Origin: Candidatus Omnitrophota bacterium
GTDB lineage: Bacteria; Omnitrophota; Gorgyraeia; Tantalellales; Tantalellaceae
Direction of reading: 5' to 3'
NCBI GenBank assembly: GCA_028715965.1
Contig: JAQUQS010000004.1
Location: forward strand, 1-59,962
DNA length: 59,962 nt
This document shows, in pieces, positions 1 to 59,962 of this stretch. Made by a program: the position numbers and the translations under genes. The notes beneath the pieces were generated by a model, which was not told where the DNA came from, did not search any database, and was given only the letters and a program-made list of their open reading frames with translations. Position 1 is the first letter of the stretch. Each line of letters begins with the position of its first letter.

Positions 1-1608
1 TTTGTTGTGAACCCCACATTCGAAGAGATAGAAGGCAGCCAGCTTGACCTTATCGTTGTTGGCAACAAGGACAGTGTGGTCATGCTCGAGGCCGGCTCAA
101 GCGACCTTGAAGAGGCCCAGATGCTGGAGGCGATAAAGAAAGCGCATGAGGGGATGAAACCCATCATCACGGCGCAGGAAGAGTTGCGCAAGAAGGTCGG
201 CAAGAAGAAGAGGGAAGATATTTCCTTTACCAGCGATATAAGTGAGCTTACGGCCCGTGTGTCCTCAAAATACAAGGCGAAGATAAAGGAAATACTGCAT
301 ATATCCGGCAAGCAGGACCGCGTGAACGAACTCGCGGCTGTTGCCGCGAAGGCGGTCGAGGATGAAGGTCCGGACGCGCCGGATACGATCAAGAAAGAGG
401 TCGGCCGCGCCGTCGGCGATATAGAGAAAGATATAGTCAGGGAGATGATCCTTAAGGAAAAGAAAAGGATAGACGGCCGCAAGTGCGACCAGATACGGCC
501 TTTGTCCTCCGAGATAAACATACTGCCCAGGACCCACGGGTGCGCGCTTTTCACGAGAGGTGAGACACAGGCCCTTGCCGTGGTCACACTAGGGACCAGC
601 ACGGATGAGCAGAGGATAGAGACCTTGATGGGAGAAGGTGTAAAGACGTTCATGCTCCACTATAATTTCCCGCCTTTCAGCGTCGGCGAGACAAAACCGC
701 TGCGAGGTCCGGGAAGACGCGAGATAGGGCACGGAGCCCTGGCGGAAAAGGCTATAAGACCCACGATACCTTCACAGGAATCATTTCCATACACGCTCCG
801 GATAGTCTCTGAGATACTTGAATCCAACGGGTCAAGCTCCATGGCCACGGTTTGCGCCAGTTCTCTGGCGCTTATGAGCAGCGGTGTCCCGGTATCGGGC
901 GCGGTAAGCGGTATCGCCATGGGCGTTATAGTAGATGGCAAGGATTACACCATACTCACGGATATAGCTGGTGCCGAGGACCATTATGGCGATATGGACT
1001 TCAAGGTAGCAGGGACCAGGAAAGGCATAACCGCCGTGCAGATGGACCTTAAGGTTAAGGGCGTGAGTTTCGAACTTCTCGCTGAAGCTTTCGAACAGGC
1101 GAAAAAGGCCAGGCTTGAGATATTGGACCACATGAAGGGTACGATAGCCGAACCCTTGGCGGATATCTCTCCCAACGCGCCTAGGATAGTATCGCTTAAG
1201 ATAAACACGGAGAAGATACGCGACGTGATCGGCCCGGGCGGGAAAATGATACGCAAGATCATCGCTGAGACCGGCGCGGATATCAATATCGAGGATGATG
1301 GGACATGCCAGATAGCGTCCGCCAACAAGGAATCCCTGGACAAAGCGGTCAAGTGGGTAAAGGACCTTACCGCCGAGCCGGAAGTCGGGAAGATATATGA
1401 CGCCAAAGTGGTCAAGTTAATGGCTTTCGGGGCGTTCTGTGAGTACATGCCGGGACAGGAAGGTCTTGTGCATGTGTCAGAGGTAGCGGATTCATATGTT
1501 AAGGACGTTAGCGAATTCCTTAAGGAAGGCCAGGAGATCAAGGTCAAACTTATAGGTATCGATGACCAGGGCCGTGTTAAACTGAGCATAAAACAAGCGG
1601 CAGCATAA
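1..1608 (+). CDS. pnp: Polyribonucleotide nucleotidyltransferase (PNPase), 5'-truncated by window edge
   Basis: RNase PH motifs FTRGETQ, RREIGHG, SNGSSSMA and DHYGDMDFKVAGT, followed by KH (IGPGGKMIR) and S1 (GLVHVSE) domains. Confidence 0.98.
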   Translation, partial: FVVNPTFEEIEGSQLDLIVVGNKDSVVMLEAGSSDLEEAQMLEAIKKAHEGMKPIITAQEELRKKVGKKKREDISFTSDISELTARVSSKYKAKIKEILHISGKQDRVNELAAVAAKAVEDEGPDAPDTIKKEVGRAVGDIEKDIVREMILKEKKRIDGRKCDQIRPLSSEINILPRTHGCALFTRGETQALAVVTLGTSTDEQRIETLMGEGVKTFMLHYNFPPFSVGETKPLRGPGRREIGHGALAEKAIRPTIPSQESFPYTLRIVSEILESNGSSSMATVCASSLALMSSGVPVSGAVSGIAMGVIVDGKDYTILTDIAGAEDHYGDMDFKVAGTRKGITAVQMDLKVKGVSFELLAEAFEQAKKARLEILDHMKGTIAEPLADISPNAPRIVSLKINTEKIRDVIGPGGKMIRKIIAETGADINIEDDGTCQIASANKESLDKAVKWVKDLTAEPEVGKIYDAKVVKLMAFGAFCEYMPGQEGLVHVSEVADSYVKDVSEFLKEGQEIKVKLIGIDDQGRVKLSIKQAAA

Positions 1609-1680
1609 CGACTATCTCGTAATTGCCGCGTTGTTCTGTACAACATTTTGACTGAAACCTAATATTCAGAAAACGGTCAA

Positions 1681-2130
1681 TTGAAGACGATCAAGATTCA
1701 CATAAAACGCAAGGACAGCGCTAGAGACCTGCCGATCCCGTCTTATGCCACCAGCGGTTCAAGCGGCATGGACCTGTATGCCGATGTTGACGCGGATACC
1801 CCTATTTTCCCGGGAGAGATAAAACTTGTATCATGTGGTGTATACCTTGAGATACCGGAGGGGTATGAGGCTGAAATAAGGCCGAGGAGTGGATTATCCC
1901 TTAAGCATGGGATAACGCTTGTTAACTCCCCTGGCACGATAGACAGTGATTACAGGGGGCTTCTTAACCTGATTTTAATAAACCTGGGTAAGACGGAGTT
2001 CGTCATAACTCGCGGGCAACGGCTCGCCCAGATGGTCATAAAAGAGGTCATCAGGGCGAAATTTGAGGAACGGGAGGAGCTGGAGAGCACCGAGCGTGCC
2101 CATGGAGGGTTCGGGCATACGGGTGTCTGA
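1681..2130 (+). CDS. dut: dUTP diphosphatase
   Basis: Motifs SGMDL, RPRSGL, GTIDSDYRG, RLAQMV, RAHGGFGHTG; TTG start. Confidence 0.97.
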   Translation: MKTIKIHIKRKDSARDLPIPSYATSGSSGMDLYADVDADTPIFPGEIKLVSCGVYLEIPEGYEAEIRPRSGLSLKHGITLVNSPGTIDSDYRGLLNLILINLGKTEFVITRGQRLAQMVIKEVIRAKFEEREELESTERAHGGFGHTGV

Positions 2131-2148
2131 CGGGTCCGGCAGTGTAAT

Positions 2149-2931
2149 ATGACGGTGATAGAAGCCGCGATATCGGGATTTATTCAGGGAGTCACCGAGT
2201 TCTTGCCGGTGTCGAGCTCCGGACATCTTGTTCTAGCTCACTATTTTTTCGGGTACGATGACCCGGGATTGTTCTATGACATATGTCTGCATTGTGCCAC
2301 GCTCGCCGCGGTGCTTGTATTCTTCGCGAGGGATATAAAGGATATCATTGTGGAACGCAGGTACAGTATGATCGCGTATATCGTCATCGGGACCATACCG
2401 GCGGTAGTTATGGCTCTTCTCGCCGGAGATGTCATTGAGAAGATGTTCTTTTCCGGCCCGGCCGGAGTGGCGTTAATGCTTTTTGTAACAGGAGCTGCTC
2501 TTTTCGCGGCGCATTATTCTTTCAGGCGTGGCGCGCCGGCTGCGAAGATAAGATGGGGAAAGGCACTTCTTATCGGGATCGCCCAGGCCATAGCGATCAT
2601 CCCGGGTATATCACGGAGTGGGTTCACCATAACCGCGGGCGCTATGACCGGATTGAGCCGCCCGGATGCTTTCAGATTCTCTTTTCTTTTATCGATACCG
2701 GCTATCCTGGGAGCTCTGGTGCTGAGTTTTATCAAGGGCGGCGCGCGGTTACCGTCAACGATGGCACCTGTCTCGTTCATCGCGGGTATGGTGGTGGCTT
2801 TCGTAGCGGGGCTCTTGAGCCTGAATGTTCTGAAAAAGGTCATTAAAGCGGGACGTTTGCCGTATTTTGGCGCGTATTGTATCTTGCTGGGCGCGGTGGT
2901 GTTGATAGTGTCTATCGCGACCGGTTCTTGA
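2149..2931 (+). CDS. uppP: Undecaprenyl-diphosphate phosphatase
   Basis: QGVTEFLPVSSSGHL and PGISRSG motifs; multiple TM segments. Confidence 0.95.
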   Translation: MTVIEAAISGFIQGVTEFLPVSSSGHLVLAHYFFGYDDPGLFYDICLHCATLAAVLVFFARDIKDIIVERRYSMIAYIVIGTIPAVVMALLAGDVIEKMFFSGPAGVALMLFVTGAALFAAHYSFRRGAPAAKIRWGKALLIGIAQAIAIIPGISRSGFTITAGAMTGLSRPDAFRFSFLLSIPAILGALVLSFIKGGARLPSTMAPVSFIAGMVVAFVAGLLSLNVLKKVIKAGRLPYFGAYCILLGAVVLIVSIATGS

Positions 2932-2947
2932 CATAAGGAGAGACATA

Positions 2948-5161
2948 TTGATGGATCAGGCCAGAAAAAACGAAATGATGGCTGTTCTTCTTTTCGCGAC
3001 CGGTTTATTCCTGTTCTTAAGCCTCTTTACGTTCACGGAACAGGACCTGTCCTTTTATACAAGTACACCTAACGCTATATGCCGCAATATGACAGGGGTA
3101 GTAGGCGCCTATCTTGGCGGCGCGTTCCTTTTTGTCGTAGGACGAGCCGCGTACGTATTTCCTCTCCTGTTCTTACTTTGGGGCATATCACGTTTATTGC
3201 AGATCGAAACGCGGAAGATATATTTCAAGTTATTCGGGACCCTGGTGCTTCTTGCGGCTGTAAGCGCTAGCTTGAGCATGGTCTCGGACGCTACTCGCGC
3301 TTCAGCTTTCAGCGCGGGGGGTCTTGTCGGTACGGTATCGTCCGGTTTTCTCCTGGAATACCTGGGGAAAGGGGGGGCCGCGCTTTTTATCATGGTCCTT
3401 ATCGCGCTTTCACTCCTTATCGCTACGGAATTCATGATACTTCCCATAGTCGTTTCTTGTTACCATTTTTTAAAGAAGTTGCCGGTGAAAATAAAGGAAC
3501 TGGTCCCGGAAAGAGAAGACAGCCTGATACAGAGGCCGGCCAAACCACGTGCTTCACGCAAAGAAATAGCCAAGAAACTTGAGATGATGAAAAAACAGGT
3601 CGAGGAGGTCCGCAAGACCGCCCTTGCCCCGGTAAAACAAAAAGCGGCTCCGGAACCACGGATAGTCCAGCCAGCGCGTCCTGAGAAAGTCGAAGTAAAA
3701 CCACAGAGGACAAAGGACGTAGCTGATACCGCTACCGGTGAAAAACTCGTTTATAACCTTCCTGGAATAGACATACTTAAGGGGCAGTCCAAAGTTAACG
3801 TGAGGGAAAGGGATGATGACCTGAAGGCCAAGGCCGCTGTTCTTGAGCGTACTCTTCTGGAGTTCGACGTGGAAGCCAAGGTAGTAAAGATAAACAGGGG
3901 GCCGGTGATAACCCTGTACGAGCTGGAGCCTTCTGTTGGTACAAAGGTGAACAAGATAACATCCCTTAGTGATAATATATCCCTGGCGATGAGGTCTGCT
4001 AATATAAGGATATTGGCGCCGATACCGGGTAAAGGGACTATCGGTATAGAAGTCCCGAACGATAAGCCGGAAAAGGTCCTGCTCCGGGACATATTGGAAT
4101 CTCCCGAGTATAGCGAAGAGACGTCCCCGATAAAAATAGCCCTAGGCAAGGATATATCCGGGACAACGATAGTAACGGACCTGGCCAAGATGCCGCATCT
4201 ACTTATCGCGGGCGCTACGGGATCAGGTAAGACAGTCTGCATAAACTGTATAATCAGCAGTATCCTTTTCAACGCGTCGCCTGACGAGGTCAAGTTCATG
4301 ATGATAGACCCAAAGCGGGTAGAGCTCATGATGTTCGAGGGGATCCCCCATCTCGTGTCACCCATTGTTACCAACCCCAAAAAGGCCGCGGCCGCCCTTA
4401 ACTGGGTTGTTGGGGAGATGGAACGGCGTTACGAGATATTCGCGGAAAAAGGGGTAAGGAATATCGCCAGCTATAAGGAGTCCGCCGGGGCGGAAGATAT
4501 GAACCTCCCATATATCGTGGTGATAGTGGATGAGCTTGCCGATCTCATGATGGTGGGGCAGCAGGATGTGGAGACCGCCATAATGCGTATCGCCCAGCTT
4601 TCCAGGGCCGCGGGTATACATATGATACTGGCCACGCAGCGTCCATCGGTCAATGTGATCACGGGCGTTATAAAGGCCAATATGCCGGCTCGTATCTCTT
4701 TTAAGGTGGCATCGAAGGTGGACTCGCGTACAGTTCTTGATGCTAACGGGGCGGAAAAACTGCTCGGCAGGGGTGATATGCTGCTTATGGAGCCGGGTGA
4801 ATCATCTCTTATCAGGGGCCAGTGCTCGCTTGTTGAGGATTCAGAGCTGCGCAGGATAGTCAAGGAGATAAAGGTCCAGGCCGGTCCGAGGTACATAGAG
4901 TCCGCTGTGGAAAAACAGGAGAAGAAAGGCCTGGGGGTGGAACAGGAGAAAGATGATCTTTACCACGAGGCCGTAAGGATAGTTATCGAGACGAAACAGG
5001 CCTCGGTATCTATGGTACAAAGGAAGCTCAGGGTAGGGTATACACGCGCGGCGCGGATGATCGATATCATGGAGGAAGAAGGTATAGTCGGCCCTTATAA
5101 CGGTTCAAAACCGCGTGAGATACTTGTCGAAGGGGTCGAGGAGCTGGAAGGAACGGAATAA
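2948..5161 (+). CDS. ftsK: FtsK/SpoIIIE DNA translocase
   Basis: N-terminal TM segments, Walker A GATGSGKT, DELADLM, ATQRPS, gamma domain QRKLRVGYTRAAR. Confidence 0.97.
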   Translation: MMDQARKNEMMAVLLFATGLFLFLSLFTFTEQDLSFYTSTPNAICRNMTGVVGAYLGGAFLFVVGRAAYVFPLLFLLWGISRLLQIETRKIYFKLFGTLVLLAAVSASLSMVSDATRASAFSAGGLVGTVSSGFLLEYLGKGGAALFIMVLIALSLLIATEFMILPIVVSCYHFLKKLPVKIKELVPEREDSLIQRPAKPRASRKEIAKKLEMMKKQVEEVRKTALAPVKQKAAPEPRIVQPARPEKVEVKPQRTKDVADTATGEKLVYNLPGIDILKGQSKVNVRERDDDLKAKAAVLERTLLEFDVEAKVVKINRGPVITLYELEPSVGTKVNKITSLSDNISLAMRSANIRILAPIPGKGTIGIEVPNDKPEKVLLRDILESPEYSEETSPIKIALGKDISGTTIVTDLAKMPHLLIAGATGSGKTVCINCIISSILFNASPDEVKFMMIDPKRVELMMFEGIPHLVSPIVTNPKKAAAALNWVVGEMERRYEIFAEKGVRNIASYKESAGAEDMNLPYIVVIVDELADLMMVGQQDVETAIMRIAQLSRAAGIHMILATQRPSVNVITGVIKANMPARISFKVASKVDSRTVLDANGAEKLLGRGDMLLMEPGESSLIRGQCSLVEDSELRRIVKEIKVQAGPRYIESAVEKQEKKGLGVEQEKDDLYHEAVRIVIETKQASVSMVQRKLRVGYTRAARMIDIMEEEGIVGPYNGSKPREILVEGVEELEGTE

Positions 5162-5164
5162 ACC

Positions 5165-6292
5165 ATGACCAAGCCAAAAGACATAGGTAATAAGCTGAAG
5201 GAGTTGCGTGAACGTAAGGGAATGAACGTTGACGAGGCCTCGCAAGCTAGCAAAATACACATAAATGTCATTAGCGACATAGAGAACGGCGTGTTCAGCC
5301 GGCTCAATAAATTGTATCTGAAAAGTTTCATAAAGAAATATGCCGAGTTCCTGGGCGCGAATACGAATGACATCCTCAAGATGTTCTCCGATATCGTCAA
5401 CGTTATGCCCGAGAAGCAGTTCACGTTCGACGTGCAGGACAAAAAGCCCATAGCGGTCCCCAAAAAAACTCCCGCAGTGAAGAAGCCAGCTGCTTCCGTA
5501 AAAAAACCGTTACTGGCGATAGTGCCGCCCAAGGTCAAGGTGGATAAGGACAAGGCCCAGAACATGCTGGTCATAGCGCTTACGGTGGCGTTCTGTATCC
5601 TGTTCATAGTGTTCCTCGGTATGCTGCACGCTAGATTTTCCAGTGGGACCAGGCCGGAGACCGCGCGTAAGGTCGAGAAAACCGAGGTGAGAACGGACAA
5701 AAGCCCGGCCAAGACATCATCCAGGGATAAAGCTAAAAAGACACAGGATACTTCTACCGCTAAGCAGGTAAAGGCCGAACCTGTGAAAAAAGAAGTTAGA
5801 AAACCCGTCGTTATAGCCAAAAAAGAGAAACAAGCCGCGGCCAAAAAAGAAGTAAAGCCTGAACCCAAACCGGTACCGACGCCAAAACCGGAGACAAAGG
5901 TTGAGCCCCCCAAGGAAGCGCCTGTCCGGCAGAAGCCTGTCGAGCAGCCAGCACCGGTAGTTGCGGCCAAGCCTTTAGTCACGACAGCTCCCGCGGAGGA
6001 GAAGCCTGCCGCGAGCGGACCGTTCATTTTCACGCTTAAAGCCAATGGTGACGCTTGGGTCCAGATCAATAAGGGTGAGGAAAAAATATATGTCGGCATA
6101 ATGCAGGCAGGGGATTCCAAGACCTGGCGTGCCGATGGCACCCTCAACATCTGGACGGGGAAAGCCGAGATGTTGGAATTTATCATTAACAGCCATAAAA
6201 TAGGAAAAGTTGCCGACGGTGTGGTTAAGAACATCGAAGTGTCGGATAAGGGAGTTAATGTTAACGGCAACTGGGTTTACCGTATAGAATAG
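5165..6292 (+). CDS. rodZ: RodZ-like protein (XRE HTH, TM, Pro/Lys-rich linker, C-terminal DUF4115-like domain)
   Basis: HTH with YLKSFIKKYAEFLG, single TM helix, C-terminal beta domain; ftsK-rodZ-rimO-pgsA synteny. Confidence 0.8.
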   Translation: MTKPKDIGNKLKELRERKGMNVDEASQASKIHINVISDIENGVFSRLNKLYLKSFIKKYAEFLGANTNDILKMFSDIVNVMPEKQFTFDVQDKKPIAVPKKTPAVKKPAASVKKPLLAIVPPKVKVDKDKAQNMLVIALTVAFCILFIVFLGMLHARFSSGTRPETARKVEKTEVRTDKSPAKTSSRDKAKKTQDTSTAKQVKAEPVKKEVRKPVVIAKKEKQAAAKKEVKPEPKPVPTPKPETKVEPPKEAPVRQKPVEQPAPVVAAKPLVTTAPAEEKPAASGPFIFTLKANGDAWVQINKGEEKIYVGIMQAGDSKTWRADGTLNIWTGKAEMLEFIINSHKIGKVADGVVKNIEVSDKGVNVNGNWVYRIE

Positions 6293-6299
6293 GCCGTTT

Positions 6300-7631
6300 A
6301 TGCTGACAGCCTACCTTTTAAGCCTTGGATGTCCGCGGAACATGATCGACAGTGAGGTCCTTCTCGGTCTTCTTGAGAAGAAAGGCGTGACCATCGCCGA
6401 ATCGCCTGAGGGAACGGACATCGCTATCGTGAATACCTGCGGGTTCATCAATGACGCCAAGCAGGAATCCATAAATTACATACTTGAACTTGCCGAGATG
6501 AAAAAACTTGGGGATATAAAAAAACTGGTCGTATGCGGCTGTTTGCCGCAGCGGTACCCCCTGGAACTACGGGAAGAGATCAAGGAGATAGATGCCATTT
6601 TCGGAACGGCGGATTTTATCCGCATTCCGGACCTTTGGGACAGGATAATGAGCGGTAGGCCGGTGAATGAGGTGTCCGCTGCCCCGGATTTCTTGTATGA
6701 TCACACTTATCCCAGGAAACTCATACCGTCGAAACATTTTACATATGTCAAGATACAGGAAGGATGTTCCAACAGGTGTTCTTATTGCGTGATACCTGAT
6801 CTTAAGGGCCCCAGGCGTAGCCGTATCGTTAGTTCTGTGGAGGCGGAAGTAAAAGCCCTCAGGGCCGAACATGGTGTCAGGGAAGTGATATTGATAGGGC
6901 AGGACACCACATCGTTCGGTATGGACCGTGGAGTGTATGGGGAGCTTGCGGTGCTATTGCGCAAGCTTTCTCCGCTGGTTGAGGACGGCTGGCTCAGGCT
7001 TTTGTATACGCACCCCGCGCATATCACGGAAGAGATCATAAATATAATGGCGGATACCCCGAATATCTGTAATTATCTGGACCTTCCCATACAACACATA
7101 AGCGACAGGGTGCTAAATGACATGAATCGACGCGTTACCATGCAAAGGATCCGGGATGTCCTGGGTTTTGTCCGGCGCAAAGTGCCGGAAGTTATTATCC
7201 GTACCTCGGTCATAGCCGGTTTCCCTGGAGAGACAGAGAATGAGTTCAGGCAGCTTATGGATTTTTTGAGGGAGGTAAAGTTCGATCGGCTGGGAGCGTT
7301 CGTTTACTCACGTGAGGAGGGCACCCCGGCCGCGAAAATGTCGGGACAGGTGCCGGAAAAGGTAAAAATGGAACGTATGGCGGAGATAATGGCTTTGCAG
7401 CAGGAGATATCGGCGGAGAATAACATGAAATACATCGGCCGTACTTACCGGGCCATCGTGGATGAGATAGTTGAGGGATCCGATACCGAGTATATAGGCA
7501 GGACCTATATGGATGCCCCGGAAGTAGACGGGGTGATGTATATAAGAGGAAAAGGATTGAGTGCTGGTGACATGGTGGACGTAAGGGTAACAGGCAGTAT
7601 GGAATATGATCTTATAGGAGAAGTGGCATGA
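6300..7631 (+). CDS. rimO: Ribosomal protein S12 methylthiotransferase
   Basis: LGCPRNMIDSE, radical SAM CSNRCSYC, TRAM domain with DAPEVDG; located just before pgsA. Confidence 0.93.
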   Translation: MLTAYLLSLGCPRNMIDSEVLLGLLEKKGVTIAESPEGTDIAIVNTCGFINDAKQESINYILELAEMKKLGDIKKLVVCGCLPQRYPLELREEIKEIDAIFGTADFIRIPDLWDRIMSGRPVNEVSAAPDFLYDHTYPRKLIPSKHFTYVKIQEGCSNRCSYCVIPDLKGPRRSRIVSSVEAEVKALRAEHGVREVILIGQDTTSFGMDRGVYGELAVLLRKLSPLVEDGWLRLLYTHPAHITEEIINIMADTPNICNYLDLPIQHISDRVLNDMNRRVTMQRIRDVLGFVRRKVPEVIIRTSVIAGFPGETENEFRQLMDFLREVKFDRLGAFVYSREEGTPAAKMSGQVPEKVKMERMAEIMALQQEISAENNMKYIGRTYRAIVDEIVEGSDTEYIGRTYMDAPEVDGVMYIRGKGLSAGDMVDVRVTGSMEYDLIGEVA

Positions 7632-8215
7632 ACATCGCGAACAAAGTGACGGTATCACGTATATTCCTTGTTTTTATCTTTATGGGGCTTCTTTACGTCA
7701 AAGGTGTCTACGCCAAGAGCGCCGCGCTCCTGGTCTTCCTGGTAGCGGCGCTAACGGATTATTTTGACGGGTATCTGGCCAAGAAGTACAACTGCATATC
7801 GGATTTCGGGAAGATCATGGACCCGATCGCGGACAAAATGCTTACCCTGGGAGCTTTTATAGCGTTTGTCGAAATGAAGATAGTGCCGGCATGGATGGTA
7901 GCGCTTATTATTTTAAGGGAACTGGTGATAACCAGTATACGTATAAAGGCTCTTACCAAGAAAGAAGTGCTTCCCGCGGGTAAGGGTGGAAAACACAAGA
8001 CCGTGTTCCAGATGTTCTCGATATTGATAATATTAATATTCATCGTGTATAAAGAAAGTAAATGGACCGGGGGCACGTGGACCGCGGATTTCGAATACTG
8101 GTATAAACAGATGATCTTCGGGGTAATGATAATTACCACCACACTTACCGTGGCTACCGGGCTTTCATATATATTAGGTAACAAAGCGTACCTGTTCAAC
8201 GATGGGGATAAATGA
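7628..8215 (+). CDS. pgsA: CDP-diacylglycerol--glycerol-3-phosphate 3-phosphatidyltransferase
   Basis: TDYFDGYLAKKY...FGKIMDPIADK CDP-alcohol phosphotransferase motif. Confidence 0.95.
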   Translation: MNIANKVTVSRIFLVFIFMGLLYVKGVYAKSAALLVFLVAALTDYFDGYLAKKYNCISDFGKIMDPIADKMLTLGAFIAFVEMKIVPAWMVALIILRELVITSIRIKALTKKEVLPAGKGGKHKTVFQMFSILIILIFIVYKESKWTGGTWTADFEYWYKQMIFGVMIITTTLTVATGLSYILGNKAYLFNDGDK

Positions 8216-8673
8216 ACCTGGATAAGCTTTGCGACAGGATAGCTACTATAATGGGACTGGGCAGGTTGCCTTACGCACCGGGGACGTGGGGTAGCGTTGC
8301 CGGGCTTGCGGCAGTTCTCCTGGTAAGCGGACATATTTTTCTCTATTTAACCGTAATGATCTCTTCCTCTATATTAGGTATTATTGTGTCTGGTAGGATA
8401 GCCGACATAACCGGGGAAAATGACCCTTCTTTTGTTGTTATCGACGAATTCGTGGGTATTTTCTTTGTTTTTCTTTTCATGCCGATAAATGTCGCAACCG
8501 TTATTACAGGTTTTATCCTTTTCAGGCTTCTTGATATCTTTAAACCTTTTCCAATTAGGAAGATAGAACAAATACCCGGAGGATGGGGCATAATGGCCGA
8601 TGATATCGCGGCCGGGCTTATCGCTAATCTCCTGCTCAGGGCGCTACTACATACCTACCTGCTTTATCGTTAA
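8212..8673 (+). CDS. pgpA: Phosphatidylglycerophosphatase A
   Basis: APGTWGS, VVIDEFVG, FRLLDIFKPFPI, GIMADD motifs. Confidence 0.95.
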   Translation: MNLDKLCDRIATIMGLGRLPYAPGTWGSVAGLAAVLLVSGHIFLYLTVMISSSILGIIVSGRIADITGENDPSFVVIDEFVGIFFVFLFMPINVATVITGFILFRLLDIFKPFPIRKIEQIPGGWGIMADDIAAGLIANLLLRALLHTYLLYR

Positions 8674-8735
8674 TACCTACAATATATTACACATAATAGC
8701 GCTGTTAACCGATGTTTCCCGCGTCAACGCTCTTC

Positions 8736-9103
8736 AAAACCGTTTTTAAAATCAAACCTGGATCTGTCACTGTTTTCACTCTCAAACCTGTACCCGATTT
8801 TGATCTTAGACCTGTACCAGGTTTTGTTCCGAGAGCTGTCCTTCAAGAGCTAAGGCTTTGAGTTTTTATGTAAAAGTGTCTTAGTTGGTGGGTACAGGTT
8901 TAGCTTTGAGAATATAAACGGTTTAACTTTAATAATGGACCAGGTTTGTGTTTGAAGACAAAAATGGTTTTGAGAGTGTATTGTTCCCGGACCGGTACGC
9001 TAAGTGCTAGAAGGTTTTGAGTCTTTATGTAAAAGGATCTTATGGGGTACAGGTCTCTGCTTGATCCTGGGTACAGGTTTAGCTTTTAGAATAGAAACGG
9101 TTT
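8736..9103. repeat. Cluster of short inverted/direct repeats (REP/MITE-like)
   Basis: GGTACAGGT on + at 8891, 9046, 9070 and on - (ACCTGTACC) at 8786, 8810; 35-nt direct repeat 8890-8924 vs 9069-9103 (33/35 identical); 22-nt repeat 8855-8876 vs 9014-9035 (20/22). Confidence 0.75.
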
Positions 9104-9166
9104 TGTGCTTTAAAGTTCCTCTTTACCTATATACTTATAAAAATACTTGTTAATTTTCAATTAAAT

Positions 9167-9194
9167 TTGACTTTTATGGATCCGTTATTATACT
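9167..9194 (+). promoter_or_regulatory. Sigma70-type promoter for the island operon
   Basis: TTGACT-N16-TATACT in an AT-rich stretch upstream of the HTH gene. Confidence 0.5.
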
Positions 9195-9353
9195 CTTTAA
9201 CATATAACAAACAACAATAAGAGGTATAAAAATATAGTCGAACGTATAAAATACAGTAAAATCTATTAGTACAAGTAACCTAACCGGGTGGGGGAAATGT
9301 TACTGTTCTTATTAGATAAAGTCGAATATTTATTCGACTATCTTTGTGTTCAT

Positions 9354-9396
9354 AATCGGCATTTTTTCTTGAATGAGAAAAAATAGCCGATTTTTT
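9354..9396 (+). terminator. Terminator-like hairpin in the 5' leader
   Basis: AATCGGC-ATTTTTTCT / AGAAAAAAT-a-GCCGATT stem followed by a T run, ending 4 nt before the AAGGGGAG RBS. Confidence 0.5.
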
Positions 9397-9413
9397 ATTT
9401 AAGGGGAGCTTAT

Positions 9414-9593
9414 ATGTCGAATACTATGATGACGGTAAAAGATGTGGCGGAATATCTTAAGATGAAGACGGTGACTATCTATAAACACGCCCAGGATGGT
9501 AAGATCCCTGCCTTTAAGGTGGGATCGACCTGGCGGTTCAAGAAAGAAACCATTGATAAGTGGATCGAGGACCAGGAAAAGAATTACAAATAA
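9414..9593 (+). CDS. Small excisionase-like (HTH_17/MerR-like) DNA-binding protein, 59 aa, absent from ORF track
   Basis: Hand translation MSNTMMTVKDVAEYLKMKTVTIYKHAQDGKIPAFKVGSTWRFKKETIDKWIEDQEKNYK; strong RBS AAGGGGAG. Confidence 0.92.
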   Translation: MSNTMMTVKDVAEYLKMKTVTIYKHAQDGKIPAFKVGSTWRFKKETIDKWIEDQEKNYK

Positions 9594-9625
9594 CACATCG
9601 GTTATATAGCGGGATGTAACACATT

Positions 9626-10870
9626 ATGGATAAAAGGATAGTGATAACAGGAGCGGGAGTGCTCGCGTCGAACGGGATAGGATTAAGGGCATTTGCCGGA
9701 TCCCTGAAGAATGGAGTATCGGGTATAAAACCCGTTACTCTTTTCGATACTTCGACCACTAAAAGTAAACTGGCCGGGGAGATATCGGATTTTGACCCCG
9801 CTTCAATTCTGGGGAAAAAAGGCCTGCGGAATCTTGATCGTACGACCCTTTTGGCTATGGCGGCTTCAAAACTAGCAATAGACGACGCGGGACTTTCTGA
9901 CCCGATCGGAGAAGATGTAACGGATCAAGTCGGTGTTTCTCTCGGTTCGACGCTTGGCAGTGTATGGTCTATAAGCGAATTTGATAAAGTCGCTCTAAGG
10001 GAAGGGCCAAGGGCGACCAATCCCGCGCTTTTCCCAAATACCGTAATAAATTCACCAGCAAGTCATATATCTATACGGTTTAACATAAAAGGGTTCAATG
10101 CTACCGTATCGACCGGGTTTTGCGCGAGTCTTGACGCTATCTTTTACGCTTTGAACCAGATGGAGCTTTACGGGTATCATACCGTTCTGGCCGGTGGGGT
10201 AGAGGAGCTGTGTGAACAGACTTATAAAGGTTTTCATAAGATCGGTTATCTTGCCGGGTCACGTGAAGGCAAGGAAGAGGTGAACTGCCCATTCGATAAG
10301 CGCCGTAATGGGATAATCCTGGGGGAAGGCGCTGGAATATTCGTACTTGAGGAACTGGAACACGCTCTTGAACGGAAAGCTCGTGTATACGCCGAAATAA
10401 CGGGTTATGGCACATCGTTCGATCCCAAGTCCCGGAACATATGCAGTCCCAAGGCTGAAGGCGCGTCTCGCGCTATCAAGATGGCCCTGGATGACGCCGA
10501 TATTATGCCGGATGACATAGGGCTTATCTTTTCGACGGCTAATTCGACGCTGGATTGCGATGTCATGGAGGCAAGGGCCATACGGAAAGTCTTCGGTGAT
10601 AGAACGGATACCCTCCCCGTAACCAATATTAAACCTCTTGTAGGCGAGACTTTTTCGGCCAGTGGGGCGATGAATATCGCTGCAGCGCTTGTGGGGACAT
10701 CAGAGGGTTTTATACCCGCCATACGATGTGAGGTAGAAAAGGATAAACGATGTAAGTTGGCGTATTTAACAAAAGTTTCGGATATGCCTTCGGGAGATAT
10801 TCTTATTAATGATTTCGGCCCGACGGGAAATAATTCGGCCATAGTGATGCGGGGGATAAATGCTACTTAA
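9626..10870 (+). CDS. Non-catalytic beta-ketoacyl synthase homologue (chain-length-factor-like)
   Basis: KS fold (RIVITGAG, LGEGAG) but TGFCASL in place of TAC, STANST in place of AHGTGT and LVGETF in place of xGH. Confidence 0.8.
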   Translation: MDKRIVITGAGVLASNGIGLRAFAGSLKNGVSGIKPVTLFDTSTTKSKLAGEISDFDPASILGKKGLRNLDRTTLLAMAASKLAIDDAGLSDPIGEDVTDQVGVSLGSTLGSVWSISEFDKVALREGPRATNPALFPNTVINSPASHISIRFNIKGFNATVSTGFCASLDAIFYALNQMELYGYHTVLAGGVEELCEQTYKGFHKIGYLAGSREGKEEVNCPFDKRRNGIILGEGAGIFVLEELEHALERKARVYAEITGYGTSFDPKSRNICSPKAEGASRAIKMALDDADIMPDDIGLIFSTANSTLDCDVMEARAIRKVFGDRTDTLPVTNIKPLVGETFSASGAMNIAAALVGTSEGFIPAIRCEVEKDKRCKLAYLTKVSDMPSGDILINDFGPTGNNSAIVMRGINAT

Positions 10871-11603
10871 AGATAAAGTCGCTATTATAACAGGTGGTTC
10901 GCGTGGCATAGGCGAGGCTATCGTGCGCGCGTTTGCCGCAGAAGGCGCTGCCGTAGCCTTCAATTATTTGAAAAGCCGGGATAAAGCGGACAAAATATGC
11001 AGGGATATAAACGCCGATGGTGGCAATGCTCTTGCGATAAAAGCGGACGTTAAGGACTTCAAGGCGATGAAGGATATGGTCGATGAGACTAAAAAGGTTT
11101 TTGGGCGCCTGGATGTGGTAGTCAATAACGCTGGGATCCTTCGGGATAAGGCTATGATGCTCATGGAAGAAGAAGATTGGCAGGATGTTATATCGACCAA
11201 TCTTTCCGGTACGTTCAATTTAACCCGTGCCGCCATAGTGACTTTTCTTAAGCAGAAGAGCGGGAACGTTATTAATATAACCTCGGTGGCTGGCCTGGCC
11301 GGGATAGCACGGCAGGTCAATTATTCATCAAGCAAGGCCGGACAGATAGGCCTCACAAAGTCGCTTGCGCGTGAGGTCGGGCCTTATAACATAAGGGTGA
11401 ACGCCATAGCTCCGGGATATACCGCGACGGATATGACCGCGTCATTTGATGACACAATGAAAGAAAAATTGATACAGACCATACCGTTGGGGCGGTTTGG
11501 TAGCGTGGAAGACATCGCTAAATTAGCGCTTTTTCTGGCTTCGAACGATTCGGCTTATATAACGGGCCAGGTTTTTTCTGTTGATGGTGGGTTATATATG
11601 TAA
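10860..11603 (+). CDS. fabG: 3-oxoacyl-ACP reductase
   Basis: TGGSRGIG, NNAG, YSSSK, NAIAPG SDR motifs; overlaps the upstream KS gene by 11 nt. Confidence 0.93.
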   Translation: MLLKDKVAIITGGSRGIGEAIVRAFAAEGAAVAFNYLKSRDKADKICRDINADGGNALAIKADVKDFKAMKDMVDETKKVFGRLDVVVNNAGILRDKAMMLMEEEDWQDVISTNLSGTFNLTRAAIVTFLKQKSGNVINITSVAGLAGIARQVNYSSSKAGQIGLTKSLAREVGPYNIRVNAIAPGYTATDMTASFDDTMKEKLIQTIPLGRFGSVEDIAKLALFLASNDSAYITGQVFSVDGGLYM

Positions 11604-11615
11604 AAAGGAGGAGGG

Positions 11616-11873
11616 ATGCGCTGCATGGTGGACGATAACATTCTCGCGGAAGATCTGAAAAAAATTATATCCGAAGTGATCGAGGCAGATCCTGAAGAAG
11701 TAACGTTAACCGCTAAATTTGTCGAGGATCTGGGCATGGACTCAATGATGGCATTGGAGATACTCGCGGCCATCGAAAAGAAATATGGTATCCAGATACC
11801 TGAAAGTAATTTAGCCAACTTGACCGATCTTCAGGAAGCTATCAAGGTGACAAAAGAATATTTAATTGATTGA
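11616..11873 (+). CDS. Acyl carrier protein
   Basis: DLGMDSM phosphopantetheine site, acidic, 85 aa; RBS GGAGGAGGG. Confidence 0.95.
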   Translation: MRCMVDDNILAEDLKKIISEVIEADPEEVTLTAKFVEDLGMDSMMALEILAAIEKKYGIQIPESNLANLTDLQEAIKVTKEYLID

Positions 11874-13089
11874 GAGCAGGATGAAAAGGCGTGTAGTAAT
11901 AACAGGTCTTGGTATAGTATCGTCGATCGGTATTGGAAAGGATACTTTCTGGAAAAATCTCGTTTCAGGAAGATCTGGTATTACTGATGTCGACAGGTTT
12001 GATGTGTCCAATTTTTCCATAAAAAAAGCCGGGGAGATCAAAGGCTTCAAACCGGATGATTTTATGCCATCAGGCTCAGTTAAAAAAATAGGCAGAGGGT
12101 CTCAGCTAGCCATTGCGGCCACATCGCTGGTTTTTAAAGACGCAGGATTGTCCCCAAATATATTTCGCGAAAAGCGCTCTGGGCTAGTTGTCGGGACAAC
12201 AATGGGTGAGTCGCCTTCGATCGAAATGATCGACAGGTTCTGGACATCCGGGGGAGAAGAAAATGTGTATATGTCCAATGTCGCGAATTTTCCGGTAAAC
12301 AATCTTTCAAACAACATCGGGTTCTCCTTTTCTGTGGCCGGATTGAATTTGGTTGTTCCTACAGCGTGTGCTGCTGGGAATTATTCAATAGGATTCGCGG
12401 CAGATCTGATATCGAGAAATAAATGCGATTTGCTAATAGCTGGTGGTGCCGATCCACTTTCGCGGTTGGCGTTTACGGGTTTTAATAGGTTGTTCGCAAT
12501 GGCGCCGGAAAAGTGCCAACCTTTTGATAAGAACCGGAAAGGTATGATGTTGGGGGAAGGTGCGACAGTTCTTTTAATAGAAGCTCTTGAAAGCGCGAAA
12601 AAACGTAAAGCGCATATTTACGCGGAAATATTGGGATATGGCCTAAGCTGCGACGCGTATAACATGACAATTCCCAATGTGGATGGTATAGAGAAGGTTA
12701 TGAGAAAAGCTTTAATTAACGCAGGGATCGGTCCGGGAGATGTTGACTATATTTCGGCCCATGGAACCGGGACTCCCGCTAATGATAATGCTGAATGCGA
12801 GGCGATACATCGGGTGTTCGGAGCCCATTCCAAAGATCTGGCTGTAAGTTCGATAAAATCCATGTTAGGGCACACCATGGGTACGGCAAGTGCTATTGAA
12901 GCGGCTGCTTGTTGTATGGCTCTGGAGACGGCTATTTTACCTCCAACTATAAATGTAGATGAACAAGACGAGGACTGCGATATTTTTTGTATTCCGAATA
13001 AAGCTGTAAAAAAACAAATTAGGGTAGCCTTGAATAATTCTTTTGCTTTTGGCGGGAATAACGCATGTTTGGTGTTAGGAGTTGTATGA
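11866..13089 (+). CDS. fabF: Beta-ketoacyl-ACP synthase II-like (catalytic Cys-His-His intact)
   Basis: TACAAGN, SAHGTGT, KSMLGH, NSFAFGGNN; start may be ATG at 11881. Confidence 0.9.
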   Translation: MIESRMKRRVVITGLGIVSSIGIGKDTFWKNLVSGRSGITDVDRFDVSNFSIKKAGEIKGFKPDDFMPSGSVKKIGRGSQLAIAATSLVFKDAGLSPNIFREKRSGLVVGTTMGESPSIEMIDRFWTSGGEENVYMSNVANFPVNNLSNNIGFSFSVAGLNLVVPTACAAGNYSIGFAADLISRNKCDLLIAGGADPLSRLAFTGFNRLFAMAPEKCQPFDKNRKGMMLGEGATVLLIEALESAKKRKAHIYAEILGYGLSCDAYNMTIPNVDGIEKVMRKALINAGIGPGDVDYISAHGTGTPANDNAECEAIHRVFGAHSKDLAVSSIKSMLGHTMGTASAIEAAACCMALETAILPPTINVDEQDEDCDIFCIPNKAVKKQIRVALNNSFAFGGNNACLVLGVV

Positions 13090-14504
13090 ATGGGGCGTAT
13101 GATGTGATAGTAGTAGGTGCTGGGATAAGTGGTTTAATTTGTGGAGCGAAATTGTCAAAGGAAGGCTTCAGTGTTCTTGTTCTGGAAAAAAATTCTTACG
13201 CTGGAGGATGCATTTGTGGTGTGCGGAAAAAAGACTTCTATTTTGATTATGGAGCACATCTTTTTGGGAGTTTGAGTGCACACGGTATTTTTAAATACTA
13301 TTTGGACAGTTTGAATGTTAAAGACTTAGATTTTATTCGCATATCGCCAAGTGATAGATATTTTTTTTCAGATGAAAAAGTAGAAATACCTGAAGATTTA
13401 GATGAGTACGTGGAAATGTTAAAAACTAAATTCCCAACAAGTTCTAGGCGAATTAATAGTTTTTTTAGGGAAGTTATACAAATTGCACGAAGCTATTCAT
13501 CTGAAAAAAAATTAAGTAGATTTTACGATTTGAAGTTTATAGACTTGGTCAGAAAACATTTCTCAGACATAAAGTTGATAGGAGTGTTAATGGCTAGCTT
13601 TTCATATCTAGGCATCGCTCCAGGACAACTTGGTGCCACTTCAATGTCTCTCATGATGATTAGTTATCTTCGGGATGGAACATTTTATCCAAAGGGGGGG
13701 ACGCAAGCAATACCAGATGCATTTGTTCGCGGCATTAAGAATACAGGAGGAGAAATTAAGCTTTGTGAGGAAGTGCGGAAAATTTGTATTGTTCGAGATA
13801 ACGTTAAATTAATTACAACATCCAAAAAAAATCAGTATAGTTCAAAAGCTGTAGTAATTGCTTCTGACGTGAGGAGAGCATTTTCGAATATTATAGATTG
13901 CTCCAAACTTCCGGCAGGATACTTGTCTTTCTTGAAAAAGTTAAAGGTTGGGCCATCATTTTTTACTATGTATCTGGGGCTAAATAAAATTAATGATTTA
14001 AGCGAAAAATGTGGGTGGTATCATTCCTCCTATAACTTAGAGGCAAATGACGAATCACCTTTTTATGCGTTCTCGCCTAGCTGTATAGATAACAGCTTGG
14101 TTGCTTCCGATAAAAGCGTACTTCAACTTGCCATGCCATTTTATGAGGAAAATACATCTGAAATAGATTGGGAGAAACGTAAATATATGTTTCAGATTTG
14201 GATATGGAAGAAAATATGTGAAGTCATGCCACATTTGAGAGAACAAGTGCTATACGAAGAGGTCTCGAGTCCTAGTACAATTGAAAAATTTACTTTTAAC
14301 ACAAATGGTTCCATGTGTGGATGGGAGATGAGCCCGCAGTGTATGCATCTGAAAAGGTTGTATAATAAAACACCAATTGAGGGTGTATATTTGGCTGGTC
14401 ATTGGACTAATCCTGGTGGAGGTGTTGCCCCATCGGCTACTTCGGGTTGGATTGCTGCTGAACAAGTTAGAGAATACATTTCATTATTAATGCAAACAAG
14501 GTAA
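13086..14504 (+). CDS. FAD-dependent oxidoreductase, phytoene dehydrogenase/CrtISO/retinol-saturase superfamily
   Basis: VVGAGISG...LEKNSYAGG dinucleotide motif, YPKGGTQ, C-terminal AGHWTNPGGG; ATGA overlap with the fabF stop. Confidence 0.88.
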   Translation: MNGAYDVIVVGAGISGLICGAKLSKEGFSVLVLEKNSYAGGCICGVRKKDFYFDYGAHLFGSLSAHGIFKYYLDSLNVKDLDFIRISPSDRYFFSDEKVEIPEDLDEYVEMLKTKFPTSSRRINSFFREVIQIARSYSSEKKLSRFYDLKFIDLVRKHFSDIKLIGVLMASFSYLGIAPGQLGATSMSLMMISYLRDGTFYPKGGTQAIPDAFVRGIKNTGGEIKLCEEVRKICIVRDNVKLITTSKKNQYSSKAVVIASDVRRAFSNIIDCSKLPAGYLSFLKKLKVGPSFFTMYLGLNKINDLSEKCGWYHSSYNLEANDESPFYAFSPSCIDNSLVASDKSVLQLAMPFYEENTSEIDWEKRKYMFQIWIWKKICEVMPHLREQVLYEEVSSPSTIEKFTFNTNGSMCGWEMSPQCMHLKRLYNKTPIEGVYLAGHWTNPGGGVAPSATSGWIAAEQVREYISLLMQTR

Positions 14505-14512
14505 GGTGATAA

Positions 14513-15826
14513 ATGTATTTAGATATAGAGAAGAGTGAGCGAGACCGAATTGTAATTACTGGAGTAGGACCACTATGTTCTTTGGGCTCTGGGACTAAGC
14601 AAGTATGGGAATCCATAGATAAGGGAAAGCAAAATTTGGTTAAGCATAAACACACAATAGATGACATGGAATTAGGACAGTTTTATCTGCATAAAATTGA
14701 AAACTTTAATCTTGATGATTATGCTTTGCCGAAGGGAAATTATGTTTATGTAAATAGCTTGCGAGGTTTTAGAGACCCTGATGTGGATCTGCATTATTTT
14801 TTAGCCGCAGTTAAATTAGCATTAGAAGACAGTGGCTATGACTATGATTTAAAAGAAAACAAAGTCGGGCTTGTTCTTGCGCACGAGAATCCTGGGATGG
14901 AATCTTTGTTTGAAGATATAACGAAAAGTGCATACGAGATTTTCAAAAAATCTAAACAAAACGACAAATTAGATTTTATTCACGAATTATATGACGATTG
15001 TGAAGAGTCGGGATATAGTCTTCAGACGTTTACGTATTTGTACTCAGTTGCAAAAGTATTTGATTTGCACGGGTACTCTCTGTTTATAAATAATGCGTGT
15101 GCTTCAGGGCTCTTTGCAATCGAAGCGGCTGCCCGTAACATTAGAAGTGGCTTGAACACGGCAACGGTTGTTGCGGCGATAGATTCGCCCCTAAAAATTT
15201 ATAAATATATGTGGTTTAAAAAGCTAGGTTTATATAACGATGAAGATGGTAAAATGAAGCCATTTTCAAAAAAGGCAAATGGAGTTGTTTTTGGTGATGG
15301 AGGCGCTGCGCTGATATTGGAAACGTTAGAAAGTGCAAAAAAGCGAGGTGCTACAATTTATGCAGAGTATTTAGGTGGTGGGTTTTGCTTAGAGGGGTGG
15401 AAAATCACAGTACCAGATATCACAAGTAATTATTATGAAAAAGCCTTTGAGGAAGCGATTTACCGTTCTGGCATCAAAGCAAATAGCATTGATTTAGTTA
15501 ATCCACATGGAGTTGGGTTAAAAGTTACAGATTTATACGAAACCAGAACAATACAACGTGTACTTTCACAAAGAAGTGCTATGGTAAGTGCTTTTAAGCC
15601 ATTAGTTGGCCATAATTTGGGAGGAAGTGCTTTGTTGGAAACAGTGATAGGGCTTTTAGCGATGCAACATCAAACTGTACCGGCAACGTTGAATTGCGAG
15701 GATGTCATTGATGGGTGCGATCTGAATATTATTAAAAACAATAAAAAGGCTAAAATCGAAACGTTCGCAAAAATGGCCATAGGTTTTGCTGGATACAATG
15801 CAGTTGGTATATTCAGAAAGGTATAA
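14513..15826 (+). CDS. Divergent beta-ketoacyl synthase (catalytic triad retained)
   Basis: NNACASG, NPHG, KPLVGH, FGDGGAA; atypical N-terminal half (AHENPG). Confidence 0.85.
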   Translation: MYLDIEKSERDRIVITGVGPLCSLGSGTKQVWESIDKGKQNLVKHKHTIDDMELGQFYLHKIENFNLDDYALPKGNYVYVNSLRGFRDPDVDLHYFLAAVKLALEDSGYDYDLKENKVGLVLAHENPGMESLFEDITKSAYEIFKKSKQNDKLDFIHELYDDCEESGYSLQTFTYLYSVAKVFDLHGYSLFINNACASGLFAIEAAARNIRSGLNTATVVAAIDSPLKIYKYMWFKKLGLYNDEDGKMKPFSKKANGVVFGDGGAALILETLESAKKRGATIYAEYLGGGFCLEGWKITVPDITSNYYEKAFEEAIYRSGIKANSIDLVNPHGVGLKVTDLYETRTIQRVLSQRSAMVSAFKPLVGHNLGGSALLETVIGLLAMQHQTVPATLNCEDVIDGCDLNIIKNNKKAKIETFAKMAIGFAGYNAVGIFRKV

Positions 15827-15841
15827 TTAGCTGATTTGCAG

Positions 15842-16408
15842 ATGAAAAATGTAGTTATTTTGAACACATTGGATAATAACGCAAATAGTATGCATATGAC
15901 TATTGTTGACAAACTCAACAAAGTTCTTTCGCTGGAAAAATGCGATGTGCAGCATTACAAGATTCAGGATTTACATATAATGTCATGTGTAGGATGTTTT
16001 GGGTGCTGGGTTAAAACGCCTGGAATGTGTAGCATAGTTGATGATTCAAATGATATTATCAATGCTATCAAAAAGACGAATTATCTTGTCCTGCTCTCTA
16101 CTATAATGTTTGGTAGCTATTCGTCTGACATGAAAAAGATTATTGATAGATTAGCGCCACTTGCAGAACCGTTTTTTAGGCAAATAGATGGTATAACACA
16201 ACATGTGCCGAGAATTAATAGAGAAGTAAGGATTATAGCAATAGGTGTTAATGATACTGGACAGGATAAATATGGTGATGTATTTTCCTTGCTTGTTGAA
16301 AAAAATGCCCAAAATTTTTTTAATTCACGACATATTTGTCTTGTTTATAAAAGTTCGGTGGGGTGTAAAGGACTAGGGGATAAAATCTTATCTTTTATGC
16401 GGGGTTGA
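15842..16408 (+). CDS. Flavodoxin-fold / iron-sulfur flavoprotein-like protein
   Basis: SCVGCFGCWVKTPGMC cysteine motif and FGSYSSDMKKIIDR. Confidence 0.8.
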   Translation: MKNVVILNTLDNNANSMHMTIVDKLNKVLSLEKCDVQHYKIQDLHIMSCVGCFGCWVKTPGMCSIVDDSNDIINAIKKTNYLVLLSTIMFGSYSSDMKKIIDRLAPLAEPFFRQIDGITQHVPRINREVRIIAIGVNDTGQDKYGDVFSLLVEKNAQNFFNSRHICLVYKSSVGCKGLGDKILSFMRG

Positions 16409-16414
16409 GTTAAT

Positions 16415-17062
16415 ATGAGTACTCAAATTTTAATATTAATTGGTAGCCCAAAGAAGAAGGATAGTACATCAGAATCAATTGCTACTAAATTAAAATTAAT
16501 TTTGGGAGAGCAAGGAGCATGTGTACATGTCATGTCATTGTTTTTAAGTCTAAATGATAGCGAGAATATTGATAAATTTTTCAAAAAAATAAATTCAGTA
16601 GATATCATTACATTTATATCGCCGGTATATGTTGATTCTCCGCCTTTTATGGTTTTAAAATTTCTTGAAATTATTAGTGAAAAAAGCAAAACTCTTAATA
16701 ATGAAAAATGCAAAAAAATTTTTGCTATTTCACTCTGTGGCTATCCCGAAGCTGTTCACAACGAGCTTTCTTTAATGATTTATAAAAACTTTGCGGATTG
16801 TTGTGGTTTTTTGTGGGGAGGAGGAATGTCGATAAGCATGGCACCATTTATTAGGCAGGATCATATAAGGTATATTGGTGTTAAAAATCAAAATTTACTG
16901 CATTCGTATGAGATGTTGTGCAGGAAGATGTTAAGTGTGGAGGATGAAATTGATGATGAATGCATAGAAGTTGCTCCAATATTACCCAAGTGGCTATATT
17001 TGTCAATCGCCCACATAGCATGGTATTGCTCTTATGTTAGAAATGTTCTTAAAAGAGGCTAA
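16415..17062 (+). CDS. Flavodoxin-fold NAD(P)H-dependent oxidoreductase
   Basis: IGSPKKKDSTS FMN loop, SPVYVDSPP, CGYPE. Confidence 0.78.
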   Translation: MSTQILILIGSPKKKDSTSESIATKLKLILGEQGACVHVMSLFLSLNDSENIDKFFKKINSVDIITFISPVYVDSPPFMVLKFLEIISEKSKTLNNEKCKKIFAISLCGYPEAVHNELSLMIYKNFADCCGFLWGGGMSISMAPFIRQDHIRYIGVKNQNLLHSYEMLCRKMLSVEDEIDDECIEVAPILPKWLYLSIAHIAWYCSYVRNVLKRG

Positions 17063-17071
17063 CAGTAAAAC

Positions 17072-19228
17072 ATGGCTGGCTTAATATTCACAATATCAAA
17101 TTGTATAGTTTGGGTCACATGTATTATTCTTATCATAATACTCTTTGTATATGGTAAGAAAAAAGTTCACTACATGTGGGCATATTTTAATTTTGTGGGT
17201 GGCCTATGGGGATTAGGTGGTTTTTTAGTTGGTTTGTCCAAAGCCCCAACTGTTGCTATGATATCGTGGAAAATCGCATTGATAGGGTCCATATTTTCTC
17301 CAATTGTGTTCTATCATATGATAACTGTGTTAGGCGATTTGAATCGCAAGAAAATATTGTATATTTTTTACGCTTTTGGTATGTTTTTCTACCTTTTAAC
17401 ACTATTTGACTTTCTTGATTTATCAATAACACGGATTCATGATTCTTTGTTTTATGTAAAAGCGACAAATTACAAATGGGGACTTTTGGTGTCAATCTGG
17501 GGAATGATAGTCGCTTGTGCAATTGTAGAGCTATTTGTGTTGCTTAAGCAATCTACAGGAGCAAAGCGTACCCAGTATCAATTTATTTTTATAGGTTTTG
17601 TGGCAGCATTTTCTGGGGCAATATTAGATACCTTGCCCATGTGGGGATTAAACTTCCTGCCAGCGGCAAATTTGTTGATTTCGTTTTATTGTGTACTAGT
17701 GACGTATGCTATTTTGAGGCATAATTTGCTCGACATTGAAGTTATTATCAAAAAAACACTCGTATTTGCGGGTCTTTTCATTTTTGCGTATACGGTATTT
17801 GCGACTTTTGCATATATAGGTACAACATTTTTGGAAAACGTTGTTAATAATAGGTGGATAGCTATGATGCCATCAGTATTTATCGTTGTAATGTTATTGC
17901 GGCCATTAGAAAGCTTTCTCCGAAATATAACTGACAAATACCTATTTCAAAAACAGTATGACTCAAAACAGTTATTAAAGCTGTTCGCGAATGAGGTGTT
18001 ATCGGTTCTTGATATTAACCGTCTAGTGAATTTGACTGTGAATAGGCTTGTCGATTTTATGAAATTGGAAAATGCTTATATAATGTTGTTGGATGAGAAT
18101 AGGGAGATGTTTCGCGTTGTGGCATTCAGCGGAATGAGTCCTTCAAAATGGCATTTGGACGCCCAAAAAGAGTTTTTTGCCTATTTGCAGGTTACAGGAA
18201 AATATCTCCTTTTGGATGACCCTGCCAGAAAAAATATATTAAACCCATCGATAGTGTCTGTCATGGCGGATGAAAGATCAGTTTTAGCTATTCCTCTCTT
18301 TCATCGAAATGAAATGGTAGGGGTCTTGTTTCTCGGGAAGAAAAAATCGGATGAGATCTTTAACCAGGAAGATATTGATATCCTCTTGCCGTTGTCCCGC
18401 ACATTATCGATAGCCATAACGAACGCGCAGCTTTTTGAAAAGCTGTCTCAGGCACAGGCGCAGGCCGCCCAGCGGGAAAAGATGGCGGTTATTGGTACGC
18501 TCTCGGCCGGGATAAACCATGAGATATGTAATCCCCTGGGGATAGCGCGGGGGCAGTGCGAAATGTTCCTTCTCAACATGCAGGACGGTTTGTACGCCAC
18601 CAAATCTACGGGTGAACTTTTGGAGCAGGCCAAAGTGATAATGGAAAAGGTCATAAAAGAGACAGACAGGGCGACCGTTATAACGAAGAAATTGTCTTCA
18701 TTCGCGAAGCCGGCCAAAGGGGAAATAACCAATGATGTCAACGCCGAGAAAGAGATAGATGAAGTAATGACGCTCGTGGAACATGATCTCAAGTTGGATA
18801 ATATAGTCATAACCAAGAGGGTGGAGGGCGATATCCCGGCGATATCCGCCGACAGGAAACAGCTCCAGGAGATACTTTTTAATATCGTGCGTAACGCGGC
18901 GCAGGCCATGGGACAGCGTGGGACCATTGAGATATCGGTTTACGCGCGGTTCGGGGAAGTCTACATCGACATTACGGATACAGGTGAGGGGATAAGCAAA
19001 CAGGACCAGGCGCGCATTTTCGATCCATTCTTCACGACAAAAGAACCGGGTAAAGGTACGGGATTGGGCCTTTTCATAGTGAAGCAGATCGTGGAAAGGA
19101 ATAACGGCCGGATCTTTGTTAAAAGCGAATCCGGCAGTGGGACCACGTTCACGCTTGTTTTTAAGGCTTTTGATAGCAGTGATGTGAATGAACATGACAA
19201 TATAGGCGTGAGAGAAAATAACGCGTAA
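17072..19228 (+). CDS. Sensor histidine kinase HK0: multi-TM (HisKA_7TM-like) sensor, GAF, HisKA, HATPase
   Basis: About 7+ hydrophobic helices, GAF (IPLFHRNEMVGVLFLGKK), H-box INHEICNPL, N box NAAQA, DTGEG, FFTTK, GTGLGL. Confidence 0.93.
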   Translation: MAGLIFTISNCIVWVTCIILIIILFVYGKKKVHYMWAYFNFVGGLWGLGGFLVGLSKAPTVAMISWKIALIGSIFSPIVFYHMITVLGDLNRKKILYIFYAFGMFFYLLTLFDFLDLSITRIHDSLFYVKATNYKWGLLVSIWGMIVACAIVELFVLLKQSTGAKRTQYQFIFIGFVAAFSGAILDTLPMWGLNFLPAANLLISFYCVLVTYAILRHNLLDIEVIIKKTLVFAGLFIFAYTVFATFAYIGTTFLENVVNNRWIAMMPSVFIVVMLLRPLESFLRNITDKYLFQKQYDSKQLLKLFANEVLSVLDINRLVNLTVNRLVDFMKLENAYIMLLDENREMFRVVAFSGMSPSKWHLDAQKEFFAYLQVTGKYLLLDDPARKNILNPSIVSVMADERSVLAIPLFHRNEMVGVLFLGKKKSDEIFNQEDIDILLPLSRTLSIAITNAQLFEKLSQAQAQAAQREKMAVIGTLSAGINHEICNPLGIARGQCEMFLLNMQDGLYATKSTGELLEQAKVIMEKVIKETDRATVITKKLSSFAKPAKGEITNDVNAEKEIDEVMTLVEHDLKLDNIVITKRVEGDIPAISADRKQLQEILFNIVRNAAQAMGQRGTIEISVYARFGEVYIDITDTGEGISKQDQARIFDPFFTTKEPGKGTGLGLFIVKQIVERNNGRIFVKSESGSGTTFTLVFKAFDSSDVNEHDNIGVRENNA

Positions 19229-19249
19229 ATATCGGGGTATTTCATTAAT

Positions 19250-19651
19250 ATGGGGGGAGGCAAGGTGGATAAACCAAAGATACTTTCGGTGGATGATGAA
19301 GCGAATTTCACCGATATGCTTAAACAGTACTTTGAGCCGAGGGGCTACGAGATCGATACGGCGTCTAACGGGGAAACGGGCATCGAAATGCTGAAACTTA
19401 AGAAATATGACGTGGCACTTCTGGACTTCAAGATGGTAGGGCTTAACGGGGACGAAGTTATGGGGTGCATTAAGGATGTTTCTCCCGGTACGACTATAAT
19501 CTTTATCACCGCCTTCAGTGATTCCGGGAAGACCAGGCAGTCCCTTATAGACAAAGGCGCTTACGCGTTCATGGAAAAACCTGTTGCCAGCCTCAAGAAT
19601 CTCGAGGAATTGGTGAACCAGGCCGCTAACACCGTAAGGAGGAGTGAATAA
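19250..19651 (+). CDS. Stand-alone response regulator receiver
   Basis: VDDE, LLDFKM, ITAF, MEKP; no output domain. Confidence 0.92.
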   Translation: MGGGKVDKPKILSVDDEANFTDMLKQYFEPRGYEIDTASNGETGIEMLKLKKYDVALLDFKMVGLNGDEVMGCIKDVSPGTTIIFITAFSDSGKTRQSLIDKGAYAFMEKPVASLKNLEELVNQAANTVRRSE

Positions 19652-20033
19652 TATGCTAAAATTACTTGTTGTCGATGACGAAGTGGACATCTGTGATTTT
19701 GTAAGAAGTTTCTTCAAGGAACGTAATTTTGAGGTATTTGTCGCATACAACGGCAAGAAGGCCATCGAGACCATTGAGAAGGAAAAACCGGATATCGTGC
19801 TTCTCGATATGAATATGCCCGGAATGACCGGACTTGAAGCGCTTCGGGAGCTTCGGCAGCAAGGCAACCAGATAAAAACTATCATGGTGACCGCCGTCGA
19901 CGAGCCGGATAAGATCGAGGAAGCGAAAAAACATGGTGTGGTGGAGTATATAACGAAACCGCTGCTTTTAGAGCAGCTTGAACGTACGGTTTTTACCGTG
20001 GCGGAACAGATAAGGATGGATAGCGCAAAATAA
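19644..20033 (+). CDS. Stand-alone response regulator receiver
   Basis: VDDE, LLDMNMPGMTG, VTAV, ITKP; no output domain. Confidence 0.93.
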   Translation: MNNMLKLLVVDDEVDICDFVRSFFKERNFEVFVAYNGKKAIETIEKEKPDIVLLDMNMPGMTGLEALRELRQQGNQIKTIMVTAVDEPDKIEEAKKHGVVEYITKPLLLEQLERTVFTVAEQIRMDSAK

Positions 20034-20061
20034 CGGTTCGGCTGAAAGGGGAGAGGGAGAA

Positions 20062-21384
20062 ATGGCTTACTCAGATAGCTGGCAGAGGTTGCAGGACTGG
20101 ACGGTCGAGAAGATAAAGAACTGCGACGGGGCCCTTATACCAATGGACAGGGACAGTATAAGGCAGCGGCAGGAACCCGAGCTCGATTACCAGTTCATGC
20201 TTGAGGCGGCGTCGCGTACCATGATACGCTTCAAGAAGCCCGAAAGGCTTATAAGGATGATAGTCCGGGTAATGGATGAGCAGGTGAAGGTAACGCATAC
20301 TGCTATGCTTCTCAGGAAAGACGCATCCGGGCCTTTCACCCTGATAGACAGTAAGGGCGCGGAAGGAGTCAAGATACCGGTCGGGTTCATTAAGCTTACC
20401 GACGAGAATTCGCTTATACGCCTTTTTAACGAACGCCATAATTACAAAATGTCGGAATCCGGGTCGGTTGGGTACAAGGACCTCTTGAATTTCCTTCAGC
20501 GAGACCCGGCGACCAAGTCCGATAGCGACCTGAAATCCATAGTTGAAATGGCCATCAAGCAGATGGAGCTTTTAAAGGCGACTTTATGCGTGCCGGTATA
20601 TTATAAAAAAGACCTTATCGGCGTACTTATATTGGGGAAAAAGCTCTCGAATGTGAAGTTCTCAAGGCAGGAAATAGGGTTCTTTACGACATTGGCCAAC
20701 GACGTAGCGATGGCGCTTTCGAACGCGCAGCTGATACAGGACCTCCAGGATAAAATATTCGAGGTGCATAATCTCTATGAAAGGGAGCATAGCCTGTTCA
20801 TACATACCGCGATATCTCTTGCCGCCGCTATCGACGCCAGGGACCCGTATACACACGGCCATACCGAGCGTGTGACGCAATACGCTCTAAGCATAGCCGA
20901 AGAGCTCCAGGAGCTTCCGGAAGCAGCGGAATACGCTAATTTCAAGGAAACGCTGCATATTTCCGGCCTTTTGCATGATGTCGGGAAGATAGGCGTGCCG
21001 GATGGCATTCTCAATAAAAAGAGCAGCCTTACGGACGACGAGTATGAAAAGCTCAAGGAGCATTCAGTTACGGGAGCGGCTATACTTTATCCGATACGTG
21101 AGCTCGGCGATGTGGCGCGTGAGGTCCGGTGCCATCATGAACGATGGGATGGGAAAGGATACCCTGACGGGTTGAAAGGCGAGGAAATACCGTTCATTTC
21201 GCGTATAATATCCGTCGCGGATACGTTTGACGCGATAACGAGCGACAGGCCGTATAGACAGAAAAAAATGGCGGAAGTAGCCATACAGATCATCAAGGAT
21301 AATTCTGGCAGCCAGTTCGATCCCATAGTGGTAAGCGCTTTTCTGCTGGCGCATCGGAAAGGCAAATTTGGTAACGTGTCATGA
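20062..21384 (+). CDS. GAF + HD-GYP cyclic-dinucleotide phosphodiesterase
   Basis: DPYTHGHTERV, LLHDVGKIG, HHERWDGKGYP, DAITSDRPYR; upstream GAF; no REC domain. Confidence 0.93.
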   Translation: MAYSDSWQRLQDWTVEKIKNCDGALIPMDRDSIRQRQEPELDYQFMLEAASRTMIRFKKPERLIRMIVRVMDEQVKVTHTAMLLRKDASGPFTLIDSKGAEGVKIPVGFIKLTDENSLIRLFNERHNYKMSESGSVGYKDLLNFLQRDPATKSDSDLKSIVEMAIKQMELLKATLCVPVYYKKDLIGVLILGKKLSNVKFSRQEIGFFTTLANDVAMALSNAQLIQDLQDKIFEVHNLYEREHSLFIHTAISLAAAIDARDPYTHGHTERVTQYALSIAEELQELPEAAEYANFKETLHISGLLHDVGKIGVPDGILNKKSSLTDDEYEKLKEHSVTGAAILYPIRELGDVAREVRCHHERWDGKGYPDGLKGEEIPFISRIISVADTFDAITSDRPYRQKKMAEVAIQIIKDNSGSQFDPIVVSAFLLAHRKGKFGNVS

Positions 21385-23000
21385 ACGCATTTGCGTTATC
21401 AGGATTTTTAGCGGGCTTTGCGTGCTTATGCATGGGGTTATTTGTTTTAAGGTACTCCACCAATAAAATCCATTTTACATTTTCCTTACAAGTACTTTCT
21501 ATCTCCATATGGGGTTTTGCATGTGGCTTTGCAGGAATTGCAAAAAATCCAACTAATGCTTTGTTGTGGTGGAAGATCGCGCATATAGTTGCTTTTTTTA
21601 TTATTGCATTTTTACTGCATCATGTTCTATTGGTTAGACAATTGAGTCGTCCGATACTAATATTTGGGGCGTATGTTATTTCGGTTTCTTTGCCAATTGT
21701 CTTCTATCTTAATTTTCATGGTATAACCATGAGATATGTATTCGATAGTTTTTATATTCCTGCCTATACAAATCTCATTTATCCTTCATATTGCATTCTT
21801 TGGTTCGCAATTGGTGTTTATATAACAATTCTTTTAATTGGTATGTACAGGCAAGCCTCTTTACCGGAAAAAACCGTTGCCAGATTATATATTTTTTCAT
21901 ATATTTTGGGGCTATGGGGTGGGGGAGCATATATCTTTCTCATATTTGGCTTAAATATCTATCCGTATGGAAATTATCTATTGCCAGTTATGTGTATTAT
22001 TATGACATATGCGATATTTAAGCACAGGCTATTCGAGATTAATGTTATTATGAAGAAAACGCTTATCTATTCGCTTCTCATAACGGTAATTACGCTTTCA
22101 TATTTTCTTATTGTCTATGCAATGGAACGATTTTTTAGTGTCTATGTTGGTTATCATTCACCGTGGTTGTCCATTTTGATAATTTCATTTATTATTTTGA
22201 TCTTCACGCCATTAAAGAACCGTATACAACATATCATTGATAAATACTTCTTTCGTGGTAGTATTGACCAGATAGATGAGGAGAACCGCCGTTTGGGATC
22301 CGAGCTGGAAAGGTCCGAGAGGTTAAAGTCCTTAGCAACGCTGGCTTCAGGCATGGCCCATGAGATAAAGAACCCGTTAACGTCTATTAAGACGTTCTCG
22401 GAGTTCGTGAAGACACGAGGAATGGATGCCGAGTTTCGGGAAAAATTTCAAAAAATAGTCCCACAGGAAATAGATAAAATAACCAATATCGTGAACCAGC
22501 TCCTTGATTATTCAAAAACGGACCGCACAAGGCTGGCAGAATGCAATATCCATGACATTCTGGATTATGTGCTGGCGCTCCATAATAATGAGCTTATCAA
22601 GCGCGGTATACGCCTTGAGAAGGCATATGAGGCCCGGGACGCCGGTATTACCTGTGACGCTAATAAGCTCAAACAGGCCTTTATAAACCTGGTCTTGAAC
22701 GCGATAGAGGCTATGGGCAGGGATGGGGCCTTGACCGTACAAACTGAAGCGGATGAAAAGGTGTTAACCATTGTAATTAAAGATACCGGCCCGGGGATAT
22801 CTAAAGAAAATTTAGCGCACTTATTTGATCCATTCTTTACGACCAAGGATAATGGTACCGGATTAGGGCTTTTTGTGACTCATCAGATAATTACCGCGAA
22901 TGGTGGCAAGATATCCGTATCCAGTGAAGAGGGGAAAGGAACAGAGTTCAGGGTGGAGTTGATCAAACATGAATGCATTCACGTTTTCAGGATTTACTAG
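21381..23000 (+). CDS. Membrane-sensor histidine kinase HK1
   Basis: Multi-TM N-terminus, AHEIKNPL, NAIEAM, DTGPG, FFTTK; no GAF. Confidence 0.92.
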   Translation: MNAFALSGFLAGFACLCMGLFVLRYSTNKIHFTFSLQVLSISIWGFACGFAGIAKNPTNALLWWKIAHIVAFFIIAFLLHHVLLVRQLSRPILIFGAYVISVSLPIVFYLNFHGITMRYVFDSFYIPAYTNLIYPSYCILWFAIGVYITILLIGMYRQASLPEKTVARLYIFSYILGLWGGGAYIFLIFGLNIYPYGNYLLPVMCIIMTYAIFKHRLFEINVIMKKTLIYSLLITVITLSYFLIVYAMERFFSVYVGYHSPWLSILIISFIILIFTPLKNRIQHIIDKYFFRGSIDQIDEENRRLGSELERSERLKSLATLASGMAHEIKNPLTSIKTFSEFVKTRGMDAEFREKFQKIVPQEIDKITNIVNQLLDYSKTDRTRLAECNIHDILDYVLALHNNELIKRGIRLEKAYEARDAGITCDANKLKQAFINLVLNAIEAMGRDGALTVQTEADEKVLTIVIKDTGPGISKENLAHLFDPFFTTKDNGTGLGLFVTHQIITANGGKISVSSEEGKGTEFRVELIKHECIHVFRIY

Positions 23001-23259
23001 GCACATTGACTTAAAGGTTGTTGGGAGTCCATATACCTTCGAAAAGTATACGCTTAATAGCAGGGGGGCGATATATGGGCGGGCGGCCACAAAAGAACAA
23101 ATAAAGCGCAGGATTTCACCTCAAATATTAGTATTTAAAAATTCAATTTTTGCGGGACATTGGACCACAAGCGGTCTTGGACAAACTGGTATTCCAGTTG
23201 TGGCATTATCTGGAAAAGCCGCTGCCAAGACGATATTGTCCTTAATTGCAGGAGAATGA
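22969..23259 (+). pseudogene. Chimeric remnant: first 9 codons of a sensor kinase fused to the C-terminal ~80 aa of a phytoene-dehydrogenase-family gene
   Basis: First 27 nt are 23/27 identical to the HK1 start; SPYTFEKYTLNSRGAIYG...AGHWT aligns with SPSTIEKFTFNTNGSMCG...AGHWT of 13086-14504. Confidence 0.82.
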
Positions 23260-23260
23260 A

Positions 23261-24853
23261 ATGACCTTATTCGGCGTCTCCGCATTGTTAGCCGGAGTCA
23301 CAAGTTTTTTTATGGGTATCTTTGTCTATTTGAATGGACAAAATGAAAAAGTAAACCGGACTTGGTTGGGAGTGACTTTTAGTGTCACAATTTGGGGTTT
23401 TGGGAGTTTTATAGCTACACACCCTTCTAATATTGGTTTTTCAATGCTTTTTTGGAAGCTGACATACATAGGAGTGATCTATGTCCCGGTATTTTTTTTC
23501 CATTTTGTTTGTGTTTTTTTAAAAATTGATAGAAGTAAGTTTATCAAGTTTTTATACCTTCTCGCGAGTTTTTATTTGGTCTCCTATCTCTTTTTTGATG
23601 ACACATTCTTGGGGGGTATTAATACAATTTTCGAGGGATTGCATTGGTGCGGTTACCCGGGACCAATATTTATTACGTTCTATGTCTCATTTTACTTAGG
23701 GCTTAATCTTTACTCGTTTTATTTGTTATTTAAAAAACTCAAATCGTCTTCGGGTATCGAAAAAACTCAGTTATTTTACCTGATAATAGGATCCGCCATA
23801 GGGTGGATAGGCTCCGAGGGCTGTTTCGCTGGGGTCTGGAATATCCCCATATATCCCTTATCAAATTTTCTTACAGCAATTTATCCCATAATTCTTGGGT
23901 ATGCTATTGTGAGGCACCAACTTCTTGAGATAGATGTTATCATTAAAAAGACCCTCATCTATTCCGTTCTGATAACCATAATTACGTTGCTATATTTCCT
24001 GATGGTTTACGCCATAGAGCGGCTCTCCAGCGTGTATATTGGCTATCATTCGCCTTTACTGTCAGTCGCCATAATTACATTCTTTATTCTCATCTTTACC
24101 CCTCTTAAGAACCGTATCCAGCATATCATCGATAAATATTTCTTCCGAGGCAGCATAGACCAGATTGACGCGGAAAAACGCCTATTGGAATCCGAACTGG
24201 AAAGGTCCGAGAGGTTAAAGTCCTTGGCAACGCTGGCGTCAGGCATGGCCCATGAGATAAAGAACCCGCTTACCAGTATCAAAACGTTCTCAGAGTTCGT
24301 TAAAACGAAAGGCGGAGACCCCGAGTTCAAGGAGAAGTTTGAGAAGATAGTCCCCCAGGAAATAGACAAAATAACCAATATCGTGAACCAGCTCCTGGAC
24401 TACTCAAAGACTGACCGCACAAGACTGACCGAGTGTAATATCCATGACATATTGGACTATGTGCTTGAGCTCCACAATAATGAGCTTATGAGGCGTGGGA
24501 TAAGGCTCCAGAAGGCCTACGGGGCCCAGAACCCGAATATCACCTGTGACGCCAACAAACTCAAACAGGCGTTTATTAATCTGGTATTGAACGCCATAGA
24601 GGCCATGGGGGAGAATGGGGTATTGACGGTAGGGACGGAGGGGGCTGATCATTTGGTTGTTATGGTGAAAGATACCGGTCCGGGGATTTCGCCCGCAAAC
24701 ATTCCACATCTATTTGACCCCTTCTTTACGACAAAGGATAGCGGCACGGGATTAGGGCTGTTCGTTACTCATCAGATAATATCCTCAAATGGCGGGAAGA
24801 TATCAGTATCCAGTGAAGAGGGGAAGGGTACAGAGTTTAAGGTGGAGTTTTGA
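23261..24853 (+). CDS. Membrane-sensor histidine kinase HK2
   Basis: Same architecture as HK1; RBS AGGAG before ATG 23261. Confidence 0.92.
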   Translation: MTLFGVSALLAGVTSFFMGIFVYLNGQNEKVNRTWLGVTFSVTIWGFGSFIATHPSNIGFSMLFWKLTYIGVIYVPVFFFHFVCVFLKIDRSKFIKFLYLLASFYLVSYLFFDDTFLGGINTIFEGLHWCGYPGPIFITFYVSFYLGLNLYSFYLLFKKLKSSSGIEKTQLFYLIIGSAIGWIGSEGCFAGVWNIPIYPLSNFLTAIYPIILGYAIVRHQLLEIDVIIKKTLIYSVLITIITLLYFLMVYAIERLSSVYIGYHSPLLSVAIITFFILIFTPLKNRIQHIIDKYFFRGSIDQIDAEKRLLESELERSERLKSLATLASGMAHEIKNPLTSIKTFSEFVKTKGGDPEFKEKFEKIVPQEIDKITNIVNQLLDYSKTDRTRLTECNIHDILDYVLELHNNELMRRGIRLQKAYGAQNPNITCDANKLKQAFINLVLNAIEAMGENGVLTVGTEGADHLVVMVKDTGPGISPANIPHLFDPFFTTKDSGTGLGLFVTHQIISSNGGKISVSSEEGKGTEFKVEF

Positions 24854-24866
24854 GGGTAAAGGAATA

Positions 24867-26474
24867 ATGAGTGTCTTTCAGTTATCAAATATCATGGTAG
24901 TGGCGACTAACTTTGGTATTGCCATATTTTTTCTTTTTAGCGCAAGAAAGCACTATTTGTTCGCATTATTTACCATGAGTGCTGGTGTTTGGGGAGTTGG
25001 AGCTTATATCTTTTCGTCAGCTTCAATGCAAGGGTATGATCTAGCGTTTTTAGGGTGGAAGATAGCATATATGGGGGCGTTCTTCACGGTAATATTTTTT
25101 TCACATTTTGTGATGAAATACCTGGATATGGGTCGTAAAAAACTTATCTTATATTTATACATATCGGGTTTAATCTTTTCATTTTTTAATTGGTATCAAA
25201 ACTCGCATTATTTCTTGCAAGACTTACGTTTTGTTTTTAATGAGATATATTGGCTCGATGCCATAAAAGCTAATAATTTTTTGTGGTACATATTTTATGT
25301 GAGTTATTACTGGGTTGCCTTGCTTTATGTTTTTTACAAGTTAATAGTTAAGTACTGCGACTCCGAAGGCGCATACAAACAAAAAATCAAATATTTTATA
25401 ATTGCGGCTGGCATTGGTTGGTTGGGGACGGAACCGCTTTTTTTGCCAGCACTTCATGTTGACGCATATCCTTATTCGAACTTCCTTATCGCGATATATC
25501 CATTAATATTTGCATATGCTATTGTTCGGCATCAGGTGATGGATGTCGAAATCATAATTAAGAAGACCCTAATTTATTCTGCTCTAATAACTGTTATTAC
25601 TTTGCTTTACTTTCTTATTGTCTATGCTATGGAACGTATCTTCAGTGTGTATATTGGCTATCACTCTCCATTTTTATCTATTCTGATAATATCATTTATC
25701 ATCCTAATTTTCACGCCTCTCAAGAATCGGCTTCAACATATAGTTGATAAGTACTTCTTCAAGGGAAGCATAGACCAGATAGACGCGGAAAAACGCCTGT
25801 TAGAGTCCGAGCTGGAAAGGACAGAACGCCTCAAGTCCATAGCTACATTGGCTTCAGGCATGGCCCATGAGATAAAGAACCCGCTAACAAGTATAAAAAC
25901 GTTCTCGGAGTTCGTTAAAACGCGCGGTATGGAGCATGACTTTAGAGAGAAGTTCGAAAAGATAGTCCCCCAGGAAATAGACAAAATAACCAATATCGTC
26001 AACCAGCTCCTGGATTATTCCAAGACAGACCGTACAAGGCTGGCCGAATGTAACATTCATGATATTCTGGACTATGTGCTGGAATTACACAATAATGAGC
26101 TTATAAGGCGTAATATAAGGCTTGAGAAGGCCTATGCGGCCCAGAACCCGAACATCACCTGTGACCCCAATAAGCTTAAACAGGCCTTTATAAACCTGGT
26201 CCTGAACGCCATAGAGGCCATGGGGGAGAATGGGGTATTGACGGTAGGGACGGAGGGGGCTGATCATTTGGTTGTTATGGTGAAAGATACCGGTCCGGGG
26301 ATTTCGCCCGCAAACATTCCACATCTATTTGACCCCTTCTTTACGACAAAGGATAGCGGAACGGGGTTAGGGCTTTTTGTGACTCATCAGATAATTGCCG
26401 CGAATGCTGGTAAGATATCCGTAGTTAGTGAGAAGGGGAAGGGTACAGAGTTTAAGGTGGAGTTTGATCTATAA
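24867..26474 (+). CDS. Membrane-sensor histidine kinase HK3
   Basis: Same architecture as HK1/HK2; likely start ATG 24867 (MSVFQLSN). Confidence 0.92.
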   Translation: MSVFQLSNIMVVATNFGIAIFFLFSARKHYLFALFTMSAGVWGVGAYIFSSASMQGYDLAFLGWKIAYMGAFFTVIFFSHFVMKYLDMGRKKLILYLYISGLIFSFFNWYQNSHYFLQDLRFVFNEIYWLDAIKANNFLWYIFYVSYYWVALLYVFYKLIVKYCDSEGAYKQKIKYFIIAAGIGWLGTEPLFLPALHVDAYPYSNFLIAIYPLIFAYAIVRHQVMDVEIIIKKTLIYSALITVITLLYFLIVYAMERIFSVYIGYHSPFLSILIISFIILIFTPLKNRLQHIVDKYFFKGSIDQIDAEKRLLESELERTERLKSIATLASGMAHEIKNPLTSIKTFSEFVKTRGMEHDFREKFEKIVPQEIDKITNIVNQLLDYSKTDRTRLAECNIHDILDYVLELHNNELIRRNIRLEKAYAAQNPNITCDPNKLKQAFINLVLNAIEAMGENGVLTVGTEGADHLVVMVKDTGPGISPANIPHLFDPFFTTKDSGTGLGLFVTHQIIAANAGKISVVSEKGKGTEFKVEFDL

Positions 26475-26476
26475 GG

Positions 26477-28075
26477 CTATATCGTGAGCGTGAACGTTGT
26501 TCCTGTTCCTAAAGTACTTTTTACATCTATTTTTCCGTTATGTTTATCAATTATCCCATGAACTACGCTTAGCCCCAGCCCCGAGCCTTCGTCTTTCCGG
26601 GTGAAGAACGGGTCGAATATGTTCTTTAAGTCTTTTTTGTCTATACCACACCCTGTATCCTCGATGGAGATAGATATTTTACTATCAAAGATACGTGTTC
26701 TCACGGTAAGTGTCCCGCCGGACTTCATGGCGTCAATAGCGTTCAGTAAAAGGTTTAACAGCGCTTGTTTCATCTGGGGGGGATCGATGTTGACCATAGG
26801 TAACGGTGAGAGTTCTTTTATGGCCCTTATATCTTTCTTGATCATTTCATTGTTGAGTAGGGACAGTGTCTCCTCTATCAGGGCGTTCATATCGGTCGGT
26901 ACCGGGACCAGCTCCTTAGGTTTGGAGAATTCCAGTAGTTGTTTGACTATGTTGTTTATCCGTTCAACTTCGGTTATGACGATACCGGAGAATTTATCCC
27001 TGAATTCCGGGTTGTCGCCTTTGACGGGCAGGTATTCGGCGAATGTTTTTATGGCGGTCAGGGGGTTCTTTATCTCATGTGCCATGCCGGCAGCGAGTGT
27101 GGAAACGGCTTTCAATTTCTCGCTTTTTTGGAGCTCCCCCCGCAGGCGGATGTTTTCTTCGTCTATCTGGTCAATAGTGTTATGGAAGTAATATTTATCA
27201 ACTGTCTTTTGTACCTTGATTTTGACTGGTTGCAAAACTATGGTAAAAAGTAAGATTATGGCGATTGTTAAATATGGCGAATGATAACCGTAATAATTTC
27301 GGAATATAAGTTCGATAACGATTATCACGAAGAAGTATAATAATGTAATTATGGTGCCAAGAATGGAATAAACAAGTGTTTTTCGTATGATTATCCTGAG
27401 GTCAATTAATCTATGGGCAAGTATTGCATATGTAAAACAGATCACGTAAAGTATCGCGAATAAATTTAAATAAGGAGGTAATGATACCCGGAAAAAGAGC
27501 AGGTAATTGCTCGAGCCCGAGATATATCCGCATACGATCCCAATAAGCAGGTATCTGATCTGGTTTTTTAATAATTTTGAGGCATGCTTATACGAAGAGA
27601 TCAGGTAATAGGTTGAAAGTATGGCATATGTATAGAAATAAATCAAATATGCGATGTAGGCTAATTCGGGGATGCCCCAATATGGGAAAATCCCGATGGG
27701 ACGCATGCCGCTGATAAAATATTTTGTAAAGATTATAGGCAAGAACAAAATGCTGATGACATAACCAGTTTTTATTAATCGCTTAAGTTCTAATTGTAAA
27801 AAAGTGGTTATGAAGTGGAAAAGTGTTATTGGTATAAATACTGCGCCGCAATGTAATATTCGAAACCAAAGCATAGTTCCGGAATATGTCTCGGCTATTG
27901 GCCAAAAAATGTATCCAAAGCTCCACATGGCAAAAGATAAATTGGCCAATCCACAGCGAATGTTTATTTTTGAGTGGGGATTTCTGAATATAACTAAGAG
28001 GGCAAGAGAAAAGGCGCCCAGGAAATTTATGATGCCACTGATAGAAAATAGAAGTAAGTTGTTGTAAGATTGCAT
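26477..28075 (-). CDS. Membrane-sensor histidine kinase HK4
   Basis: Multi-TM N-terminus, AHEIKNPL, NAIDAM, DTGCG, FFTRK, GSGLGL; convergent with HK3. Confidence 0.92.
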   Translation of the reverse strand: MQSYNNLLLFSISGIINFLGAFSLALLVIFRNPHSKINIRCGLANLSFAMWSFGYIFWPIAETYSGTMLWFRILHCGAVFIPITLFHFITTFLQLELKRLIKTGYVISILFLPIIFTKYFISGMRPIGIFPYWGIPELAYIAYLIYFYTYAILSTYYLISSYKHASKLLKNQIRYLLIGIVCGYISGSSNYLLFFRVSLPPYLNLFAILYVICFTYAILAHRLIDLRIIIRKTLVYSILGTIITLLYFFVIIVIELIFRNYYGYHSPYLTIAIILLFTIVLQPVKIKVQKTVDKYYFHNTIDQIDEENIRLRGELQKSEKLKAVSTLAAGMAHEIKNPLTAIKTFAEYLPVKGDNPEFRDKFSGIVITEVERINNIVKQLLEFSKPKELVPVPTDMNALIEETLSLLNNEMIKKDIRAIKELSPLPMVNIDPPQMKQALLNLLLNAIDAMKSGGTLTVRTRIFDSKISISIEDTGCGIDKKDLKNIFDPFFTRKDEGSGLGLSVVHGIIDKHNGKIDVKSTLGTGTTFTLTI

Positions 28076-28090
28076 ATGGACTTCTATGCT

Positions 28091-28447
28091 TTATATCATT
28101 TTAACCTTTTCTTTTACTTCCTTGCTGTCGAAAGGCTTTGTGATATAGTCTATTGCGCCGAGTTTCACCGAGCGTGCCGCGGTCTCTACGCTCTGGTATC
28201 CGGTAATGATGATAACTTTGATGTCGGGGGATATGGCGCGGATCTCGGCCAGGGTTTCCAGGCCGTTCTTTACCGGCATTTTAAGGTCCAGGAGAAGGCC
28301 GTCGTAATTATTGTTCCTCACTTCCTGCACGGCTTCATCGCCGGACGAGGCGAACCCCAGGATATAATCGTCCCCCAGGATCAGGTCAAGGGCTTCACGT
28401 ATGCCTTTTTCGTCATCGCATATCAGTAAGCGTTTTTTATTATTCAT
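28091..28447 (-). CDS. Stand-alone response regulator receiver
   Basis: CDDE, LLDLKMP, ITGY, ITKP. Confidence 0.92.
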   Translation of the reverse strand: MNNKKRLLICDDEKGIREALDLILGDDYILGFASSGDEAVQEVRNNNYDGLLLDLKMPVKNGLETLAEIRAISPDIKVIIITGYQSVETAARSVKLGAIDYITKPFDSKEVKEKVKMI

Positions 28448-28468
28448 GGAACTCCTCCTTATGCAATC

Positions 28469-29020
28469 TTATAAAGCAGGTGGGGATAATACACATATGG
28501 CTTCCGCATCGGCCTTGGACGCGTTCACGAATCTGTGTTTGAGCGAAGCGTCGAAGTAAAGGCTGTCACCCTTACGGAGGGTATATTTATCCTCTCCCAC
28601 ATGCGCGTCAAAAGATCCGGATATGACGTAAACAAATTTTTCAATGCCAGGTTTGGTCTGCTCTTCCTGGGTCGACCCTCCTGGGCCGAGAAGCATCATA
28701 AGAGGCATGATCTTTTTATCCAGGGCCTTCATTACAAGTAGTTCGTATTTCGCTTTTGCCGAATGGACAAAATGTTCCGTGCGTTTTTTGTGGGGAACCG
28801 CCTCAACGGTCTTATTTTCGTCCTCAAGTTCCCTGTAAAGTTCTGCTATGGAGACGTCCAATGCCTTACAGATACTTATGTGGGATTTTAATGTGCCGGG
28901 CATCTTATTGTTTTCCATGCGGCTTAGCGTTGCCAGGGCGACGCCGCTTTTACTTGATAATTCCTCAAGTGTGAGGCCTTTATCTTTCCTCAATTGGTGC
29001 AATCTATGGCCTATTTTCAT
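28469..29020 (-). CDS. XRE-family HTH + cupin transcriptional regulator
   Basis: LTLEELSSKSGVALATLSRMEN HTH; cupin EKFVYVISG...GDSLYFDASLKHRFVN; RBS GGAGG. Confidence 0.92.
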   Translation of the reverse strand: MKIGHRLHQLRKDKGLTLEELSSKSGVALATLSRMENNKMPGTLKSHISICKALDVSIAELYRELEDENKTVEAVPHKKRTEHFVHSAKAKYELLVMKALDKKIMPLMMLLGPGGSTQEEQTKPGIEKFVYVISGSFDAHVGEDKYTLRKGDSLYFDASLKHRFVNASKADAEAICVLSPPAL

Positions 29021-29100
29021 GTGTCACCTCCGTTTGGGTATAATATTACTATACTTCAAATTTAAACAATAATCAAATTAAATTTCCCATTTATCAAACC

Positions 29101-29486
29101 GTACCCGGTACAAGGTGAAGGCGGGGACAGGTTAAGCGGGAGTTTGTACCAGGTACAAGGTTGCTCGGAGGCCCAGAAAGGCGGGGACAGGTTGAGAAGG
29201 AGTTTGTACCAGGTACAAAAGGTGAGAAAGGTTCAGACCGACCGAGGGGCCACCGAGCCCCGAGGAAGTGTCGGAAACCCAGGAAGGTTCAGACCGACCG
29301 AGGGGGCACCGAGCCCCGAGAAAGTGTCGGAGGTCCAGAAAGACGGGGACAGGTTGAGCGGGAGTTTGTACCAGGTACAAAAGGTGAGAAAGGTTCAGAC
29401 CGACCGAGGGGCCACCGAGCCGCGAGGAAGTGTCGGAGGGCCAGAAAGGCGGGGACAGGTTAAGCGGGGGTTTGTACCAGGTACAA
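29101..29486. repeat. Mosaic array of two palindromic repeat units (REP/BIME-like)
   Basis: Unit A (GGCGGGGACAGGTT...TTGTACC-A-GGTACAA) with palindromes at 29144, 29204, 29366, 29472 plus a partial at 29101; 48-nt unit B at 29228, 29284, 29390. Confidence 0.9.
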
Positions 29487-29503
29487 GGTTGCTTACACAT
29501 TCT

Positions 29504-29512
29504 TGTTATAAT
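29504..29512 (+). promoter_or_regulatory. Extended -10 promoter for uvrA
   Basis: TGtTATAAT, 27 nt before the uvrA ATG. Confidence 0.5.
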
Positions 29513-29539
29513 AGGATGCTTGTGGTAAAATTATAGGCC

Positions 29540-32332
29540 ATGAGCAAAGAATTCATAATAGTAAAAGGGGCCAGAGAACATAATCTCAAGGGTATTGATG
29601 TAAAAATACCACGGAACACTTTGTGTGTGGTAACGGGCCTGTCCGGGTCGGGTAAATCCTCGCTTGCTTTCGATACTATTTACGCGGAAGGACAAAGACG
29701 TTACGTCGAGTCACTATCAAGTTACGCGCGGCAGTTCATTGAGCAGCTCCAGAAGCCGCATATTGACCACATAGAAGGGTTGTCGCCTACTATAAGTATT
29801 GAGCAAAGGACCGGGGGACGTAACCCCCGTTCAACGGTAGGGACACAGACGGAGATATATGACCACCTGAGGGTGCTTTTCGCGAGGATAGGTATACAGA
29901 AATGCCCGAAATGCGGCCGCGAGATCTCCGCCCAGAGTTCCCAGCAGATCGTCGACCAGATACTTGTGTATCCAAAGAAAACCCGCCTGATGCTACTGGC
30001 TCCGCTTGTGCAGGGGCGTAAGGGTGAGCATGTTGATATCATGCGCAATGCCCGAAAAGAGGGGTTCATACGTCTTCGTGTAGACGGTACGATAACGGAG
30101 ATAGGCGACCGTATCCCGGAGCTTAACAAGAAGGTGAAACATACTATTGAAGCCGTTGTGGACCGGCTGGAGATAAATAGCGGGGCGCGCACGCGACTTT
30201 CCGACTCGGTGGAGACCGCGCTTAAAACGGCGCAGGGGGCCATTATCGCCGCAGTTACGGACCCATCCGGGAACATAACCGGAGAAACGCTTTTTAGCGA
30301 GCATAACGCGTGTCTTGCCTGTGGGGTGAGTTTTGAAAAACCGGAACCGCGTAATTTCTCATTCAATAGCCCATACGGAGCGTGTCCGTCATGTAATGGG
30401 CTCGGGAACCGTATGGAAATAGACCCGGACCAGGTGGTCCCGGATAAGGATGAAACGGTATTAAGGGCTGTTGTGCCGTGGAAACGCGGAGGTAAGGGAA
30501 TGGTCCTGCATTTCCGGAGGCAGCTTCGCATGCTGGCACGTTACCACGGGTTCGATCCCGACGCCCCCTATAGGTCCCTTACGGCCGCACAGAAACATAT
30601 GGTCCTGCACGGCGATCCCGACAGTGGTTTTGAAGGTGTGATCCCGAACCTGGAAAGACGGTTCCGTGATTCCGACAGTGATTTTATAAAAGAGCTTATA
30701 GGAACGTTCATGTCCGTGCAACCTTGTCTGACATGTAAAGGGCAGAGGTTGAACCCTGTCGCGCTTAACGTGTTCATAGGCGGGAAGAACATAGCGGATG
30801 TATGCGAGCTCTCGGTGTTGGGGGCCAAAGAGTTCTTCACATCATTAAAGCTGGATGATACCCGCAGGATGATAGCGGAGGAGATCCTGAAAGAAGTAAG
30901 GCTGAGATTGGATTTCATGATAAATGTCGGCCTGGGATATCTTACGCTCGACCGGGGAACGAATACGCTTTCCGGCGGGGAGGACCAGCGTATACGCCTG
31001 GCCACGCAGATAGGCGCGGGCCTTGTCGGGGTACTTTACGTGCTGGACGAGCCGAGTATTGGACTCCATCAGCGGGATAACCAGAAGCTCCTGGATACGT
31101 TGATCGCGCTTAAGGACATGGGGAACACGCTTATCGTGGTCGAGCACGACGAGGCGACCATACGCAAGGCCGAGTATATAATCGATCTGGGCCCGGGAGC
31201 CGGTGAACATGGGGGCAAGGTGGTAGCCGCGGGTACTCTGGACGATATTTTGGCCAGTCCGGCCTCACTTACGGGGAAATATCTCAGGGGGGAACTTGAG
31301 ATAATGATGCCGGAAGAACGCCGCGCATGGACCAAGGATAGATCCCTGACCATTGTCGGCGCGACCGAACATAATCTCAAGGGCGTTGATGTTACGATAC
31401 CGCTTGGGGTATTTAACTGTGTTACCGGAGTTTCAGGATCAGGGAAAAGCACCCTGATAGACGAGGTGCTGTATAGGGCACTTTCAAAAAAGCTTTATGG
31501 CGCGAAAGTGAAACCCGGCCGCCACAAGTCCATAAAAGGCGTAAAGAACATCGATAAGGTCATAGTGGTCGACCAGTCACCTATAGGACGCACACCGAGG
31601 TCCAATCCCGCGACATATACGGGAGCCTTCGACCCGATAAGGAAGCTTTTCAGCTCTCTGCCGGAATCGCGTATGCGCGGATACCAGCCCGGGCGGTTCA
31701 GCTTCAACGTAAAGGGTGGGCGCTGCGAGGCCTGCCAGGGTGATGGCGTTAAAAAGATCGAAATGCATTTCCTCCCGGATGTATATGTCGAGTGCGAGGT
31801 CTGCTCGGGCAAGAGGTTCAACGACCAGACGCTTGAGGTAAGATACAAGGGCTATAACATATCCGAAGTCCTGGCTATGAGCGTGGAGGAGGCCCTGGAC
31901 CTCTTCCGTAACATACCGACCATACAGGTCAAGCTCCAGACGCTCATGGATGTCGGCCTGGGATATATACGCCTGGGACAGCAGGCTACCACACTTTCGG
32001 GAGGCGAGGCCCAGCGAATAAAGCTCGCGACCGAACTTTCTAAACGGGCGACCGGCAGGACCCTCTATATCCTGGATGAGCCTACTACGGGTCTTCACTT
32101 CGCGGATATACATAAGCTTCTGGAAGCTCTTCACAGACTTGTATCCTCCGGGAATACGGTGCTGGTCATAGAACATAACCTTGATGTGATCAAGTCCTCT
32201 GACCACATAATAGATCTTGGCCCCGAAGGCGGGGACGAGGGAGGATATCTTGTGGTGAGCGGGACCCCCGAAGATGTGTCCGCATGTAAGGCCTCTTACA
32301 CCGGTCGCTACCTAAAAAATATCTTGAAGTAG
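29540..32332 (+). CDS. uvrA: Excinuclease ABC subunit A
   Basis: [22 protein letters not shown], two zinc fingers, LSGGE twice, GVSGSGKST. Confidence 0.98.
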
Positions 32333-32399
32333 CCTATCTTATTTGATAGCATATGTGGGTCGAATTCTTAGCGTATAAATAACTTACCATATTTATTAT

Positions 32400-34865
32400 A
32401 TGAAACTTATCAAGATCTTCGCGGTCATTATAGCGGTATTCTCGTTCCTATCCTGTTCCGTGGGGCCATTGTCGGCGGATACCGGCGCATTGCAGGCTGA
32501 CATGGATTTTGCCAGGAAAGCCGTAAAGGACGGGTTTTTTGACCTTGCTGGAAAGAAGCTGACCGAGATATTGCGCACGCCCGGTCTTTCCCGCGACGTT
32601 GAGTGCGAGGCGCATCTTCTGATGGGGAAGGTCTATTACGGGGAGAACTTGCCGTCAAAAGCCTTGAGCGAGTTCAATATAGTCGTAAAACTCATGGATA
32701 ATAGTGACCTTGCCGGATACGCGACTTACTGGATCGCCGAAGTATACTTTCGTGAGGGGGATTTTGAGAGAGCGTTGTCATTCTACCAGGATGTGATCGA
32801 ATCATATCCGCTTAATGAATACGTGTCATATGCATATTATTCGCAGGCCTGGTGTTACGATAAGATAGGCGAGCAGAAGGCGGCCGTCGATACCTTGCGT
32901 ACTTTGCTTAAAGAGTACCCCGGCAGTGAACTGGCGGTAAAAGGTAAATATAAGATCGGGGAGATCTACTATACAAGAGGCGAGTATAAGAAGGCTATTG
33001 ACGAGATCGGGCAGTTCATCAGGGCTTATCCCGTGAATGAGAACATCTTTGACGCATATTACATGCTCGGAGACAGTTATTTCAAGATGGGGAACATGGA
33101 GAAGGCCATAGAGGAATACAGGAATTCCCTTGGGATATCCGACGAGACGCCATGGAAGCCTATAGCGATATATCGTACGGGGAAAGCGTATTACAAGCTC
33201 GGGGAGCTGGATAAGAGCCTTGAGAATTTTAACAAGGCGGCTTCTCTCTCAAAAGATCCGGGTGTCAGGAGCGCCGCGGTGGTAGGCGCGGCCCATATCT
33301 ATTCAGATCAAGGAGATACCGGTAAGGCCATAGACGCGTATAGAGAGGTGGTCGAGAGCGCGGCGCCTAACGAGTGGACGGATGACGCCTACTACTGGCT
33401 GGGCGAGTTGTATTATAAAAGTGGTGACAACAAGAACGCCATAAAGGTCTACGAAAAGGCGCTTTCAATATATCCGAACGGCGAATTTTCCGACGAGATG
33501 CATTATAACCTCGCGTGGGCATATCTGGGGGCCGGGGATGAGGACAGAGCGCTTGAGGAATTTGATAAGACCATTGAGGGATCGGACCGGGAAGACCTGG
33601 TCGTAAGCGCTTTGTGCGGTATCGGGGATATTCTCAGTTCGCGGGGAAGGATGGACAGGGCCCTTGATATGTATGACAGGGTGCTTAGGGATTACCCGGG
33701 GAGCATATTCGCCGATCACGCCCAGTACGAGATGGCGCGTATACTTAAGGAAATGGGGCGCACTGATGCCGCCATTCTGACCTACCAGTCGCTCCTGGTG
33801 AATTTTCCCAGGTCCACGCTCGCTGACAGGACGCATTACCAGCTTGGTCTTTTGTACTCAAAAAAGAACGAGTTCAACGATTCAATAGCCCAATATGACG
33901 CGATCATACGCGAATACCCGGACAGCTATCTTTACGATGACGCGCGGCTCCAGAAGGCCAACGACCTCTACAACAAGGGAGATTATAGTAAGTCCGCCGG
34001 GCTTTATGAGAATATCATTAAAAAGAGCGAACGAAGCGATATATTGGAAAAAGCTAAATATTACCTGGCGTGGGCATATTACAAAACAGACCAGGAGAAG
34101 AAGGCGCTGGACCTTTTTAACTCGCTACTCGCGGTCGATAACGGGTCGCGTTTCGCGGCAGGGATCAAGCTGTGGTTCGGGGAATATTACTACGGTAAGG
34201 GCGAGCTTGATAAGGCGCAGAATTATTTCAGGGAGGTACAAGGCGATTTCCCCGGAACGGAGTCGGCCGACAGCGCCGCGTATTGGCTCGGGTGGGCGCT
34301 ATATGACGCCAAGAAGGTGGATGCCAGCATAGGGCAATTCACCAAGTTCATAGAGGACCGACCGTCGAGTGAGTGGACGCCCAAGGCCATATTAGCTCTG
34401 GGGGATATATACCGCAGGGAAGGTTCGTATGATAACGCTATTGACGAATATGAACGTTTGATAAACAGGTATCCCAATAGCGGGATAACGAGCCTGGCCA
34501 ATATACGTATCGGTGTGATACTTAAGGAACAGGGTAATTTCAGGCTGGCTTTGGAGTATTTCAGGGTAGGGCTTACCGATGAGAACACTGAGAACAACGC
34601 TCAGGTCCAATATGATATCGCGGAGTGTTATGAGACCCTGGGTATGCCGGATAAAGCCATTGAGGAATACCTGAAGGTGGATTATAAATACCCGCAGGGT
34701 AAGTATTGGGTAAATCAGGCTTTGTTGAAGACGGCGGAGCTATTAGAAAAGTCCGGAGAAAATTCCAGGGCTTATAAGATCTATAACCGCCTGGCCGAGG
34801 GCGATGGCCAGGAAGCGGAACTGGCTAAGGAAAAGATCAAAACGATCAAACAATACACGCGCTGA
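32400..34865 (+). CDS. Exported multi-TPR protein (CpoB/YbgF-like repeats)
   Basis: Hydrophobic signal peptide; many repeats of the type A.Y.LG..YY...Y.KA...Y......YP. Confidence 0.88.
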   Translation: MKLIKIFAVIIAVFSFLSCSVGPLSADTGALQADMDFARKAVKDGFFDLAGKKLTEILRTPGLSRDVECEAHLLMGKVYYGENLPSKALSEFNIVVKLMDNSDLAGYATYWIAEVYFREGDFERALSFYQDVIESYPLNEYVSYAYYSQAWCYDKIGEQKAAVDTLRTLLKEYPGSELAVKGKYKIGEIYYTRGEYKKAIDEIGQFIRAYPVNENIFDAYYMLGDSYFKMGNMEKAIEEYRNSLGISDETPWKPIAIYRTGKAYYKLGELDKSLENFNKAASLSKDPGVRSAAVVGAAHIYSDQGDTGKAIDAYREVVESAAPNEWTDDAYYWLGELYYKSGDNKNAIKVYEKALSIYPNGEFSDEMHYNLAWAYLGAGDEDRALEEFDKTIEGSDREDLVVSALCGIGDILSSRGRMDRALDMYDRVLRDYPGSIFADHAQYEMARILKEMGRTDAAILTYQSLLVNFPRSTLADRTHYQLGLLYSKKNEFNDSIAQYDAIIREYPDSYLYDDARLQKANDLYNKGDYSKSAGLYENIIKKSERSDILEKAKYYLAWAYYKTDQEKKALDLFNSLLAVDNGSRFAAGIKLWFGEYYYGKGELDKAQNYFREVQGDFPGTESADSAAYWLGWALYDAKKVDASIGQFTKFIEDRPSSEWTPKAILALGDIYRREGSYDNAIDEYERLINRYPNSGITSLANIRIGVILKEQGNFRLALEYFRVGLTDENTENNAQVQYDIAECYETLGMPDKAIEEYLKVDYKYPQGKYWVNQALLKTAELLEKSGENSRAYKIYNRLAEGDGQEAELAKEKIKTIKQYTR

Positions 34866-34890
34866 AATATACCCGAAAGGAGAAAAAGGA

Positions 34891-35523
34891 ATGTGGGGTC
34901 TTATCTTAAAAGGTGGTCCTTTGATGTTCTTGATCATAATGTGCTCGATAATAGCTTTTACTGTGCTTATTGAGCGCGTGTGGTACATAAGGCAGGTACG
35001 CATAAATACGCGAGAGTTCATGGAAGACATTACTGAAACGCTTCGAAGGAACAAGATCACCGACGCCATTGATAAATGTAACGCCTTGCCGGGCCCGATC
35101 ACGAATATACTCAAAGCCGGTATTTTGAAATATGACAGGCCCAGGGCCGAGATAAAAGAGGCCATAGAGGAGGCGGCGCTCCATGAAGTGCCTCGTCTGG
35201 AGCGGAATCTGGGTGTGCTGGCCACGATCGCGCATATTTCGCCGCTTTTGGGGCTTCTGGGTACGGTCACGGGTATGGTTAGGGCGTTCCAGGTAATAGA
35301 ACAGAAGGCGGGAGCCCTTATGCCGGTGAATCCGGGGGATCTCGCGGGCGGGATTTGGGAGTCCCTGGTCACCACGGTGGCCGGCCTCGCGGTAGCCATA
35401 CCCACTTATGTCGCTTATAATTTCCTGGTCACGAAAGTCGATGGGTTCGTGCTGGAAATGGAAAAGAGCGCTACGGACCTGGTCAATATATTGGGCAAGA
35501 AAAGGGAAGATGATGAGATTTAA
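34891..35523 (+). CDS. MotA/TolQ/ExbB proton channel family protein
   Basis: SPLLGLLGTVTGMV, GIWESLVTTVAGL. Confidence 0.93.
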   Translation: MWGLILKGGPLMFLIIMCSIIAFTVLIERVWYIRQVRINTREFMEDITETLRRNKITDAIDKCNALPGPITNILKAGILKYDRPRAEIKEAIEEAALHEVPRLERNLGVLATIAHISPLLGLLGTVTGMVRAFQVIEQKAGALMPVNPGDLAGGIWESLVTTVAGLAVAIPTYVAYNFLVTKVDGFVLEMEKSATDLVNILGKKREDDEI

Positions 35524-35908
35524 GCGGAAAATGTCCATTGAAAAAGGGCGGCTGGACATGGCTCCTCTTATCGATGTCGTGTTCCTGCTGCTTATCTTTT
35601 TCATGTTAACGTCCAGTTTTATATTCCAGCCGGGCATAAGGGTAAATCTTCCAAAGGCGATCACCAGCGAAGTGCTGCATAAAGAACTCCTGATCATAAC
35701 CATAACGGGCGACAACAAGATATATATCAGGGAAAGGGCCGTAAATCCGGAAGAGCTGTATTCACGCATATCCGTGGCGGCAAAAGAAGATAAACCGCTT
35801 TTGATACAGGCGGACAAAAAAGCGCCACTGGGACGTGTGATCGAGGTCTGGGATATATGCCGACAGCTAGATGTCAAACAGATAAACATCGCCACTACGA
35901 CCCAGTGA
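35510..35908 (+). CDS. ExbD/TolR biopolymer transporter
   Basis: MAPLIDVVFLLLIFFM, LPKA, IQADK. Confidence 0.93.
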   Translation: MMRFKRKMSIEKGRLDMAPLIDVVFLLLIFFMLTSSFIFQPGIRVNLPKAITSEVLHKELLIITITGDNKIYIRERAVNPEELYSRISVAAKEDKPLLIQADKKAPLGRVIEVWDICRQLDVKQINIATTTQ

Positions 35909-35921
35909 GCCGGAGCGGAGC

Positions 35922-36623
35922 ATGAACTCGCTTACAAGGAATTTATCCATAGCTTTACTGATATCGCTGAGCGCGCATATGGTCGCGTTCTCGTTGGTAG
36001 ATATCGTAAGCCCGACGGCGTATGAGAAGAAAAGCCCGTACCAGAACATAGATTTCCTCGGGCCTATACTCAAAAAGTCGGCATTTGATATAATGCTGGA
36101 GAACGTAGTTCCGTCGGCTGTGACCGCGTTCCGGGTAAATGACGCCGATGATGCCAGCGCTAACTACCTGAGGGTCAGTCTTAAGCGGCGAGAAGCGGTA
36201 GACAGGGGTACGGTCACGCGCATGGATATGGGGATCGACAGGCTTGCCCGGGAATTCCTGGACAGCGCCAAATTGCTTCCGGATATGCGTATGGGGACAG
36301 AGTCTGGAGGATCTTTGTTCAACAAATTCAATTCCGACCTCATGGCCATGGAGAACGAACGCAGGGTGATATACAGGCCCGCTCTTACGCCTCTTCCTAG
36401 AGGGCAATATGACGATAAAGACATGTTCATAACCCGTTTCAGGGTGTTGGTATCGCCGAAAGGGGACGTTAAACGGGCGGAGCCGCTTATAACCAGCGGA
36501 CATCCACAGGTCGACCTGTTGGCAGAGAAATATCTCAGGGGACTCATGTTCGAGCCCCGGGAACAGGGGTATTACGGGGATGAATGGATAGAAGAGGAAG
36601 TTATCCTGAGCACCGAAAGCTGA
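35922..36623 (+). CDS. TonB-like energy transducer
   Basis: N-terminal TM with SLSAH; C-terminal TonB_C-like LVSPKGDV...SGHPQVD; follows ExbBD. Confidence 0.65.
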   Translation: MNSLTRNLSIALLISLSAHMVAFSLVDIVSPTAYEKKSPYQNIDFLGPILKKSAFDIMLENVVPSAVTAFRVNDADDASANYLRVSLKRREAVDRGTVTRMDMGIDRLAREFLDSAKLLPDMRMGTESGGSLFNKFNSDLMAMENERRVIYRPALTPLPRGQYDDKDMFITRFRVLVSPKGDVKRAEPLITSGHPQVDLLAEKYLRGLMFEPREQGYYGDEWIEEEVILSTES

Positions 36624-36626
36624 TAT

Positions 36627-36896
36627 ATGATAAAATTAGATATTACAACCGCGCTCGTAATATATCTTTTTATATCGACAGTGCTTGTGCTGATCATATG
36701 GTCGTTCTATGATTTCGGAGTCAAACTGAAGACGTTCTCGTCGGACGAAAAACATCTGTGGCATTGTTCAATATGCGCTCTCGCGTATATTGACAGCCTT
36801 AACGAAGAAATATCAAAATGCCCCAGATGCGGTAGTTTTAACCAGAAGGGCCGTTACGGCCTGGCACGAAAGAATAAAAGATCAGGCATGGCCTGA
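36627..36896 (+). CDS. Small membrane protein with zinc ribbon
   Basis: One TM segment, CSIC...CPRC. Confidence 0.7.
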   Translation: MIKLDITTALVIYLFISTVLVLIIWSFYDFGVKLKTFSSDEKHLWHCSICALAYIDSLNEEISKCPRCGSFNQKGRYGLARKNKRSGMA

Positions 36897-36909
36897 AAAG
36901 GAGGATAAA

Positions 36910-37113
36910 GTGATAACAAGGATCGGACTTATGGCGGGAGACATCTGGAACTATCTTGAAGTGCATGGCAAAATATCCAGTATAAACGATATGGTACAGG
37001 GGCTTGGTTCGGACCGGGACCTGGTACTGATGAGTATTGGATGGTTGGCGCGAGAAGGCCATGTCGTGCTTGAAGGCGGCCAGGAGAACTATAAAGTAAC
37101 GTTGACCCGGTAA
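36910..37113 (+). CDS. Small winged-helix protein (DUF2582-like)
   Basis: IGLMAGDIWNYL...MSIGWLAREG pattern; RBS AGGAGG before GTG 36910. Confidence 0.75.
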   Translation: MITRIGLMAGDIWNYLEVHGKISSINDMVQGLGSDRDLVLMSIGWLAREGHVVLEGGQENYKVTLTR

Positions 37114-37129
37114 TATAAGGAGATATCGT

Positions 37130-37432
37130 ATGGACGGCGAAAACTACGCCCAACATAATATCATGCCCGCCCCGGGAGTCGCGGACCCGGATGAGCCGGT
37201 GCCCATCAAGCCTCCGCTTAAGGTGCTCCAGTCGAGGACGATAAGCAAGAAATTCGGGTGGTGGGCCTCGGTGGTGCTTCTGGAAAGCTACGCGAAAAAG
37301 CAGGTATGTTTCTATTTGTGGCAGAAGACAGGAGAGGAATGGAAGCGCAAGCAGAAGTTCGGCATACATTCCAAGGCGGACTGGGAGAACATTAAAAAGG
37401 CCGTGGAGTCTTTTATAACGAACGTGACTTGA
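37130..37432 (+). CDS. Hypothetical protein, possibly PC4/Sub1-like fold
   Basis: RBS AAGGAG; C-terminal [29 protein letters not shown] resembles the PC4 core. Confidence 0.5.
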
Positions 37433-37447
37433 CGTGGGCCGGATATT

Positions 37448-37523
37448 TGGTGGAGCTGAGGGGGATCAAACCCCTAACCTCCTGATTGCGAACCAGGCGC
37501 TCTATCAATTGAGCTACAGCCCC
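37448..37523 (-). tRNA. tRNA-Ala(CGC)
   Basis: 76-nt cloverleaf GGGGCTG...CAGCTCC-ACCA, G3-U70 pair, anticodon loop TTCGCAA, encoded CCA. Confidence 0.95.
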
Positions 37524-37572
37524 ACCGAAATGTGAGAACATTATAACATAAAAAAATTTTTCGTAAATAATA

Positions 37573-37767
37573 ATGTCAAACCCCGTATATTGCCAGAACT
37601 GTGGAAAACCCATATATGATGAGGACGCTTTATTGTGCCTTTACTGCGGAGAGGAAATAGGCAGGCCGGTAGGAGTCCTCGGGAAGATGCGTTATTCGGC
37701 GCATGGTCTTGTGTTCGCGGTCGTTATTTTACTGGTAGTCATTCTTTTCTTGCTCTGGGTATTGTGA
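37573..37767 (+). CDS. Small zinc-ribbon membrane protein
   Basis: CQNC...CLYC followed by a C-terminal TM segment. Confidence 0.7.
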   Translation: MSNPVYCQNCGKPIYDEDALLCLYCGEEIGRPVGVLGKMRYSAHGLVFAVVILLVVILFLLWVL

Positions 37768-37783
37768 CGATGCGGAGGGTGGT

Positions 37784-39292
37784 ATGGTCATAAGAGCGGT
37801 CCTATGTATGTGTGTTACGGTCGTTTTTCTGTCGGGCGGAACCGTTCACGCAAAGAACGCCGATCTTGCCGGTAGCTGGTATACGGATTCCCCGGCATTT
37901 CTCAAAAAAGAGCTGGATACCTATATGTCCCAGGCGGATGTGCAGGATGTGGATGGCGAGGTCTACGCTGTTCTTGTTCCGCACGCGGGACTTAAGTTCT
38001 CCGGTCCGGTTGCGGCGTACGCGTATAAATTGCTCCAGAAAGCGGGCCCGGAAGTTGTTATAGTCGTTGGTTTCACGCACAGGCTTTTCGCCCCGGGTAC
38101 CATAGCGGTCCTTGACGATGATCGTATCGTTACGCCTTTGGGGGATATCGAGATCGATAAGGAGTTAACAGGGAAGCTCATATCGTCCGGCCCGAAATTC
38201 ATCGGCAGTAAAGATATTTTTGATTCCGAGAATTCCATTGAGATGCAGTTCCCGTTCATAAAACACGCGTTACCTGGCACCAAGGCGGTCTTCGTCGCCA
38301 TGGAAGACCAGGGACTGAAGAGCTGTGAGTCCCTGATCAACGCGTTATATGATGTTATCAAGGGCTCGGAGAAGAAGATGATCGTGATAGCGTCCAGCGA
38401 TATGAGCCATTATCTGCCATATGATGTGGGAGATAAGATAGACGCTATGACCACAGAGGTGATCCGGCAAATGGACCCTGCAAAGTTCTACGGGTTCAAT
38501 ATGCTCAATGAACAGCAGCTGATGTGTGGTTATGGGGCCGCGTACACCGTGATGTCACTGGCAAAGCAGCTTGGCGCGAATAAATTCCTTGTATTGGAAC
38601 GAGCTAATTCCGGGGACACATCAGGAGTAAAGGAAAAGGTGGTGGGATATTTGAGCGGGGCATTTGTGCGAGTGGCGGAAGACAAGGTCGCGGACCCGGT
38701 GGCGGTGGTCTCGATACAGGATAAGGCGGAGGGGGGAGATATGCTTAACGCGGGCGAGAGAAAAGAGCTTTTAAAGATAGCCAGGGATTCCATAGGGCAT
38801 TACCTCAAGACAGGGCGCCGCTATGAGCCCGTGGTCGATGACGCTGATCTGGGGGAGGAGATGGGGGCGTTTGTCACACTTCACGAGAATGGTGAGCTTC
38901 GGGGATGTATCGGGAATATGATGGCCCGGGGGCCACTTTATCTTACGGTCAGGGATATGGCGGTTGCGGCGGCTACGGAGGACCCACGTTTCCACGCGGT
39001 CAAAGAGGGGGAGCTTGCGGCCATTGATATCGAGATATCCGTGCTATCTCCCCTGCGTAAGGTGGCCAGTGCTGATGAGGTCGAGGTAGGGAAACATGGT
39101 GTGCTGGTGCGTATGGGGCCAAGGAGCGGTGTATATCTTCCGCAGGTGGCTACGGAGACCGGATGGGGTAAGGAAGAGTTCATGAACAGTCTCTGCGGAC
39201 AGAAGGCCGGGATACCGTATGACGCTTGGAAGACGGGGAAATGCGAGATATACGTTTTTACCGCGGAAGTTTTTGGTGAAAAACAAGAATGA
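37784..39292 (+). CDS. AmmeMemoRadiSam protein B (MEMO) - protein A (AMMECR1) fusion
   Basis: AGSWY, PHAG, ENSIEMQ, ASSDMSHY, CG (MEMO); GAFVTL, LRGCIG, DPRF, EISVLSP, YLPQVA (AMMECR1). Confidence 0.92.
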   Translation: MVIRAVLCMCVTVVFLSGGTVHAKNADLAGSWYTDSPAFLKKELDTYMSQADVQDVDGEVYAVLVPHAGLKFSGPVAAYAYKLLQKAGPEVVIVVGFTHRLFAPGTIAVLDDDRIVTPLGDIEIDKELTGKLISSGPKFIGSKDIFDSENSIEMQFPFIKHALPGTKAVFVAMEDQGLKSCESLINALYDVIKGSEKKMIVIASSDMSHYLPYDVGDKIDAMTTEVIRQMDPAKFYGFNMLNEQQLMCGYGAAYTVMSLAKQLGANKFLVLERANSGDTSGVKEKVVGYLSGAFVRVAEDKVADPVAVVSIQDKAEGGDMLNAGERKELLKIARDSIGHYLKTGRRYEPVVDDADLGEEMGAFVTLHENGELRGCIGNMMARGPLYLTVRDMAVAAATEDPRFHAVKEGELAAIDIEISVLSPLRKVASADEVEVGKHGVLVRMGPRSGVYLPQVATETGWGKEEFMNSLCGQKAGIPYDAWKTGKCEIYVFTAEVFGEKQE

Positions 39293-39326
39293 ACATGTGG
39301 ACGTGTCCAGGTAAGGGGTCGCCCTG

Positions 39327-40067
39327 ATGAGCAGGTTTTACGCTCCAAAAGAGAACATAGGCGAAAAAGACATACTTATTGACGGTAATGAGGCGCATCA
39401 TATACTGGACGTTATGCGTCTTGTGGAGAGCGATAAAGTGGTCGTTTTCGATGGTACCGGCGCCGAATATACGGGGTTCATAAAGACCGTGGACGAAAGG
39501 GCGAAGCGTCTTATCGTGGAGATAATCAAAATGGAAAAGCCACTGCCGGATAAGATGCCCGATGTGACCCTGGCGCAGTCTGTGCCCAAAAAGAACAAAA
39601 TGGACCTTATCGTCGAAAAGGCCACGGAATTGGGGGTCAGCCATATGATCCCACTTGTAACGGCGAGGACGATAGTCCGCCCTGATGAAGGTTCCTCGAA
39701 ACGTAAGGAGGAAAGGTGGCGCAAGATAGCGGTAGAGGCCGCTAAGCAATGCGGCAGGACAAATGTCCCGGAAATTGCCGCGACCGTCCTCTATAACGAT
39801 CTAGTTGCCGATCTCGCGCGGTACGATGTGATCCTCCTGGCGTATCTGGGACCCGATACGATACCTTTGCGACAGGCTATAGAAGATATCGGTAAGGGAA
39901 GCATACTCGTGCTTGTCGGACCGGAAGGGGATTTTACTCAAGATGAGATAACGGCCGCGTTGTGTAATGAGCATTGCAGGTCCGTTTCCCTGGGGCCAAG
40001 GGTGCTGAAAAGTGATACTGCGGCCCTTTTCATTCTTTCCGCTATAGGGTGCCGGTATTCCATATGA
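39327..40067 (+). CDS. rsmE: 16S rRNA m3U1498 methyltransferase
   Basis: HHILDVMR, EKATELGV, EAAKQCGR, VGPEGDF, LGPRVLKSDTA. Confidence 0.95.
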   Translation: MSRFYAPKENIGEKDILIDGNEAHHILDVMRLVESDKVVVFDGTGAEYTGFIKTVDERAKRLIVEIIKMEKPLPDKMPDVTLAQSVPKKNKMDLIVEKATELGVSHMIPLVTARTIVRPDEGSSKRKEERWRKIAVEAAKQCGRTNVPEIAATVLYNDLVADLARYDVILLAYLGPDTIPLRQAIEDIGKGSILVLVGPEGDFTQDEITAALCNEHCRSVSLGPRVLKSDTAALFILSAIGCRYSI

Positions 40068-40095
40068 CGCTATTCAAGATAAGGTCTGTCAACCC

Positions 40096-41376
40096 ATGAG
40101 AACATTCAGATTCGCTTTAAAGACTTTCGGCTGTAAGGTCAACCAGTATGAAGAGCAGCTTATGCGGGAAGGCTTCGTGAAGTACGGGTGGGAAGAGACC
40201 GGGACGGATGAAGCTGATGTGCTCGTTGTCAACTCGTGTACGGTAACCGGGCAGGCGGAGGTGAAAGCGAGGCGTTACCTGAAACGTGTAAAACGTGATA
40301 ATCCTGATATACGGATATTCTTTACGGGATGTTACGCGGTCCTTCCCGAGGATATACGAACATTGAATGGTATTAGCGAGATACATAGCGTTATTCCCGG
40401 CGGTGAGAAGGGAAATATAGTCCCAATGATAGTCAGGGATCTGTCCGGGGAGTGTGTGGGCGCGGTCAACGCGGGCATATCCGGGTTCGGTACCCATACA
40501 CGCGCTTTTATCAAGGTGCAGGATGGATGTGACCAGAAATGCGCGTATTGCAAGGTTAACATTGTTCGTGGCCCATCCCGCTCCAGGGGTATTGATGAGA
40601 TAGTGGCCGAGGTGGAAAGGCTTCTTGAGAGAGGGTATCGGGAAATGGTTATCACCGGGATATGCCTCGGGCTTTGGCGTGGTAATGGGGGCGAGCGTCT
40701 TGACCATCTATTGAGGGAGATACTCCGTATAAAGGGAAGGTACAGGATAAGATTGAGCTCCCTGGAGCCCAACCATGTGGACGAGGAGCTTTTGGACGTA
40801 TTGTCGGGAGATGAAAGGTTGTGCCGGCATCTCCATATCCCGCTGCAAAGCGGTTCGGACCATATCCTGGGGGCCATGGGGCGTAGGTATACTGTGCGTG
40901 ATTATGCCCGCAGGATCGAGCATATCCGGAAGGTCATGCCGTCCGCGGGAATAACTATGGATGTTATATCCTCATTTCCGGGGGAAACGGAGGACGACCA
41001 TCGGAACACACGCGATTTTCTTCATGAAATATCTCCATCCCGTTTGCATGTTTTCCGTTTTAGTGAACGTCCCGGCACGAAAGCGGCCAGTATGTCCTTC
41101 AAGGTACCTGTTGATGTAGCCAAACAACGCGTGAACGAACTTATTGAACTCGGAGAAGGGTTTAAAGATAGATTTTGTCGTTCATTTATAGGTACCCCGG
41201 TAGATGTGCTGTTGGAAAAACAGGAAAAGGGAGGGATGCTTGAGGGATATACAGGTGAATACGTGAGAGTGGTCTTGTCCGGATATAACTCTTGCATTGG
41301 GGATATTATTCGGGTCACTCCGACAAAAGCTGAAAAACGAATAGAACCAAGCCTAATTTGCGCTAAACCAGCGTAA
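40096..41376 (+). CDS. mtaB: tRNA ms2t6A37 methylthiotransferase
   Basis: GCKVNQYE, NSCTVT, QDGCDQKCAYC, HVFRFSERPGT. Confidence 0.92.
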   Translation: MRTFRFALKTFGCKVNQYEEQLMREGFVKYGWEETGTDEADVLVVNSCTVTGQAEVKARRYLKRVKRDNPDIRIFFTGCYAVLPEDIRTLNGISEIHSVIPGGEKGNIVPMIVRDLSGECVGAVNAGISGFGTHTRAFIKVQDGCDQKCAYCKVNIVRGPSRSRGIDEIVAEVERLLERGYREMVITGICLGLWRGNGGERLDHLLREILRIKGRYRIRLSSLEPNHVDEELLDVLSGDERLCRHLHIPLQSGSDHILGAMGRRYTVRDYARRIEHIRKVMPSAGITMDVISSFPGETEDDHRNTRDFLHEISPSRLHVFRFSERPGTKAASMSFKVPVDVAKQRVNELIELGEGFKDRFCRSFIGTPVDVLLEKQEKGGMLEGYTGEYVRVVLSGYNSCIGDIIRVTPTKAEKRIEPSLICAKPA

Positions 41377-41472
41377 TATACTATGTATAAATAAGTTACA
41401 TAAATTACGCGCTCGCCTTACTTTGTTAATTTTGAAAAAGTTTAAATTTTATGAAACTATCCATCGGGTGGT

Positions 41473-41501
41473 TTGACATCTATTTTTTTATATGATATAC
41501 T
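41473..41501 (+). promoter_or_regulatory. Consensus sigma70 promoter upstream of the cvpA-NIF3-dnaG-rpoD run
   Basis: TTGACA-N17-TATACT with an extended TG. Confidence 0.7.
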
Positions 41502-41527
41502 TCTTTTTCAGCTTATAAGGGGTAGAA

Positions 41528-42082
41528 TTGCCTGTCTTTTTGGAGAAGATCACCATATTTGAGATATTTTACATAATCCTTTTATCAGGAATGGTTTATA
41601 AGGGCACAAGGTCCGGCATCAGTGCGCAGATCATTTCTTTGATAGGATGGGTGGTGTTGGTTTTTTGTTCTCTGGGTTATTATGAATATCTCTCCAAAGC
41701 GATATTCGGTTTTATGCTTCAGGATTGGGCAAAGCCGCTATCCTTTTTCGCGTTGGCAATGGTACCGTTCATAATCATAAAGATCATTGAGAAGATGATC
41801 ATAGCGGCGGCAGGCGAAGAGCTTTCACTCTTAGAAAGAATAGGCGGCGCGTTCGTGTCGGCGATACGGGCTCTGGTGATTTTCGGCATGATCGGCATAC
41901 AGATACTGCTTATGCCGATGGAGCAGGCTAAGACATTTTTGCTGGAGAAGACACCTACGGCGCTTTTTTTCGTGAATATCGATGTGGACATATATAGTTG
42001 GCTCACGGGCCTTACCGGTATAAAAAAGAATATCGACTCCGAGGATGTCATGATGACATTGCTCGGGGAAAAGGATAAGTAA
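41528..42082 (+). CDS. CvpA/colicin V production family membrane protein
   Basis: Four TM helices; KGTRSGISAQIISL and ERIGGAFVSAIR patterns. Confidence 0.75.
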   Translation: MPVFLEKITIFEIFYIILLSGMVYKGTRSGISAQIISLIGWVVLVFCSLGYYEYLSKAIFGFMLQDWAKPLSFFALAMVPFIIIKIIEKMIIAAAGEELSLLERIGGAFVSAIRALVIFGMIGIQILLMPMEQAKTFLLEKTPTALFFVNIDVDIYSWLTGLTGIKKNIDSEDVMMTLLGEKDK

Positions 42083-42096
42083 AAAGGGAGTGTGCG

Positions 42097-43050
42097 GTGA
42101 AGTTAAGGACATTTTATGAGCTGGCGGTCAAAAAAGGCATGAAAGCCGATATGCGGAAGGACAATCAGGTAAAAGCGACTCTTTCCGGTGCCCGCAGTGA
42201 GTATAAAAAGGCTAAAGGTGTGGATAGGCGTTATTTCGATAAGGCTGCGTTATCTAACCCCTACTATGATACGCGTATCTTATCGGGAACGGGCGAAGAA
42301 GAGGTCTGTACCGTTATGGCGGGGATAGACATAGATGTAGGGGAGATACTCCTTGCCGATCGTTTGCGGGAAAAAGGCGTCAAAATTGACCTCGTCGTCT
42401 CCCATCACCCGGCAGGAAGGGCATACGCCGAACTTAACAGGGTCATGGAGATACAGCCCTCTCTATGGGAACGGTATGGTTTCGATCCGGAGGTGGCGAG
42501 TAAACTGATGAAAAAACGGTCGGAAGAGGTGTCTAGGGGCATATCGGCGGCAAATCACCAGCGTGCTGTGGATGCCGCCAGGATATTGGGGATACCTTTC
42601 ATGTGTATCCATACGGCCGCCGACAACTGTGTGGCCTCTTATTTGCAGGGGATCTTCGACAAGAAAAAACCGGGCACATTGAAGAACGCGCTTGGTATAT
42701 TGAAAGCGATACCTGAGTACAAGGATGCCGTAAAGAACGGCGCGGGTCCGCATATATTGATAGGGAAGGAGACGGACAAGGCGGGACGTATATTCGTGGA
42801 TATGACCGGGGGGACCTCTGGCCCGGATAAGATGTTCAGCCGCCTCTCGCAGGCAGGTGTAAGGACGATCGTGGGAATGCATTGTAAGGAGAGCGCGTAT
42901 AAAGAGGCGTCATCCGAAATGGTGAATTATATCATAGCGGGACACATCTCCAGCGATAATCTGGGGTTGAACCTTCTTTTCGATGAGGTAGAGAAAAGTG
43001 GTAAACTGGATTTTGTCGCGTGTTCCGGTTTCAGGCGTTTTAAACGATAG
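42097..43050 (+). CDS. NIF3-like protein
   Basis: VSHHP, CIHTAADN, VGMH, AGHISSDNLG. Confidence 0.8.
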   Translation: MKLRTFYELAVKKGMKADMRKDNQVKATLSGARSEYKKAKGVDRRYFDKAALSNPYYDTRILSGTGEEEVCTVMAGIDIDVGEILLADRLREKGVKIDLVVSHHPAGRAYAELNRVMEIQPSLWERYGFDPEVASKLMKKRSEEVSRGISAANHQRAVDAARILGIPFMCIHTAADNCVASYLQGIFDKKKPGTLKNALGILKAIPEYKDAVKNGAGPHILIGKETDKAGRIFVDMTGGTSGPDKMFSRLSQAGVRTIVGMHCKESAYKEASSEMVNYIIAGHISSDNLGLNLLFDEVEKSGKLDFVACSGFRRFKR

Positions 43051-43064
43051 TGGTGTGAGCATAT

Positions 43065-44840
43065 ATGGGCAGGATCAAACAGGAAATAATAGACCAAATA
43101 CTTGACCGGCTTGATATTGTTGAGGTCATAGGGGAGTTCGTGCCCCTGAAGAAGACCGGAGGGAGTTTTAAGGCCTGTTGTCCGTTCCATAATGAGAAGA
43201 CCCCGTCTTTTGTTGTCAGCCCCGAGAAACAGATATACCATTGTTTCGGGTGTGGCGCGGGTGGGAACGCTATAGGGTTCGTGATGAAGTATGAGAACCT
43301 TAGCTTTCCTGAGGCCGTGCGGGTCCTGGCCCCGAAGGCCGGCGTAGAGGTCCCTGAGACAAGTGAGCAAGAGAATGTTACTGATTCGATCGCAACTAAA
43401 TTGCACGAAATGAACCAGATAGCCGCGAGTTTTTTCCAGAGCAACCTGCGCGGACAGTCCGGCCATGGGGCTTTACAGTATCTGAAGGACCGAGGGCTCA
43501 ATCCTGAAACGTTGACCACATTCCGCATAGGATATGCCCCGGAAGGATGGGAAAACCTGCGTAAATACTGCGAAAAAAAGGGAATTTCCCATGATCTTCT
43601 TCGTCAGGCCGGGTTGACCATACCCAGCGAGAAAGGCAAAAGCGATTACGACAGGTTCAGGAACCGCGTGATATATCCGGTTTTTAACGAACGGGGGAAG
43701 ATCATAGCTTTCGGGGGCAGGGTAATGGACGATTCCCTCCCTAAATATATAAATTCCCCTGAAACCATCATATATAACAAGAGCAGGACCCTGTACGGCC
43801 TTAATTTCGCCAGAAGGGCCATAAGGGAGAATGGTTTTGTCATCATGGTAGAAGGCTATATGGACGTGGTGATGCCGGCACAGTTCGGGGTCAATAACGT
43901 CGTGGCTACTTCCGGCACCGCTTTGACGATACAACAGGTAAGCATGATCAAGAAATATACGGATACGGTGGTCATGGTATATGATTCCGACCAGGCGGGG
44001 GAATCGGCTAGCCTGAGGGGCCTGGATATATTGCTTGAGAATGGAATGAAGGTGCGTGTGGCCCGCCTTCCTAAGGGAGAGGACCCGGATAGTTTTTCTC
44101 GTAAGAACGGCGGAGAGGCTTTCCTGAAAGCGGCGCGGGAAGCAAAGGAACTTTTTGACTACAAGCTGGATCTTTTGATAGAGAAGCTTGGGGCCTCGGA
44201 TGTGGCCGGCATAGCCAGCGAGATGCTCCCGACGATCGCGAAGGCCGAGAACTATGTGCAGCGGTCCGATTATCTTAAGCGACTGGGACAGCGGCTAGGG
44301 GTGCATGAATCGGCCCTGCAGCATGAGCTTAAAAAGGTGAAGGATTATTCATATCGGTTCACCGCGGATAAAAAAAAGACGGATGAAAAAAGGGACCTGT
44401 ATAACAGCGGAGAACTACATCTTCTGGGCCTGGCGATATCCTCCCGGTCCATGTTCGAGTCCATTGAGAACGATCTGGGACTGGACAGGTTCACGGACAA
44501 CAATATAAAAAAGGCCCTCATGGCCCTTAAACAAATGATGGATGAGGGCGGTACCGTGAACGTGACCCCGGGTAAGTTCCTGAGCCGGATAGAAGAGGAC
44601 GAAGGCGTTAAGAACGCGGTCATCGCGGCTATCAGGAACTCAGATATAGGTGGCGAGCCGGAAAAGGTCTTGAAAGACTGTATCTTTCGTATGCGCGAAG
44701 ACGAGTTCCAGGCTAAATACGCTCTTTTGCAGGATAAGTTGCGGGGAGCTAAGGATAACGGGGAAATGTTGCTCTTGATGAAGAAAATGAAGGACCTAAA
44801 AGAAGAGATCAAGAAGATACATAAAGAAAAGGTGGCGTAA
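43065..44840 (+). CDS. dnaG: DNA primase
   Basis: [11 protein letters not shown] zinc finger, [28 protein letters not shown]. Confidence 0.98.
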
Positions 44841-44844
44841 TATC

Positions 44845-46467
44845 ATGCCGAGAAAAAAGAAGATAATGAAAGCCGCGGGCGAAAAGGTGCGCGATGTTGA
44901 TGTTGACGAGGTTTTCCCCGAGGATGAGGACGAGGCCCCAGCTGCCCGGTCCGCGATAGTAAGAAAACTGATCATGGCGGGTAAGGACAAGGGGTTCCTG
45001 AGCTACGATGAGGTCAATGATATCCTCCCGGAAGAAGTTGTTTCTTCAAGTGAGATAGACGAGGTCATAACGGCTTTGCAGAGCGCGGATATAAAGGTGG
45101 TCGAATCCGAAGAGGAAGTGGAAAGGATACCACTCGCGGTCAAACGTGACCAGAAGAAGATCAAGACGCGGAAATTCGTACAGATAGACGACCCGGTCAA
45201 GATGTACCTGAAACAGATGGGACAGATACCGCTCCTGAACCGCAATGAGGAACTGGAACTGGCCAAAAGGATAAAAAAGACGGAAAAGGATTTCAAGGAC
45301 ATAGTCTTCCAGATTAAGCTCGGGCGGGAGATGGTCATAGGCAGGATAGAGGAATATATGCTTAATGACTATAACCTTGATGATGTACTTGACGTAGAAC
45401 CCGGGTCAGATGTCGAAAAGGTCAAGGAACGCAAGAGCCTCCTGATCAAGCGCATCAAATTGTCCAAGAAACATGACACCATACTTAAGCTCATGAAGAA
45501 GCTAAAGGTGTCCATTTCCGTAACGGAAAAGATATCGGATGAGCTCCTGGAAATACTTAAAGAGGCCAATCTGATAAGGGCCAAACTGGAGAACCCGAGG
45601 AACGCCAGGAAGAAAAAGAACAACGCCGCGCTTAAGTCCCAGCTCCGGAAATTGCTTCGCAAGGTAGGGCGTTCGGTGGACCAGATCAAGGAGGACCAGG
45701 AAAAGATAGAGCAGATCGAGATAGAATATACGAAGGCGAAAAAAGAGCTGGTAGCGGCAAACCTGAGGCTGGTGGTCAGCATAGCCAAAAAATACACGAA
45801 TCGGGGACTTTCCTTCCTGGACCTTATACAGGAGGGGAATATGGGCCTGATGAAGGCGGTCGATAAATTCGAGTACGAGAGGGGTTATAAGTTCAGCACG
45901 TACGCGACCTGGTGGATACGGCAGGCCATAACACGTTCTATCGCGGACCAGTCGAGGACCATAAGGATCCCCGTGCATATGACGGAGACCATAAACAAGC
46001 TTGTCAGGGTCTCCAGGTCGCTCGTCCAGGAGAACGGGAGGGAGCCTACCCCTGAGGAGATCTCTTCGGCGATGAAGCTTCCGGTGGAAAAGGTACGTGG
46101 GATAATCAAGATAGCACAACATCCCATATCACTTGAGACGCCTATAGGGGATGAGGGGGACACGAGCTTTGGTGATTTTATCGAGGATAAGTCGGCAGTA
46201 TCGCCGGCGAACGCTACCGCGTACGCGATGCTCAAGGAGCAGATGGATGAGGTCCTTGAGACGCTTACGGATAGAGAACAGAAAGTGCTTACCCTGCGTT
46301 TTGGTATAGGGGACGGGTATCCCCGCACCCTCGAAGAGGTGGGGAAAATATTCAATGTTACCCGGGAGAGGGTAAGACAGATAGAGGCGAAAGCCTTGAA
46401 AAAATTAAGGCACCCGATACGCGCTAAAAAACTCAAGAACTTCCTGGATATGGGGTTCGCGGAATAG
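44845..46467 (+). CDS. rpoD: RNA polymerase primary sigma factor
   Basis: [40 protein letters not shown]...TRERVRQIE. Confidence 0.97.
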
Positions 46468-46501
46468 GGGCAGCAGGTCCACACAAATGGAAGGAGCCGA
46501 T

Positions 46502-46723
46502 ATGCAGGAAAAACATGTTGAGTTATTTATCCCGGGTGAGCTGAAGGAAGAACCTATAATCTGTAATATGATCCGTAACTATAAGGTGGACATAAAGATC
46601 GTGGAAGCGTCTTTCTCCACGGAAAGCGGATGGGCATATCTTATTATACACGGCGAGGAAGAGGAAATAGCGCGGATGTTCGACTATTTAGGGGACAAAG
46701 GGATCAGCATAGAAGAGCAATAA
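46502..46723 (+). CDS. NIL domain protein
   Basis: EPIICNMIRNYKVDIKIVEA...GEEEEIARMFDYL pattern; RBS AAGGAG. Confidence 0.8.
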   Translation: MQEKHVELFIPGELKEEPIICNMIRNYKVDIKIVEASFSTESGWAYLIIHGEEEEIARMFDYLGDKGISIEEQ

Positions 46724-46743
46724 CCTGGTCTCGGGCATGATCC

Positions 46744-47142
46744 ATGGATGAAATCACCAAGAAGAAGGTAGAATGCCACGATGCCCCGGCTGCCATAGGG
46801 CCTTATTCACAGGCGGTATGGGCCGGGGATCTTTGTTTTGTTTCCGGGCAGATAGCTATAGACCGGATCACCGGGGATATGGGCAAAGACGATATCCTTG
46901 AACAGACAGCCACTGTTCTGGCGAATATCTCGAACATACTCATAAGTACCGGTCTGTCCCTTGCGGATATCGTTAAAACAGAGGTTTTTTTGCGTGATAT
47001 GGGTGATTTTGCGGATATGAACGGTGTATACGAGCGTTTTTTCAGTGAAGTAGAGATAAAACCCGCCAGATATGTTGTCCAGGCCGTGAAATTACCGAAA
47101 AACGCCCGCATAGAGATAGCAGCTACCGCATATAAGCGTTGA
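46744..47142 (+). CDS. RidA/YjgF family enamine deaminase
   Basis: AIGPYSQA, VSGQI, PAR, LPKNARIEI. Confidence 0.92.
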   Translation: MDEITKKKVECHDAPAAIGPYSQAVWAGDLCFVSGQIAIDRITGDMGKDDILEQTATVLANISNILISTGLSLADIVKTEVFLRDMGDFADMNGVYERFFSEVEIKPARYVVQAVKLPKNARIEIAATAYKR

Positions 47143-47181
47143 ACAAATGACCCATGCCAGGGATCGTGAGGCCGGACATTT

Positions 47182-47916
47182 ATGAGGTTGATCAGATTTG
47201 AACATGATAATTCGATATTAGAGGGCATATTGACCCCTTCCGGAGATACGGCCACAGTTATAAGCGCCGGCCGTAAGGTCGAATACCAGCTCGATGATGT
47301 TACGCTTCTTCCTCCGTCAGCCCCTTCCAAGATAGTATGTGTGGGCCTGAATTACAGGGATCACGCGGAAGAGCTGAACATGGAAATACCGCGGGAACCG
47401 GTAATATTCATTAAGCCGGCGACGGCTGTAATAGGACCGGGTGGGACCATAATATATGAAGGCGAGGGAGAGGTCCATTATGAGGGAGAACTGGCGTTCG
47501 TTATCGGCAGGGGATCCAGGCATGTAAGGGCCGGAGCGGCATATGATCATATCAGTGGATTTTCCTGTTTTAATGACGTTACCGCCCGCGGGTTGCAGAA
47601 AAAGGATGTGCAGTGGACAAGGGCGAAATCCTTTGATACTTTCGCTCCTTTCGGTCCGTGGATCGAGACAGAACTCGACCCGTCAGATCTCGGGATACGG
47701 ACATATCTGAACGGGAACGTCGTCCAATCCTCCCGAACGTCCCGGATGATCTTCAGTGTCCCGGAAATACTGGAGTTCATAAGCGGGATAATGACACTTA
47801 TGCCTGGAGATGTCATCGCGACAGGCACACCTCCGGGGGTGGGCCCAATGGGGTCTGGGGACAAGGTAAAGGTAGAGATCGACGGTATCGGCGAGCTTGT
47901 TAATATAAGAGGCTAG
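47182..47916 (+). CDS. Fumarylacetoacetate hydrolase family protein
   Basis: KIVCVGLNY, HYEGEL, NDVTAR, AKSFDTF, GDVIATGTP. Confidence 0.93.
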   Translation: MRLIRFEHDNSILEGILTPSGDTATVISAGRKVEYQLDDVTLLPPSAPSKIVCVGLNYRDHAEELNMEIPREPVIFIKPATAVIGPGGTIIYEGEGEVHYEGELAFVIGRGSRHVRAGAAYDHISGFSCFNDVTARGLQKKDVQWTRAKSFDTFAPFGPWIETELDPSDLGIRTYLNGNVVQSSRTSRMIFSVPEILEFISGIMTLMPGDVIATGTPPGVGPMGSGDKVKVEIDGIGELVNIRG

Positions 47917-47976
47917 CCTGTTGATCCGCATGATAATAGTTGATAATAGGAAAGGTTTATAATAGGATATAGATCG

Positions 47977-48420
47977 ATGAAGATCGTTGTACAAAGGGTA
48001 ACCCGGGCCAGAGTAGTGTCTGAACCCGGGAAAGAAGAGAAAATAGGCAAGGGCATGCTTCTCCTGGTAGGGGTGGCTGTCGGCGATACGCTGGAAGATG
48101 CCGGCAGGATGGCCGCCAAGATATCCAAGTTAAGGATATTCGAGGACGAAGCCGGCAAAATGAACCTGGACATACTTCGCGCGGGGGGTGAGATCCTCAG
48201 CGTACCGCAATTTACCTTATTGGGATCCCTGGAGGACGGCAACAGGCCGGCATTTGATGGCGCCGAGGAACCGGCGAGGGCCATGGCGTTATGGGAGTAT
48301 TTCAATGAGGTCCTTCGGGGCCGAGGGCTGACGGTAAAGACGGGATCCTTTGGGAAAAAGATGTGTGTGGGGCTGGAGAATGACGGCCCGGTCACTTTTG
48401 TTCTGGATACCGCGATATGA
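47977..48420 (+). CDS. dtd: D-aminoacyl-tRNA deacylase
   Basis: VVQRV, LRIFED, PQFTL, NDGPVT. Confidence 0.95.
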   Translation: MKIVVQRVTRARVVSEPGKEEKIGKGMLLLVGVAVGDTLEDAGRMAAKISKLRIFEDEAGKMNLDILRAGGEILSVPQFTLLGSLEDGNRPAFDGAEEPARAMALWEYFNEVLRGRGLTVKTGSFGKKMCVGLENDGPVTFVLDTAI

Positions 48421-48439
48421 ACGTTCCAGGAGGTGTGAT

Positions 48440-48712
48440 ATGCGTATAAACGTGGAAAGGCCTGACAAAAAAACACTTGAAAGTATGGGTATTAAAGAAT
48501 GGCCCATATGGACGAAAGAACCCTCCCGGTTTGATTGGTCCTATGACCAGAAAGAGGTCTGTTACATACTTGAAGGCAGGGCTAAGGTGACACCTGATGG
48601 TGGTTCTCCCGCGGAGTTCGGCCCGGGAGACCTGGTCACTTTTCCCGAAGGGATGCAATGTGTATGGGATATAAGCGAAAAGATAAAAAAACATTACAGG
48701 TTCGGCTCATGA
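48440..48712 (+). CDS. Cupin (DUF861-like) protein
   Basis: WPIWTKE, EVCYILEG, GDLVTFPEG, W...IKKHY. Confidence 0.88.
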   Translation: MRINVERPDKKTLESMGIKEWPIWTKEPSRFDWSYDQKEVCYILEGRAKVTPDGGSPAEFGPGDLVTFPEGMQCVWDISEKIKKHYRFGS

Positions 48713-49197
48713 GGATCATGCTCAGGTATTCCAGCGCGCAGGTAGTGTTCCTGCTGTTATTTATGGTTGTGGTGACCATGGCCCATAGTGAGATCAGCAT
48801 GGAAGACGGGGACATGATGCTTGGGGTTCCCTTGGGCGGTTCCGGGGATGGACCGGATTATGATCTATGCCCCCAGGCTGTCAGCGTGGTGACCCAGTTC
48901 CTGAACGCGTGGCAGAGGTCGGATTACCAGACAATGTATGAGCTGATAGATGAAGAGTCGAAGGTGGACTATACGTTCGAGGACGCCAAACTGGATTTTC
49001 AGTTCGTTCCATTCAAGCCTTACACTATTAGCTCAATAAGACAGAGCGGGGATGATTTTGAGTTCATTTTGACGTATGGTAACTGGAAAAGCGGGGATAA
49101 GGCCCTGGAAAAAATGATACTAAGTGGACGAACGTTCAAGGTAAAGATGCCCACCAGGAACTCTTTTTTCAAGAAATCCCTGGACGCGTATTTTTAA
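48709..49197 (+). CDS. Exported hypothetical protein, possibly NTF2-like
   Basis: Hydrophobic N-terminus; FLNAWQRSDYQTMYEL motif. Confidence 0.6.
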   Translation: MRIMLRYSSAQVVFLLLFMVVVTMAHSEISMEDGDMMLGVPLGGSGDGPDYDLCPQAVSVVTQFLNAWQRSDYQTMYELIDEESKVDYTFEDAKLDFQFVPFKPYTISSIRQSGDDFEFILTYGNWKSGDKALEKMILSGRTFKVKMPTRNSFFKKSLDAYF

Positions 49198-49240
49198 AAC
49201 ACTTGCTTAACAACCATAAAACAGTGGAACAGGAGGAAGT

Positions 49241-50455
49241 ATGTCGGCTATTAAGAAGATCGGGATCATAACCAGCGGAGGGGATTGCGGGGGGCTTAAC
49301 GCTGTTATCAAGGGTGCCGCGGGCATGGGAAATGCCCTGGGGATCAAGACCTATGTGGTGCCGAACGGGTACGCGGGATTGTATAACCTGGTGGATTTCG
49401 AAAAACTTACCGAGTTGACGTCGGAACGGCTTGACCTGATAAACGCCAACGACGCGGGGTCCGAGGCCGGACATTCGCGTGTGAAGGTGAAGAAGATCAA
49501 GGATGAAGGCAAATATGACCGTATAAAGGAAGGAATGAAGAAATTCCAGCTGGATGGCCTTGTCATCAGCGGAGGGGATGATTCCGGTAGTGTCATGGTG
49601 GACCTCCATACGAATGGTGTCAACTGTGTACATGTGCCGAAGACCATGGACCTTGACCTCCAGACGTATTCGGTGGGTGGTGATTCGACCATCAATAAAA
49701 TAGCCGTTTATGCCGATGAACTCAAGACCACCGGCCGTACACATAACAGGATAATCGTCATGGAGGTGTTCGGGCGATATGCCGGGCATACCGCGTTCAG
49801 GGGTGGCGTGGCGGGAGATGTCGACGCGGTACTTATCCCGGAAATACCCGTGGACTTCGATATCCTGTACAAGCATGTAAAAGAAAGGTTCTATAGCCGT
49901 GTGCATGTAAGTGACGTCAATGCCGTGACATATCTTATAGTCGTGGCGGAAGGGCTCCGGAACGCTAGCGGGGCTGAGATCGTGGATGAATCCGCCGGGG
50001 TGGACTCGTTCGGGCATAAAAAACTCGCCGGTGCCGCCAAATACGTTTGTCAGGAACTTACGAAGAGGTTCAAGGCGGACACAAGTGTAAAGAAGATAAT
50101 GGAAGAGACGCATATGTACGTGGAAGATATTTATACCATACCGGAAGTGCGTTCTGTCGCGCCGGGACATCTTGTCCGTTGCGGTCGCAGCTCCGCGTAT
50201 GATGTTAATTTTGGCAAGGAGGTCGGCGCGGCGGCGGTCCAACTCATGGTTAACGGGATCACCGGTGTCACCGTGGCCGGAGTGAGGGGGAAAGAAATAC
50301 GTTATATGCAGGCGAAAAAAGCCATTGAACAACGTCATGTCGACCTGGACCAGGTGAAGATATTCGAGGGGCTGGGGATCTGTTTCGGACGACCCTCGGA
50401 ACAATATAAACCGGAATTCAAGGAACAGGATAGCGGGCCAGAGCGTTATATGTAA
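49241..50455 (+). CDS. pfp: 6-phosphofructokinase, probably PPi-dependent
   Basis: TSGGDCGGLN, GGDDS (Asp at the ATP/PPi determinant), PKTMD, MEVFGRYAG. Confidence 0.85.
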   Translation: MSAIKKIGIITSGGDCGGLNAVIKGAAGMGNALGIKTYVVPNGYAGLYNLVDFEKLTELTSERLDLINANDAGSEAGHSRVKVKKIKDEGKYDRIKEGMKKFQLDGLVISGGDDSGSVMVDLHTNGVNCVHVPKTMDLDLQTYSVGGDSTINKIAVYADELKTTGRTHNRIIVMEVFGRYAGHTAFRGGVAGDVDAVLIPEIPVDFDILYKHVKERFYSRVHVSDVNAVTYLIVVAEGLRNASGAEIVDESAGVDSFGHKKLAGAAKYVCQELTKRFKADTSVKKIMEETHMYVEDIYTIPEVRSVAPGHLVRCGRSSAYDVNFGKEVGAAAVQLMVNGITGVTVAGVRGKEIRYMQAKKAIEQRHVDLDQVKIFEGLGICFGRPSEQYKPEFKEQDSGPERYM

Positions 50456-50473
50456 CAAGTCCGTATTCGTATC

Positions 50474-50926
50474 ATGGAGTATCGCGAAGCAAAAGTAGGG
50501 AGGGTCATCATTGTCAGGTTTGACAATGGTGACCCTCTTTTGCGTGGGATCGAGGAGATAGCGCGCAAGGAGAACATTTCGTTCGCTACGGTCACGCTTC
50601 TTGGCGCCCTGGCATCCGCTCGTATGGTGACGGGCCCTGAGGACGGGGCTATCCCGCCTAAACCCATTATGTATGATTTCGAAGAGCCAAGGGAAGTTCT
50701 TGGATCGGGGACGATAATCAGGTCAGGGGTGTCTCACAAGGTACATCTACATATTTCCGCGGGGAGGGAAGGAGGCGGAACCACCGGGTGCCTGCGTTCC
50801 GGGGATAAGGTATTTATAACTGTAGAGGCCGTTATAACTGAGGTCGTCGGGCCGGATGTCTCAAAAGGGTTCGATGAGGGAAGCGGATGTAATATACTTC
50901 GTTTTAACGGTCCGGGAGCCTCATAG
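50474..50926 (+). CDS. PPC/DUF296 domain protein
   Basis: RFDNGD, HLHIS...GGTTG. Confidence 0.85.
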   Translation: MEYREAKVGRVIIVRFDNGDPLLRGIEEIARKENISFATVTLLGALASARMVTGPEDGAIPPKPIMYDFEEPREVLGSGTIIRSGVSHKVHLHISAGREGGGTTGCLRSGDKVFITVEAVITEVVGPDVSKGFDEGSGCNILRFNGPGAS

Positions 50927-50930
50927 TACG

Positions 50931-51269
50931 ATGATATCAGATGAAAAAAGGGCCTTTAAAAGGGCTGGTCACAAGTTCACGCTAAAATACAGGTCCGGGA
51001 CCCCGAATGGGACCGCCGCAGGACTTGCCGTGACCGAAAATCTAAGTATGGGCGGTACATTTTTCGTGTCCATGGATATGATGGAGATCGGACATGAAGT
51101 CGATATCGTAATACTTATGCCTGACGGGCATGAAAGTAAATGGATGGGCCGTGTCGTAAGATGCGAAGAGTATGGACACGGAATGGTGAAGACCTACGGT
51201 GTGGCCGTTGAGTTCACCAGGGCCGTTAGTGACGCGGAACGACGATTGAGAGATGCGTTGAAAGCTTGA
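50931..51269 (+). CDS. PilZ domain protein
   Basis: RAFKR (RxxxR) and NLSMGG (NxSxxG) c-di-GMP motifs. Confidence 0.9.
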   Translation: MISDEKRAFKRAGHKFTLKYRSGTPNGTAAGLAVTENLSMGGTFFVSMDMMEIGHEVDIVILMPDGHESKWMGRVVRCEEYGHGMVKTYGVAVEFTRAVSDAERRLRDALKA

Positions 51270-51580
51270 TCGCGGCGGTTTTTCATAAAAAATTTTCCTA
51301 CAACATGATTTTTGAAAAAAAAATTACGGCCCGATCCGTAGCGGGTGGATAACGCGTTTCAGGGCGTGCTCCTACAGCCCTTGTATTTCAAGGGGTATAG
51401 CAGATGCCGCAGATCGCGCGCATGTTCGGCAATGACATGCTATCGGTTGTCGTGATAAAGAAGAAAATATGAAAAATTTTTTTATTTTGGCTTGCAAATC
51501 AGTTTTTATAATGTATATTTTAATCAAAGAAAAAATATTTAAGTTGAGGGGCAGTAAATTTAACTAAAGGGGGTGAAGTA

Positions 51581-51682
51581 ATGGTAGTAAAGAAAAAGAA
51601 GGCCGCAAAGAAAAAGGTCGCGAAGAAAAAAGTAGCAAAGAAAAAGGTCGCGAAGAAAAAAGTAGCGAAGAAGAAAAAGTAA
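51581..51682 (+). CDS. 33-aa lysine-rich histone-H1/Hc2-like mini-protein, absent from ORF track
   Basis: MVVKKKKAAKKKVAKKKVAKKKVAKKKVAKKKK; strong RBS AAAGGGGGTG; own promoter-like sequence and terminator. Confidence 0.8.
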   Translation: MVVKKKKAAKKKVAKKKVAKKKVAKKKVAKKKK

Positions 51683-51711
51683 GTACACGAAAGATTAAGT
51701 TGATCACGGAG

Positions 51712-51740
51712 GGGCAGGCAAAAGCCTGTCCTTTCGCTTT
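51712..51740 (+). terminator. Intrinsic terminator
   Basis: GGGCAGGC-AAAA-GCCTGTCC followed by T-rich sequence. Confidence 0.7.
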
Positions 51741-51762
51741 ATATAGGCCTTATTTTTTGCTC

Positions 51763-51792
51763 TTGCAAATCCTCAAAATATTGTGATATAAT
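51763..51792 (+). promoter_or_regulatory. Sigma70 promoter for the tRNAs
   Basis: TTGCAA-N18-TATAAT with an extended TG. Confidence 0.65.
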
Positions 51793-51827
51793 ACGCACTC
51801 TGTAAAAACCGTCGGTTGTTGCAGTGT

Positions 51828-51904
51828 GGGGGCATAGCTCAAGTGGTTAGAGCAACTGACTCATAATCAGTAGGTTCATGGTTCAAGTCCATGTGCCCCC
51901 ACCA
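51828..51904 (+). tRNA. tRNA with CAT anticodon (probably Ile2; elongator Met not excluded)
   Basis: 77-nt cloverleaf, GACTCATAATC anticodon arm as in E. coli ileX; paired 1-72 and no GGG/CCC stem, so not an initiator. Confidence 0.9.
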
Positions 51905-52016
51905 TTTAACATCGGGATACTGGTCCCCGCTCAATGAACGTATGTGAGGTCAACTGTACAATGGACTTACGATGAGGCCTCGGTCTATTGGGTGGTTGAC
52001 TTTTTTGTTATTTTTG

Positions 52017-52093
52017 GGGCGCATAGCTCAGCTGGTTAGAGCGCATGCCTCACATGCATGAGGTCGGAGGTTCGAGTCCCCCTGCGCCCACCA
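52017..52093 (+). tRNA. tRNA-Val(CAC)
   Basis: 77-nt cloverleaf, anticodon loop CTCACAT, encoded CCA. Confidence 0.95.
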
Positions 52094-52113
52094 TTACATT
52101 GAAAAGGAAAAAA

Positions 52114-52836
52114 ATGAGCGACAAGACGGACTATTCCGGCGTGATCGATTGCTTGGCCGAACTTCAGAAGATCGATTCCCAGCTTTATGACATCCGCTCC
52201 GAGATAGCGTCCATTCCCGATATGATCGCGGGTTTTGACGCTGAGTTGGCCGAGAAAATGAGTGCTTTTAACGCGGCGGAATCAAGACTGAAGGAACTGC
52301 AGCTCTCCAAGGGGAAAAAAGAACTTGAAATGAAAGATAAAGAAGAGAAGGTCAAGAAGCATGAGGGAGAGCTCTATCAGATCAAGAACAACAAGGAATA
52401 CACGGCTCTCCAGTCGGAGATAGAAAGTATAAAGGCTGATATTTCCCTTTTGGAGGAAGACCTGATCCGGATATTTGACGAGATCGAGAACGCTAAGGCT
52501 GACCAAGCGCGTGAAAAGGATGCCTGTGGGGAAGAAGCGGCTTTGGTCGAGACGGAAAAACGTAAGATCGAGGATCACAGGAAAGAGCTTGAAGCCCAGG
52601 TAAGTAAGATGGAGGCGGACCGTAAGGTCGTCGCCGCCGGCGTCGATGAGCAAACCCTTTACCGGTATGAACGTATCCTAAAGAACAAGGGGAGGACGGC
52701 TCTGGCGGAAGTTAAAGGAGCTTTTTGCGGCGAATGTAACATGCAGCTCAGGCCCCAGGTATTGAACGATGTCAAAATAAAAAGAGATATCGTGTTCTGT
52801 GAAAATTGCGCCCGGATACTTTATGCAAAAGACTGA
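52114..52836 (+). CDS. Coiled-coil protein with C4 zinc ribbon (DUF164-like)
   Basis: LAELQKIDSQ, long coiled coil, CGEC...CENCARIL. Confidence 0.9.
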   Translation: MSDKTDYSGVIDCLAELQKIDSQLYDIRSEIASIPDMIAGFDAELAEKMSAFNAAESRLKELQLSKGKKELEMKDKEEKVKKHEGELYQIKNNKEYTALQSEIESIKADISLLEEDLIRIFDEIENAKADQAREKDACGEEAALVETEKRKIEDHRKELEAQVSKMEADRKVVAAGVDEQTLYRYERILKNKGRTALAEVKGAFCGECNMQLRPQVLNDVKIKRDIVFCENCARILYAKD

Positions 52837-53236
52837 CAGTCTCAAGATATTCACCGATGGCGGGTCGCGAGGAAATCCCGGGCCGTCAGCCATTGGGGCG
52901 GTCCTTTATGATGCCGAGGGGAATAAGGCCGGGGAGTTGTCGGCGCTTATAGGTTCCGGGACCAACAATATAGCCGAATACATGGCTGTTATCCTCGCGC
53001 TCCTGGAAGCGAAAGATATGTGCGCGGGGCACATAGAGATATGTATGGATAGCCAGCTGGTGGCCCGCCAGCTTACGGGCAAATACAAGGTTAAGGATCC
53101 GAACATATTGAAGCTGAACTGTATCGCGAAACGGATATTCAAGATGTTCAGGGAAGTCAAGGTCGTTGAGATCCCCAGGGCCGAGAACAGAGAAGCAGAC
53201 GCTCTTGTTAACAGAGCGTATGGAATTGTGGCGTAA
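52823..53236 (+). CDS. rnhA: Ribonuclease HI
   Basis: TDGGSRGNPG, TNNIAEY, DSQLV, N..AD.L. Confidence 0.93.
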   Translation: MQKTDSLKIFTDGGSRGNPGPSAIGAVLYDAEGNKAGELSALIGSGTNNIAEYMAVILALLEAKDMCAGHIEICMDSQLVARQLTGKYKVKDPNILKLNCIAKRIFKMFREVKVVEIPRAENREADALVNRAYGIVA

Positions 53237-53253
53237 CGCCACTTATAAAGCTC

Positions 53254-53620
53254 ATTGGAACAGGCTGTGTGACCGCGCTTTGTACTTTGTACATTGTGAG
53301 GAAAGTCCGGGCTCCACATAGCAGCGTAGCGGGTAATACCCGTCCATCGCAAGATGAGGATCAGAGCCACAGAGACGAGTCCCTGGTCTTAGATGCCTGG
53401 CATCCTGAGGTCAGGGGGTGAAACGCGGCAATCTCTACGCGGAGCAAGGCCAAATAGGGGAGGAACTTTGTATGCGCGGATCACCGCGCGTGCTGGTCAC
53501 GAAGCTGCTAGTTTCGTCAAACTCCCGGGTAGGCTGCAAGAGGCTGTTAGTGATAATAGCCCCAGATGGATGGTCACAGGGCATATGCCTACAGAACCCG
53601 GCTTATAGGCCTGTTCCAAT
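53254..53620 (+). ncRNA. rnpB: RNase P RNA (type A)
   Basis: GAGGAAAGTCCGGGCTCC, GGGTGAAACG, GAGCAAGGCCAAATA, ACAGAACCCGGCTTA; terminal P1 ATTGGAACAGGC/GCCTGTTCCAAT. Confidence 0.97.
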
Positions 53621-53686
53621 TACTTTACCTGTCAGATATATTCCTAAGTCCCGGCCTTGGCAGATCATCCTGAAAGAGGAGATAAT

Positions 53687-54544
53687 TTGAGAACATATCC
53701 GGAATGTATGTCATGTTTTATCCGTCAGGCTCGAGACGCGGCCGGGTTCGCCGGCGCTGATAGCGGTCTTTTAGGGTCTGTTGCCAAAAAGGCCCAGGAA
53801 TTGATCTCTGCTTTTGATCCTAGTTCGTCCCCCCCGGAGTCCTCGGTACAGATATATGACATGGTAGCGGAAATCATGGGGAAGGAAGATATATATAAAG
53901 AGGTAAAGCTTTCCAACAATAGAATGGCGCTCGCGTTGTACCCTGAGCTCAAAAATACACTGCGGTCCGCGCGGGACCCGCTGCTTTTGGCGGTGAGGAT
54001 GGCTGTCGCCGGCAATATAATCGATTATGGCGTTTCCCATGTGTTCGATGTCAAAAAGGAACTGGAACAATGCGCGGATAGGGACTTCGCGGTGTTTGAT
54101 TACAAAGCCTTCCGGGAGGAGGTCAGCTCCGCCCGGAATATCCTGTACCTGCTTGACAATGCCGGCGAGATAGTCATGGACAAGCTGTTGATAGAGACCA
54201 TGGGAAAAAATGTAACGGCAGTTGTCCGGGAAGGCCCGATAATCAACGACGTTACCATCGAAGACGCTGTATATATAGGGTTAGACAAGGTATGCAGGGT
54301 CATCTCCAGTGGATGCCGGGCCCCAGGCACCATATTAGAAAAATGCAACGAAGAGCTTATTAAGTGTTATAATACAGCCGATATGGTGATCAGTAAGGGG
54401 CAGGGAAATTTCGAGACCCTTGCCGGCAGTGCCGAACGGCGTATTTTCTTCATATTCAAGGCAAAATGCCCGGTCGTGGCGAAATATGTCGGATGTGATC
54501 TTGGCGACATACTTCTGAAAGTCATGCCGGCTGTGTCTCTTTAG
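53687..54544 (+). CDS. ARMT1/DUF89 damage-control phosphatase
   Basis: ECMSCF, AGNIIDYG, LDNAGE, PIINDVT, KGQGNFE, KAKC; TTG start after GAGGAG. Confidence 0.92.
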   Translation: MRTYPECMSCFIRQARDAAGFAGADSGLLGSVAKKAQELISAFDPSSSPPESSVQIYDMVAEIMGKEDIYKEVKLSNNRMALALYPELKNTLRSARDPLLLAVRMAVAGNIIDYGVSHVFDVKKELEQCADRDFAVFDYKAFREEVSSARNILYLLDNAGEIVMDKLLIETMGKNVTAVVREGPIINDVTIEDAVYIGLDKVCRVISSGCRAPGTILEKCNEELIKCYNTADMVISKGQGNFETLAGSAERRIFFIFKAKCPVVAKYVGCDLGDILLKVMPAVSL

Positions 54545-54554
54545 GGGAAATGGT

Positions 54555-55118
54555 ATGTTCATAAAGAAAAAGAACGTTTTTGTGGCTATATTCTCTTCCG
54601 GGATAATCGCTCTGGTGTTCATTTCCACCCTTGCGGGGTATTTACTGTACGGGCAGTGGAGGAAGGATAGCCTGGCTTCAAAATACAGGTTCTCGATATA
54701 TTCACTTACCGCCGATATCTTTCGTAACGAAGTCGTTATATCCAATATCCGGGTCAAGCTTGAAGGCGACCACGCGGATGTGCCGATCCTGGAGTGGGCT
54801 GTAAAGAACAATTCGGGCAAGACCATAGTTTCCATATTGCTGGAGGTCGGGTTCGTGAAGGATGACGGTACAGTTGTATATAAGGCGTGGCTCAAACCAC
54901 TGGATGAAGCCGGCGCGGTATTGCATGATAAGCTTTATGATGACCTGGGCGCTGGTAAAGGCATAGCCCCGGGGGAAACTCTTTCTTTCCGCCAACCGCT
55001 ACGTAATTGCCCCGAAGGTATGATCGAGCGAATAGCTTCGCGCGATAGTTTCGCCAGGAACGAGTTCGCGGAGAACATAGAATTGAAATATACGCTCAAG
55101 GGGCTGAAGCTCATATGA
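54555..55118 (+). CDS. Membrane-anchored hypothetical protein
   Basis: One TM segment plus a beta-rich periplasmic-type domain (VKNNSGKTI). Confidence 0.6.
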   Translation: MFIKKKNVFVAIFSSGIIALVFISTLAGYLLYGQWRKDSLASKYRFSIYSLTADIFRNEVVISNIRVKLEGDHADVPILEWAVKNNSGKTIVSILLEVGFVKDDGTVVYKAWLKPLDEAGAVLHDKLYDDLGAGKGIAPGETLSFRQPLRNCPEGMIERIASRDSFARNEFAENIELKYTLKGLKLI

Positions 55119-56920
55119 AGAAATTATTGATAATGGTCTTTCTGGCAACGGCCTCGGTCTTCCTGCTGTTCCTTCTCGCGTTAGTATATATCGATATGTC
55201 GGGTCATGTCTGGTATGAATATGAACTCAAGGATAACGGCGGGATAACCAAGGCCTATGTAAAGATAGACAGGTATGTGACAGAGGATAAGATCGTGTAT
55301 AGAAGCGCGTATAGGGCGGACGATTCTTATGGTTATTCCCGTGTGCGTAAGGAGATATTCTTAAAAAAAGACGCTGTAAAGTTCCTGAGGTCGCGTGAAG
55401 AGGCGTTAGGTCAGCGCGGCCTGAAAAGGCTTGTTATCGCGGACATCAGGCCCGATGGTATGGATTATCTCTTTTATGAACATCCCCGGTTCTTTGTCCT
55501 GAACAAGTTCCCGGTGGCAACTGACAGCCTTGAGTTCTCCCCTGAGGGAGCCGTATCCTATATGCCGCTTATGGAAATGTATAATTACTGGAAAAAGGGA
55601 ACGCAATATTTCCATGTGATCATACCGTTCAAGGACCCGTTGGCTCCGCTTATGGGGTCCATAGCCGTGAGGTACGACGATGAAAGCTATATTACGGTAT
55701 TAGGCAAAAAGGTAGAAGCTGATCGCTTTATTCTTACGGGTGAGTATATAGAGGATATAACCCTATATATGTCACGTTACACCCATAAACCCCTCATGAT
55801 AGTGTTCAATGATGGGGGAAAGTACGTGCTTACAGGGGTTACGGAAGACCCGGTCGAGCGTATCCGGAAATTCGCGCATAAGGTCTATGGTGTGATTGAC
55901 GGGGTCAGGAACAGTTTGTATCTCTCGTCCGATATGACGGAGAAAAATTTCTCCCCGGCTCCAGCGACCCTGTATATCGAAAAAGCTGTTCATTCTCGCA
56001 GGCCTTACGGCGCGCAAAAAGACATATATTTCGACAGTTTTAACCGTGTGCTTTCCGGTCGGGCCTGGTACCCTGACAAGCTGGAAAAGTACGGTGCTTT
56101 CTTTTTTATACCGGACGACGGGCCGGTACCGCTGGGGGAAGAGGAAATGATAAAAGCTATGGCGGCGGAGCTGAATAGCGCCGGATACGCTTTCTTCACT
56201 TATGATGGCCCCGGTCGAGGGAAAAGCCAAGGCAGTATAGGGGGAATGGACGATAAAAAGAAGTTACAGGATATAAGGTCTTTTATAAGATTCATGATGA
56301 AGGACCCCAAAATAGACCAGGCCAGAATGTGTATAGCCGGGTATAAAGGAGGTGGATATCTGGCTGTAAGGTCGGTGGATGGGGAGGAATATGCCGGTCG
56401 ATGTATCGTATTAGGATTGCCGGAAGCAACTCCCTTAGGATCGAGCGTGACGGTGTCCGATGTTAAGGAGATGATCGGCAAGTATATGTCCCGAGATCCC
56501 ATCATACGCGGGGACGCGGTAGTGGGGAGTAATGTTCCGGATGGCACTCTGGCTTTCTTTGATCAACTTGGCAGGACCGAAGGCGGAGTTATGTTCTTTA
56601 AGGCGATGAACATGCCTGTATCTGAATTCCGCAATATACTGCAGAGGGATTTTATCGGTGCCGTAGAAGCTTTGCCAGGCCCTGTGCTTATCGTTACAGG
56701 AAGGAACGATATAAATTTTACGCCGGGATTCCTTTCCCAGATTGAAAAAGCGGCCAAACTCAATAACCCCGACAGTAAAGTCGCTGTTTGCCGTGATATC
56801 AGCGATTATCTGGGAAAGTACAATGAACATAACGGAAGACGGTATTTTGAGCTGGACAAGGATGTCGTGCTTCTTGTTCGTAATTGGGTAACAAGTGGAG
56901 AGGCCGCGCGGGGAGAGTAG
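55115..56920 (+). CDS. Membrane-anchored protein with C-terminal alpha/beta-hydrolase fold, probably inactive
   Basis: FTYDGPGRGKSQG and VLIVTGRND are present, but the elbow reads GYKGG rather than GxSxG. Confidence 0.7.
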   Translation: MKKLLIMVFLATASVFLLFLLALVYIDMSGHVWYEYELKDNGGITKAYVKIDRYVTEDKIVYRSAYRADDSYGYSRVRKEIFLKKDAVKFLRSREEALGQRGLKRLVIADIRPDGMDYLFYEHPRFFVLNKFPVATDSLEFSPEGAVSYMPLMEMYNYWKKGTQYFHVIIPFKDPLAPLMGSIAVRYDDESYITVLGKKVEADRFILTGEYIEDITLYMSRYTHKPLMIVFNDGGKYVLTGVTEDPVERIRKFAHKVYGVIDGVRNSLYLSSDMTEKNFSPAPATLYIEKAVHSRRPYGAQKDIYFDSFNRVLSGRAWYPDKLEKYGAFFFIPDDGPVPLGEEEMIKAMAAELNSAGYAFFTYDGPGRGKSQGSIGGMDDKKKLQDIRSFIRFMMKDPKIDQARMCIAGYKGGGYLAVRSVDGEEYAGRCIVLGLPEATPLGSSVTVSDVKEMIGKYMSRDPIIRGDAVVGSNVPDGTLAFFDQLGRTEGGVMFFKAMNMPVSEFRNILQRDFIGAVEALPGPVLIVTGRNDINFTPGFLSQIEKAAKLNNPDSKVAVCRDISDYLGKYNEHNGRRYFELDKDVVLLVRNWVTSGEAARGE

Positions 56921-56991
56921 GCGTTCCGGCCCTTGTAGGCGCTTATCCATAAAAGCATACGAGCGTAAAGTCCGTAACTGATTGTATGCGT

Positions 56992-57020
56992 TTGACTTTT
57001 TGTCCGCGTTATGATATATT
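56992..57020 (+). promoter_or_regulatory. Sigma70 promoter
   Basis: TTGACT-N17-TATATT with an extended TG. Confidence 0.55.
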
Positions 57021-57048
57021 CCATGAAAACCTGAAAGGGGGACTAATA

Positions 57049-57408
57049 ATGAAGAAGTTTTTTGTGGTTTTTTTGGTGTTAGTTCTTGCGATGTCTTTTT
57101 CGTTAACGGCCATAGCCGCGGATGCGCCATCCGCTAAGGCATCGACCGCCAAGACATATCCCGTAGGGCCCATACAGAAAGCGGAAAGAGGGTTTTCTAA
57201 TGCCGTTTTCGGTTGGACAGAGATACCTAAGAGGATAGTAGATGAGTCGAAAGCGTCGAACCCGGTAAAGGGACTTTTCCTGGGGTTGTGGCAGGGTAGC
57301 TGTAAGGCATTCGCGCGGACGGCATCAGGCGTTGTCGACATGGCAACGTTCCCGGTAGGGCAGTATGACAAACCGGTCATTACGCCGGATATGCCAGCTG
57401 CGAAGTAA
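57049..57408 (+). CDS. Secreted protein resembling the exosortase-system-associated TIGR04073 family
   Basis: Signal peptide; KAERGFSNAVFGWTEIP...RTASGVVDMATFP pattern. Confidence 0.75.
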   Translation: MKKFFVVFLVLVLAMSFSLTAIAADAPSAKASTAKTYPVGPIQKAERGFSNAVFGWTEIPKRIVDESKASNPVKGLFLGLWQGSCKAFARTASGVVDMATFPVGQYDKPVITPDMPAAK

Positions 57409-57429
57409 GCGGGATCAAGGGAAAATGCG

Positions 57430-57462
57430 AAAGCGGGCGGTTTATAACCGCTCGCTTTTGTT
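57430..57462 (+). terminator. Intrinsic terminator
   Basis: AAAGCGGGCGGTT-TAT-AACCGCTCGCTTT followed by a T-rich tail. Confidence 0.8.
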
Positions 57463-57486
57463 ATATATATAATATTATAGATATTC

Positions 57487-57516
57487 TTGACGTAACGGCG
57501 TTTTGTGTGTTATACT
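57487..57516 (+). promoter_or_regulatory. Sigma70 promoter
   Basis: TTGACG-N18-TATACT with an extended TG. Confidence 0.6.
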
Positions 57517-57534
57517 TCTCGGCATAGGTGACAA

Positions 57535-57906
57535 ATGAAGCAAAAACTACCTGAGAGAAGACGATTTTTAAGGGTCAATGTGCCCTTGAATATCAACGTT
57601 AGCTGCAGTGGTGTAAGCGGGGTCACGGCGCAGGTCAAGAACGTATCCCCCGTCGGTCTGGGTATAGAGATCTTAAGAGAGCTTAAGATAGCCCAGAACC
57701 TTGATCTGGAACTTTTTTTGCCCGGGGAGAACGCTCCAGTTGTTCTTAAGGGCATTGTTGCGTGGCAGGCAAAGAAAAGTCTTGAAGACAGCTCACCATA
57801 TGACGTCGGTATCGAGATAATGGATATATCCGACCGAGACAAAAATAAATTCCTTAAATACCTTTGTGATCTTCTTTACGGTTCCGTCAATGATGTCAGG
57901 TGTTAG
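57535..57906 (+). CDS. PilZ domain protein
   Basis: RRFLR (RxxxR) and NVSPVG (NxSxxG). Confidence 0.9.
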   Translation: MKQKLPERRRFLRVNVPLNINVSCSGVSGVTAQVKNVSPVGLGIEILRELKIAQNLDLELFLPGENAPVVLKGIVAWQAKKSLEDSSPYDVGIEIMDISDRDKNKFLKYLCDLLYGSVNDVRC

Positions 57907-57928
57907 CCACATTTACAGGAGGTGTGCT

Positions 57929-58309
57929 TTGAGGTCCATTTTTATGGCAGTCGCGGTGTGTATGATGGCAATGAATTTGGTCGGATGCGCGGAGATAGAT
58001 GTTCCGTCCCCCGGCCGCATGATAAAAGATCCATTAAGCGGAGGTTTGACCCGCGGCATGTCGAAGAGCCAGGTCATGAATATCTATGGCCAGCCTGGCG
58101 TAAAACGTACGGTCGAGTCCGCAGATTGGGGAGCGACAAGAGAGGAATGGTATTATAACGCCAAATATACCGGTCTTCCTGTAGGAGCAGGATATCTCAC
58201 TGAAGACCTGTATCTGTATTTTGACGGGGATAGCCTGACCAACATAAGCAAAACGCCGATAGGGACCAGTTCTACGGCAGACCAGGATGATACACAGCAG
58301 ATCAAATAA
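57929..58309 (+). CDS. BamE/SmpA-like lipoprotein
   Basis: Lipobox LVGC; GMSKSQVMNIYGQP...EEWYY; RBS AGGAGG before TTG. Confidence 0.7.
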   Translation: MRSIFMAVAVCMMAMNLVGCAEIDVPSPGRMIKDPLSGGLTRGMSKSQVMNIYGQPGVKRTVESADWGATREEWYYNAKYTGLPVGAGYLTEDLYLYFDGDSLTNISKTPIGTSSTADQDDTQQIK

Positions 58310-58351
58310 CGGCATCGCTGAACATTCATGTAATTAATAAGGAGAGTTAAC

Positions 58352-58705
58352 ATGTTTAGGACATTATGTAAGTCAAAGATCACCAACGCGGTCATTACAG
58401 GTAAGGAACTGCAATATGATGGCAGTATAGGGATCGATAAGACGATCATGGAAGCTTCGGATATATTGGCCGGAGAACAGGTACACGTGCTTAACGCGAA
58501 CAACGGAGAGCGTTTCACGACGTATGTTATAGAGGAAAAGCCGAATTCCGGACGGATCATACTGTATGGTCCCGCTGCCCGGAAAGGTGAGGTGGGGGAT
58601 GGTCTGGTCATTCTTTCCTATTGCTTGCTGGAAACGAAGGAAAGCCATAACTTTTCGATGAGGACCATATCTCTGGCAAAGAACAACCAATGCAAGATCA
58701 AGTAA
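58352..58705 (+). CDS. panD: Aspartate 1-decarboxylase proenzyme
   Basis: KSKI, YDGSIGID autocleavage site, NGERFTTYVI, GPAAR. Confidence 0.9.
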   Translation: MFRTLCKSKITNAVITGKELQYDGSIGIDKTIMEASDILAGEQVHVLNANNGERFTTYVIEEKPNSGRIILYGPAARKGEVGDGLVILSYCLLETKESHNFSMRTISLAKNNQCKIK

Positions 58706-59262
58706 TGGATGGATTATCTTTAAGGACATTCCCGGACGATTGTCTGAGAAAAAGGACGGAGCCAGTAACAGAGTTTGGAAAATGGCTTACTGATGTTTTG
58801 CGCGAAATGGCTAATATCATGTACCTGAACCAGGGGTGTGGTCTGGCCGCTCCCCAGGTCGGTCTCGACAAAAATATATTCGTCACGGATGTGGACGATG
58901 ACCTGTGTTTTTTCGTCAATCCCGAGATCGTAGAAAGATCGGCGGACCTGGAGGCCATGGACGAAGGATGCCTTAGCCTTCCAGGGGTGACCGTTAGGGT
59001 AAAACGTCCGGCAAGGATCCGGATACAGGCTCAGGACAGCAATGGGACCAGTTTTTTCAGGGATCTTGACGGTTTGGCCGCGAGAGCCGCGCAACATGAA
59101 TACGACCACCTTAACGGCCGGCTTATCATAGACAACCTGAATCCTATACAGGGTTTTATCGCGAAAAAGAAACTTATGAACATCAAGGCCAGCGCTGACG
59201 GCGCAATAAGAACATGTGAGGTGGTTTGCAATGCTCGAAAAAAAGATCGCGGAAGAACTTAA
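58705..59262 (+). CDS. def: Peptide deformylase
   Basis: GLAAPQVG, EGCLS, QHEYDH. Confidence 0.96.
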   Translation: MDGLSLRTFPDDCLRKRTEPVTEFGKWLTDVLREMANIMYLNQGCGLAAPQVGLDKNIFVTDVDDDLCFFVNPEIVERSADLEAMDEGCLSLPGVTVRVKRPARIRIQAQDSNGTSFFRDLDGLAARAAQHEYDHLNGRLIIDNLNPIQGFIAKKKLMNIKASADGAIRTCEVVCNARKKDRGRT

Positions 59263-59677
59263 TCTATCCCTGAAAAGCGGCGATAAGTTAAAATTATCCG
59301 TTTGCCGGATGATAATGTCGGAGATAAAGAATCGCAAGATCGAGGAGAGGACCAAGGACCATTTGTCCGACGATCTGACGATATCGGTAATACGTAAGAT
59401 GGTCAAACAACATCTTGAGTCCATCGACCAGTTCGAAAAAGGCGGCCGGTCCGACCTGGCGGATAAAGAGAAACAGGAACTTGTGATACTGGAGGGGTAT
59501 TTGCCCGCGCAGATGCCTGAGGGAGAGGTCTTAGTAGTGGTTGAGGATGTCGTGAGATCGACAGGCGCTTCCTCTGTCAAGGATATGGGCCGTGTTATTA
59601 AAGAGGTTATGGCCCGGACGCAAGGACGCGCTGACGGAAAGACCGTCAGCGATATGGTTAGAAAAAGGTTGAACTAG
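59231..59677 (+). CDS. GatB/YqeY domain protein
   Basis: KQHLESIDQFEKGGR.DL, YLPAQM, DMGRVIK, GRADGK. Confidence 0.93.
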   Translation: MLEKKIAEELNLSLKSGDKLKLSVCRMIMSEIKNRKIEERTKDHLSDDLTISVIRKMVKQHLESIDQFEKGGRSDLADKEKQELVILEGYLPAQMPEGEVLVVVEDVVRSTGASSVKDMGRVIKEVMARTQGRADGKTVSDMVRKRLN

Positions 59678-59704
59678 TTATACAAGACGAAAGGGGAGAA
59701 AAGG

Positions 59705-59962
59705 ATGAACGCTAACACGACCAGAAAGATATTCGCGGCCATAGGCGTAGTTGTCCTGGTGGCGGGTATAGGGGCTTTGACCTGCAGCGCGGAAAGCGCA
59801 AAAAAAAGCCTTAAGGAAAAAGCTAAAGACGCTGGAAGGGCTACGATAAATTACCCGGCTAATGTAGTAAAAGAATCAGCCGATATCGTAGGCTCGGCCG
59901 CCAAGGGGACTGTAAATACCGTCGGCAATACGCTTAACGCTACCGGCCAGACCTTGACGGGG
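59705..59962 (+). CDS. Exported hypothetical protein, 3'-truncated by window edge
   Basis: Open frame from ATG 59705 (MNANTTRKIFAAIGVVVLVAGIGALTCSA...) after RBS GGGGAG; signal-peptide-like start. Confidence 0.7.
   Translation, partial: MNANTTRKIFAAIGVVVLVAGIGALTCSAESAKKSLKEKAKDAGRATINYPANVVKESADIVGSAAKGTVNTVGNTLNATGQTLTG

Follow-up and report, generated by a model that had tools for sequence, protein, structure and literature searches.

Why should a set of lipid-type biosynthetic genes run, almost without gaps, into a series of membrane-sensor kinases and an HD-GYP enzyme? This question is raised by positions 9414-29020 of a 59,962-nucleotide stretch of DNA from an uncultured Candidatus Omnitrophota bacterium (GCA_028715965.1, JAQUQS010000004.1:1-59962), the whole of which is called the window here. 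We think that the locus may encode a polymorphic acyl-derived signal together with a co-inherited receptor, following the logic of agr and comQXP with an Rpf-like output, and we give this reading a probability of about 0.5. The gene series proposed in the first-pass annotation, from an HTH gene, a dead ketosynthase (KS), FabG and an ACP through to the kinase HK3, with a convergent XRE/receiver/HK4 module facing it, was confirmed gene for gene and position for position. From HTH to HK3, neighbouring genes overlap or are separated by at most 32 bp, and the recurrence of the arrangement in dozens of MAGs places it far beyond chance. None of the RNA runs searched contains the locus. Features from the spacer to HK3 lie on the + strand, those of the convergent module on the - strand.

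The locus adjoins pgsA/pgpA. Between pgpA and the operon there is an AT-rich spacer (8674..9413) with three 36-nt repeats plus inverted copies; its best promoter-like site is at 9167-9194, promoter-like sites being no more frequent in the region than in shuffles, and no conserved 9-mer was found in the spacers of relatives. The first gene of the unit (9414..9593) encodes a small HTH protein of the excisionase family (TIGR01764, E 9e-16); its counterparts in relatives (61-78% identical) likewise come first in the cassette or backbone, and it belongs to the conserved backbone. So does the XRE-HTH plus cupin regulator at the opposite end (28469..29020), kept in the same convergent position in at least 17 relatives with 48-73% identity. 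The GC content goes down to 0.29-0.39 across 13.2-18.4 kb, and this step, running from the flavoenzyme PDH to the middle of the kinase HK0, marks a low-GC swap block.

The biosynthetic half begins with KS1 (9626..10870), a chain-length-factor (CLF)-type partner that lacks the catalytic triad. The earlier description of it as dead is well founded: in a joint alignment, all 54 Omnitrophota loci have Phe in the column of the catalytic Cys, and neither His is kept, the first being replaced by S/N/T/A/C and the second by E/D in the orthologues, while the anammox counterpart amxFabFmut has V/T in the Cys column, then C and E. KS2 (11866..13089) is an active-type ketosynthase whose catalytic set (C168, H299, K331, H336) is invariant in 64 orthologues, and KS3 likewise keeps Cys-His-His-Lys. 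Best PDB matches are 9s5h_B for KS2 (472 bits, followed by the ishigamide KS 6kxd with 341 and any FabF with at most 302) and 9s5h_C for KS1 (353 bits, any FabF with at most 226), and the anammox sequences make up a single clade of the KS2 tree, next to the Omnitrophota clades. By homology, the biosynthetic half corresponds in Omnitrophota to amxFabF2/amxFabFmut, the KS/CLF pair of anammox 'Cluster I', a kinship that the first-pass annotation missed. Decarboxylation of malonyl-ACP by the heterodimer, and its behaviour as a KS/CLF, have been shown for the anammox proteins only (10.64898/2026.05.19.726425); we infer that the structure of that heterodimer is PDB 9s5h/9s5i. Between KS1 and KS2 are located a FabG-type 3-oxoacyl-ACP reductase (10860..11603; TIGR01830, 304 bits, above the cutoff) and a dedicated ACP with a DSM serine motif (11616..11873; PP-binding, E 2e-15).

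The swap block starts with PDH (13065..14504), a flavoenzyme of the CrtI/phytoene-dehydrogenase family (Amino_oxidase E 2e-27; crtI_fam E 1e-36, below the cutoff) that is 30-32% identical to the anammox PDH. It is followed by KS3 (14513..15826), a divergent FabF-like ketosynthase from a family with 1,532 members at E <= 1e-20, and by two flavodoxin-fold proteins. Fld1 (15836..16408) is FMN-reductase-like (FMN_red, a marginal 28 bits) and has a partly conserved CX2CX2CX7C motif, in which the first, third and distal Cys are invariant and the second is present in two of four orthologues; Fld2 (16415..17062) resembles NAD(P)H:quinone/FMN reductases with sub-threshold Pfam matches. Their AF2 models are of low confidence (pLDDT 57-58), yet all top PDB fold matches are flavodoxin-fold FMN/quinone reductases (AzoR, ArsH and flavodoxins for Fld1; MdaB, NQO1 and SsuE for Fld2). 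The window holds no acyltransferase, thioesterase or exporter, as had been remarked before, and no reductase or dehydratase either. KS3, the sole release enzyme seen, is a candidate chain-terminating or off-loading enzyme. In relatives, AAR/TR reductases (30 loci) and KS3 (seven loci plus the window) never occur together, an exclusivity that rests on few independent events (one clade, L031, L106-L111) because KS3-type cassettes belong mostly to one clade. Many relatives carry a FabA/FabZ homologue, including FabA/ApeI-like dehydratases; none is present anywhere in the 60-kb window.

The signalling half opens with HK0 (17072..19228), composed of a 7TM sensor (about residues 1-225), GAF, HisKA and HATPase domains, with the sensor half inside the low-GC block. 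It ends in HATPase_c without a REC or HPt of its own, so it is not a hybrid kinase. Two stand-alone receivers follow, REC1 (19250..19651; Response_reg, E 5e-21; acceptor Asp present) and REC2 (19644..20033; Response_reg, E 1e-30; canonical residues present), and then a GAF-HD-GYP phosphodiesterase (20062..21384; HD_5, E 8e-40), whose GAF resembles that of HK0 and whose catalytic motif HHExxDGxGYP (HHERWDGKGYPDGL) is intact, as are all signalling motifs of the unit. No other protein of the unit is as well conserved (69-79% identity across 25 MAGs). Median identities of the orthologues to the window rise from 26% for the 7TM part of HK0 to 40% for its GAF and 63% for its kinase, and reach 82% for the HD domain. 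The step from the receivers to the HD-GYP enzyme is conjecture, since the HD-GYP protein of the window has no receiver domain; a relative (L106) has a REC-HD_5 protein.

The association of both halves is conserved. Of 40 informative Omnitrophota-type loci, 34 have a 7TM kinase no more than 3 kb from the cassette, as against 0 of 13 anammox-type loci, so that in the Omnitrophota-type clade homologous KS clusters usually do have such kinases as neighbours, and the proposal of a single unit of cassette, kinase, receivers and HD-GYP enzyme is supported. A Nitrospirae-labelled MAG has a cassette, KS3, 7TM kinase and REC-HD-GYP wired alike, and tandem units are present elsewhere. What changes is the cargo. 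In 25 closer relatives with the same pgpA-uvrA site, the HTH, HK0, two receivers, HD-GYP and XRE-cupin genes are kept, and a KS1 scan of their assemblies detected the cassette in one only. Between HTH and HK0 the closest relatives have instead an acyl-ACP reductase (AAR), an aldehyde dehydrogenase (ALDH) plus a GMC oxidoreductase, a methyltransferase plus a KS, or nothing; in the smallest versions the sensor is accompanied by just one acyl-ACP reductase, and tailoring genes vary greatly between loci. Since the closest relatives keep the backbone with no KS cassette at all, it must have inputs other than the KS product.

The type of 7TM sensor follows that of the cargo. Among sensor pairs with at least 40% identity, 21 of 25 share the cargo class, a modest effect (permutation p about 0.002, phylogeny ignored). 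In cargo-less loci, HK0 proteins have no 7TM domain, and in L101 a single deletion joined the start of the reductase to the post-sensor kinase. Covariation of cargo and sensor on a conserved transmitter/HD-GYP backbone bears out the description of the system as polymorphic. If a lipid signal were strain-specific and had its own receptor, one would expect just such a joint exchange of enzymes and membrane sensor, with the rest fixed. Since the sensor physically adjoins the cargo, co-replacement could also be hitch-hiking rather than selection for a matched pair. The polymorphism was seen between species-level MAGs, and no swapped strain was seen among metagenome contigs from the source site.

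Downstream of the HD-GYP gene, three more 7TM kinases, HK1 (21381..23000; 7TM-HisKA-HATPase without GAF), HK2 (23246..24853) and HK3 (24789..26474), have transmitters 81-92% identical to each other vs sensors only 29-35% identical. The HK1 sensor is 51% identical to that of the kinase located after KS3 in another locus (L022), and the HK2 sensor, of the type of the L002 cassette, is 59% identical to the L002 HK0 sensor; the kinase core of HK2 shares 83-92% identity with those of HK1 and HK3. Between HK1 and HK2 lies orf96 (22969..23259), the 'remnant' of the first-pass annotation, which matches residues 400-473 of the window PDH (E 4e-8) and has its best match anywhere in the C-terminus of the L002 PDH (53%, E 4e-24), directly before the L002 HK0; the PDH tail and the sensor thus follow one another in L002 in the same order as orf96 and the HK2 sensor do here. 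Judged from these matches, orf96 is the C-terminal remainder of another CrtI-like gene, different from PDH, and the scar of a lost cassette. The convergent module contains a further 7TM kinase, HK4 (26477..28075), whose DHp helix is nearly identical to those of HK1-3, and the stand-alone receiver REC3 (28091..28447). The DHp specificity helix of HK1-4 is unlike that of HK0, and HK1-4 probably feed REC3, beside the XRE-cupin gene, rather than the HD-GYP branch. The idea of extra receptors is supported for HK1-3, whose sensors differ on one shared transmitter, those of HK1 and HK2 matching sensors beside other cassette types; the c-di-GMP output proposed for HK1-4 probably does not apply.

Putting these elements together, the locus would be one version of a modular signal-plus-receptor unit pervading Omnitrophota. 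Its constant backbone would comprise the HTH protein, the cytoplasmic half of HK0, the two receivers, the GAF-HD-GYP protein and the convergent XRE-cupin regulator, and its variable block, between backbone parts, the lipid-type enzymes and the 7TM sensor half of HK0. The KS2/KS1 heterodimer, of amxFabF2/amxFabFmut type, would prime and elongate a chain on the dedicated ACP, with beta-keto reduction by FabG and dehydration by a housekeeping FabZ. The CrtI-like flavoenzyme, served by Fld1/Fld2, may desaturate or isomerise the chain, and KS3 may carry out a terminating condensation or release, a role that an acyl-ACP or thioester reductase would take in most relatives to give an aldehyde. The hydrophobic product would partition into the membrane, where the matched 7TM sensor would detect it; HK0 would then phosphorylate REC1 and/or REC2, and these would modulate the HD-GYP enzyme and thereby c-di-GMP. 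HK1-3 and HK4 may be receptors left from, or acquired with, other cassette types, their single transmitter type probably converging on REC3 and the XRE-cupin regulator. In our opinion the product may serve as a signal, perhaps for sensing kin or prey.

A different possibility, which we consider somewhat unlikely, is that the cassette supplies the envelope or membrane with a specialised lipid, for instance with an unsaturated or ether-linked chain, as a structural component and not a message, while the 7TM kinase monitors the physical state or composition of the membrane in a feedback loop like that of DesK and tunes envelope physiology through c-di-GMP. The closest characterised homologues do sit in a candidate ladderane lipid cluster, thought to make a structural lipid; pgsA/pgpA are next to the window locus, and L108-L110 adjoin an MGDG-synthase / LpxL-like / GT2 glycolipid module. 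Reductive release to an aldehyde or alcohol would suit ether-lipid synthesis, and the lack of an exporter agrees as well. However, the cassette is dispensable, being swapped at the same site in close relatives for unrelated enzymes or for nothing, and the tailoring genes differ greatly between loci. The sensor changes faster than any other part and in step with the cargo, as would not be expected if it read bulk membrane state. Orphan sensors accumulate as well.

The same diversity of tailoring genes, reminiscent of BGCs, could be invoked for a product that acts as an effector. It might be an antimicrobial, a protective polyene or a lipid aimed at hosts or prey, and the kinases would sense external cues and only time its production via the receivers, HTH, XRE-cupin and c-di-GMP. 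Such KS/CLF cassettes yield polyene pigments and amides elsewhere, 6kxd being the second-best PDB match of KS2; regulators are commonly embedded in BGCs, and Omnitrophota are reported host-dependent nanobacteria. We regard this explanation as doubtful, because it leaves unexplained both the exchange or loss of the sensor together with the enzymes and the minimal versions with one acyl-ACP reductase plus sensor, and no transporter or resistance gene accompanies the cassette. As for a housekeeping type II fatty-acid synthase with unrelated signalling neighbours, the FabG is by its score an equivalog of the housekeeping enzyme, but this reading is highly improbable: the cassette comprises KS/CLF, FabG and ACP without FabH, FabD, FabZ or FabI, KS1 is catalytically dead, amxFabF2 is a far better match to KS2 than any FabF, synteny with the kinases is conserved, and the nearest relatives have no cassette at the site (the KS1 scan was positive in 1 of their 25 assemblies).

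The signal-plus-receptor reading can be placed among known systems. Anammox Cluster I (KustE3603-3608) comprises amxACP, amxFabZ, amxFabF2, amxFabFmut, a phytoene-dehydrogenase homologue and a B12 radical SAM (10.64898/2026.05.19.726425). The window shares with it the nearest relatives of KS2 and KS1, a dedicated ACP, an adjacent CrtI-like flavoenzyme and a dead partner with His-to-Asn/Glu-type replacements, although the Cys position of the latter is Phe in the window and Val or Thr in anammox. Unlike Cluster I, the window has neither FabZ nor B12 radical SAM (the Scalindua enzyme, L052, matches only the generic core of a MiaB-like gene at 6300-7631, with 21% identity); it has in addition FabG, KS3, two flavoproteins and the leading HTH, and it is tied to 7TM kinases and HD-GYP, as none of the 13 anammox loci is. 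Highly reducing type II PKSs (ishigamide Iga11/Iga12, PDB 6kxd-6kxf; aryl polyene ApeO/ApeC) also combine an active KS and an inactive partner with a KR and an ACP, but the window lacks their thioesterase, glycosyltransferase, acyltransferase and LolA-type export set, its relatives release reductively, and the cassette is coupled to signalling genes.

Regarding the output, the Rpf/DSF system of Xanthomonas consists of the synthase RpfF (a crotonase), the hybrid sensor kinase RpfC and RpfG, a REC-HD-GYP protein. Judging by its genes, the window is similar in placing fatty-acid-pathway enzymes beside a polytopic membrane kinase with an HD-GYP c-di-GMP phosphodiesterase as output. It differs in having a KS/CLF-ACP pathway instead of a crotonase, a domain found in no protein of 9414-29020, in an HK0 without REC/HPt, and in an HD-GYP protein with a GAF instead of a REC domain, two separate receivers standing between it and the kinase; we know of no polymorphic cargo-plus-sensor block for Rpf. 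Such a block is closer to agr of Staphylococcus and comQXPA of Bacillus, in which hypervariable signal-making genes and an N-terminal polytopic sensor accompany a conserved kinase core and regulator. The polymorphism of ComQXPA has been described (PMC4408185). In the window, too, variable cargo and an N-terminal membrane sensor adjoin a conserved kinase core and regulator, with distinct types among relatives, but the cargo consists of acyl-ACP enzymes and not of ribosomal peptides as in those Firmicutes, the output is HD-GYP, and the variation has so far been seen among species-level MAGs rather than inside a species.

Finally, CqsA/CqsS of Vibrio, LqsA/LqsS of Legionella and PhcB/PhcS of Ralstonia place a synthase beside the multi-TM kinase that detects its product, an alpha-hydroxyketone or a methyl 3-hydroxy fatty acid ester. 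At the level of genes, the window likewise has enzymes for a hydrophobic acyl-derived molecule beside a multi-TM kinase, and the methyltransferase-containing variants L092 and L043 recall PhcB. The enzyme families are different, those systems using a PLP-dependent acyltransferase or a methyltransferase alone, and they have no dedicated KS/CLF/ACP, HD-GYP output or cassette swapping.

The DNA derives from an uncultured member of the Omnitrophota in a landfill metagenome, and the sequencing runs that contain it are four DNA runs of one landfill study and no RNA run. The gene list of the first-pass annotation was reproduced exactly by an ORF map combined with Pfam and NCBIfam scans. On the plus strand, an excisionase-family HTH gene (9414-9593) is followed by the ketosynthase KS1 (9626-10870), FabG, an ACP, a second ketosynthase KS2 (11866-13089), the CrtI-like flavoenzyme PDH (13065-14504), a third ketosynthase KS3 (14513-15826) and two small proteins that may adopt a flavodoxin fold, as low-confidence models (pLDDT 57-58) suggest. 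Thereafter come the kinase HK0 (17072-19228; 7TM-GAF-HisKA-HATPase), two stand-alone receivers (REC1 and REC2), a GAF-HD-GYP protein and the kinases HK1, HK2 and HK3, with a 96-codon remnant, orf96, between HK1 and HK2. A convergent module on the minus strand is formed by an XRE-cupin regulator, the receiver REC3 (28091-28447) and the kinase HK4 (26477-28075). The H-box of HK0, the receiver aspartates, the ACP serine and HHERWDGKGYPDGL in the HD-GYP protein are all intact. Besides, the GAF domain of the HD-GYP protein (20062-20790) resembles that of HK0 (18200-18450; 32% over 82 residues, E 2e-10), a likeness that hints at a shared ligand or a GAF-GAF contact.

All junctions from the HTH gene to HK3 overlap or measure at most 32 bp. 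A scan for promoters and terminators, with counts equal to those of shuffled sequence, adds nothing to these tight junctions in favour of an operon. The unit is bordered by housekeeping genes, namely a MiaB-like methylthiotransferase, pgsA and pgpA on the left and uvrA and a TPR protein on the right. The spacer upstream of the operon (8734-9103) contains the 36-nt unit TGGGTACAGGTTTAGCTTTGAGAATATAAACGGTTT three times, along with partial copies in inverted orientation, and a crude k-mer test of 44 regions upstream of the HTH gene found no 9-mer present in at least 30% of them as a conserved operator. Palindromes of the type GTACCAGGT are enriched, with 23 in the window where 7 are expected. Between the XRE-cupin gene and uvrA (29101-29486), two interleaved repeat units of about 54-56 nt that include TTGTACC-A-GGTACAA palindromes form a generic-looking array, and a further exact copy of the palindrome lies at 37019. 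These palindromes were rejected as a marker of an island boundary; they look like a genome-wide REP-like element.

The enzymes of this locus belong to the amxFabF family of ketosynthases and chain-length factors (KS/CLF). KS2 matches chain B of PDB entry 9s5h with 472 bits and KS1 matches chain C with 353 bits, both far above any FabF, and the two chains are part of one solved heteromeric complex, which we infer to be the Brocadia fulgida heterodimer of amxFabF2 and amxFabFmut. This anammox pair behaves like a KS with its chain-length factor and catalyses the decarboxylation of malonyl-ACP (10.64898/2026.05.19.726425). A C6-C8 preference is reported for amxFabFhet. In a joint alignment, the column of the catalytic Cys of KS1 is occupied by Phe in all 54 Omnitrophota loci and by Val or Thr in anammox bacteria, both histidines of KS1 are replaced, and Cys-His-His-Lys is kept in KS2 and KS3. 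The anammox Cluster I, called unique to ladderane producers by its authors, comprises amxACP, amxFabZ, amxFabF2, amxFabFmut, a phytoene-dehydrogenase homologue and a B12 radical SAM enzyme (10.64898/2026.05.19.726425). Four of these six functions (ACP, KS, CLF and PDH) are present in the window; since neither the radical SAM enzyme nor a FabZ is found there, the locus does not count as an equivalent of Cluster I. In the searchable literature, antiSMASH "ladderane" calls are mentioned for several phyla, and the Omnitrophota appear only as one of these and are not analysed further. An anammox-type set (ACP, FabZ, KS2, KS1 and PDH) almost identical to that of Scalindua was also met in a MAG labelled Thermodesulfobacteriota, which is probably a binning error.

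A scan with KS1, using one genome per species, returned 80 loci, about 60 of Omnitrophota type, part of them automatically labelled "uncultured Planctomycetia", and 20 of anammox type. When all window proteins were mapped onto these loci, a recurring order emerged: HTH, KS1, FabG, ACP, in some cases FabZ, KS2, tailoring genes, HK0, REC, REC and HD-GYP. In a Velamenicoccus-like clade, the unit ends in an HK0-like kinase that faces HK, REC and XRE-cupin genes. A 7TM kinase lies within 3 kb in 34 of the 40 Omnitrophota-type loci with enough flanking sequence (34/37 for the HTH-led clade alone) and in none of the 13 informative anammox-type loci. Retrieval with KS3 homologues independently yielded a locus in a Nitrospirae-labelled MAG (GCA_016214845.1, L106:3645-16023) that combines FabG, KS, ACP, FabA, KS, PDH and KS3 with a 7TM kinase, a GAF/PAS kinase, a REC-HD-GYP protein and a REC, and is thus the wiring of the window with an RpfG-like regulator. 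The same retrieval gave loci with two tandem enzyme-plus-kinase units (L108:1-15514; L110:1-15508). Given the 34/40 linkage and these independent retrievals, the linkage proposed in the first-pass annotation holds in this clade, where KS clusters are not usually free of kinases.

In the tandem loci, the enzyme of the first unit is a LuxD-methyltransferase or a GMC oxidoreductase, accompanied by a 7TM kinase and a REC of its own, and the second unit is a KS cassette with KS3, PDH, a 7TM-GAF kinase, REC and HD-GYP; an inserted AbiEii/AbiEi toxin-antitoxin pair separates or interrupts the units, and a glycolipid module (MGDG-synthase-like, LpxL-like, GT2) follows directly downstream. The complete genome CP070780 has a cassette of HTH, KS1, an acyl-ACP reductase (AAR), FabG and ACP, with neither KS2 nor HK0, facing a convergent fatty-acyl-AMP-ligase-like protein of AMP-binding and PP-binding domains (L012:13395-15752).

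Four loci in which a kinase was undetected (L047, L056, L062 and L072, the first not informative as its contig ends too soon) form a separate KS2 clade that adjoins the anammox clade with weak support (85/53). They have no leading HTH gene and carry an alpha/beta-hydrolase and PDH, and they may be the more genuine counterparts of Cluster I outside anammox bacteria. Distant B12-radical-SAM-like genes, with 22-25% identity to the Cluster I enzyme of Scalindua, were observed nearby in this kinase-less subfamily, in L047 directly upstream of KS1 (coordinates for the subfamily: L047:4559-5653 and 8669-9589; L056:2150-3109).

The reciprocal scan with the HD-GYP protein brought 25 closer relatives (69-79% identity), whose flanks match those of the window, with pgsA and pgpA on one side and uvrA (70-78%) on the other. 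These relatives retain HTH, HK0, REC, REC, HD-GYP and the convergent XRE-cupin gene, and none of the 25 has the KS cassette at this locus. The cargo between HTH and HK0 is instead an aldehyde dehydrogenase with a GMC oxidoreductase, an acyl-ACP-reductase-like enzyme (TIGR04058 / PigE N-domain family) with or without an SRPBCC protein, a Methyltransf_20 enzyme with a FabF-like KS bearing KS3-like motifs, or another methyltransferase-like protein, and in some relatives there is none. Release and tailoring genes are just as varied among the KS-cassette loci: an AAR-type reductase in at least 17 of them, and elsewhere a thioester-reductase-domain protein, a LuxD-like acyltransferase fused to a methyltransferase, alpha/beta-hydrolases, a nitroreductase, ICMT-type and soluble methyltransferases, Fe-S proteins, one or two PDH genes, or KS3. 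Reductases (30 loci) and KS3 (seven loci and the window) never co-occur, which would fit KS3 as an alternative chain-terminating enzyme; the Fisher test (p = 0.01) is descriptive only, because the KS3 loci fall mostly in one clade of the tree, with L031 and L106-L111 as independent cases. A dip in read depth in run X2 (13.2-17.9 kb) was considered as a swapped-block strain in the source population and rejected, as it came from other taxa that match conserved motifs over short stretches (45-95 nt).

The sensor of HK0 varies with this cargo. Median identities of HK0 orthologues to the window protein are 26% for the 7TM domain, 40% for GAF and 63% for the kinase core; the catalytic domain of the HD-GYP protein stands at 82%. 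When the sensor domains are clustered with a threshold of 40% identity, the loci sort by cargo class: one group comprises ten reductase-type cassettes, another the two KS3 loci with paired flavodoxin-fold proteins, a third the window with L069, and a fourth the two loci with aldehyde dehydrogenase and GMC oxidoreductase. At this threshold, 21 of 25 sensor pairs share the cargo class (label permutation p about 0.002, not phylogeny-corrected); similar sensors are commoner in same-cargo pairs in every bin of kinase-core identity, and in some cross-clade pairs the sensors are more similar than the kinase cores. At loci devoid of cargo, HK0 is short: the 7TM domain is missing, and about two TM helices are present. 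In one of them, L101, the N-terminus of HK0 consists of the initial ~30 residues of the acyl-ACP reductase of the neighbouring species, and therefore one deletion took the enzyme body and the sensor together. In the window, GC is low (0.29-0.39) over a block that starts with PDH and reaches about residue 440 of HK0; on one side of it KS1-KS2 are at 0.42-0.50, and on the other the kinase core, receivers and HD-GYP are at 0.46-0.53. TM segments are AT-rich by nature; the block also covers the soluble PDH, KS3 and flavoproteins.

In the array of additional kinases, the linker and kinase core of HK1, HK2 and HK3 are 81-92% identical and their 7TM domains only 29-35%, with a jump in DNA identity at the domain border. 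HK4 shares 46-51% with them over linker and kinase core, and the HK0 kinase core 36%. The remnant orf96, a stub from the C-terminal end of a second CrtI-like gene, has its best match anywhere in the C-terminus of PDH in L002 (53%), where PDH abuts an HK0 whose sensor is the best match of the HK2 sensor (59%); orf96 and the HK2 sensor are thus a collinear remnant of an L002-type unit. The HK1 sensor matches the kinase after KS3 in L022 (51%), and the best matches of the HK4 and HK3 sensors are in L014 (41%) and L046 (39%). DHp helix 1, which has an established role in partner choice, is almost identical in HK1-4 (HEIKNPLT[SA]IKTF...) and different in HK0 (HEICNPLGIARGQ...), so that HK1-4 probably feed one common receiver; the most evident candidate is REC3, the neighbour of the XRE-cupin regulator. 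This assignment departs from the single c-di-GMP output put forward in the first-pass annotation.

The comparisons show the identity of the genes, their conserved linkage, and that cargo and sensor vary and disappear together; the best-supported reading is a signal-plus-receptor module. In it, an acyl-ACP pathway dedicated to the purpose would make a small hydrophobic product, to be read by the co-inherited 7TM sensor of HK0, which would act through REC1 and REC2 on the HD-GYP enzyme, and the orphan sensors would report on other cassette types. The main rival, in our opinion unlikely though to be taken seriously, is an envelope lipid with DesK-like feedback sensing, for which the anammox precedent and the lipid genes in the neighbourhood speak, whereas the cassette is dispensable, its cargo diverse, and the sensor evolves fast and tracks the cargo. 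A regulated effector metabolite is somewhat less probable, as it leaves the joint swap or loss of sensor and enzymes unexplained, and, on indirect grounds, we give hardly any credence to a housekeeping FAS.

Omnitrophota are widespread, uncultured and mostly ultra-small, and their interactions are barely understood. Extending the signal-plus-receptor reading, we tentatively propose, at a probability of about 0.27, a family of lipid "dialects" spread over the phylum and at least one Nitrospirae-labelled lineage: swappable acyl-ACP cassettes, each passed on together with the 7TM sensor for its product, would plug into a fixed kinase/receiver/HD-GYP chassis, genomes would gather orphan sensors (HK1-4) for cassette types that they no longer make, and the purpose would be recognition of kin, competitors or hosts by ultra-small, host-dependent bacteria. 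As a corollary, equally tentative, the KS/CLF-ACP-desaturase core of Cluster I would be of the same family and the radical SAM enzyme an anammox-specific addition. If true, this would be the first lipid signalling, between cells or to self, described for Omnitrophota, and the first non-peptide case of agr/comQXP-style signal-receptor co-diversification; the dozens of natural cargo-sensor pairs on one chassis offer an experimental handle. Whatever the answer on signalling, a KS/CLF pair held to be specific to ladderane producers has abundant close homologues outside anammox bacteria, in cassettes that usually end with reductive release to an aldehyde. Such homologues constrain the possible role of the shared core of Cluster I and provide genetically simpler material for its study.

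No description of this architecture was found in the searchable literature, and the unit fails the defining features of each system with which we compared it. In contrast to Rpf/DSF, it has neither a crotonase nor a hybrid kinase nor, in this clade, a REC-HD-GYP protein, and, unlike agr and comQXPA, it has no peptide signal. It resembles Rpf/DSF in its output, with a fatty-acid-derived signal (here a proposed one), a membrane kinase and an HD-GYP enzyme; CqsA/CqsS and PhcB/PhcS in gene adjacency; and agr and comQXPA in evolutionary logic (PMC4408185 for the polymorphism of comQXPA).

What the first reader, a model, noticed from the sequence alone, without database searches (positions are those of the whole stretch)
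11900..18300. AT-rich swappable cassette spans the tailoring enzymes and only the sensor half of HK0 (agr-like co-variation)
Seen: composition falls from FabF onward and recovers inside HK0 around the GAF/H-box. Hand counts of 60-nt lines give 37/60 GC at 10441, 15/60 at 13501, 18/60 at 16441 and 32/60 at 18481. The low-GC part includes soluble enzymes, so TM codon bias alone does not explain it. Known: in the staphylococcal agr locus, the hypervariable block covers the signal-making genes plus the receptor's sensor domain, with conserved flanks. Inference: signal-specifying enzymes and the cognate sensor are exchanged together as one specificity cassette by recombination in conserved flanks.
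Basis: partly seen in the sequence, partly recalled or inferred. Interest (0 to 1): 0.78.

Follow-up and report, generated by a model that had tools for sequence, protein, structure and literature searches.

The report
Swappable lipid-enzyme and sensor cassette
In an uncultured Omnitrophota bacterium, an AT-rich stretch covering lipid-tailoring enzyme genes and the membrane-sensor part of a histidine kinase is the exchangeable input module of an otherwise conserved signalling operon; relatives swap it by recombination, as happens in strain-specific bacterial pheromone systems, but here the chemistry is lipid-type, not peptide.

Summary
Observation confirmed. GC falls to 0.33-0.40 (GC3 0.31) from the 3' end of fabF (~12.9 kb) to codon ~415 of kinase HK0 (18.3 kb). 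GC3 is 0.47 to the left and 0.60 to the right. Neither TM codon bias nor site conservation explains the dip.

About 105 related Omnitrophota loci show what it is: the exchangeable input module of a conserved operon. KS/CLF-FabG-ACP-FabF and GAF-kinase core-REC-REC-HD-GYP evolve together. The 7TM sensor and the enzyme genes just upstream get replaced. Pairs with 82-99.7% identical flanks carry unalignable sensors and different enzymes. The right-hand junction always lies at the motif TYAIxRHxLxDIEVIIKKTL (HK0 residues ~211-231).

The window's own HK0 is such a chimera (AU p=0.0002). Sensor similarity follows the upstream gene, not the kinase core (Mantel p=0.0005). Across the phylum both run ~0.2 below host GC3.

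The cassette model is supported, with corrections:
- The recurrent junction is at the end of the 7TM, not the GAF/H-box.
- Enzyme-sensor linkage is loose and the left edge varies.
- No alternative allele was found for this organism itself.
- The signal-receptor function is inferred, not shown.

The parts
8674..9625 (+). AT-rich, repeat-bearing leader region upstream of the operon, with a 59-aa HTH_17 gene at 9414-9593
   Evidence: GC 0.37. Direct repeats D5/D6. HTH_17 at 62.5 bits. An HTH_17 gene also precedes KS1 in L084, L089 and L091. GCA_028710465.1 has one extra 227-bp unit here.
9626..10870 (+). KS1: ketosynthase homologue without catalytic triad (CLF-like); conserved left flank
   Evidence: Pfam ketoacyl-synt N+C. 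F/N/E at the Cys/His/His positions. 62-67% identical in cluster-bearing relatives and co-varies with the kinase core, r=0.81.
10860..11603 (+). FabG-type ketoreductase; conserved left flank
   Evidence: adh_short_C2 at 231 bits. 56-67% identical in relatives.
11616..11873 (+). Dedicated acyl carrier protein; conserved left flank
   Evidence: PP-binding.
11866..13089 (+). FabF-type active ketosynthase. Its 3' end holds the left composition border (12888; interval 12558-12981) and, in L022/L027, the left recombination junction
   Evidence: Triad intact. Change point. L022/L027 similarity ends at the fabF end. FabF type goes with cassette type.
13065..14504 (+). AmOx: CrtI/phytoene-desaturase-family flavoenzyme; variable tailoring gene, GC3 0.31
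   Evidence: PF01593 at 97 bits. TIGR02734 at 126 bits, below cut-off. 23-33% identical to most relatives, and its distances are uncorrelated with the core, r=0.02. Best hits anywhere are 41-47%.
14513..15826 (+). KS3: third ketosynthase, triad intact, present in only some relatives; GC3 0.32
   Evidence: All seven loci with the window-type sensor carry it.
15836..17062 (+). Two flavodoxin-like / FMN-reductase-like genes (15836-16408 and 16415-17062); variable tailoring genes, GC3 0.30 and 0.28
   Evidence: Weak PF03358/PF02525 matches. Present as two genes in L018, L027 and L030 and as one fused gene in L002, L086 and L091.
17072..17701 (+). HK0 7TM sensor module (residues 1-210), the exchanged part of the kinase; GC3 ~0.34
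   Evidence: In the sensor tree it forms a clade with group S (SH-aLRT 100). The AU test rejects that clade for the rest of the protein, p=0.00017. Identity to relatives is 26-51% and is uncorrelated with the core.
17702..17779 (+). Juxtamembrane motif TYAILRHNLLDIEVIIKKTLVFAGLF (residues 211-236): the recurrent recombination junction
   Evidence: Similarity between relatives resumes at residues 211-222 in L082/83, L022/27, L038/50, L037/61, L020/22 and L102/103/105. In the window the affinity switch is at residue ~231. The same motif ends the sensors of HK1-HK4.
17780..18316 (+). HK0 linker and GAF domain (residues ~237-415): follows the kinase core phylogenetically but is still AT-rich here (GC3 ~0.38)
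   Evidence: Closer to group K, like the core. GAF co-varies with the core, r=0.65. Its GC3 deficit of ~0.21 compares with a phylum mean of 0.065. The right composition border is at 18316 (18307-18334).
18317..19228 (+). HK0 H-box and ATPase core; conserved right flank, GC3 ~0.60
   Evidence: HisKA/HATPase_c. 58-73% identical to relatives.
19250..21384 (+). Two single-domain receivers (19250-19651 and 19644-20033) and a GAF-HD-GYP protein (20062-21384); conserved right flank
   Evidence: Present behind HK0 homologues in nearly all loci. Co-vary with the core, r 0.69-0.72.
21381..26474 (+). HK1, HK2 and HK3: tandem GAF-less 7TM kinases with 81-87% identical cytoplasmic parts and 28-35% identical sensors. 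Each sensor best matches the sensor of a cluster-linked HK0-type kinase of another genome
   Evidence: HK1 to L020 50%; HK2 to L004 62%; HK3 to L049/L015 48%. A 157-nt exact repeat 24588-24744 = 26203-26359. Low GC3 in the sensors only.
22969..23259 (+). Remnant of the last ~85 codons of an AmOx-family gene, abutting the HK2 start: a footprint of an imported [AmOx'-sensor] segment
   Evidence: Matches AmOx genes that end just before HK0-type starts. L004 scores best (48% identity, E 3e-21; L021 and L042 are 49-50% at slightly weaker E), against 30% to the window's own AmOx. L004 also holds the best match of the HK2 sensor.
26477..28075 (-). HK4: convergent GAF-less 7TM kinase with the same AT-rich sensor and GC-richer core pattern
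   Evidence: Kinases in the same position occur in L005, L007, L015 and others.

Best explanation
The AT-rich block is the exchangeable input module of a conserved Omnitrophota signalling operon.

Layout. The operon reads: [HTH_17] - KS/CLF pair, ketoreductase and ACP (a type II fatty-acid/polyketide-like core) - variable tailoring enzymes - 7TM sensor fused in frame to a conserved GAF-kinase core - two receivers - a GAF-HD-GYP phosphodiesterase.

Shown. The flanks are inherited together. The 7TM sensor and the enzyme gene or genes just upstream are repeatedly replaced by recombination. The right crossover almost always lies at the conserved juxtamembrane motif (HK0 residues ~211-231). The left crossover lies at the fabF 3' end or further left. 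The window's own HK0 is such a chimera. Across the phylum, sensor and upstream gene share a composition about 0.2 lower in GC3 than their hosts, and it tracks host composition only weakly.

Inferred. In this lineage the most recent imported tract ran from the fabF 3' end to just before the H-box. That would explain why the AT-rich block ends at codon 415 rather than at the module junction. The enzymes tailor an acyl-ACP-derived lipid. The 7TM domain senses that lipid or close analogues in the membrane. The kinase passes the signal through the receivers to HD-GYP and so to c-di-GMP. Exchanging enzyme and sensor together changes signal and receptor specificity at once, as in pherotype systems. 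HK1-HK4 would then be extra receptors carrying sensor types that other lineages use as their cluster-linked sensor.
For: Composition.

Shared history of the flanks against decoupled sensor and AmOx. KS1, FabG, FabF, HK0 linker, GAF, core, RR1, RR2 and HD-GYP pairwise identities correlate at r 0.47-0.84 (Mantel p=0.0005). TM against any of them is r -0.09 to 0.03, and AmOx against core is 0.02.

Natural replacement pairs with the same junction: L082/L083 (99.67% nt over 4524 nt; sensor 19% aa), L022/L027, L038/L050 (L050 is a closed chromosome), L037/L061, L020/L022 and L102/L103/L105.

Enzyme-sensor linkage. TM against AmOx gives r=0.27, p=0.001. Identity of the immediately upstream gene predicts sensor identity (0.24 rising to 0.43) while core identity stays flat at 0.64-0.66; Mantel r=0.17, p=0.0005. 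The AmOx remnant and the HK2 sensor both best match L004. Both testable loci with the window-type AmOx carry the window-type sensor, which only 14 of 113 homologues have. L102, L103 and L105 carry a methyltransferase, an acyl-AMP ligase tail and a radical SAM enzyme, each with an unrelated sensor.

Chimeric HK0 in the window.

Common composition of sensor and upstream gene. Slopes on host GC3 are 0.32 and 0.29, and deficits are -0.196 and -0.201 (p about 1e-12). GAF has slope 0.81 and downstream genes 0.90.

Operon-like packing, with gaps of -65 to +28 nt.

Every lineage has some lipid or redox enzyme directly upstream of HK0.
Against: - No product, ligand or phosphorylation data exist, so the signal-receptor pairing rests on linkage and analogy.
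- Linkage is weak at depth. Pairs with similar AmOx can have dissimilar sensors (L020/L022 AmOx 62%, TM 30%; L027/L086 60% against 26%). L101 and L102 share a 54% sensor but have different upstream enzymes. Physical proximity alone would give some co-variation.
- The window's composition border (codon 415) does not coincide with the module junction. The proposed longer recent tract is not demonstrated, because the linker and GAF have the same nearest relatives as the core.
- No same-species alternative allele was found for this organism. Nothing is closer than 73% in the kinase core (66% over the whole cytoplasmic part) or 78% in HD-GYP, and the four runs show no variant.
- Most loci come from metagenome bins.
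- The groups used in the AU test were named after the identities had been seen.
Confidence: 0.6

Rival explanations
1. The evolutionary process is the same, but there is no self-made signal. The enzymes remodel the cell's own membrane lipids, as the related anammox cluster is thought to do. The 7TM kinase monitors membrane state or an external or host lipid. Enzymes and sensor are replaced together only because they lie side by side.
For: The conserved core resembles the anammox membrane-lipid cluster: ACP, FabF, triad-less FabF and a phytoene-desaturase homologue. Enzyme-sensor co-variation is weak (r 0.17-0.27) and has counter-examples. Many sensors sit on kinases with no adjacent enzyme genes (HK1, HK3, HK4).
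Against: More than ten unrelated enzyme families occupy the position directly upstream of the sensor in different lineages, always in the same orientation and tightly packed. Chance adjacency does not predict this. The sensor and the upstream gene share one compositional behaviour. A homeostatic sensor would be expected to be conserved, not hypervariable.
Confidence: 0.25
2. There is no exchange. The sensor and the tailoring genes evolve very fast in place under relaxed or diversifying selection, and AT-biased mutation lowers their GC3.
For: The sensor and AmOx are the least conserved parts. Bins of the cytoplasmic part show a positive relation between conservation and GC3 (rho 0.58).
Against: Sequences change stepwise from 99.2-99.7% DNA identity to unalignable at one fixed codon. 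Gene content differs between near-identical flanks. The sensor tree and the cytoplasmic tree conflict with full support and the AU test rejects congruence. Sensors of HK1-3 are closer to sensors in other genomes than to each other, although their cores are 81-87% identical. At the site level GC3 does not follow conservation.
Confidence: 0.05
3. A single horizontally acquired AT-rich biosynthetic island happens to abut a kinase whose membrane part is AT-rich for unrelated reasons. There is no cassette.
For: All five 7TM kinases of the window have AT-rich sensors whether or not enzymes lie next to them. The closest relatives by HD-GYP and MiaB mostly lack the KS cluster.
Against: The AT-rich block does not coincide with the biosynthetic cluster: it starts at the fabF 3' end, not at KS1. 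The same trough from fabF to the sensor recurs in many lineages with different host GC. Housekeeping TM segments are not AT-rich. The sensor and its neighbour co-vary.
Confidence: 0.05
4. The discordances are artefacts: chimeric metagenome contigs joined at the conserved motif.
For: Most loci are from MAGs. The motif DNA is identical over ~30 nt between species. GCA_028710465.1 breaks inside HK0 at 18524.
Against: The window's junction lies inside unbroken k=31-based contigs of two runs, with no differences. In L022/L027 both flanks return to 85-90% identity, which would need two coincident misjoins. L050 is a closed chromosome. The pattern recurs with MEGAHIT, SPAdes and other assemblies from many studies. 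Chimeras would not give the composition regularities.
Confidence: 0.03

Closest known systems
comQXPA pherotype locus of Bacillus subtilis
   Same: The polymorphic block covers the signal-modifying enzyme gene, the signal gene and the N-terminal membrane sensor of the kinase ComP, while the cytoplasmic kinase part and the regulator stay conserved. This produces groups that communicate within but not between (PMC4008528, PMC4408185). Here too the border lies inside the kinase gene, at the membrane/cytoplasm transition.
   Different: The ComX signal is a ribosomal, isoprenylated peptide, ComQ is an isoprenyl transferase and ComA is a DNA-binding regulator. Here there is no peptide gene. The enzymes are of fatty-acid/polyketide type. 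The kinase has a HisKA_7TM sensor plus GAF. The output is two bare receivers and an HD-GYP protein. Exchange is seen between species across a phylum, and functional specificity groups have not been shown.
agr locus of staphylococci (hypervariable agrB 3' part - agrD - agrC 5' part)
   Different: No AgrB, AgrD, HPK10-type AgrC or LytTR regulator is present. The chemistry is lipid-type, not thiolactone peptide. Enzyme content, not only allele sequence, differs between cassettes.
Rpf/DSF system of Xanthomonas (RpfF, RpfC, RpfG)
   Same: A fatty-acid-derived signal is sensed by the membrane part of a histidine kinase and relayed to an HD-GYP c-di-GMP phosphodiesterase (PMC5391125; bioRxiv 10.1101/2022.01.03.474871).
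   Different: No RpfF-type crotonase. HK0 is not a hybrid kinase. HD-GYP carries a GAF domain rather than a receiver, and the receivers are separate proteins. Rpf is not known for cassette-like sensor exchange.
Anammox candidate ladderane cluster kuste3603-3608 (amxACP, FabZ, FabF, triad-less FabF, phytoene-desaturase homologue, radical SAM)
   Same: A dedicated ACP, an active FabF plus a FabF homologue without a catalytic triad, and a CrtI-family flavoenzyme in one cluster. In anammox the two FabF homologues form a KS/CLF-like heterodimer (PMC4790861, PMC2649909, bioRxiv 10.64898/2026.05.19.726425). Several relatives of the window locus also carry a FabA/ApeI-like dehydratase.
   Different: The window's operon has no radical SAM enzyme. 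It carries a third ketosynthase and flavodoxin-like proteins. It is fused into an operon with a sensor kinase. Orthology to the anammox proteins was not tested here.
Lipid autoinducer pairs with membrane-sensor kinases (CqsA/CqsS of Vibrio; PhcB/PhcS of Ralstonia)
   Same: One or a few enzymes convert a fatty-acyl precursor into a hydrophobic signal that a polytopic kinase reads (PMC11960443 for PhcS; CqsS from own knowledge). Some relatives here have only a methyltransferase upstream of the sensor, as in PhcB.
   Different: The enzyme and kinase families differ, and no polymorphic cassette structure has been described for those systems.

Membership tests
Polymorphic pheromone ('pherotype') loci of the agr / comQXPA kind | The variable block covers the signal-making gene(s) plus the membrane sensor part of the kinase, while the kinase core and regulators are conserved | tested here: met
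   The junction is at HK residues ~211-231.
Polymorphic pheromone ('pherotype') loci of the agr / comQXPA kind | Discrete alternative alleles segregate within one species | tested here: inconclusive
   L082/L083 (99.67% nt) and L102/L103 (99.2% nt) have flanks in the same-species range but are short metagenome contigs. For the window's own organism there was no variant in four runs and no close relative in any collection.
Polymorphic pheromone ('pherotype') loci of the agr / comQXPA kind | The signal is a ribosomal peptide processed by AgrB or ComQ | tested here: not met
   No such domains among the operon's proteins. The enzymes are ketosynthases, a ketoreductase, an ACP, a CrtI-family flavoenzyme and flavodoxin-like proteins.
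Polymorphic pheromone ('pherotype') loci of the agr / comQXPA kind | Allele-specific activation and cross-inhibition between groups | not testable with these tools
   Needs chemistry and genetics.
Rpf/DSF signalling | An RpfF-type enoyl-CoA hydratase (crotonase) synthase | tested here: not met
   No crotonase-family match in any gene of 9414-21384.
Rpf/DSF signalling | A hybrid sensor kinase (REC and HPt) and a REC-HD-GYP regulator | tested here: not met
   HK0 is 7TM-GAF-HisKA-HATPase. There are two stand-alone REC proteins, and HD-GYP carries a partial GAF domain and no REC.
KS/CLF type II fatty-acid/polyketide-like core (as in the anammox kuste3603-3608 cluster) | An active ketosynthase plus a homologue lacking the Cys-His-His triad, with a dedicated ACP | tested here: met
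   FabF has TACAAG / HGTGT / GHT. KS1 has F, N and E at these positions. ACP PP-binding. Heterodimer formation was not tested.
KS/CLF type II fatty-acid/polyketide-like core (as in the anammox kuste3603-3608 cluster) | A phytoene-desaturase-family enzyme in the cluster | tested here: met
   PF01593 at 97 bits. TIGR02734 at 126 bits, below its 238-bit cut-off: a family-level match only.
KS/CLF type II fatty-acid/polyketide-like core (as in the anammox kuste3603-3608 cluster) | A radical SAM enzyme and a FabZ-type dehydratase in the cluster | tested here: not met
   Neither is present in window 9414-17062. A FabA/ApeI-like dehydratase is present in L084, L086, L087, L089 and L091. A radical SAM gene lies upstream of the sensor only in L105.
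HisKA_7TM sensor kinases (Pfam PF16927) | The N-terminal 7TM region matches the family model above its gathering score | tested here: inconclusive
   HK0 scores 25.6 bits against a cut-off of 28.6. HK2 scores 67.9 and HK3 44.4, both passing. Most HK0 homologues carry a precomputed PF16927 hit.

The most novel reading that the evidence does not exclude
Omnitrophota possess a phylum-wide, polymorphic lipid-based communication system. A conserved chassis (KS/CLF-KR-ACP on one side, GAF-kinase-REC-REC-HD-GYP on the other) accepts interchangeable cassettes of one to six lipid-tailoring enzymes plus a matched 7TM receptor. The cassettes are drawn from an AT-rich pool shared between species and are spliced at one fixed juxtamembrane motif. 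Each cassette defines a signal/receptor specificity (a pherotype). The tandem GAF-less kinases (HK1-HK4), which carry sensor types that other lineages use as their cluster-linked receptor, let a cell listen to foreign pherotypes.
Probability: 0.3. Interest if true: 0.88.

Novelty: new variant of a known kind. Interest (0 to 1): 0.78.

Why it matters
Polymorphic signal-plus-receptor cassettes are known almost only from peptide pheromones of Firmicutes (agr, comQXP, com/blp). This locus shows the same evolutionary logic built from fatty-acid/polyketide enzymes and a 7TM-GAF kinase feeding c-di-GMP turnover. It occurs in an uncultured phylum of very small, possibly host-dependent bacteria, and exchange happens between species at one fixed splice point.

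If the functional reading holds, it would add a new chemical class of strain- or lineage-specific signals. It would also supply a natural set of matched enzyme/receptor pairs for finding ligands of the uncharacterised HisKA_7TM sensors, and a defined junction for engineering sensor-swap kinases.

Even on the evolutionary evidence alone, the locus is a clear case of domain-level recombination inside a kinase gene. It also shows that a composition step inside a gene can mark such events.

Tried and rejected
- No whole-genome background or own-genome paralogue search was possible, so the window's 22 other genes served as background.
- P0002, the exact C-terminal fragment of HK0 on a 149-kb contig, is not on record for a contig look-up.
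- A first test of chimerism compared cluster-bearing with cluster-less genome loci. It was uninformative because all sensors were about 30% identical. The signal appeared only with the wider protein set.
- Read laying found no strain variant and no alternative joint at either border. It found only short 85-95% pieces from other organisms on the conserved flanks.
- Promoter and terminator scans gave no excess over shuffles.
- TM codon bias and conservation-linked codon choice were tested as explanations of the low GC3 and rejected.
- The metagenome scan with HD-GYP found no relative closer than 78%.
- The search for closer AmOx relatives found none above 47%, so no donor could be named.
- Literature searches found no description of this locus in Omnitrophota.

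Full report
**1. What the window is.**
All genes around the finding lie on the + strand. FtsK, RodZ, MiaB, PgsA and PgpA (2948-8673) are followed by a 952-nt AT-rich repeat-bearing spacer with a small HTH_17 gene (9414-9593).

A tightly packed row follows, with gaps of -65 to +28 nt:
- KS1 9626-10870
- FabG 10860-11603
- ACP 11616-11873
- FabF 11866-13089
- a CrtI-family flavoenzyme, 'AmOx', 13065-14504
- a third ketosynthase, KS3, 14513-15826
- two flavodoxin-like proteins, 15836-17062
- the 7TM-GAF histidine kinase HK0, 17072-19228
- two single-domain receivers
- a GAF-HD-GYP protein, 20062-21384
- three more 7TM kinases, HK1-HK3, plus a convergent one, HK4

. FabF and KS3 keep the Cys-His-His triad. 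KS1 has lost all three residues and is CLF-like. HK0 homologues are named Candidatus Omnitrophota. The sequence is 100% identical to GCA_028710465.1 contig JAQTUB010000003.1 apart from one extra 227-bp repeat unit near 9137-9263. That contig ends at window 18524, inside HK0.

**2. The observation.**
GC drops to 0.33-0.40 between ~12.5 and 18 kb, and the drop is as strong at third codon positions:

| Genes | GC3 |
|---|---|
| Housekeeping and downstream signalling genes | 0.58-0.61 |
| KS1 to FabF | 0.41-0.51 |
| The four tailoring genes | 0.28-0.32 |
| HK0 up to residue 280 | ~0.34 |
| HK0 residues 281-400 | ~0.44 |
| HK0 beyond residue 400 | 0.55-0.66 |

. A two-change-point fit places the borders at 12888 (12558-12981) and 18316 (18307-18334), a gain of 110 lnL units.

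TM codon bias is not the cause. TM-like codons of 22 other genes have GC3 0.575 against 0.590, and sensor loops are as AT-rich as helices. Codon choice at conserved sites is not the cause either. Within each part of HK0 the site-wise correlation of GC3 with conservation is about 0, and the highly conserved residues 211-300 have GC3 0.27-0.37.

The stretch is continuous in independent k=31-based contigs of two landfill-metagenome runs (11392-19041 and 11382-18004, no differences), so it is not an assembly chimera.

One qualification stands out: all five 7TM kinases of the window show the same low-GC3 sensor and high-GC3 core.

**3. Relatives: conserved chassis, variable middle.**
I collected 80 genome loci, 14 metagenome loci and 11 contigs found through individual proteins.

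HK0-REC-REC-HD-GYP is present almost everywhere. About a quarter of the loci have KS1-FabG-ACP-FabF upstream at 56-67% identity. Between FabF and the kinase the gene content differs: AmOx alone; AmOx+KS3; KS3 plus flavodoxin-like genes; added ferredoxins and FabA/ApeI-like dehydratases; AmOx sometimes downstream of the kinase.

Lineages without the KS cluster, including those closest to the window by MiaB and HD-GYP, still have an enzyme gene directly upstream of HK0. The families differ: acyl reductase (NAD_binding_4) plus GMC oxidoreductase, aldehyde dehydrogenase plus GMC, SRPBCC plus a Shikimate_DH-like protein plus GMC, HMG-CoA reductase, methyltransferases, an acyl-AMP ligase, a radical SAM enzyme, or a fused flavodoxin. 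At least ten classes of immediate neighbour were found.

**4. Which parts share a history.**
Pairwise identities of KS1, FabG, FabF, the HK0 linker, GAF, the kinase core, both receivers and HD-GYP correlate with one another (Spearman 0.47-0.84; Mantel p=0.0005). The 7TM sensor (residues 1-215) correlates with none of them (-0.09 to 0.03; p>0.35). AmOx does not correlate with the core (0.02). The sensor correlates with AmOx (0.27, p=0.001) and perhaps KS3 (0.32, p=0.055).

A sharper test uses the identity of the gene immediately upstream of HK0. It predicts sensor identity:

| Upstream-gene identity | Mean sensor identity |
|---|---|
| Not homologous | 0.24 |
| 45-60% | 0.37 |
| Above 60% | 0.43 |

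Kinase-core identity stays at 0.64-0.66 throughout. Mantel r=0.17, p=0.0005, against r=0.05 for the core.

**5. Natural replacement experiments and the junction.**

| Pair | Right of junction | Left of junction |
|---|---|---|
| L082/L083 | 99.67% nt over 4524 nt, from HK residue ~216-220 through REC-REC-HD-GYP | Sensor 19% aa; AmOx 30%; KS3 present in one only; FabF 59% aa / 69.5% nt |
| L022/L027 | HK from residue ~215 82%; REC-REC-HD-GYP 89.7% | KS1-FabF 85-88.5% nt; unalignable between fabF end and junction except KS3 at 68.5% |
| L102/L103 | 99.2% nt; cytoplasmic parts 98% aa | Sensors 32%; methyltransferase against an acyl-AMP ligase tail |
| L105, same series | ~91% nt, 93% aa | Third sensor (22-33%) behind a radical SAM gene |

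L038/L050 (L050 is a closed chromosome), L037/L061 and L020/L022 behave alike.

In every pair similarity resumes at residues 211-222. In L082/L083 the crossover lies within the codons for TYAI-RH-L-DIEVIIKKTL. The same motif ends the sensors of HK1-HK4.

**6. The window's own kinase is a chimera.**
Residues 1-~225 are closest to group S (P0003-P0014; 43-51%). From residue ~231 on, the protein is closer to group K (P0013, P0015, P0016 and others; cores 69-73%). In the sensor tree the window plus group S form a clade (SH-aLRT 100). In the cytoplasmic tree a fully supported split places the window with group K. The AU test rejects window+S (delta lnL 220, p=0.00017). The groups were named after the identities had been seen.

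Enzymes go partly with the sensor:
- All seven loci with the S-type sensor carry KS3.
- The window's FabF falls in a fully supported clade made up of KS3-bearing loci. The L051/L056 pair, which also carries KS3, lies outside it.
- L083, which has AmOx only, has the other FabF type.
- The window's rare AmOx subtype (best hits 41-47%) occurs in L087 and L091, next to S-type sensors. Only 14 of 113 homologues have such a sensor.

**7. A footprint inside the window.**
ORF 22969-23259, abutting the HK2 start, contains the last ~85 residues of an AmOx-family protein. Its strongest matches are AmOx genes that end just before HK0-type starts in other genomes: L004 scores best (48% identity, E 3e-21), with L021 and L042 at 49-50% and slightly weaker E-values. 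It is only 30% identical to the window's own AmOx.

The HK2 sensor also finds its best match in L004 (62%), in the kinase right behind that AmOx. The AmOx tail and the sensor therefore arrived as one piece of DNA.

HK1, HK2 and HK3 have 81-87% identical cytoplasmic parts, with a 157-nt exact repeat, but 28-35% identical sensors. Each sensor is closest to the cluster-linked HK0-type sensor of some other genome (HK1 to L020 50%; HK3 to L049/L015 48%). This verifies earlier notes e1-5219562 and e1-5219561.

**8. Composition across the phylum.**
In 92% of 74 loci the sensor has lower GC3 than the kinase core. Regression on host GC3 (core plus downstream genes):

| Segment | Slope | Mean deficit | p |
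|---|---|---|---|
| 7TM sensor | 0.32 | -0.196 | 2e-12 |
| Immediately upstream gene | 0.29 | -0.201 | 4e-12 |
| Linker+GAF | 0.81 | -0.065 | 8e-10 |
| Downstream genes against core | 0.90 | - | - |

. The fabF-to-sensor trough recurs in L020, L022, L027, L033, L042, L056, L087, L089 and L091. So the sensor and its neighbour form one compositionally distinct unit that only weakly follows the host.

Two processes could produce this, and they were not separated here. The modules may circulate in an AT-rich pool, or GC-biased gene conversion may be absent where alleles are too different to recombine.

**9. Why the composition border is at codon 415.**
The window's linker+GAF (residues ~232-415) belongs phylogenetically with the core but has a GC3 deficit of ~0.21, three times the phylum mean. 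The right end of the AT-rich tract differs between lineages:
- at the TM/GAF transition in L007, L003 and L027
- after GAF in L056, L069, L071, L076 and the window
- not before HD-GYP in L005 and L016

My inference is that the last import into this lineage was a longer tract from an AT-richer relative of the same chassis clade. Its crossovers would lie in the fabF 3' end and just before the H-box, the most conserved DNA of the gene. This is plausible but not demonstrated.

**10. Mechanism and function.**
Shown:
- modular replacement by recombination at a fixed in-frame junction
- co-transfer of neighbouring enzyme genes in several events
- operon-like packing

Inferred: the enzymes tailor an acyl-ACP-derived lipid made by the KS/CLF-KR-ACP core. 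The 7TM domain reads that lipid. The kinase signals through the receivers to HD-GYP and c-di-GMP. Exchange of enzyme plus sensor resets specificity.

The main rival keeps the evolution but denies the self-signal, proposing membrane-lipid remodelling plus an unrelated lipid or membrane sensor. The weak and imperfect co-variation leaves that open.

**11. Comparison with what is known.**
The evolutionary pattern is that of comQXPA and agr (PMC4008528, PMC4408185). The locus fails their defining molecular features: no peptide, no AgrB/ComQ, a different kinase and different regulators.

The lipid-to-HD-GYP logic recalls Rpf/DSF (PMC5391125), but RpfF, a hybrid RpfC and a REC-HD-GYP are absent.

The left flank plus AmOx resembles the anammox kuste3603-3608 cluster (PMC4790861, PMC2649909, bioRxiv 10.64898/2026.05.19.726425).

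No paper describing this Omnitrophota locus was found. Earlier AI notes of this scan describe the same kind of locus in another Omnitrophota genome (e1-825476) and analogous enzyme-plus-sensor swaps in other phyla. They agree with this reading but are not independent evidence.

**12. Limits.**
- No same-species relative of the window organism exists in any collection searched.
- Most loci are metagenome-derived.
- Identity-based Mantel tests are weakened by saturation of sensor identities near 24%.
- No experiment bears on function.

**Verdict.** Observation confirmed. Interpretation supported in its evolutionary core, with the corrections given above. New variant of a known kind. Interest 0.78.

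Noticed in passing
window 9137-9263 (and L001 1839-2192): The public assembly GCA_028710465.1 is identical to the window except for one extra 227-bp unit in the AT-rich repeat region upstream of KS1. A 127-nt stretch is matched twice. This is either a copy-number difference or a k=127 assembly effect.
   Followed up: partly
window 18524: Contig JAQTUB010000003.1 of GCA_028710465.1 ends inside HK0 at the H-box (…SAGINHE). A second exact fragment of HK0 (P0002, from Met274) is on record from a 149-kb contig that could not be fetched. Logan contigs run through this point without a break.
   Followed up: partly
window 24588-24744 and 26203-26359: A 157-nt exact repeat in the kinase cores of HK2 and HK3. 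The cores of HK1-3 are 81-87% identical while the sensors are 28-35% identical, which suggests gene conversion between the cores.
   Followed up: partly
window 22969-23259: The start of this ORF (MNAFTFSGF) resembles the HK1 start (MNAFALSGF), and the ORF then continues into an AmOx-family C-terminus. HK1's 3' end overlaps it by 32 nt. It looks like a scar of a recombination that joined a kinase start to an oxidoreductase tail.
   Followed up: partly
window 9626-10870: KS1 has Phe, Asn and Glu at the Cys-His-His positions of ketosynthases, with a Cys one residue after the Phe. Together with the intact FabF it looks like a KS/CLF pair, as described for anammox amxFabF2/amxFabFmut.
   Followed up: partly
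window 41000-42000 and 51000-52500: Two further GC dips (0.41-0.44) outside the signalling region. They were not examined.
   Followed up: no
L027 12175-13600; L086 8041-9450: In these relatives the AmOx gene lies downstream of the kinase, between HK and the first receiver, rather than upstream. Cassette gene order is therefore not fixed.
   Followed up: no
L005 8475-9971; L007 8556-9986; L003 558-1696: A ~480-aa protein with no Pfam match over its full length but a methyltransferase-like C-terminal half (split in L003) sits directly upstream of HK0 in several lineages that lack the KS cluster. It may correspond to the methyltransferase fusion mentioned in note e1-825476.
   Followed up: no
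L044, L061, L067 (record titles): Contigs carrying typical Omnitrophota-type loci are filed under Margulisiibacteriota, Rhodocyclaceae and WOR-3 bins. L044 is identical to part of L045. This is probably mis-binning, although transfer is not excluded.
   Followed up: no
L005, L015, L016 (whole HK0-REC-REC-HD-GYP): In these close relatives the whole signalling module (GC3 0.33-0.53), not only the sensor, is AT-richer than the neighbouring MiaB/PgsA (0.56-0.59). This suggests that larger tracts are sometimes replaced.
   Followed up: no

What the first reader, a model, noticed from the sequence alone, without database searches (positions are those of the whole stretch)
21381..26474. Three tandem kinases with divergent sensors but near-identical, mosaic kinase cores (157-bp exact repeat)
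Seen: HK1-3 N-terminal ~220 aa are highly divergent and AT-rich, while from about KKTLIYS onward they are very similar. HK2 24588-24744 and HK3 26203-26359 are identical over 157 nt. The closest partner switches along the gene: HK1 and HK2 share GAAAGGTCCGAGAGGTTAAAGTCCTT, HK1 and HK3 share TTAGGGCTTTTTGTGACTCATCAGATAATT, and HK2 and HK3 share the 3' GGGGAAGGGTACAGAGTTTAAGGTGGAGTTT. Inference: gene conversion or recombination homogenises the transmitter so that many inputs phosphorylate one receiver, while sensor modules are acquired or shuffled as a receptor repertoire.
Basis: partly seen in the sequence, partly recalled or inferred. Interest (0 to 1): 0.75.

Follow-up and report, generated by a model that had tools for sequence, protein, structure and literature searches.

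The report
Sensor-swapping kinase array in Omnitrophota
Three neighbouring membrane sensor kinases of an uncultured landfill Omnitrophota bacterium are chimeras: old, unrelated-looking 7-helix sensor cassettes, borrowed from a different kinase type, sit on one shared signalling half that is occasionally patched by gene conversion, giving a natural example of how bacteria rebuild their sensory repertoire.

Summary
HK2 24588-24744 and HK3 26203-26359 are identical over 157 nt, and the three short shared motifs sit where stated. The kinases are 22-34% identical in the first ~225 aa and 81-92% identical in the DHp/ATPase core. "Near-identical" is overstated, because the cores are only 78-86% identical in DNA (dS about 1).

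All five local kinases (HK0-HK4) share one architecture: a 7TM sensor, a TM7-TM8 loop motif I-I-K-K-T-L, a TM8-9 hairpin, then DHp and CA. Across five related loci the cores cluster by genome and the sensors cluster by type across genomes (AU p 4e-29 and 2e-52).

Each HK1-3 sensor has its nearest known relative on the GAF-containing HK0-type kinase of another genome. HK2 still carries, just upstream, the last ~85 codons of the FAD oxidase that precedes HK0 everywhere else. A second assembly of the same population is 100% identical over the array, but its HK0 carries an HK3-like sensor. Sensor codon usage (GC3 0.32-0.43) is foreign to the host (about 0.6), and control membrane proteins show that hydrophobicity does not explain this.

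Verdict: sensor-cassette replacement plus sporadic core gene conversion. Signalling from many kinases to one receiver is plausible but untested.

The parts
21381..23000 (+). HK1: 7TM sensor (21381-22046), junction IMKKTL (22047-22064), TM8-9 hairpin, DHp and HATPase core. A 1-nt loss near the end gives a 12-aa C-terminal read-through.
   Evidence: ORF and Pfam HisKA and HATPase_c; HisKA_7TM scores 23.2 bits, below its cutoff. The sensor is 55-56% identical to the GAF-type kinase P0123. The core is 81-83% aa identical to HK2 and HK3.
22969..23259 (+). Recombination scar: 9 codons of an HK1-like start, then the last ~85 codons of a FAD-dependent oxidase, ending just before the HK2 start codon.
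   Evidence: 24/28 nt match the HK1 start. The ORF is 55% aa identical to the L085 FADox C-terminus (E 4e-29), 52% to L088's, and only ~30% to the window's own FADox. Window 23065-23955 is collinear with the FADox->HK0 junction of L088 (64% over 911 nt).
23261..24853 (+). HK2: sensor (23261-23938), junction IIKKTL (23939-23956), core. ATG at 23261; an upstream TTG lies at 23246.
   Evidence: Pfam HisKA_7TM 67.9 bits, plus HisKA and HATPase_c. The sensor is 58-63% identical to L081_d and to the GAF-type kinases P0058 and P0068, in a clade with 100/100 support. AF2 model, pLDDT 83.6.
24588..24744 (+). Conversion tract, HK2 copy (end of N-box, G1, F-box, start of G2 of the ATP-binding domain).
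   Evidence: Exact 157-nt identity with 26203-26359. It spans 48 consecutive HK2=HK3 informative sites with dS 0.03.
24867..26474 (+). HK3: sensor (24867-25553), junction IIKKTL (25554-25571), core.
   Evidence: Pfam. The sensor is 84% aa and 77% nt identical to the HK0 sensor of L082, and the homology ends at IIKKTL. The next-best sensor relatives are the GAF-type kinases P0121 and P0122.
26203..26359 (+). Conversion tract, HK3 copy.
26477..28075 (-). HK4: fourth array kinase, convergent with HK3 (stop codons 2 nt apart). Its core belongs to a different lineage (type I) from HK1-3.
   Evidence: Pfam. The core is 58-66% identical to the L081/L085/L086 array cores and 46-48% to HK1-3. The sensor is 49-56% identical to L086_b and P0057.
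28091..28447 (-). REC3: stand-alone receiver and likely common partner of the array kinases.
   Evidence: Pfam Response_reg. Orthologues are 53-72% identical and sit next to every array compared.
28469..29020 (-). HTH-cupin regulator that heads the REC3/HK4 operon.
   Evidence: Pfam HTH_3 and Cupin_2. Synteny is conserved.
17072..19228 (+). HK0: 7TM sensor (17072-17743), IIKKTL, TM8-9, GAF, DHp/CA. Bases 17072-18397 are polymorphic between strains; bases from 18398 onward are identical.
   Evidence: Pfam. Against L082 there are 171 differences in 17732-18397, none from 18398 to 29572, and no similarity upstream of 17732. The de Bruijn graph of run X1 branches exactly at 18398.
19250..21384 (+). 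REC1 (19250-19651), REC2 (19644-20033) and the GAF-HD-GYP protein (20062-21384). This is the HK0 output module, and it is translationally coupled (ATGA overlap) to HK1.
   Evidence: Pfam. Synteny is conserved in L081, L085, L086, L088, L089 and L090.
13065..18397 (+). AT-rich variable island: FAD oxidase, ketosynthase, two flavodoxin-like genes, and the sensor and GAF half of HK0.
   Evidence: GC3 is 0.28-0.40 here against about 0.55-0.65 in the rest of the window. The island is replaced by different genes in L082.

Best explanation
HK1-HK3 are chimeric paralogues made by cassette replacement.

How the array was built:
- A GAF-less kinase chassis (TM8-9 hairpin, DHp, CA) was duplicated in tandem behind the HK0-REC-REC-HD-GYP operon.
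- Each copy's 7TM sensor was then replaced by a sensor lineage that elsewhere sits on the GAF-containing HK0 kinase, which lies next to a small acyl/polyketide-like gene cluster.
- The 3' crossover lies at or just after the conserved cytoplasmic TM7-TM8 loop (I-I-K-K-T-L) or in the conserved chassis. The 5' crossover can be illegitimate, as in HK2, which dragged in the tail of the FAD oxidase gene.

What keeps the cores alike: the conserved cores then undergo occasional non-reciprocal exchange, of which the 157-nt HK2/HK3 tract is the newest. They are also held by strong purifying selection (dN/dS about 0.06).

Proposed function: because the DHp helices of HK1-3 are identical and almost the same as HK4's, the array most likely feeds several membrane-sensed inputs into one stand-alone receiver, REC3. 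HK0 has a different DHp and would serve REC1 and REC2.

Status of the steps: the chimerism, the scar, the conversion tract, the tree incongruence, the strain polymorphism and the codon-usage mismatch are shown. The order of events, the donors and the phosphotransfer wiring are inferred.
For: 1. Tree incongruence. Cores form per-genome clades: W_HK1-3 100/99, L081a-d 100/99, L085a-c 99/91. Sensors scatter, with W_HK2+L081_d+P0058+P0068 at 100/100, W_HK3+L082_HK0 at 100/100 and W_HK0+L083_b at 100/99. AU tests reject a W_HK1-3 sensor clade (p 4e-29) and a W_HK2+L081_d core clade (p 2e-52).
2. Sensors on two chassis. The nearest relatives of the HK1, HK2 and HK3 sensors are GAF-type kinases: P0123 at 56%, P0058/P0068 at 60-63%, L082_HK0 at 84%, and P0121/P0122 at 47/41%. 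Their cores are only about 33-36% identical. The P0058 and P0122 loci show FADox->HK0->REC->HD-GYP; P0123's short contig shows the kinase followed by two receivers.
3. Scar. A FADox C-terminal remnant plus the HK2 sensor is collinear with an FADox->HK0 junction, and it is preceded by 9 codons of an HK1-like start.
4. Sharp module boundary. HK3/L082_HK0 homology (77% nt over 668 nt) stops at IIKKTL. In the AF2 model that motif lies in the loop between TM7 and TM8.
5. Composition. Sensor GC3 is 0.32-0.43, cores 0.52-0.60, and host genes including 3-7-TM controls 0.58-0.60. Phe is coded as TTC in 0.23 of cases in sensors and 0.58 in control membrane proteins. The same split occurs in L083, L088 and L090.
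6. Conversion. The 157-nt tract has dS 0.03 against about 1 elsewhere, and site patterns are clustered. Other arrays have exact tracts of 355, 176 and 175 nt.
7. Strain polymorphism, with its breakpoint at the GAF/DHp border.
8. DHp helices are identical in HK1-3, and REC3 is conserved beside the arrays.
Against: - Cores clustering by genome can also be produced by conversion alone on an old array. The two processes cannot be fully separated, and for the syntenic type-I arrays (L081, L085, L086) conversion alone is the simpler reading.
- No near-identical donor was found. The best sensor match outside this population is 63%, so the time and source of each swap are unknown.
- The low GC3 of sensors might instead reflect escape from GC-biased recombination rather than foreign origin.
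- All sequences come from short-read metagenome assemblies. Bubble popping could have erased a few real differences inside the 157-nt tract.
- L082 could be chimeric beyond the 31-mer level.
- The clades tested by AU were named after the trees had been seen.
- The mosaic outside the main tract is only marginal at third codon positions (p=0.028).
- There is no functional data at all.
Confidence: 0.72

Rival explanations
1. Concerted evolution only. The array and its sensor set are old and vertically inherited. Repeated intragenomic gene conversion confined to the alignable 3' halves keeps the cores alike, and no sensor was ever imported or moved between chassis in this lineage.
For: Cores cluster by genome in all five arrays, and three arrays carry long exact tracts. 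Some sensor types recur in syntenic arrays, such as L081_b with L086_c and W_HK4 with L086_b. For the HK4-type sensor group the core tree rejects congruence only weakly (p=0.046).
Against: The FADox-tail scar in front of HK2 shows physical transfer from an FADox->HK0 junction. The same sensor lineages sit on GAF-type and GAF-less chassis whose cores are only about 33% identical. Sensor codon usage differs from that of the cores and the host. Core dS of about 1 means conversion has been infrequent here.
Confidence: 0.15
2. Plain divergence after tandem duplication. The sensors diverged quickly in place under relaxed or diversifying selection, the cores stayed alike through purifying selection, and there was no recombination.
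For: dN/dS in the cores is about 0.06, and the DHp motif is conserved across genomes. All sensors belong to one Pfam family and have the same length.
Against: Each sensor is far closer to sensors in other genomes (up to 84%) than to its neighbours (22-34%); AU p=4e-29. A 157-nt tract with dS 0.03 sits inside genes with dS of about 1. The scar and the GC3 mismatch also argue against it.
Confidence: 0.04
3. Assembly artefact. The exact repeat, the mosaic or the L082/window difference arise from collapsed paralogues or chimeric joins in short-read metagenome assembly.
For: Only short-read assemblies exist. Logan contigs break inside the kinase cores.
Against: Two assemblies agree base for base over 11.2 kb. 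Contig depth over the repeat matches two copies, 26.8 against an expected 26.4. A single X2 contig spans 16000-19041. The X1 graph branches exactly one base after the last window/L082 difference. The sensor-core alternation repeats five times in the window and in independent assemblies from other samples.
Confidence: 0.04

Closest known systems
Lineage-specific expansion of histidine kinases with domain shuffling (Alm, Huang & Arkin 2006, PMC1630713)
   Same: Recent paralogues of the kinase domain within one genome carry different upstream sensory parts. That paper also notes that shuffling may occur in membrane or extracellular regions its profiles could not detect.
   Different: Here the swapped part is always the same fold (HisKA_7TM), and it is exchanged at one fixed loop motif. 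The donor class (HK0-type kinase beside a biosynthetic cluster) can be named, a physical scar is preserved, and core-to-core gene conversion is seen. 'Gene conversion' does not occur in the main text of that paper.
Pherotype loci: Bacillus comQXP(A) and staphylococcal agr
   Same: The polymorphic block covers the signal-making genes plus the 5' (sensor) part of the kinase gene (comQ, comX, 5' comP; agrB, agrD, agrC) (PMC6334282; PMC10482373). Here the window and L082 differ in the biosynthetic genes and the HK0 sensor (plus GAF), and are identical from the DHp onward.
   Different: No signal molecule or signal-receptor specificity is known here. The putative signal genes are acyl/polyketide-type, not peptide-type. 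Only two alleles were seen. The extra tandem array of HK0-type sensors on a second chassis has no counterpart in agr or comQXP that I know of.
Many-to-one two-component pathways (B. subtilis KinA-E to Spo0F; Vibrio harveyi LuxN/LuxQ/CqsS to LuxU); cited from my own knowledge
   Same: Several kinases with different sensors have a shared partner interface (identical DHp helices in HK1-3) and sit next to one stand-alone receiver.
   Different: In those systems the kinases are dispersed, old and structurally diverse. Here they are tandem, share one chassis and exchange sequence. Convergence on REC3 is untested.
Concerted evolution of prokaryotic paralogues (e.g. PMC6053082)
   Same: Paralogues are more alike than orthologues, with identity tracts that have sharp ends.
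   Different: Conversion is confined to one half of the gene, while the other half is replaced by cassettes. 'Histidine kinase' does not occur in the text of that survey (term count).

Membership tests
HisKA_7TM histidine kinases (Pfam PF16927 + PF00512 + PF02518) | N-terminal 7TM region matching PF16927 above the gathering score | tested here: met
   HK2 scores 67.9, HK3 44.6 and HK4 48.2 bits against a cutoff of 28.6. HK1 (23.2) and HK0 (25.6) fall just below it but align full-length. AF2 models show 7 helices at pLDDT of about 90.
HisKA_7TM histidine kinases (Pfam PF16927 + PF00512 + PF02518) | HisKA phospho-acceptor (H-box) and HATPase_c catalytic domain | tested here: met
   HK1-HK4 pass the Pfam cutoffs for both domains. 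HK0 passes HATPase_c, but its HisKA match is below the cutoff (21.6 against 26.9 bits). The H-box HEI(K/C)NP is present in all five.
Interlocus gene conversion / concerted evolution | Paralogues more similar to each other than to orthologues | tested here: met
   Cores are 81-92% identical within the window against at most 64% to any other genome. The same holds in L081, L085 and L086.
Interlocus gene conversion / concerted evolution | Identity tracts with abrupt ends, and synonymous divergence that varies along the gene | tested here: met
   The 157-nt tract has dS 0.03. DHp/CA-N have dS 0.9-1.7, and TM8-9 is saturated.
Interlocus gene conversion / concerted evolution | Significant clustering of discordant site patterns (mosaic) | tested here: met
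   Runs tests give p<5e-5 both with and without the main tract. Third codon positions only give p=0.028.
Pherotype-type polymorphic signalling locus (comQXP/agr-like) | Within-population polymorphic block spanning the synthesis genes and the sensor half of the kinase, with the kinase core and regulator conserved | tested here: inconclusive
   Two forms exist, the window and L082, with a breakpoint at 18397/18398 and 0 differences downstream. A graph branch in run X1 supports co-occurrence. Only two alleles are known, and the contiguity of L082 could not be checked on reads.
Pherotype-type polymorphic signalling locus (comQXP/agr-like) | The adjacent genes make a signal that the cognate sensor recognises specifically | not testable with these tools
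   Only synteny of ACP/KS/nitroreductase/FADox with HK0 in six loci.
Many-to-one phosphotransfer pathway | Kinases share partner-specificity determinants in the DHp helices | tested here: met
   DHp alpha1 and alpha2 are identical in HK1-3, with differences only in the loop. HK4 differs at a few positions, and HK0 is different.
Many-to-one phosphotransfer pathway | Several kinases phosphorylate the same receiver | not testable with these tools
   This needs in-vitro phosphotransfer profiling.

The most novel reading that the evidence does not exclude
The locus may be a polymorphic, lipid-like (acyl/polyketide-derived) cell-cell signalling system of the comQXP/agr kind. In this reading, HK0's sensor co-varies with the adjacent biosynthetic genes and defines a 'pherotype'. 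The HK1-3 array would then be an archive of HK0-type sensors from other pherotypes, re-mounted on a common GAF-less chassis. The cell could thereby listen to the signals of foreign strains through one receiver (REC3), separately from its own HK0->REC1/2->HD-GYP (c-di-GMP) channel. The evidence does not exclude this. All three array sensors have HK0-type nearest relatives, one (HK3) matches the HK0 sensor of a co-occurring strain at 84%, and one (HK2) still carries the FADox tail.
Probability: 0.2. Interest if true: 0.85.

Novelty: new variant of a known kind. Interest (0 to 1): 0.62.

Why it matters
Two-component evolution is usually described as duplication followed by insulation of the new pair. 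Here nature does the opposite. It keeps one transmitter interface and swaps whole 7TM sensors at a fixed loop, between two kinase chassis, between genomes and between co-existing strains, and it leaves a datable scar.

This gives three things:
- A natural map of a permissive fusion point (the TM7-TM8 loop I-I-K-K-T-L) for engineering chimeric membrane sensors.
- A concrete, testable case of many-to-one signalling in a phylum with no genetics.
- A candidate strain-specific signalling (pherotype-like) locus in uncultured Omnitrophota.

The pattern recurs in every related locus examined, so it is a property of the family and not an oddity of one contig.

Tried and rejected
- The genome-contig scan found no close relative; the best match was 35% identical. 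Relatives came instead from the protein database and from look-ups of the contigs that encode them.
The L082-specific half was therefore tested only indirectly, through the graph branch at 18398 and the extra depth in run X1.
- I rejected hydrophobic amino-acid or TM codon bias as the cause of the AT-rich sensors. Other 3-7-TM proteins in the window have GC3 0.58-0.60 and use TTC for Phe in 0.58 of cases, against 0.23 in the sensors. The soluble island genes and HK0's GAF are also AT-rich, while HK2's TM8-9 is host-like.
- The promoter and terminator scan was not above the shuffled background, so it gives no operon information.
- A Foldseek search of the sensor model against the PDB returned only generic 7-helix-bundle hits (GPCRs, rhodopsins; best E 1.9e-3, TM 0.45-0.60, rmsd about 6 A). 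It gives no clue to the ligand.
- Literature searches for gene conversion or concerted evolution among histidine kinases, and for HisKA_7TM, found no description of this pattern.
- The FADox-like tails of L089 and L090 did not match the scar at E<=1e-3.

Full report
**What is there**

The 21381-26474 stretch holds three co-directional histidine kinases: HK1 at 21381-23000, HK2 at 23261-24853 and HK3 at 24867-26474. The ORF start at 24789 overlaps HK2 and is not the real HK3 start.

These three are part of a larger block. On the plus strand it runs HK0 (17072-19228; 7TM-GAF-HisKA-HATPase), REC1, REC2, a GAF-HD-GYP protein, then HK1, HK2 and HK3. On the minus strand, converging on HK3, lie HK4 (26477-28075), REC3 and an HTH-cupin regulator, with uvrA beyond them. 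The organism is an uncultured Omnitrophota bacterium from landfill metagenomes.

**Check of the observation**

- The 157-nt identity (24588-24744 = 26203-26359) is exact and not extendable. The three short motifs occur only in the stated pairs.
- In a codon alignment, the first ~222 columns are 22-34% aa and about 47-51% nt identical. From the motif I-(I/M)-K-K-T-L onward the proteins are 70-100% identical.
- 'Near-identical cores' is overstated. Core DNA identity is 78-86%. NG86 dS is 0.9-1.7 in DHp and the first part of CA, 0.4-0.7 at the 3' end, saturated in the TM8-9 hairpin, and 0.03 only in the HK2/HK3 tract. dN/dS is about 0.06.
- Site patterns (which two of the three genes agree) are clustered. 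There are 118 runs against 167.6 +/- 7.3 in permutations. Without the 48-site tract there are 116 against 142.8 +/- 6.8 (both p<5e-5). Third codon positions only give p=0.028.
- So there is one unmistakable recent conversion and a weaker older mosaic.

**Is it an assembly artefact?**

- A second public assembly (GCA_028711455.1, contig JAQTSE010000023.1 = L082) is identical to window 18398-29572 with no difference at all.
- In run X2 the Logan contig covering 24588-24848 has depth 26.8, against about 16.4 in neighbouring unique contigs. The depth expected for 157 nt in two copies plus 104 nt in one copy is 26.4.
- Both left flanks and both right flanks are unique, so only the assembled order uses all four on one linear molecule. 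This is my inference.
- Long reads are still missing, and bubble popping could hide a few real differences inside the tract.

**Architecture**

- All five kinases match or nearly match Pfam HisKA_7TM.
- The AF2 model of HK2 (pLDDT 83.6) has seven TM helices at 3-219 with pLDDT above 90, and a small hairpin at 118-131. A loop at 220-229 carries IIKKTL, and it is followed by TM8 (230-260) and TM9 (265-294). A long helix (296-350) then runs into DHp alpha1, followed by alpha2 (354-382) and the CA domain.
- A sensor-only model (pLDDT 89.7, pTM 0.88) has no informative PDB neighbour. It gives only generic 7-helix bundles.

**Comparison with relatives**

The same block occurs in other Omnitrophota assemblies. 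It has two parts. One is HTH-cupin, REC, then 2-4 array kinases. The other is ACP/KS/nitroreductase/FAD oxidase, then HK0, then one or two RECs, then HD-GYP.

Identity matrices and ML trees of the two gene halves disagree completely.

- Cores fall into three chassis clades: HK0-type, array type I (which includes W_HK4) and array type II (W_HK1-3 and L083). Within these clades they cluster by genome: W_HK1-3 100/99, L081a-d 100/99, L085a-c 99/91, L086a-b 97/98.
- Sensors cluster by type across genomes and across chassis: W_HK2+L081_d+P0058+P0068 100/100, W_HK3+L082_HK0 100/100, W_HK0+L083_b 100/99, L085_b+L086_HK0 100/99.
- AU tests reject a W_HK1-3 sensor clade (p 4e-29), an L081a-d sensor clade (p 2e-10), and a W_HK2+L081_d core clade (p 2e-52). 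These groups were named after the trees had been seen.
- Other arrays also hold long exact tracts between cores: L081 has 355, 176 and 116 nt, and L086 has 175 nt. Core conversion is therefore a family habit.

**Direct evidence for sensor transplantation**

1. Sensor-only database searches give GAF-type HK0 kinases as the nearest relatives of every array sensor. HK1 matches P0123 at 56%. HK2 matches P0058/P0068 at 60-63%. HK3 matches L082_HK0 at 84% and P0121/P0122 at 47/41%. The cores of these proteins are only about 33-36% identical to HK1-3.
2. The 246-bp 'spacer' before HK2 is a scar. It holds nine codons that match the HK1 start (24/28 nt), fused to the last ~85 codons of a FAD oxidase. 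That tail is 55% identical to L085's and 52% to L088's, but only about 30% to the window's own FADox. It ends just before the HK2 start codon. Window 23065-23955 is collinear with the FADox->HK0 junction of L088. An earlier first-reader note (e1-5219562) pointed to this scar, and I verified it.
3. L082's HK0 carries an HK3-like sensor. The homology (77% nt over 24903-25570) stops at IIKKTL.

**Strain polymorphism**

The window and L082 have no DNA similarity upstream of 17732. They are about 75% identical over 17732-18397 (171 differences) and identical from 18398 on. The break is at the GAF/DHp border of HK0.

In run X1 the contig graph has a node boundary exactly at 18398, and shared contigs carry extra depth (21-24 against 18.9). 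In X2 a single contig runs from 16000 to 19041. Both forms therefore appear to co-exist in X1.

**Composition**

- Host genes have GC3 of about 0.55-0.65, including three membrane proteins with 3-7 predicted TM helices (0.58-0.60). The kinase cores, the RECs and HD-GYP have 0.52-0.61.
- The sensors have 0.32-0.43. The upstream island (13065-18397) has 0.28-0.40, and its genes are soluble enzymes plus HK0's GAF.
- Per-amino-acid codon choice shows the same split: Phe is TTC in 0.23 of cases in sensors and 0.58 in control membrane proteins.
- The same split (variable part more AT-rich than constant part) recurs in L083, L088 and L090. It is absent in uniformly AT-rich genomes such as L081.
- It fits import from AT-rich relatives, or escape of hypervariable segments from GC-biased recombination. 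I cannot separate these two explanations.

**Function (inferred)**

- DHp alpha1 and alpha2 are identical in HK1-3. The motif AGMAHEIKNPLTSIKTF is kept in array kinases of all genomes compared, and a REC3-type receiver (53-72% identical) sits beside every array.
- HK0 kinases have a different, equally conserved DHp and are followed by REC1/REC2 and HD-GYP.
- This fits several sensors feeding one receiver. It also shows that purifying selection, not conversion, explains most of the protein-level similarity.

**Comparison with what is known**

- Domain shuffling after lineage-specific expansion of kinases is established (Alm et al. 2006, PMC1630713).
- Polymorphic blocks covering signal genes plus the sensor part of the kinase gene are known from comQXP and agr (PMC6334282; PMC10482373).
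- I found no paper describing tandem kinase arrays with a fixed intramembrane swap junction, exchange between two chassis types, and core conversion.
- Earlier unchecked notes of this scan report similar tandem kinases in other Omnitrophota and in Bacteroidota. I treat these as leads only.

**Verdict**

The evolutionary mechanism is well supported: cassette replacement plus sporadic conversion, at 0.72. The functional wiring and any signalling or pherotype role are untested.

Noticed in passing
window 17072-18397 vs L082 3797-5130: The HK0 sensor, TM8-9 and GAF are polymorphic between two assemblies that are otherwise identical over 11.2 kb. L082's HK0 carries an HK3-like sensor, and everything upstream (the biosynthetic genes) is different.
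   Followed up: yes
window 13065-17062: AT-rich island (GC3 0.28-0.32) of soluble enzymes: a FAD oxidase, a ketosynthase and two flavodoxin-like proteins. It is syntenic with ACP/KS/nitroreductase/FADox clusters next to HK0 in relatives, but its gene content differs from L082's.
   Followed up: partly
window 22955-23000: HK1 lacks one T compared with the HK3 end (GTGGAGTT-GATC against GTGGAGTTTGATC). It therefore reads 12 codons further, into the scar ORF.
   Followed up: partly
window 26474-26477: The convergent genes HK3 and HK4 end 2 nt apart with no room for a terminator. L083 has the same tight convergence between its last kinase and REC.
   Followed up: no
window 29100-29540: A block of near-identical direct repeats (29165-29275 against 29327-29437, 95.5% over 111 nt) lies between the HTH-cupin gene and uvrA. 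The L082 contig ends here, and many contig ends and loose ends fall here in the runs.
   Followed up: no
L081 5288-11596; L086 5994-10797: Other arrays carry even longer exact tracts between kinase cores: 355, 176 and 116 nt in L081, and 175 nt in L086.
   Followed up: partly
window 24450-24750 (alignment columns 451-495): The segment from the N-box to G1 of the ATP-binding domain is where HK1 differs most from HK2/HK3 (52% aa, 61% nt). It is also where HK2 and HK3 are identical, so it may be a locally variable, exchangeable patch of the CA domain.
   Followed up: no
window 23939-24170 (HK2 TM8-9): HK2's TM8-9 hairpin has host-like GC3 (0.56), while those of HK1, HK3 and HK4 are AT-rich (0.31-0.36). 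The compositional breakpoints therefore differ between copies: at IIKKTL in HK2, and after TM9 in the others.
   Followed up: partly
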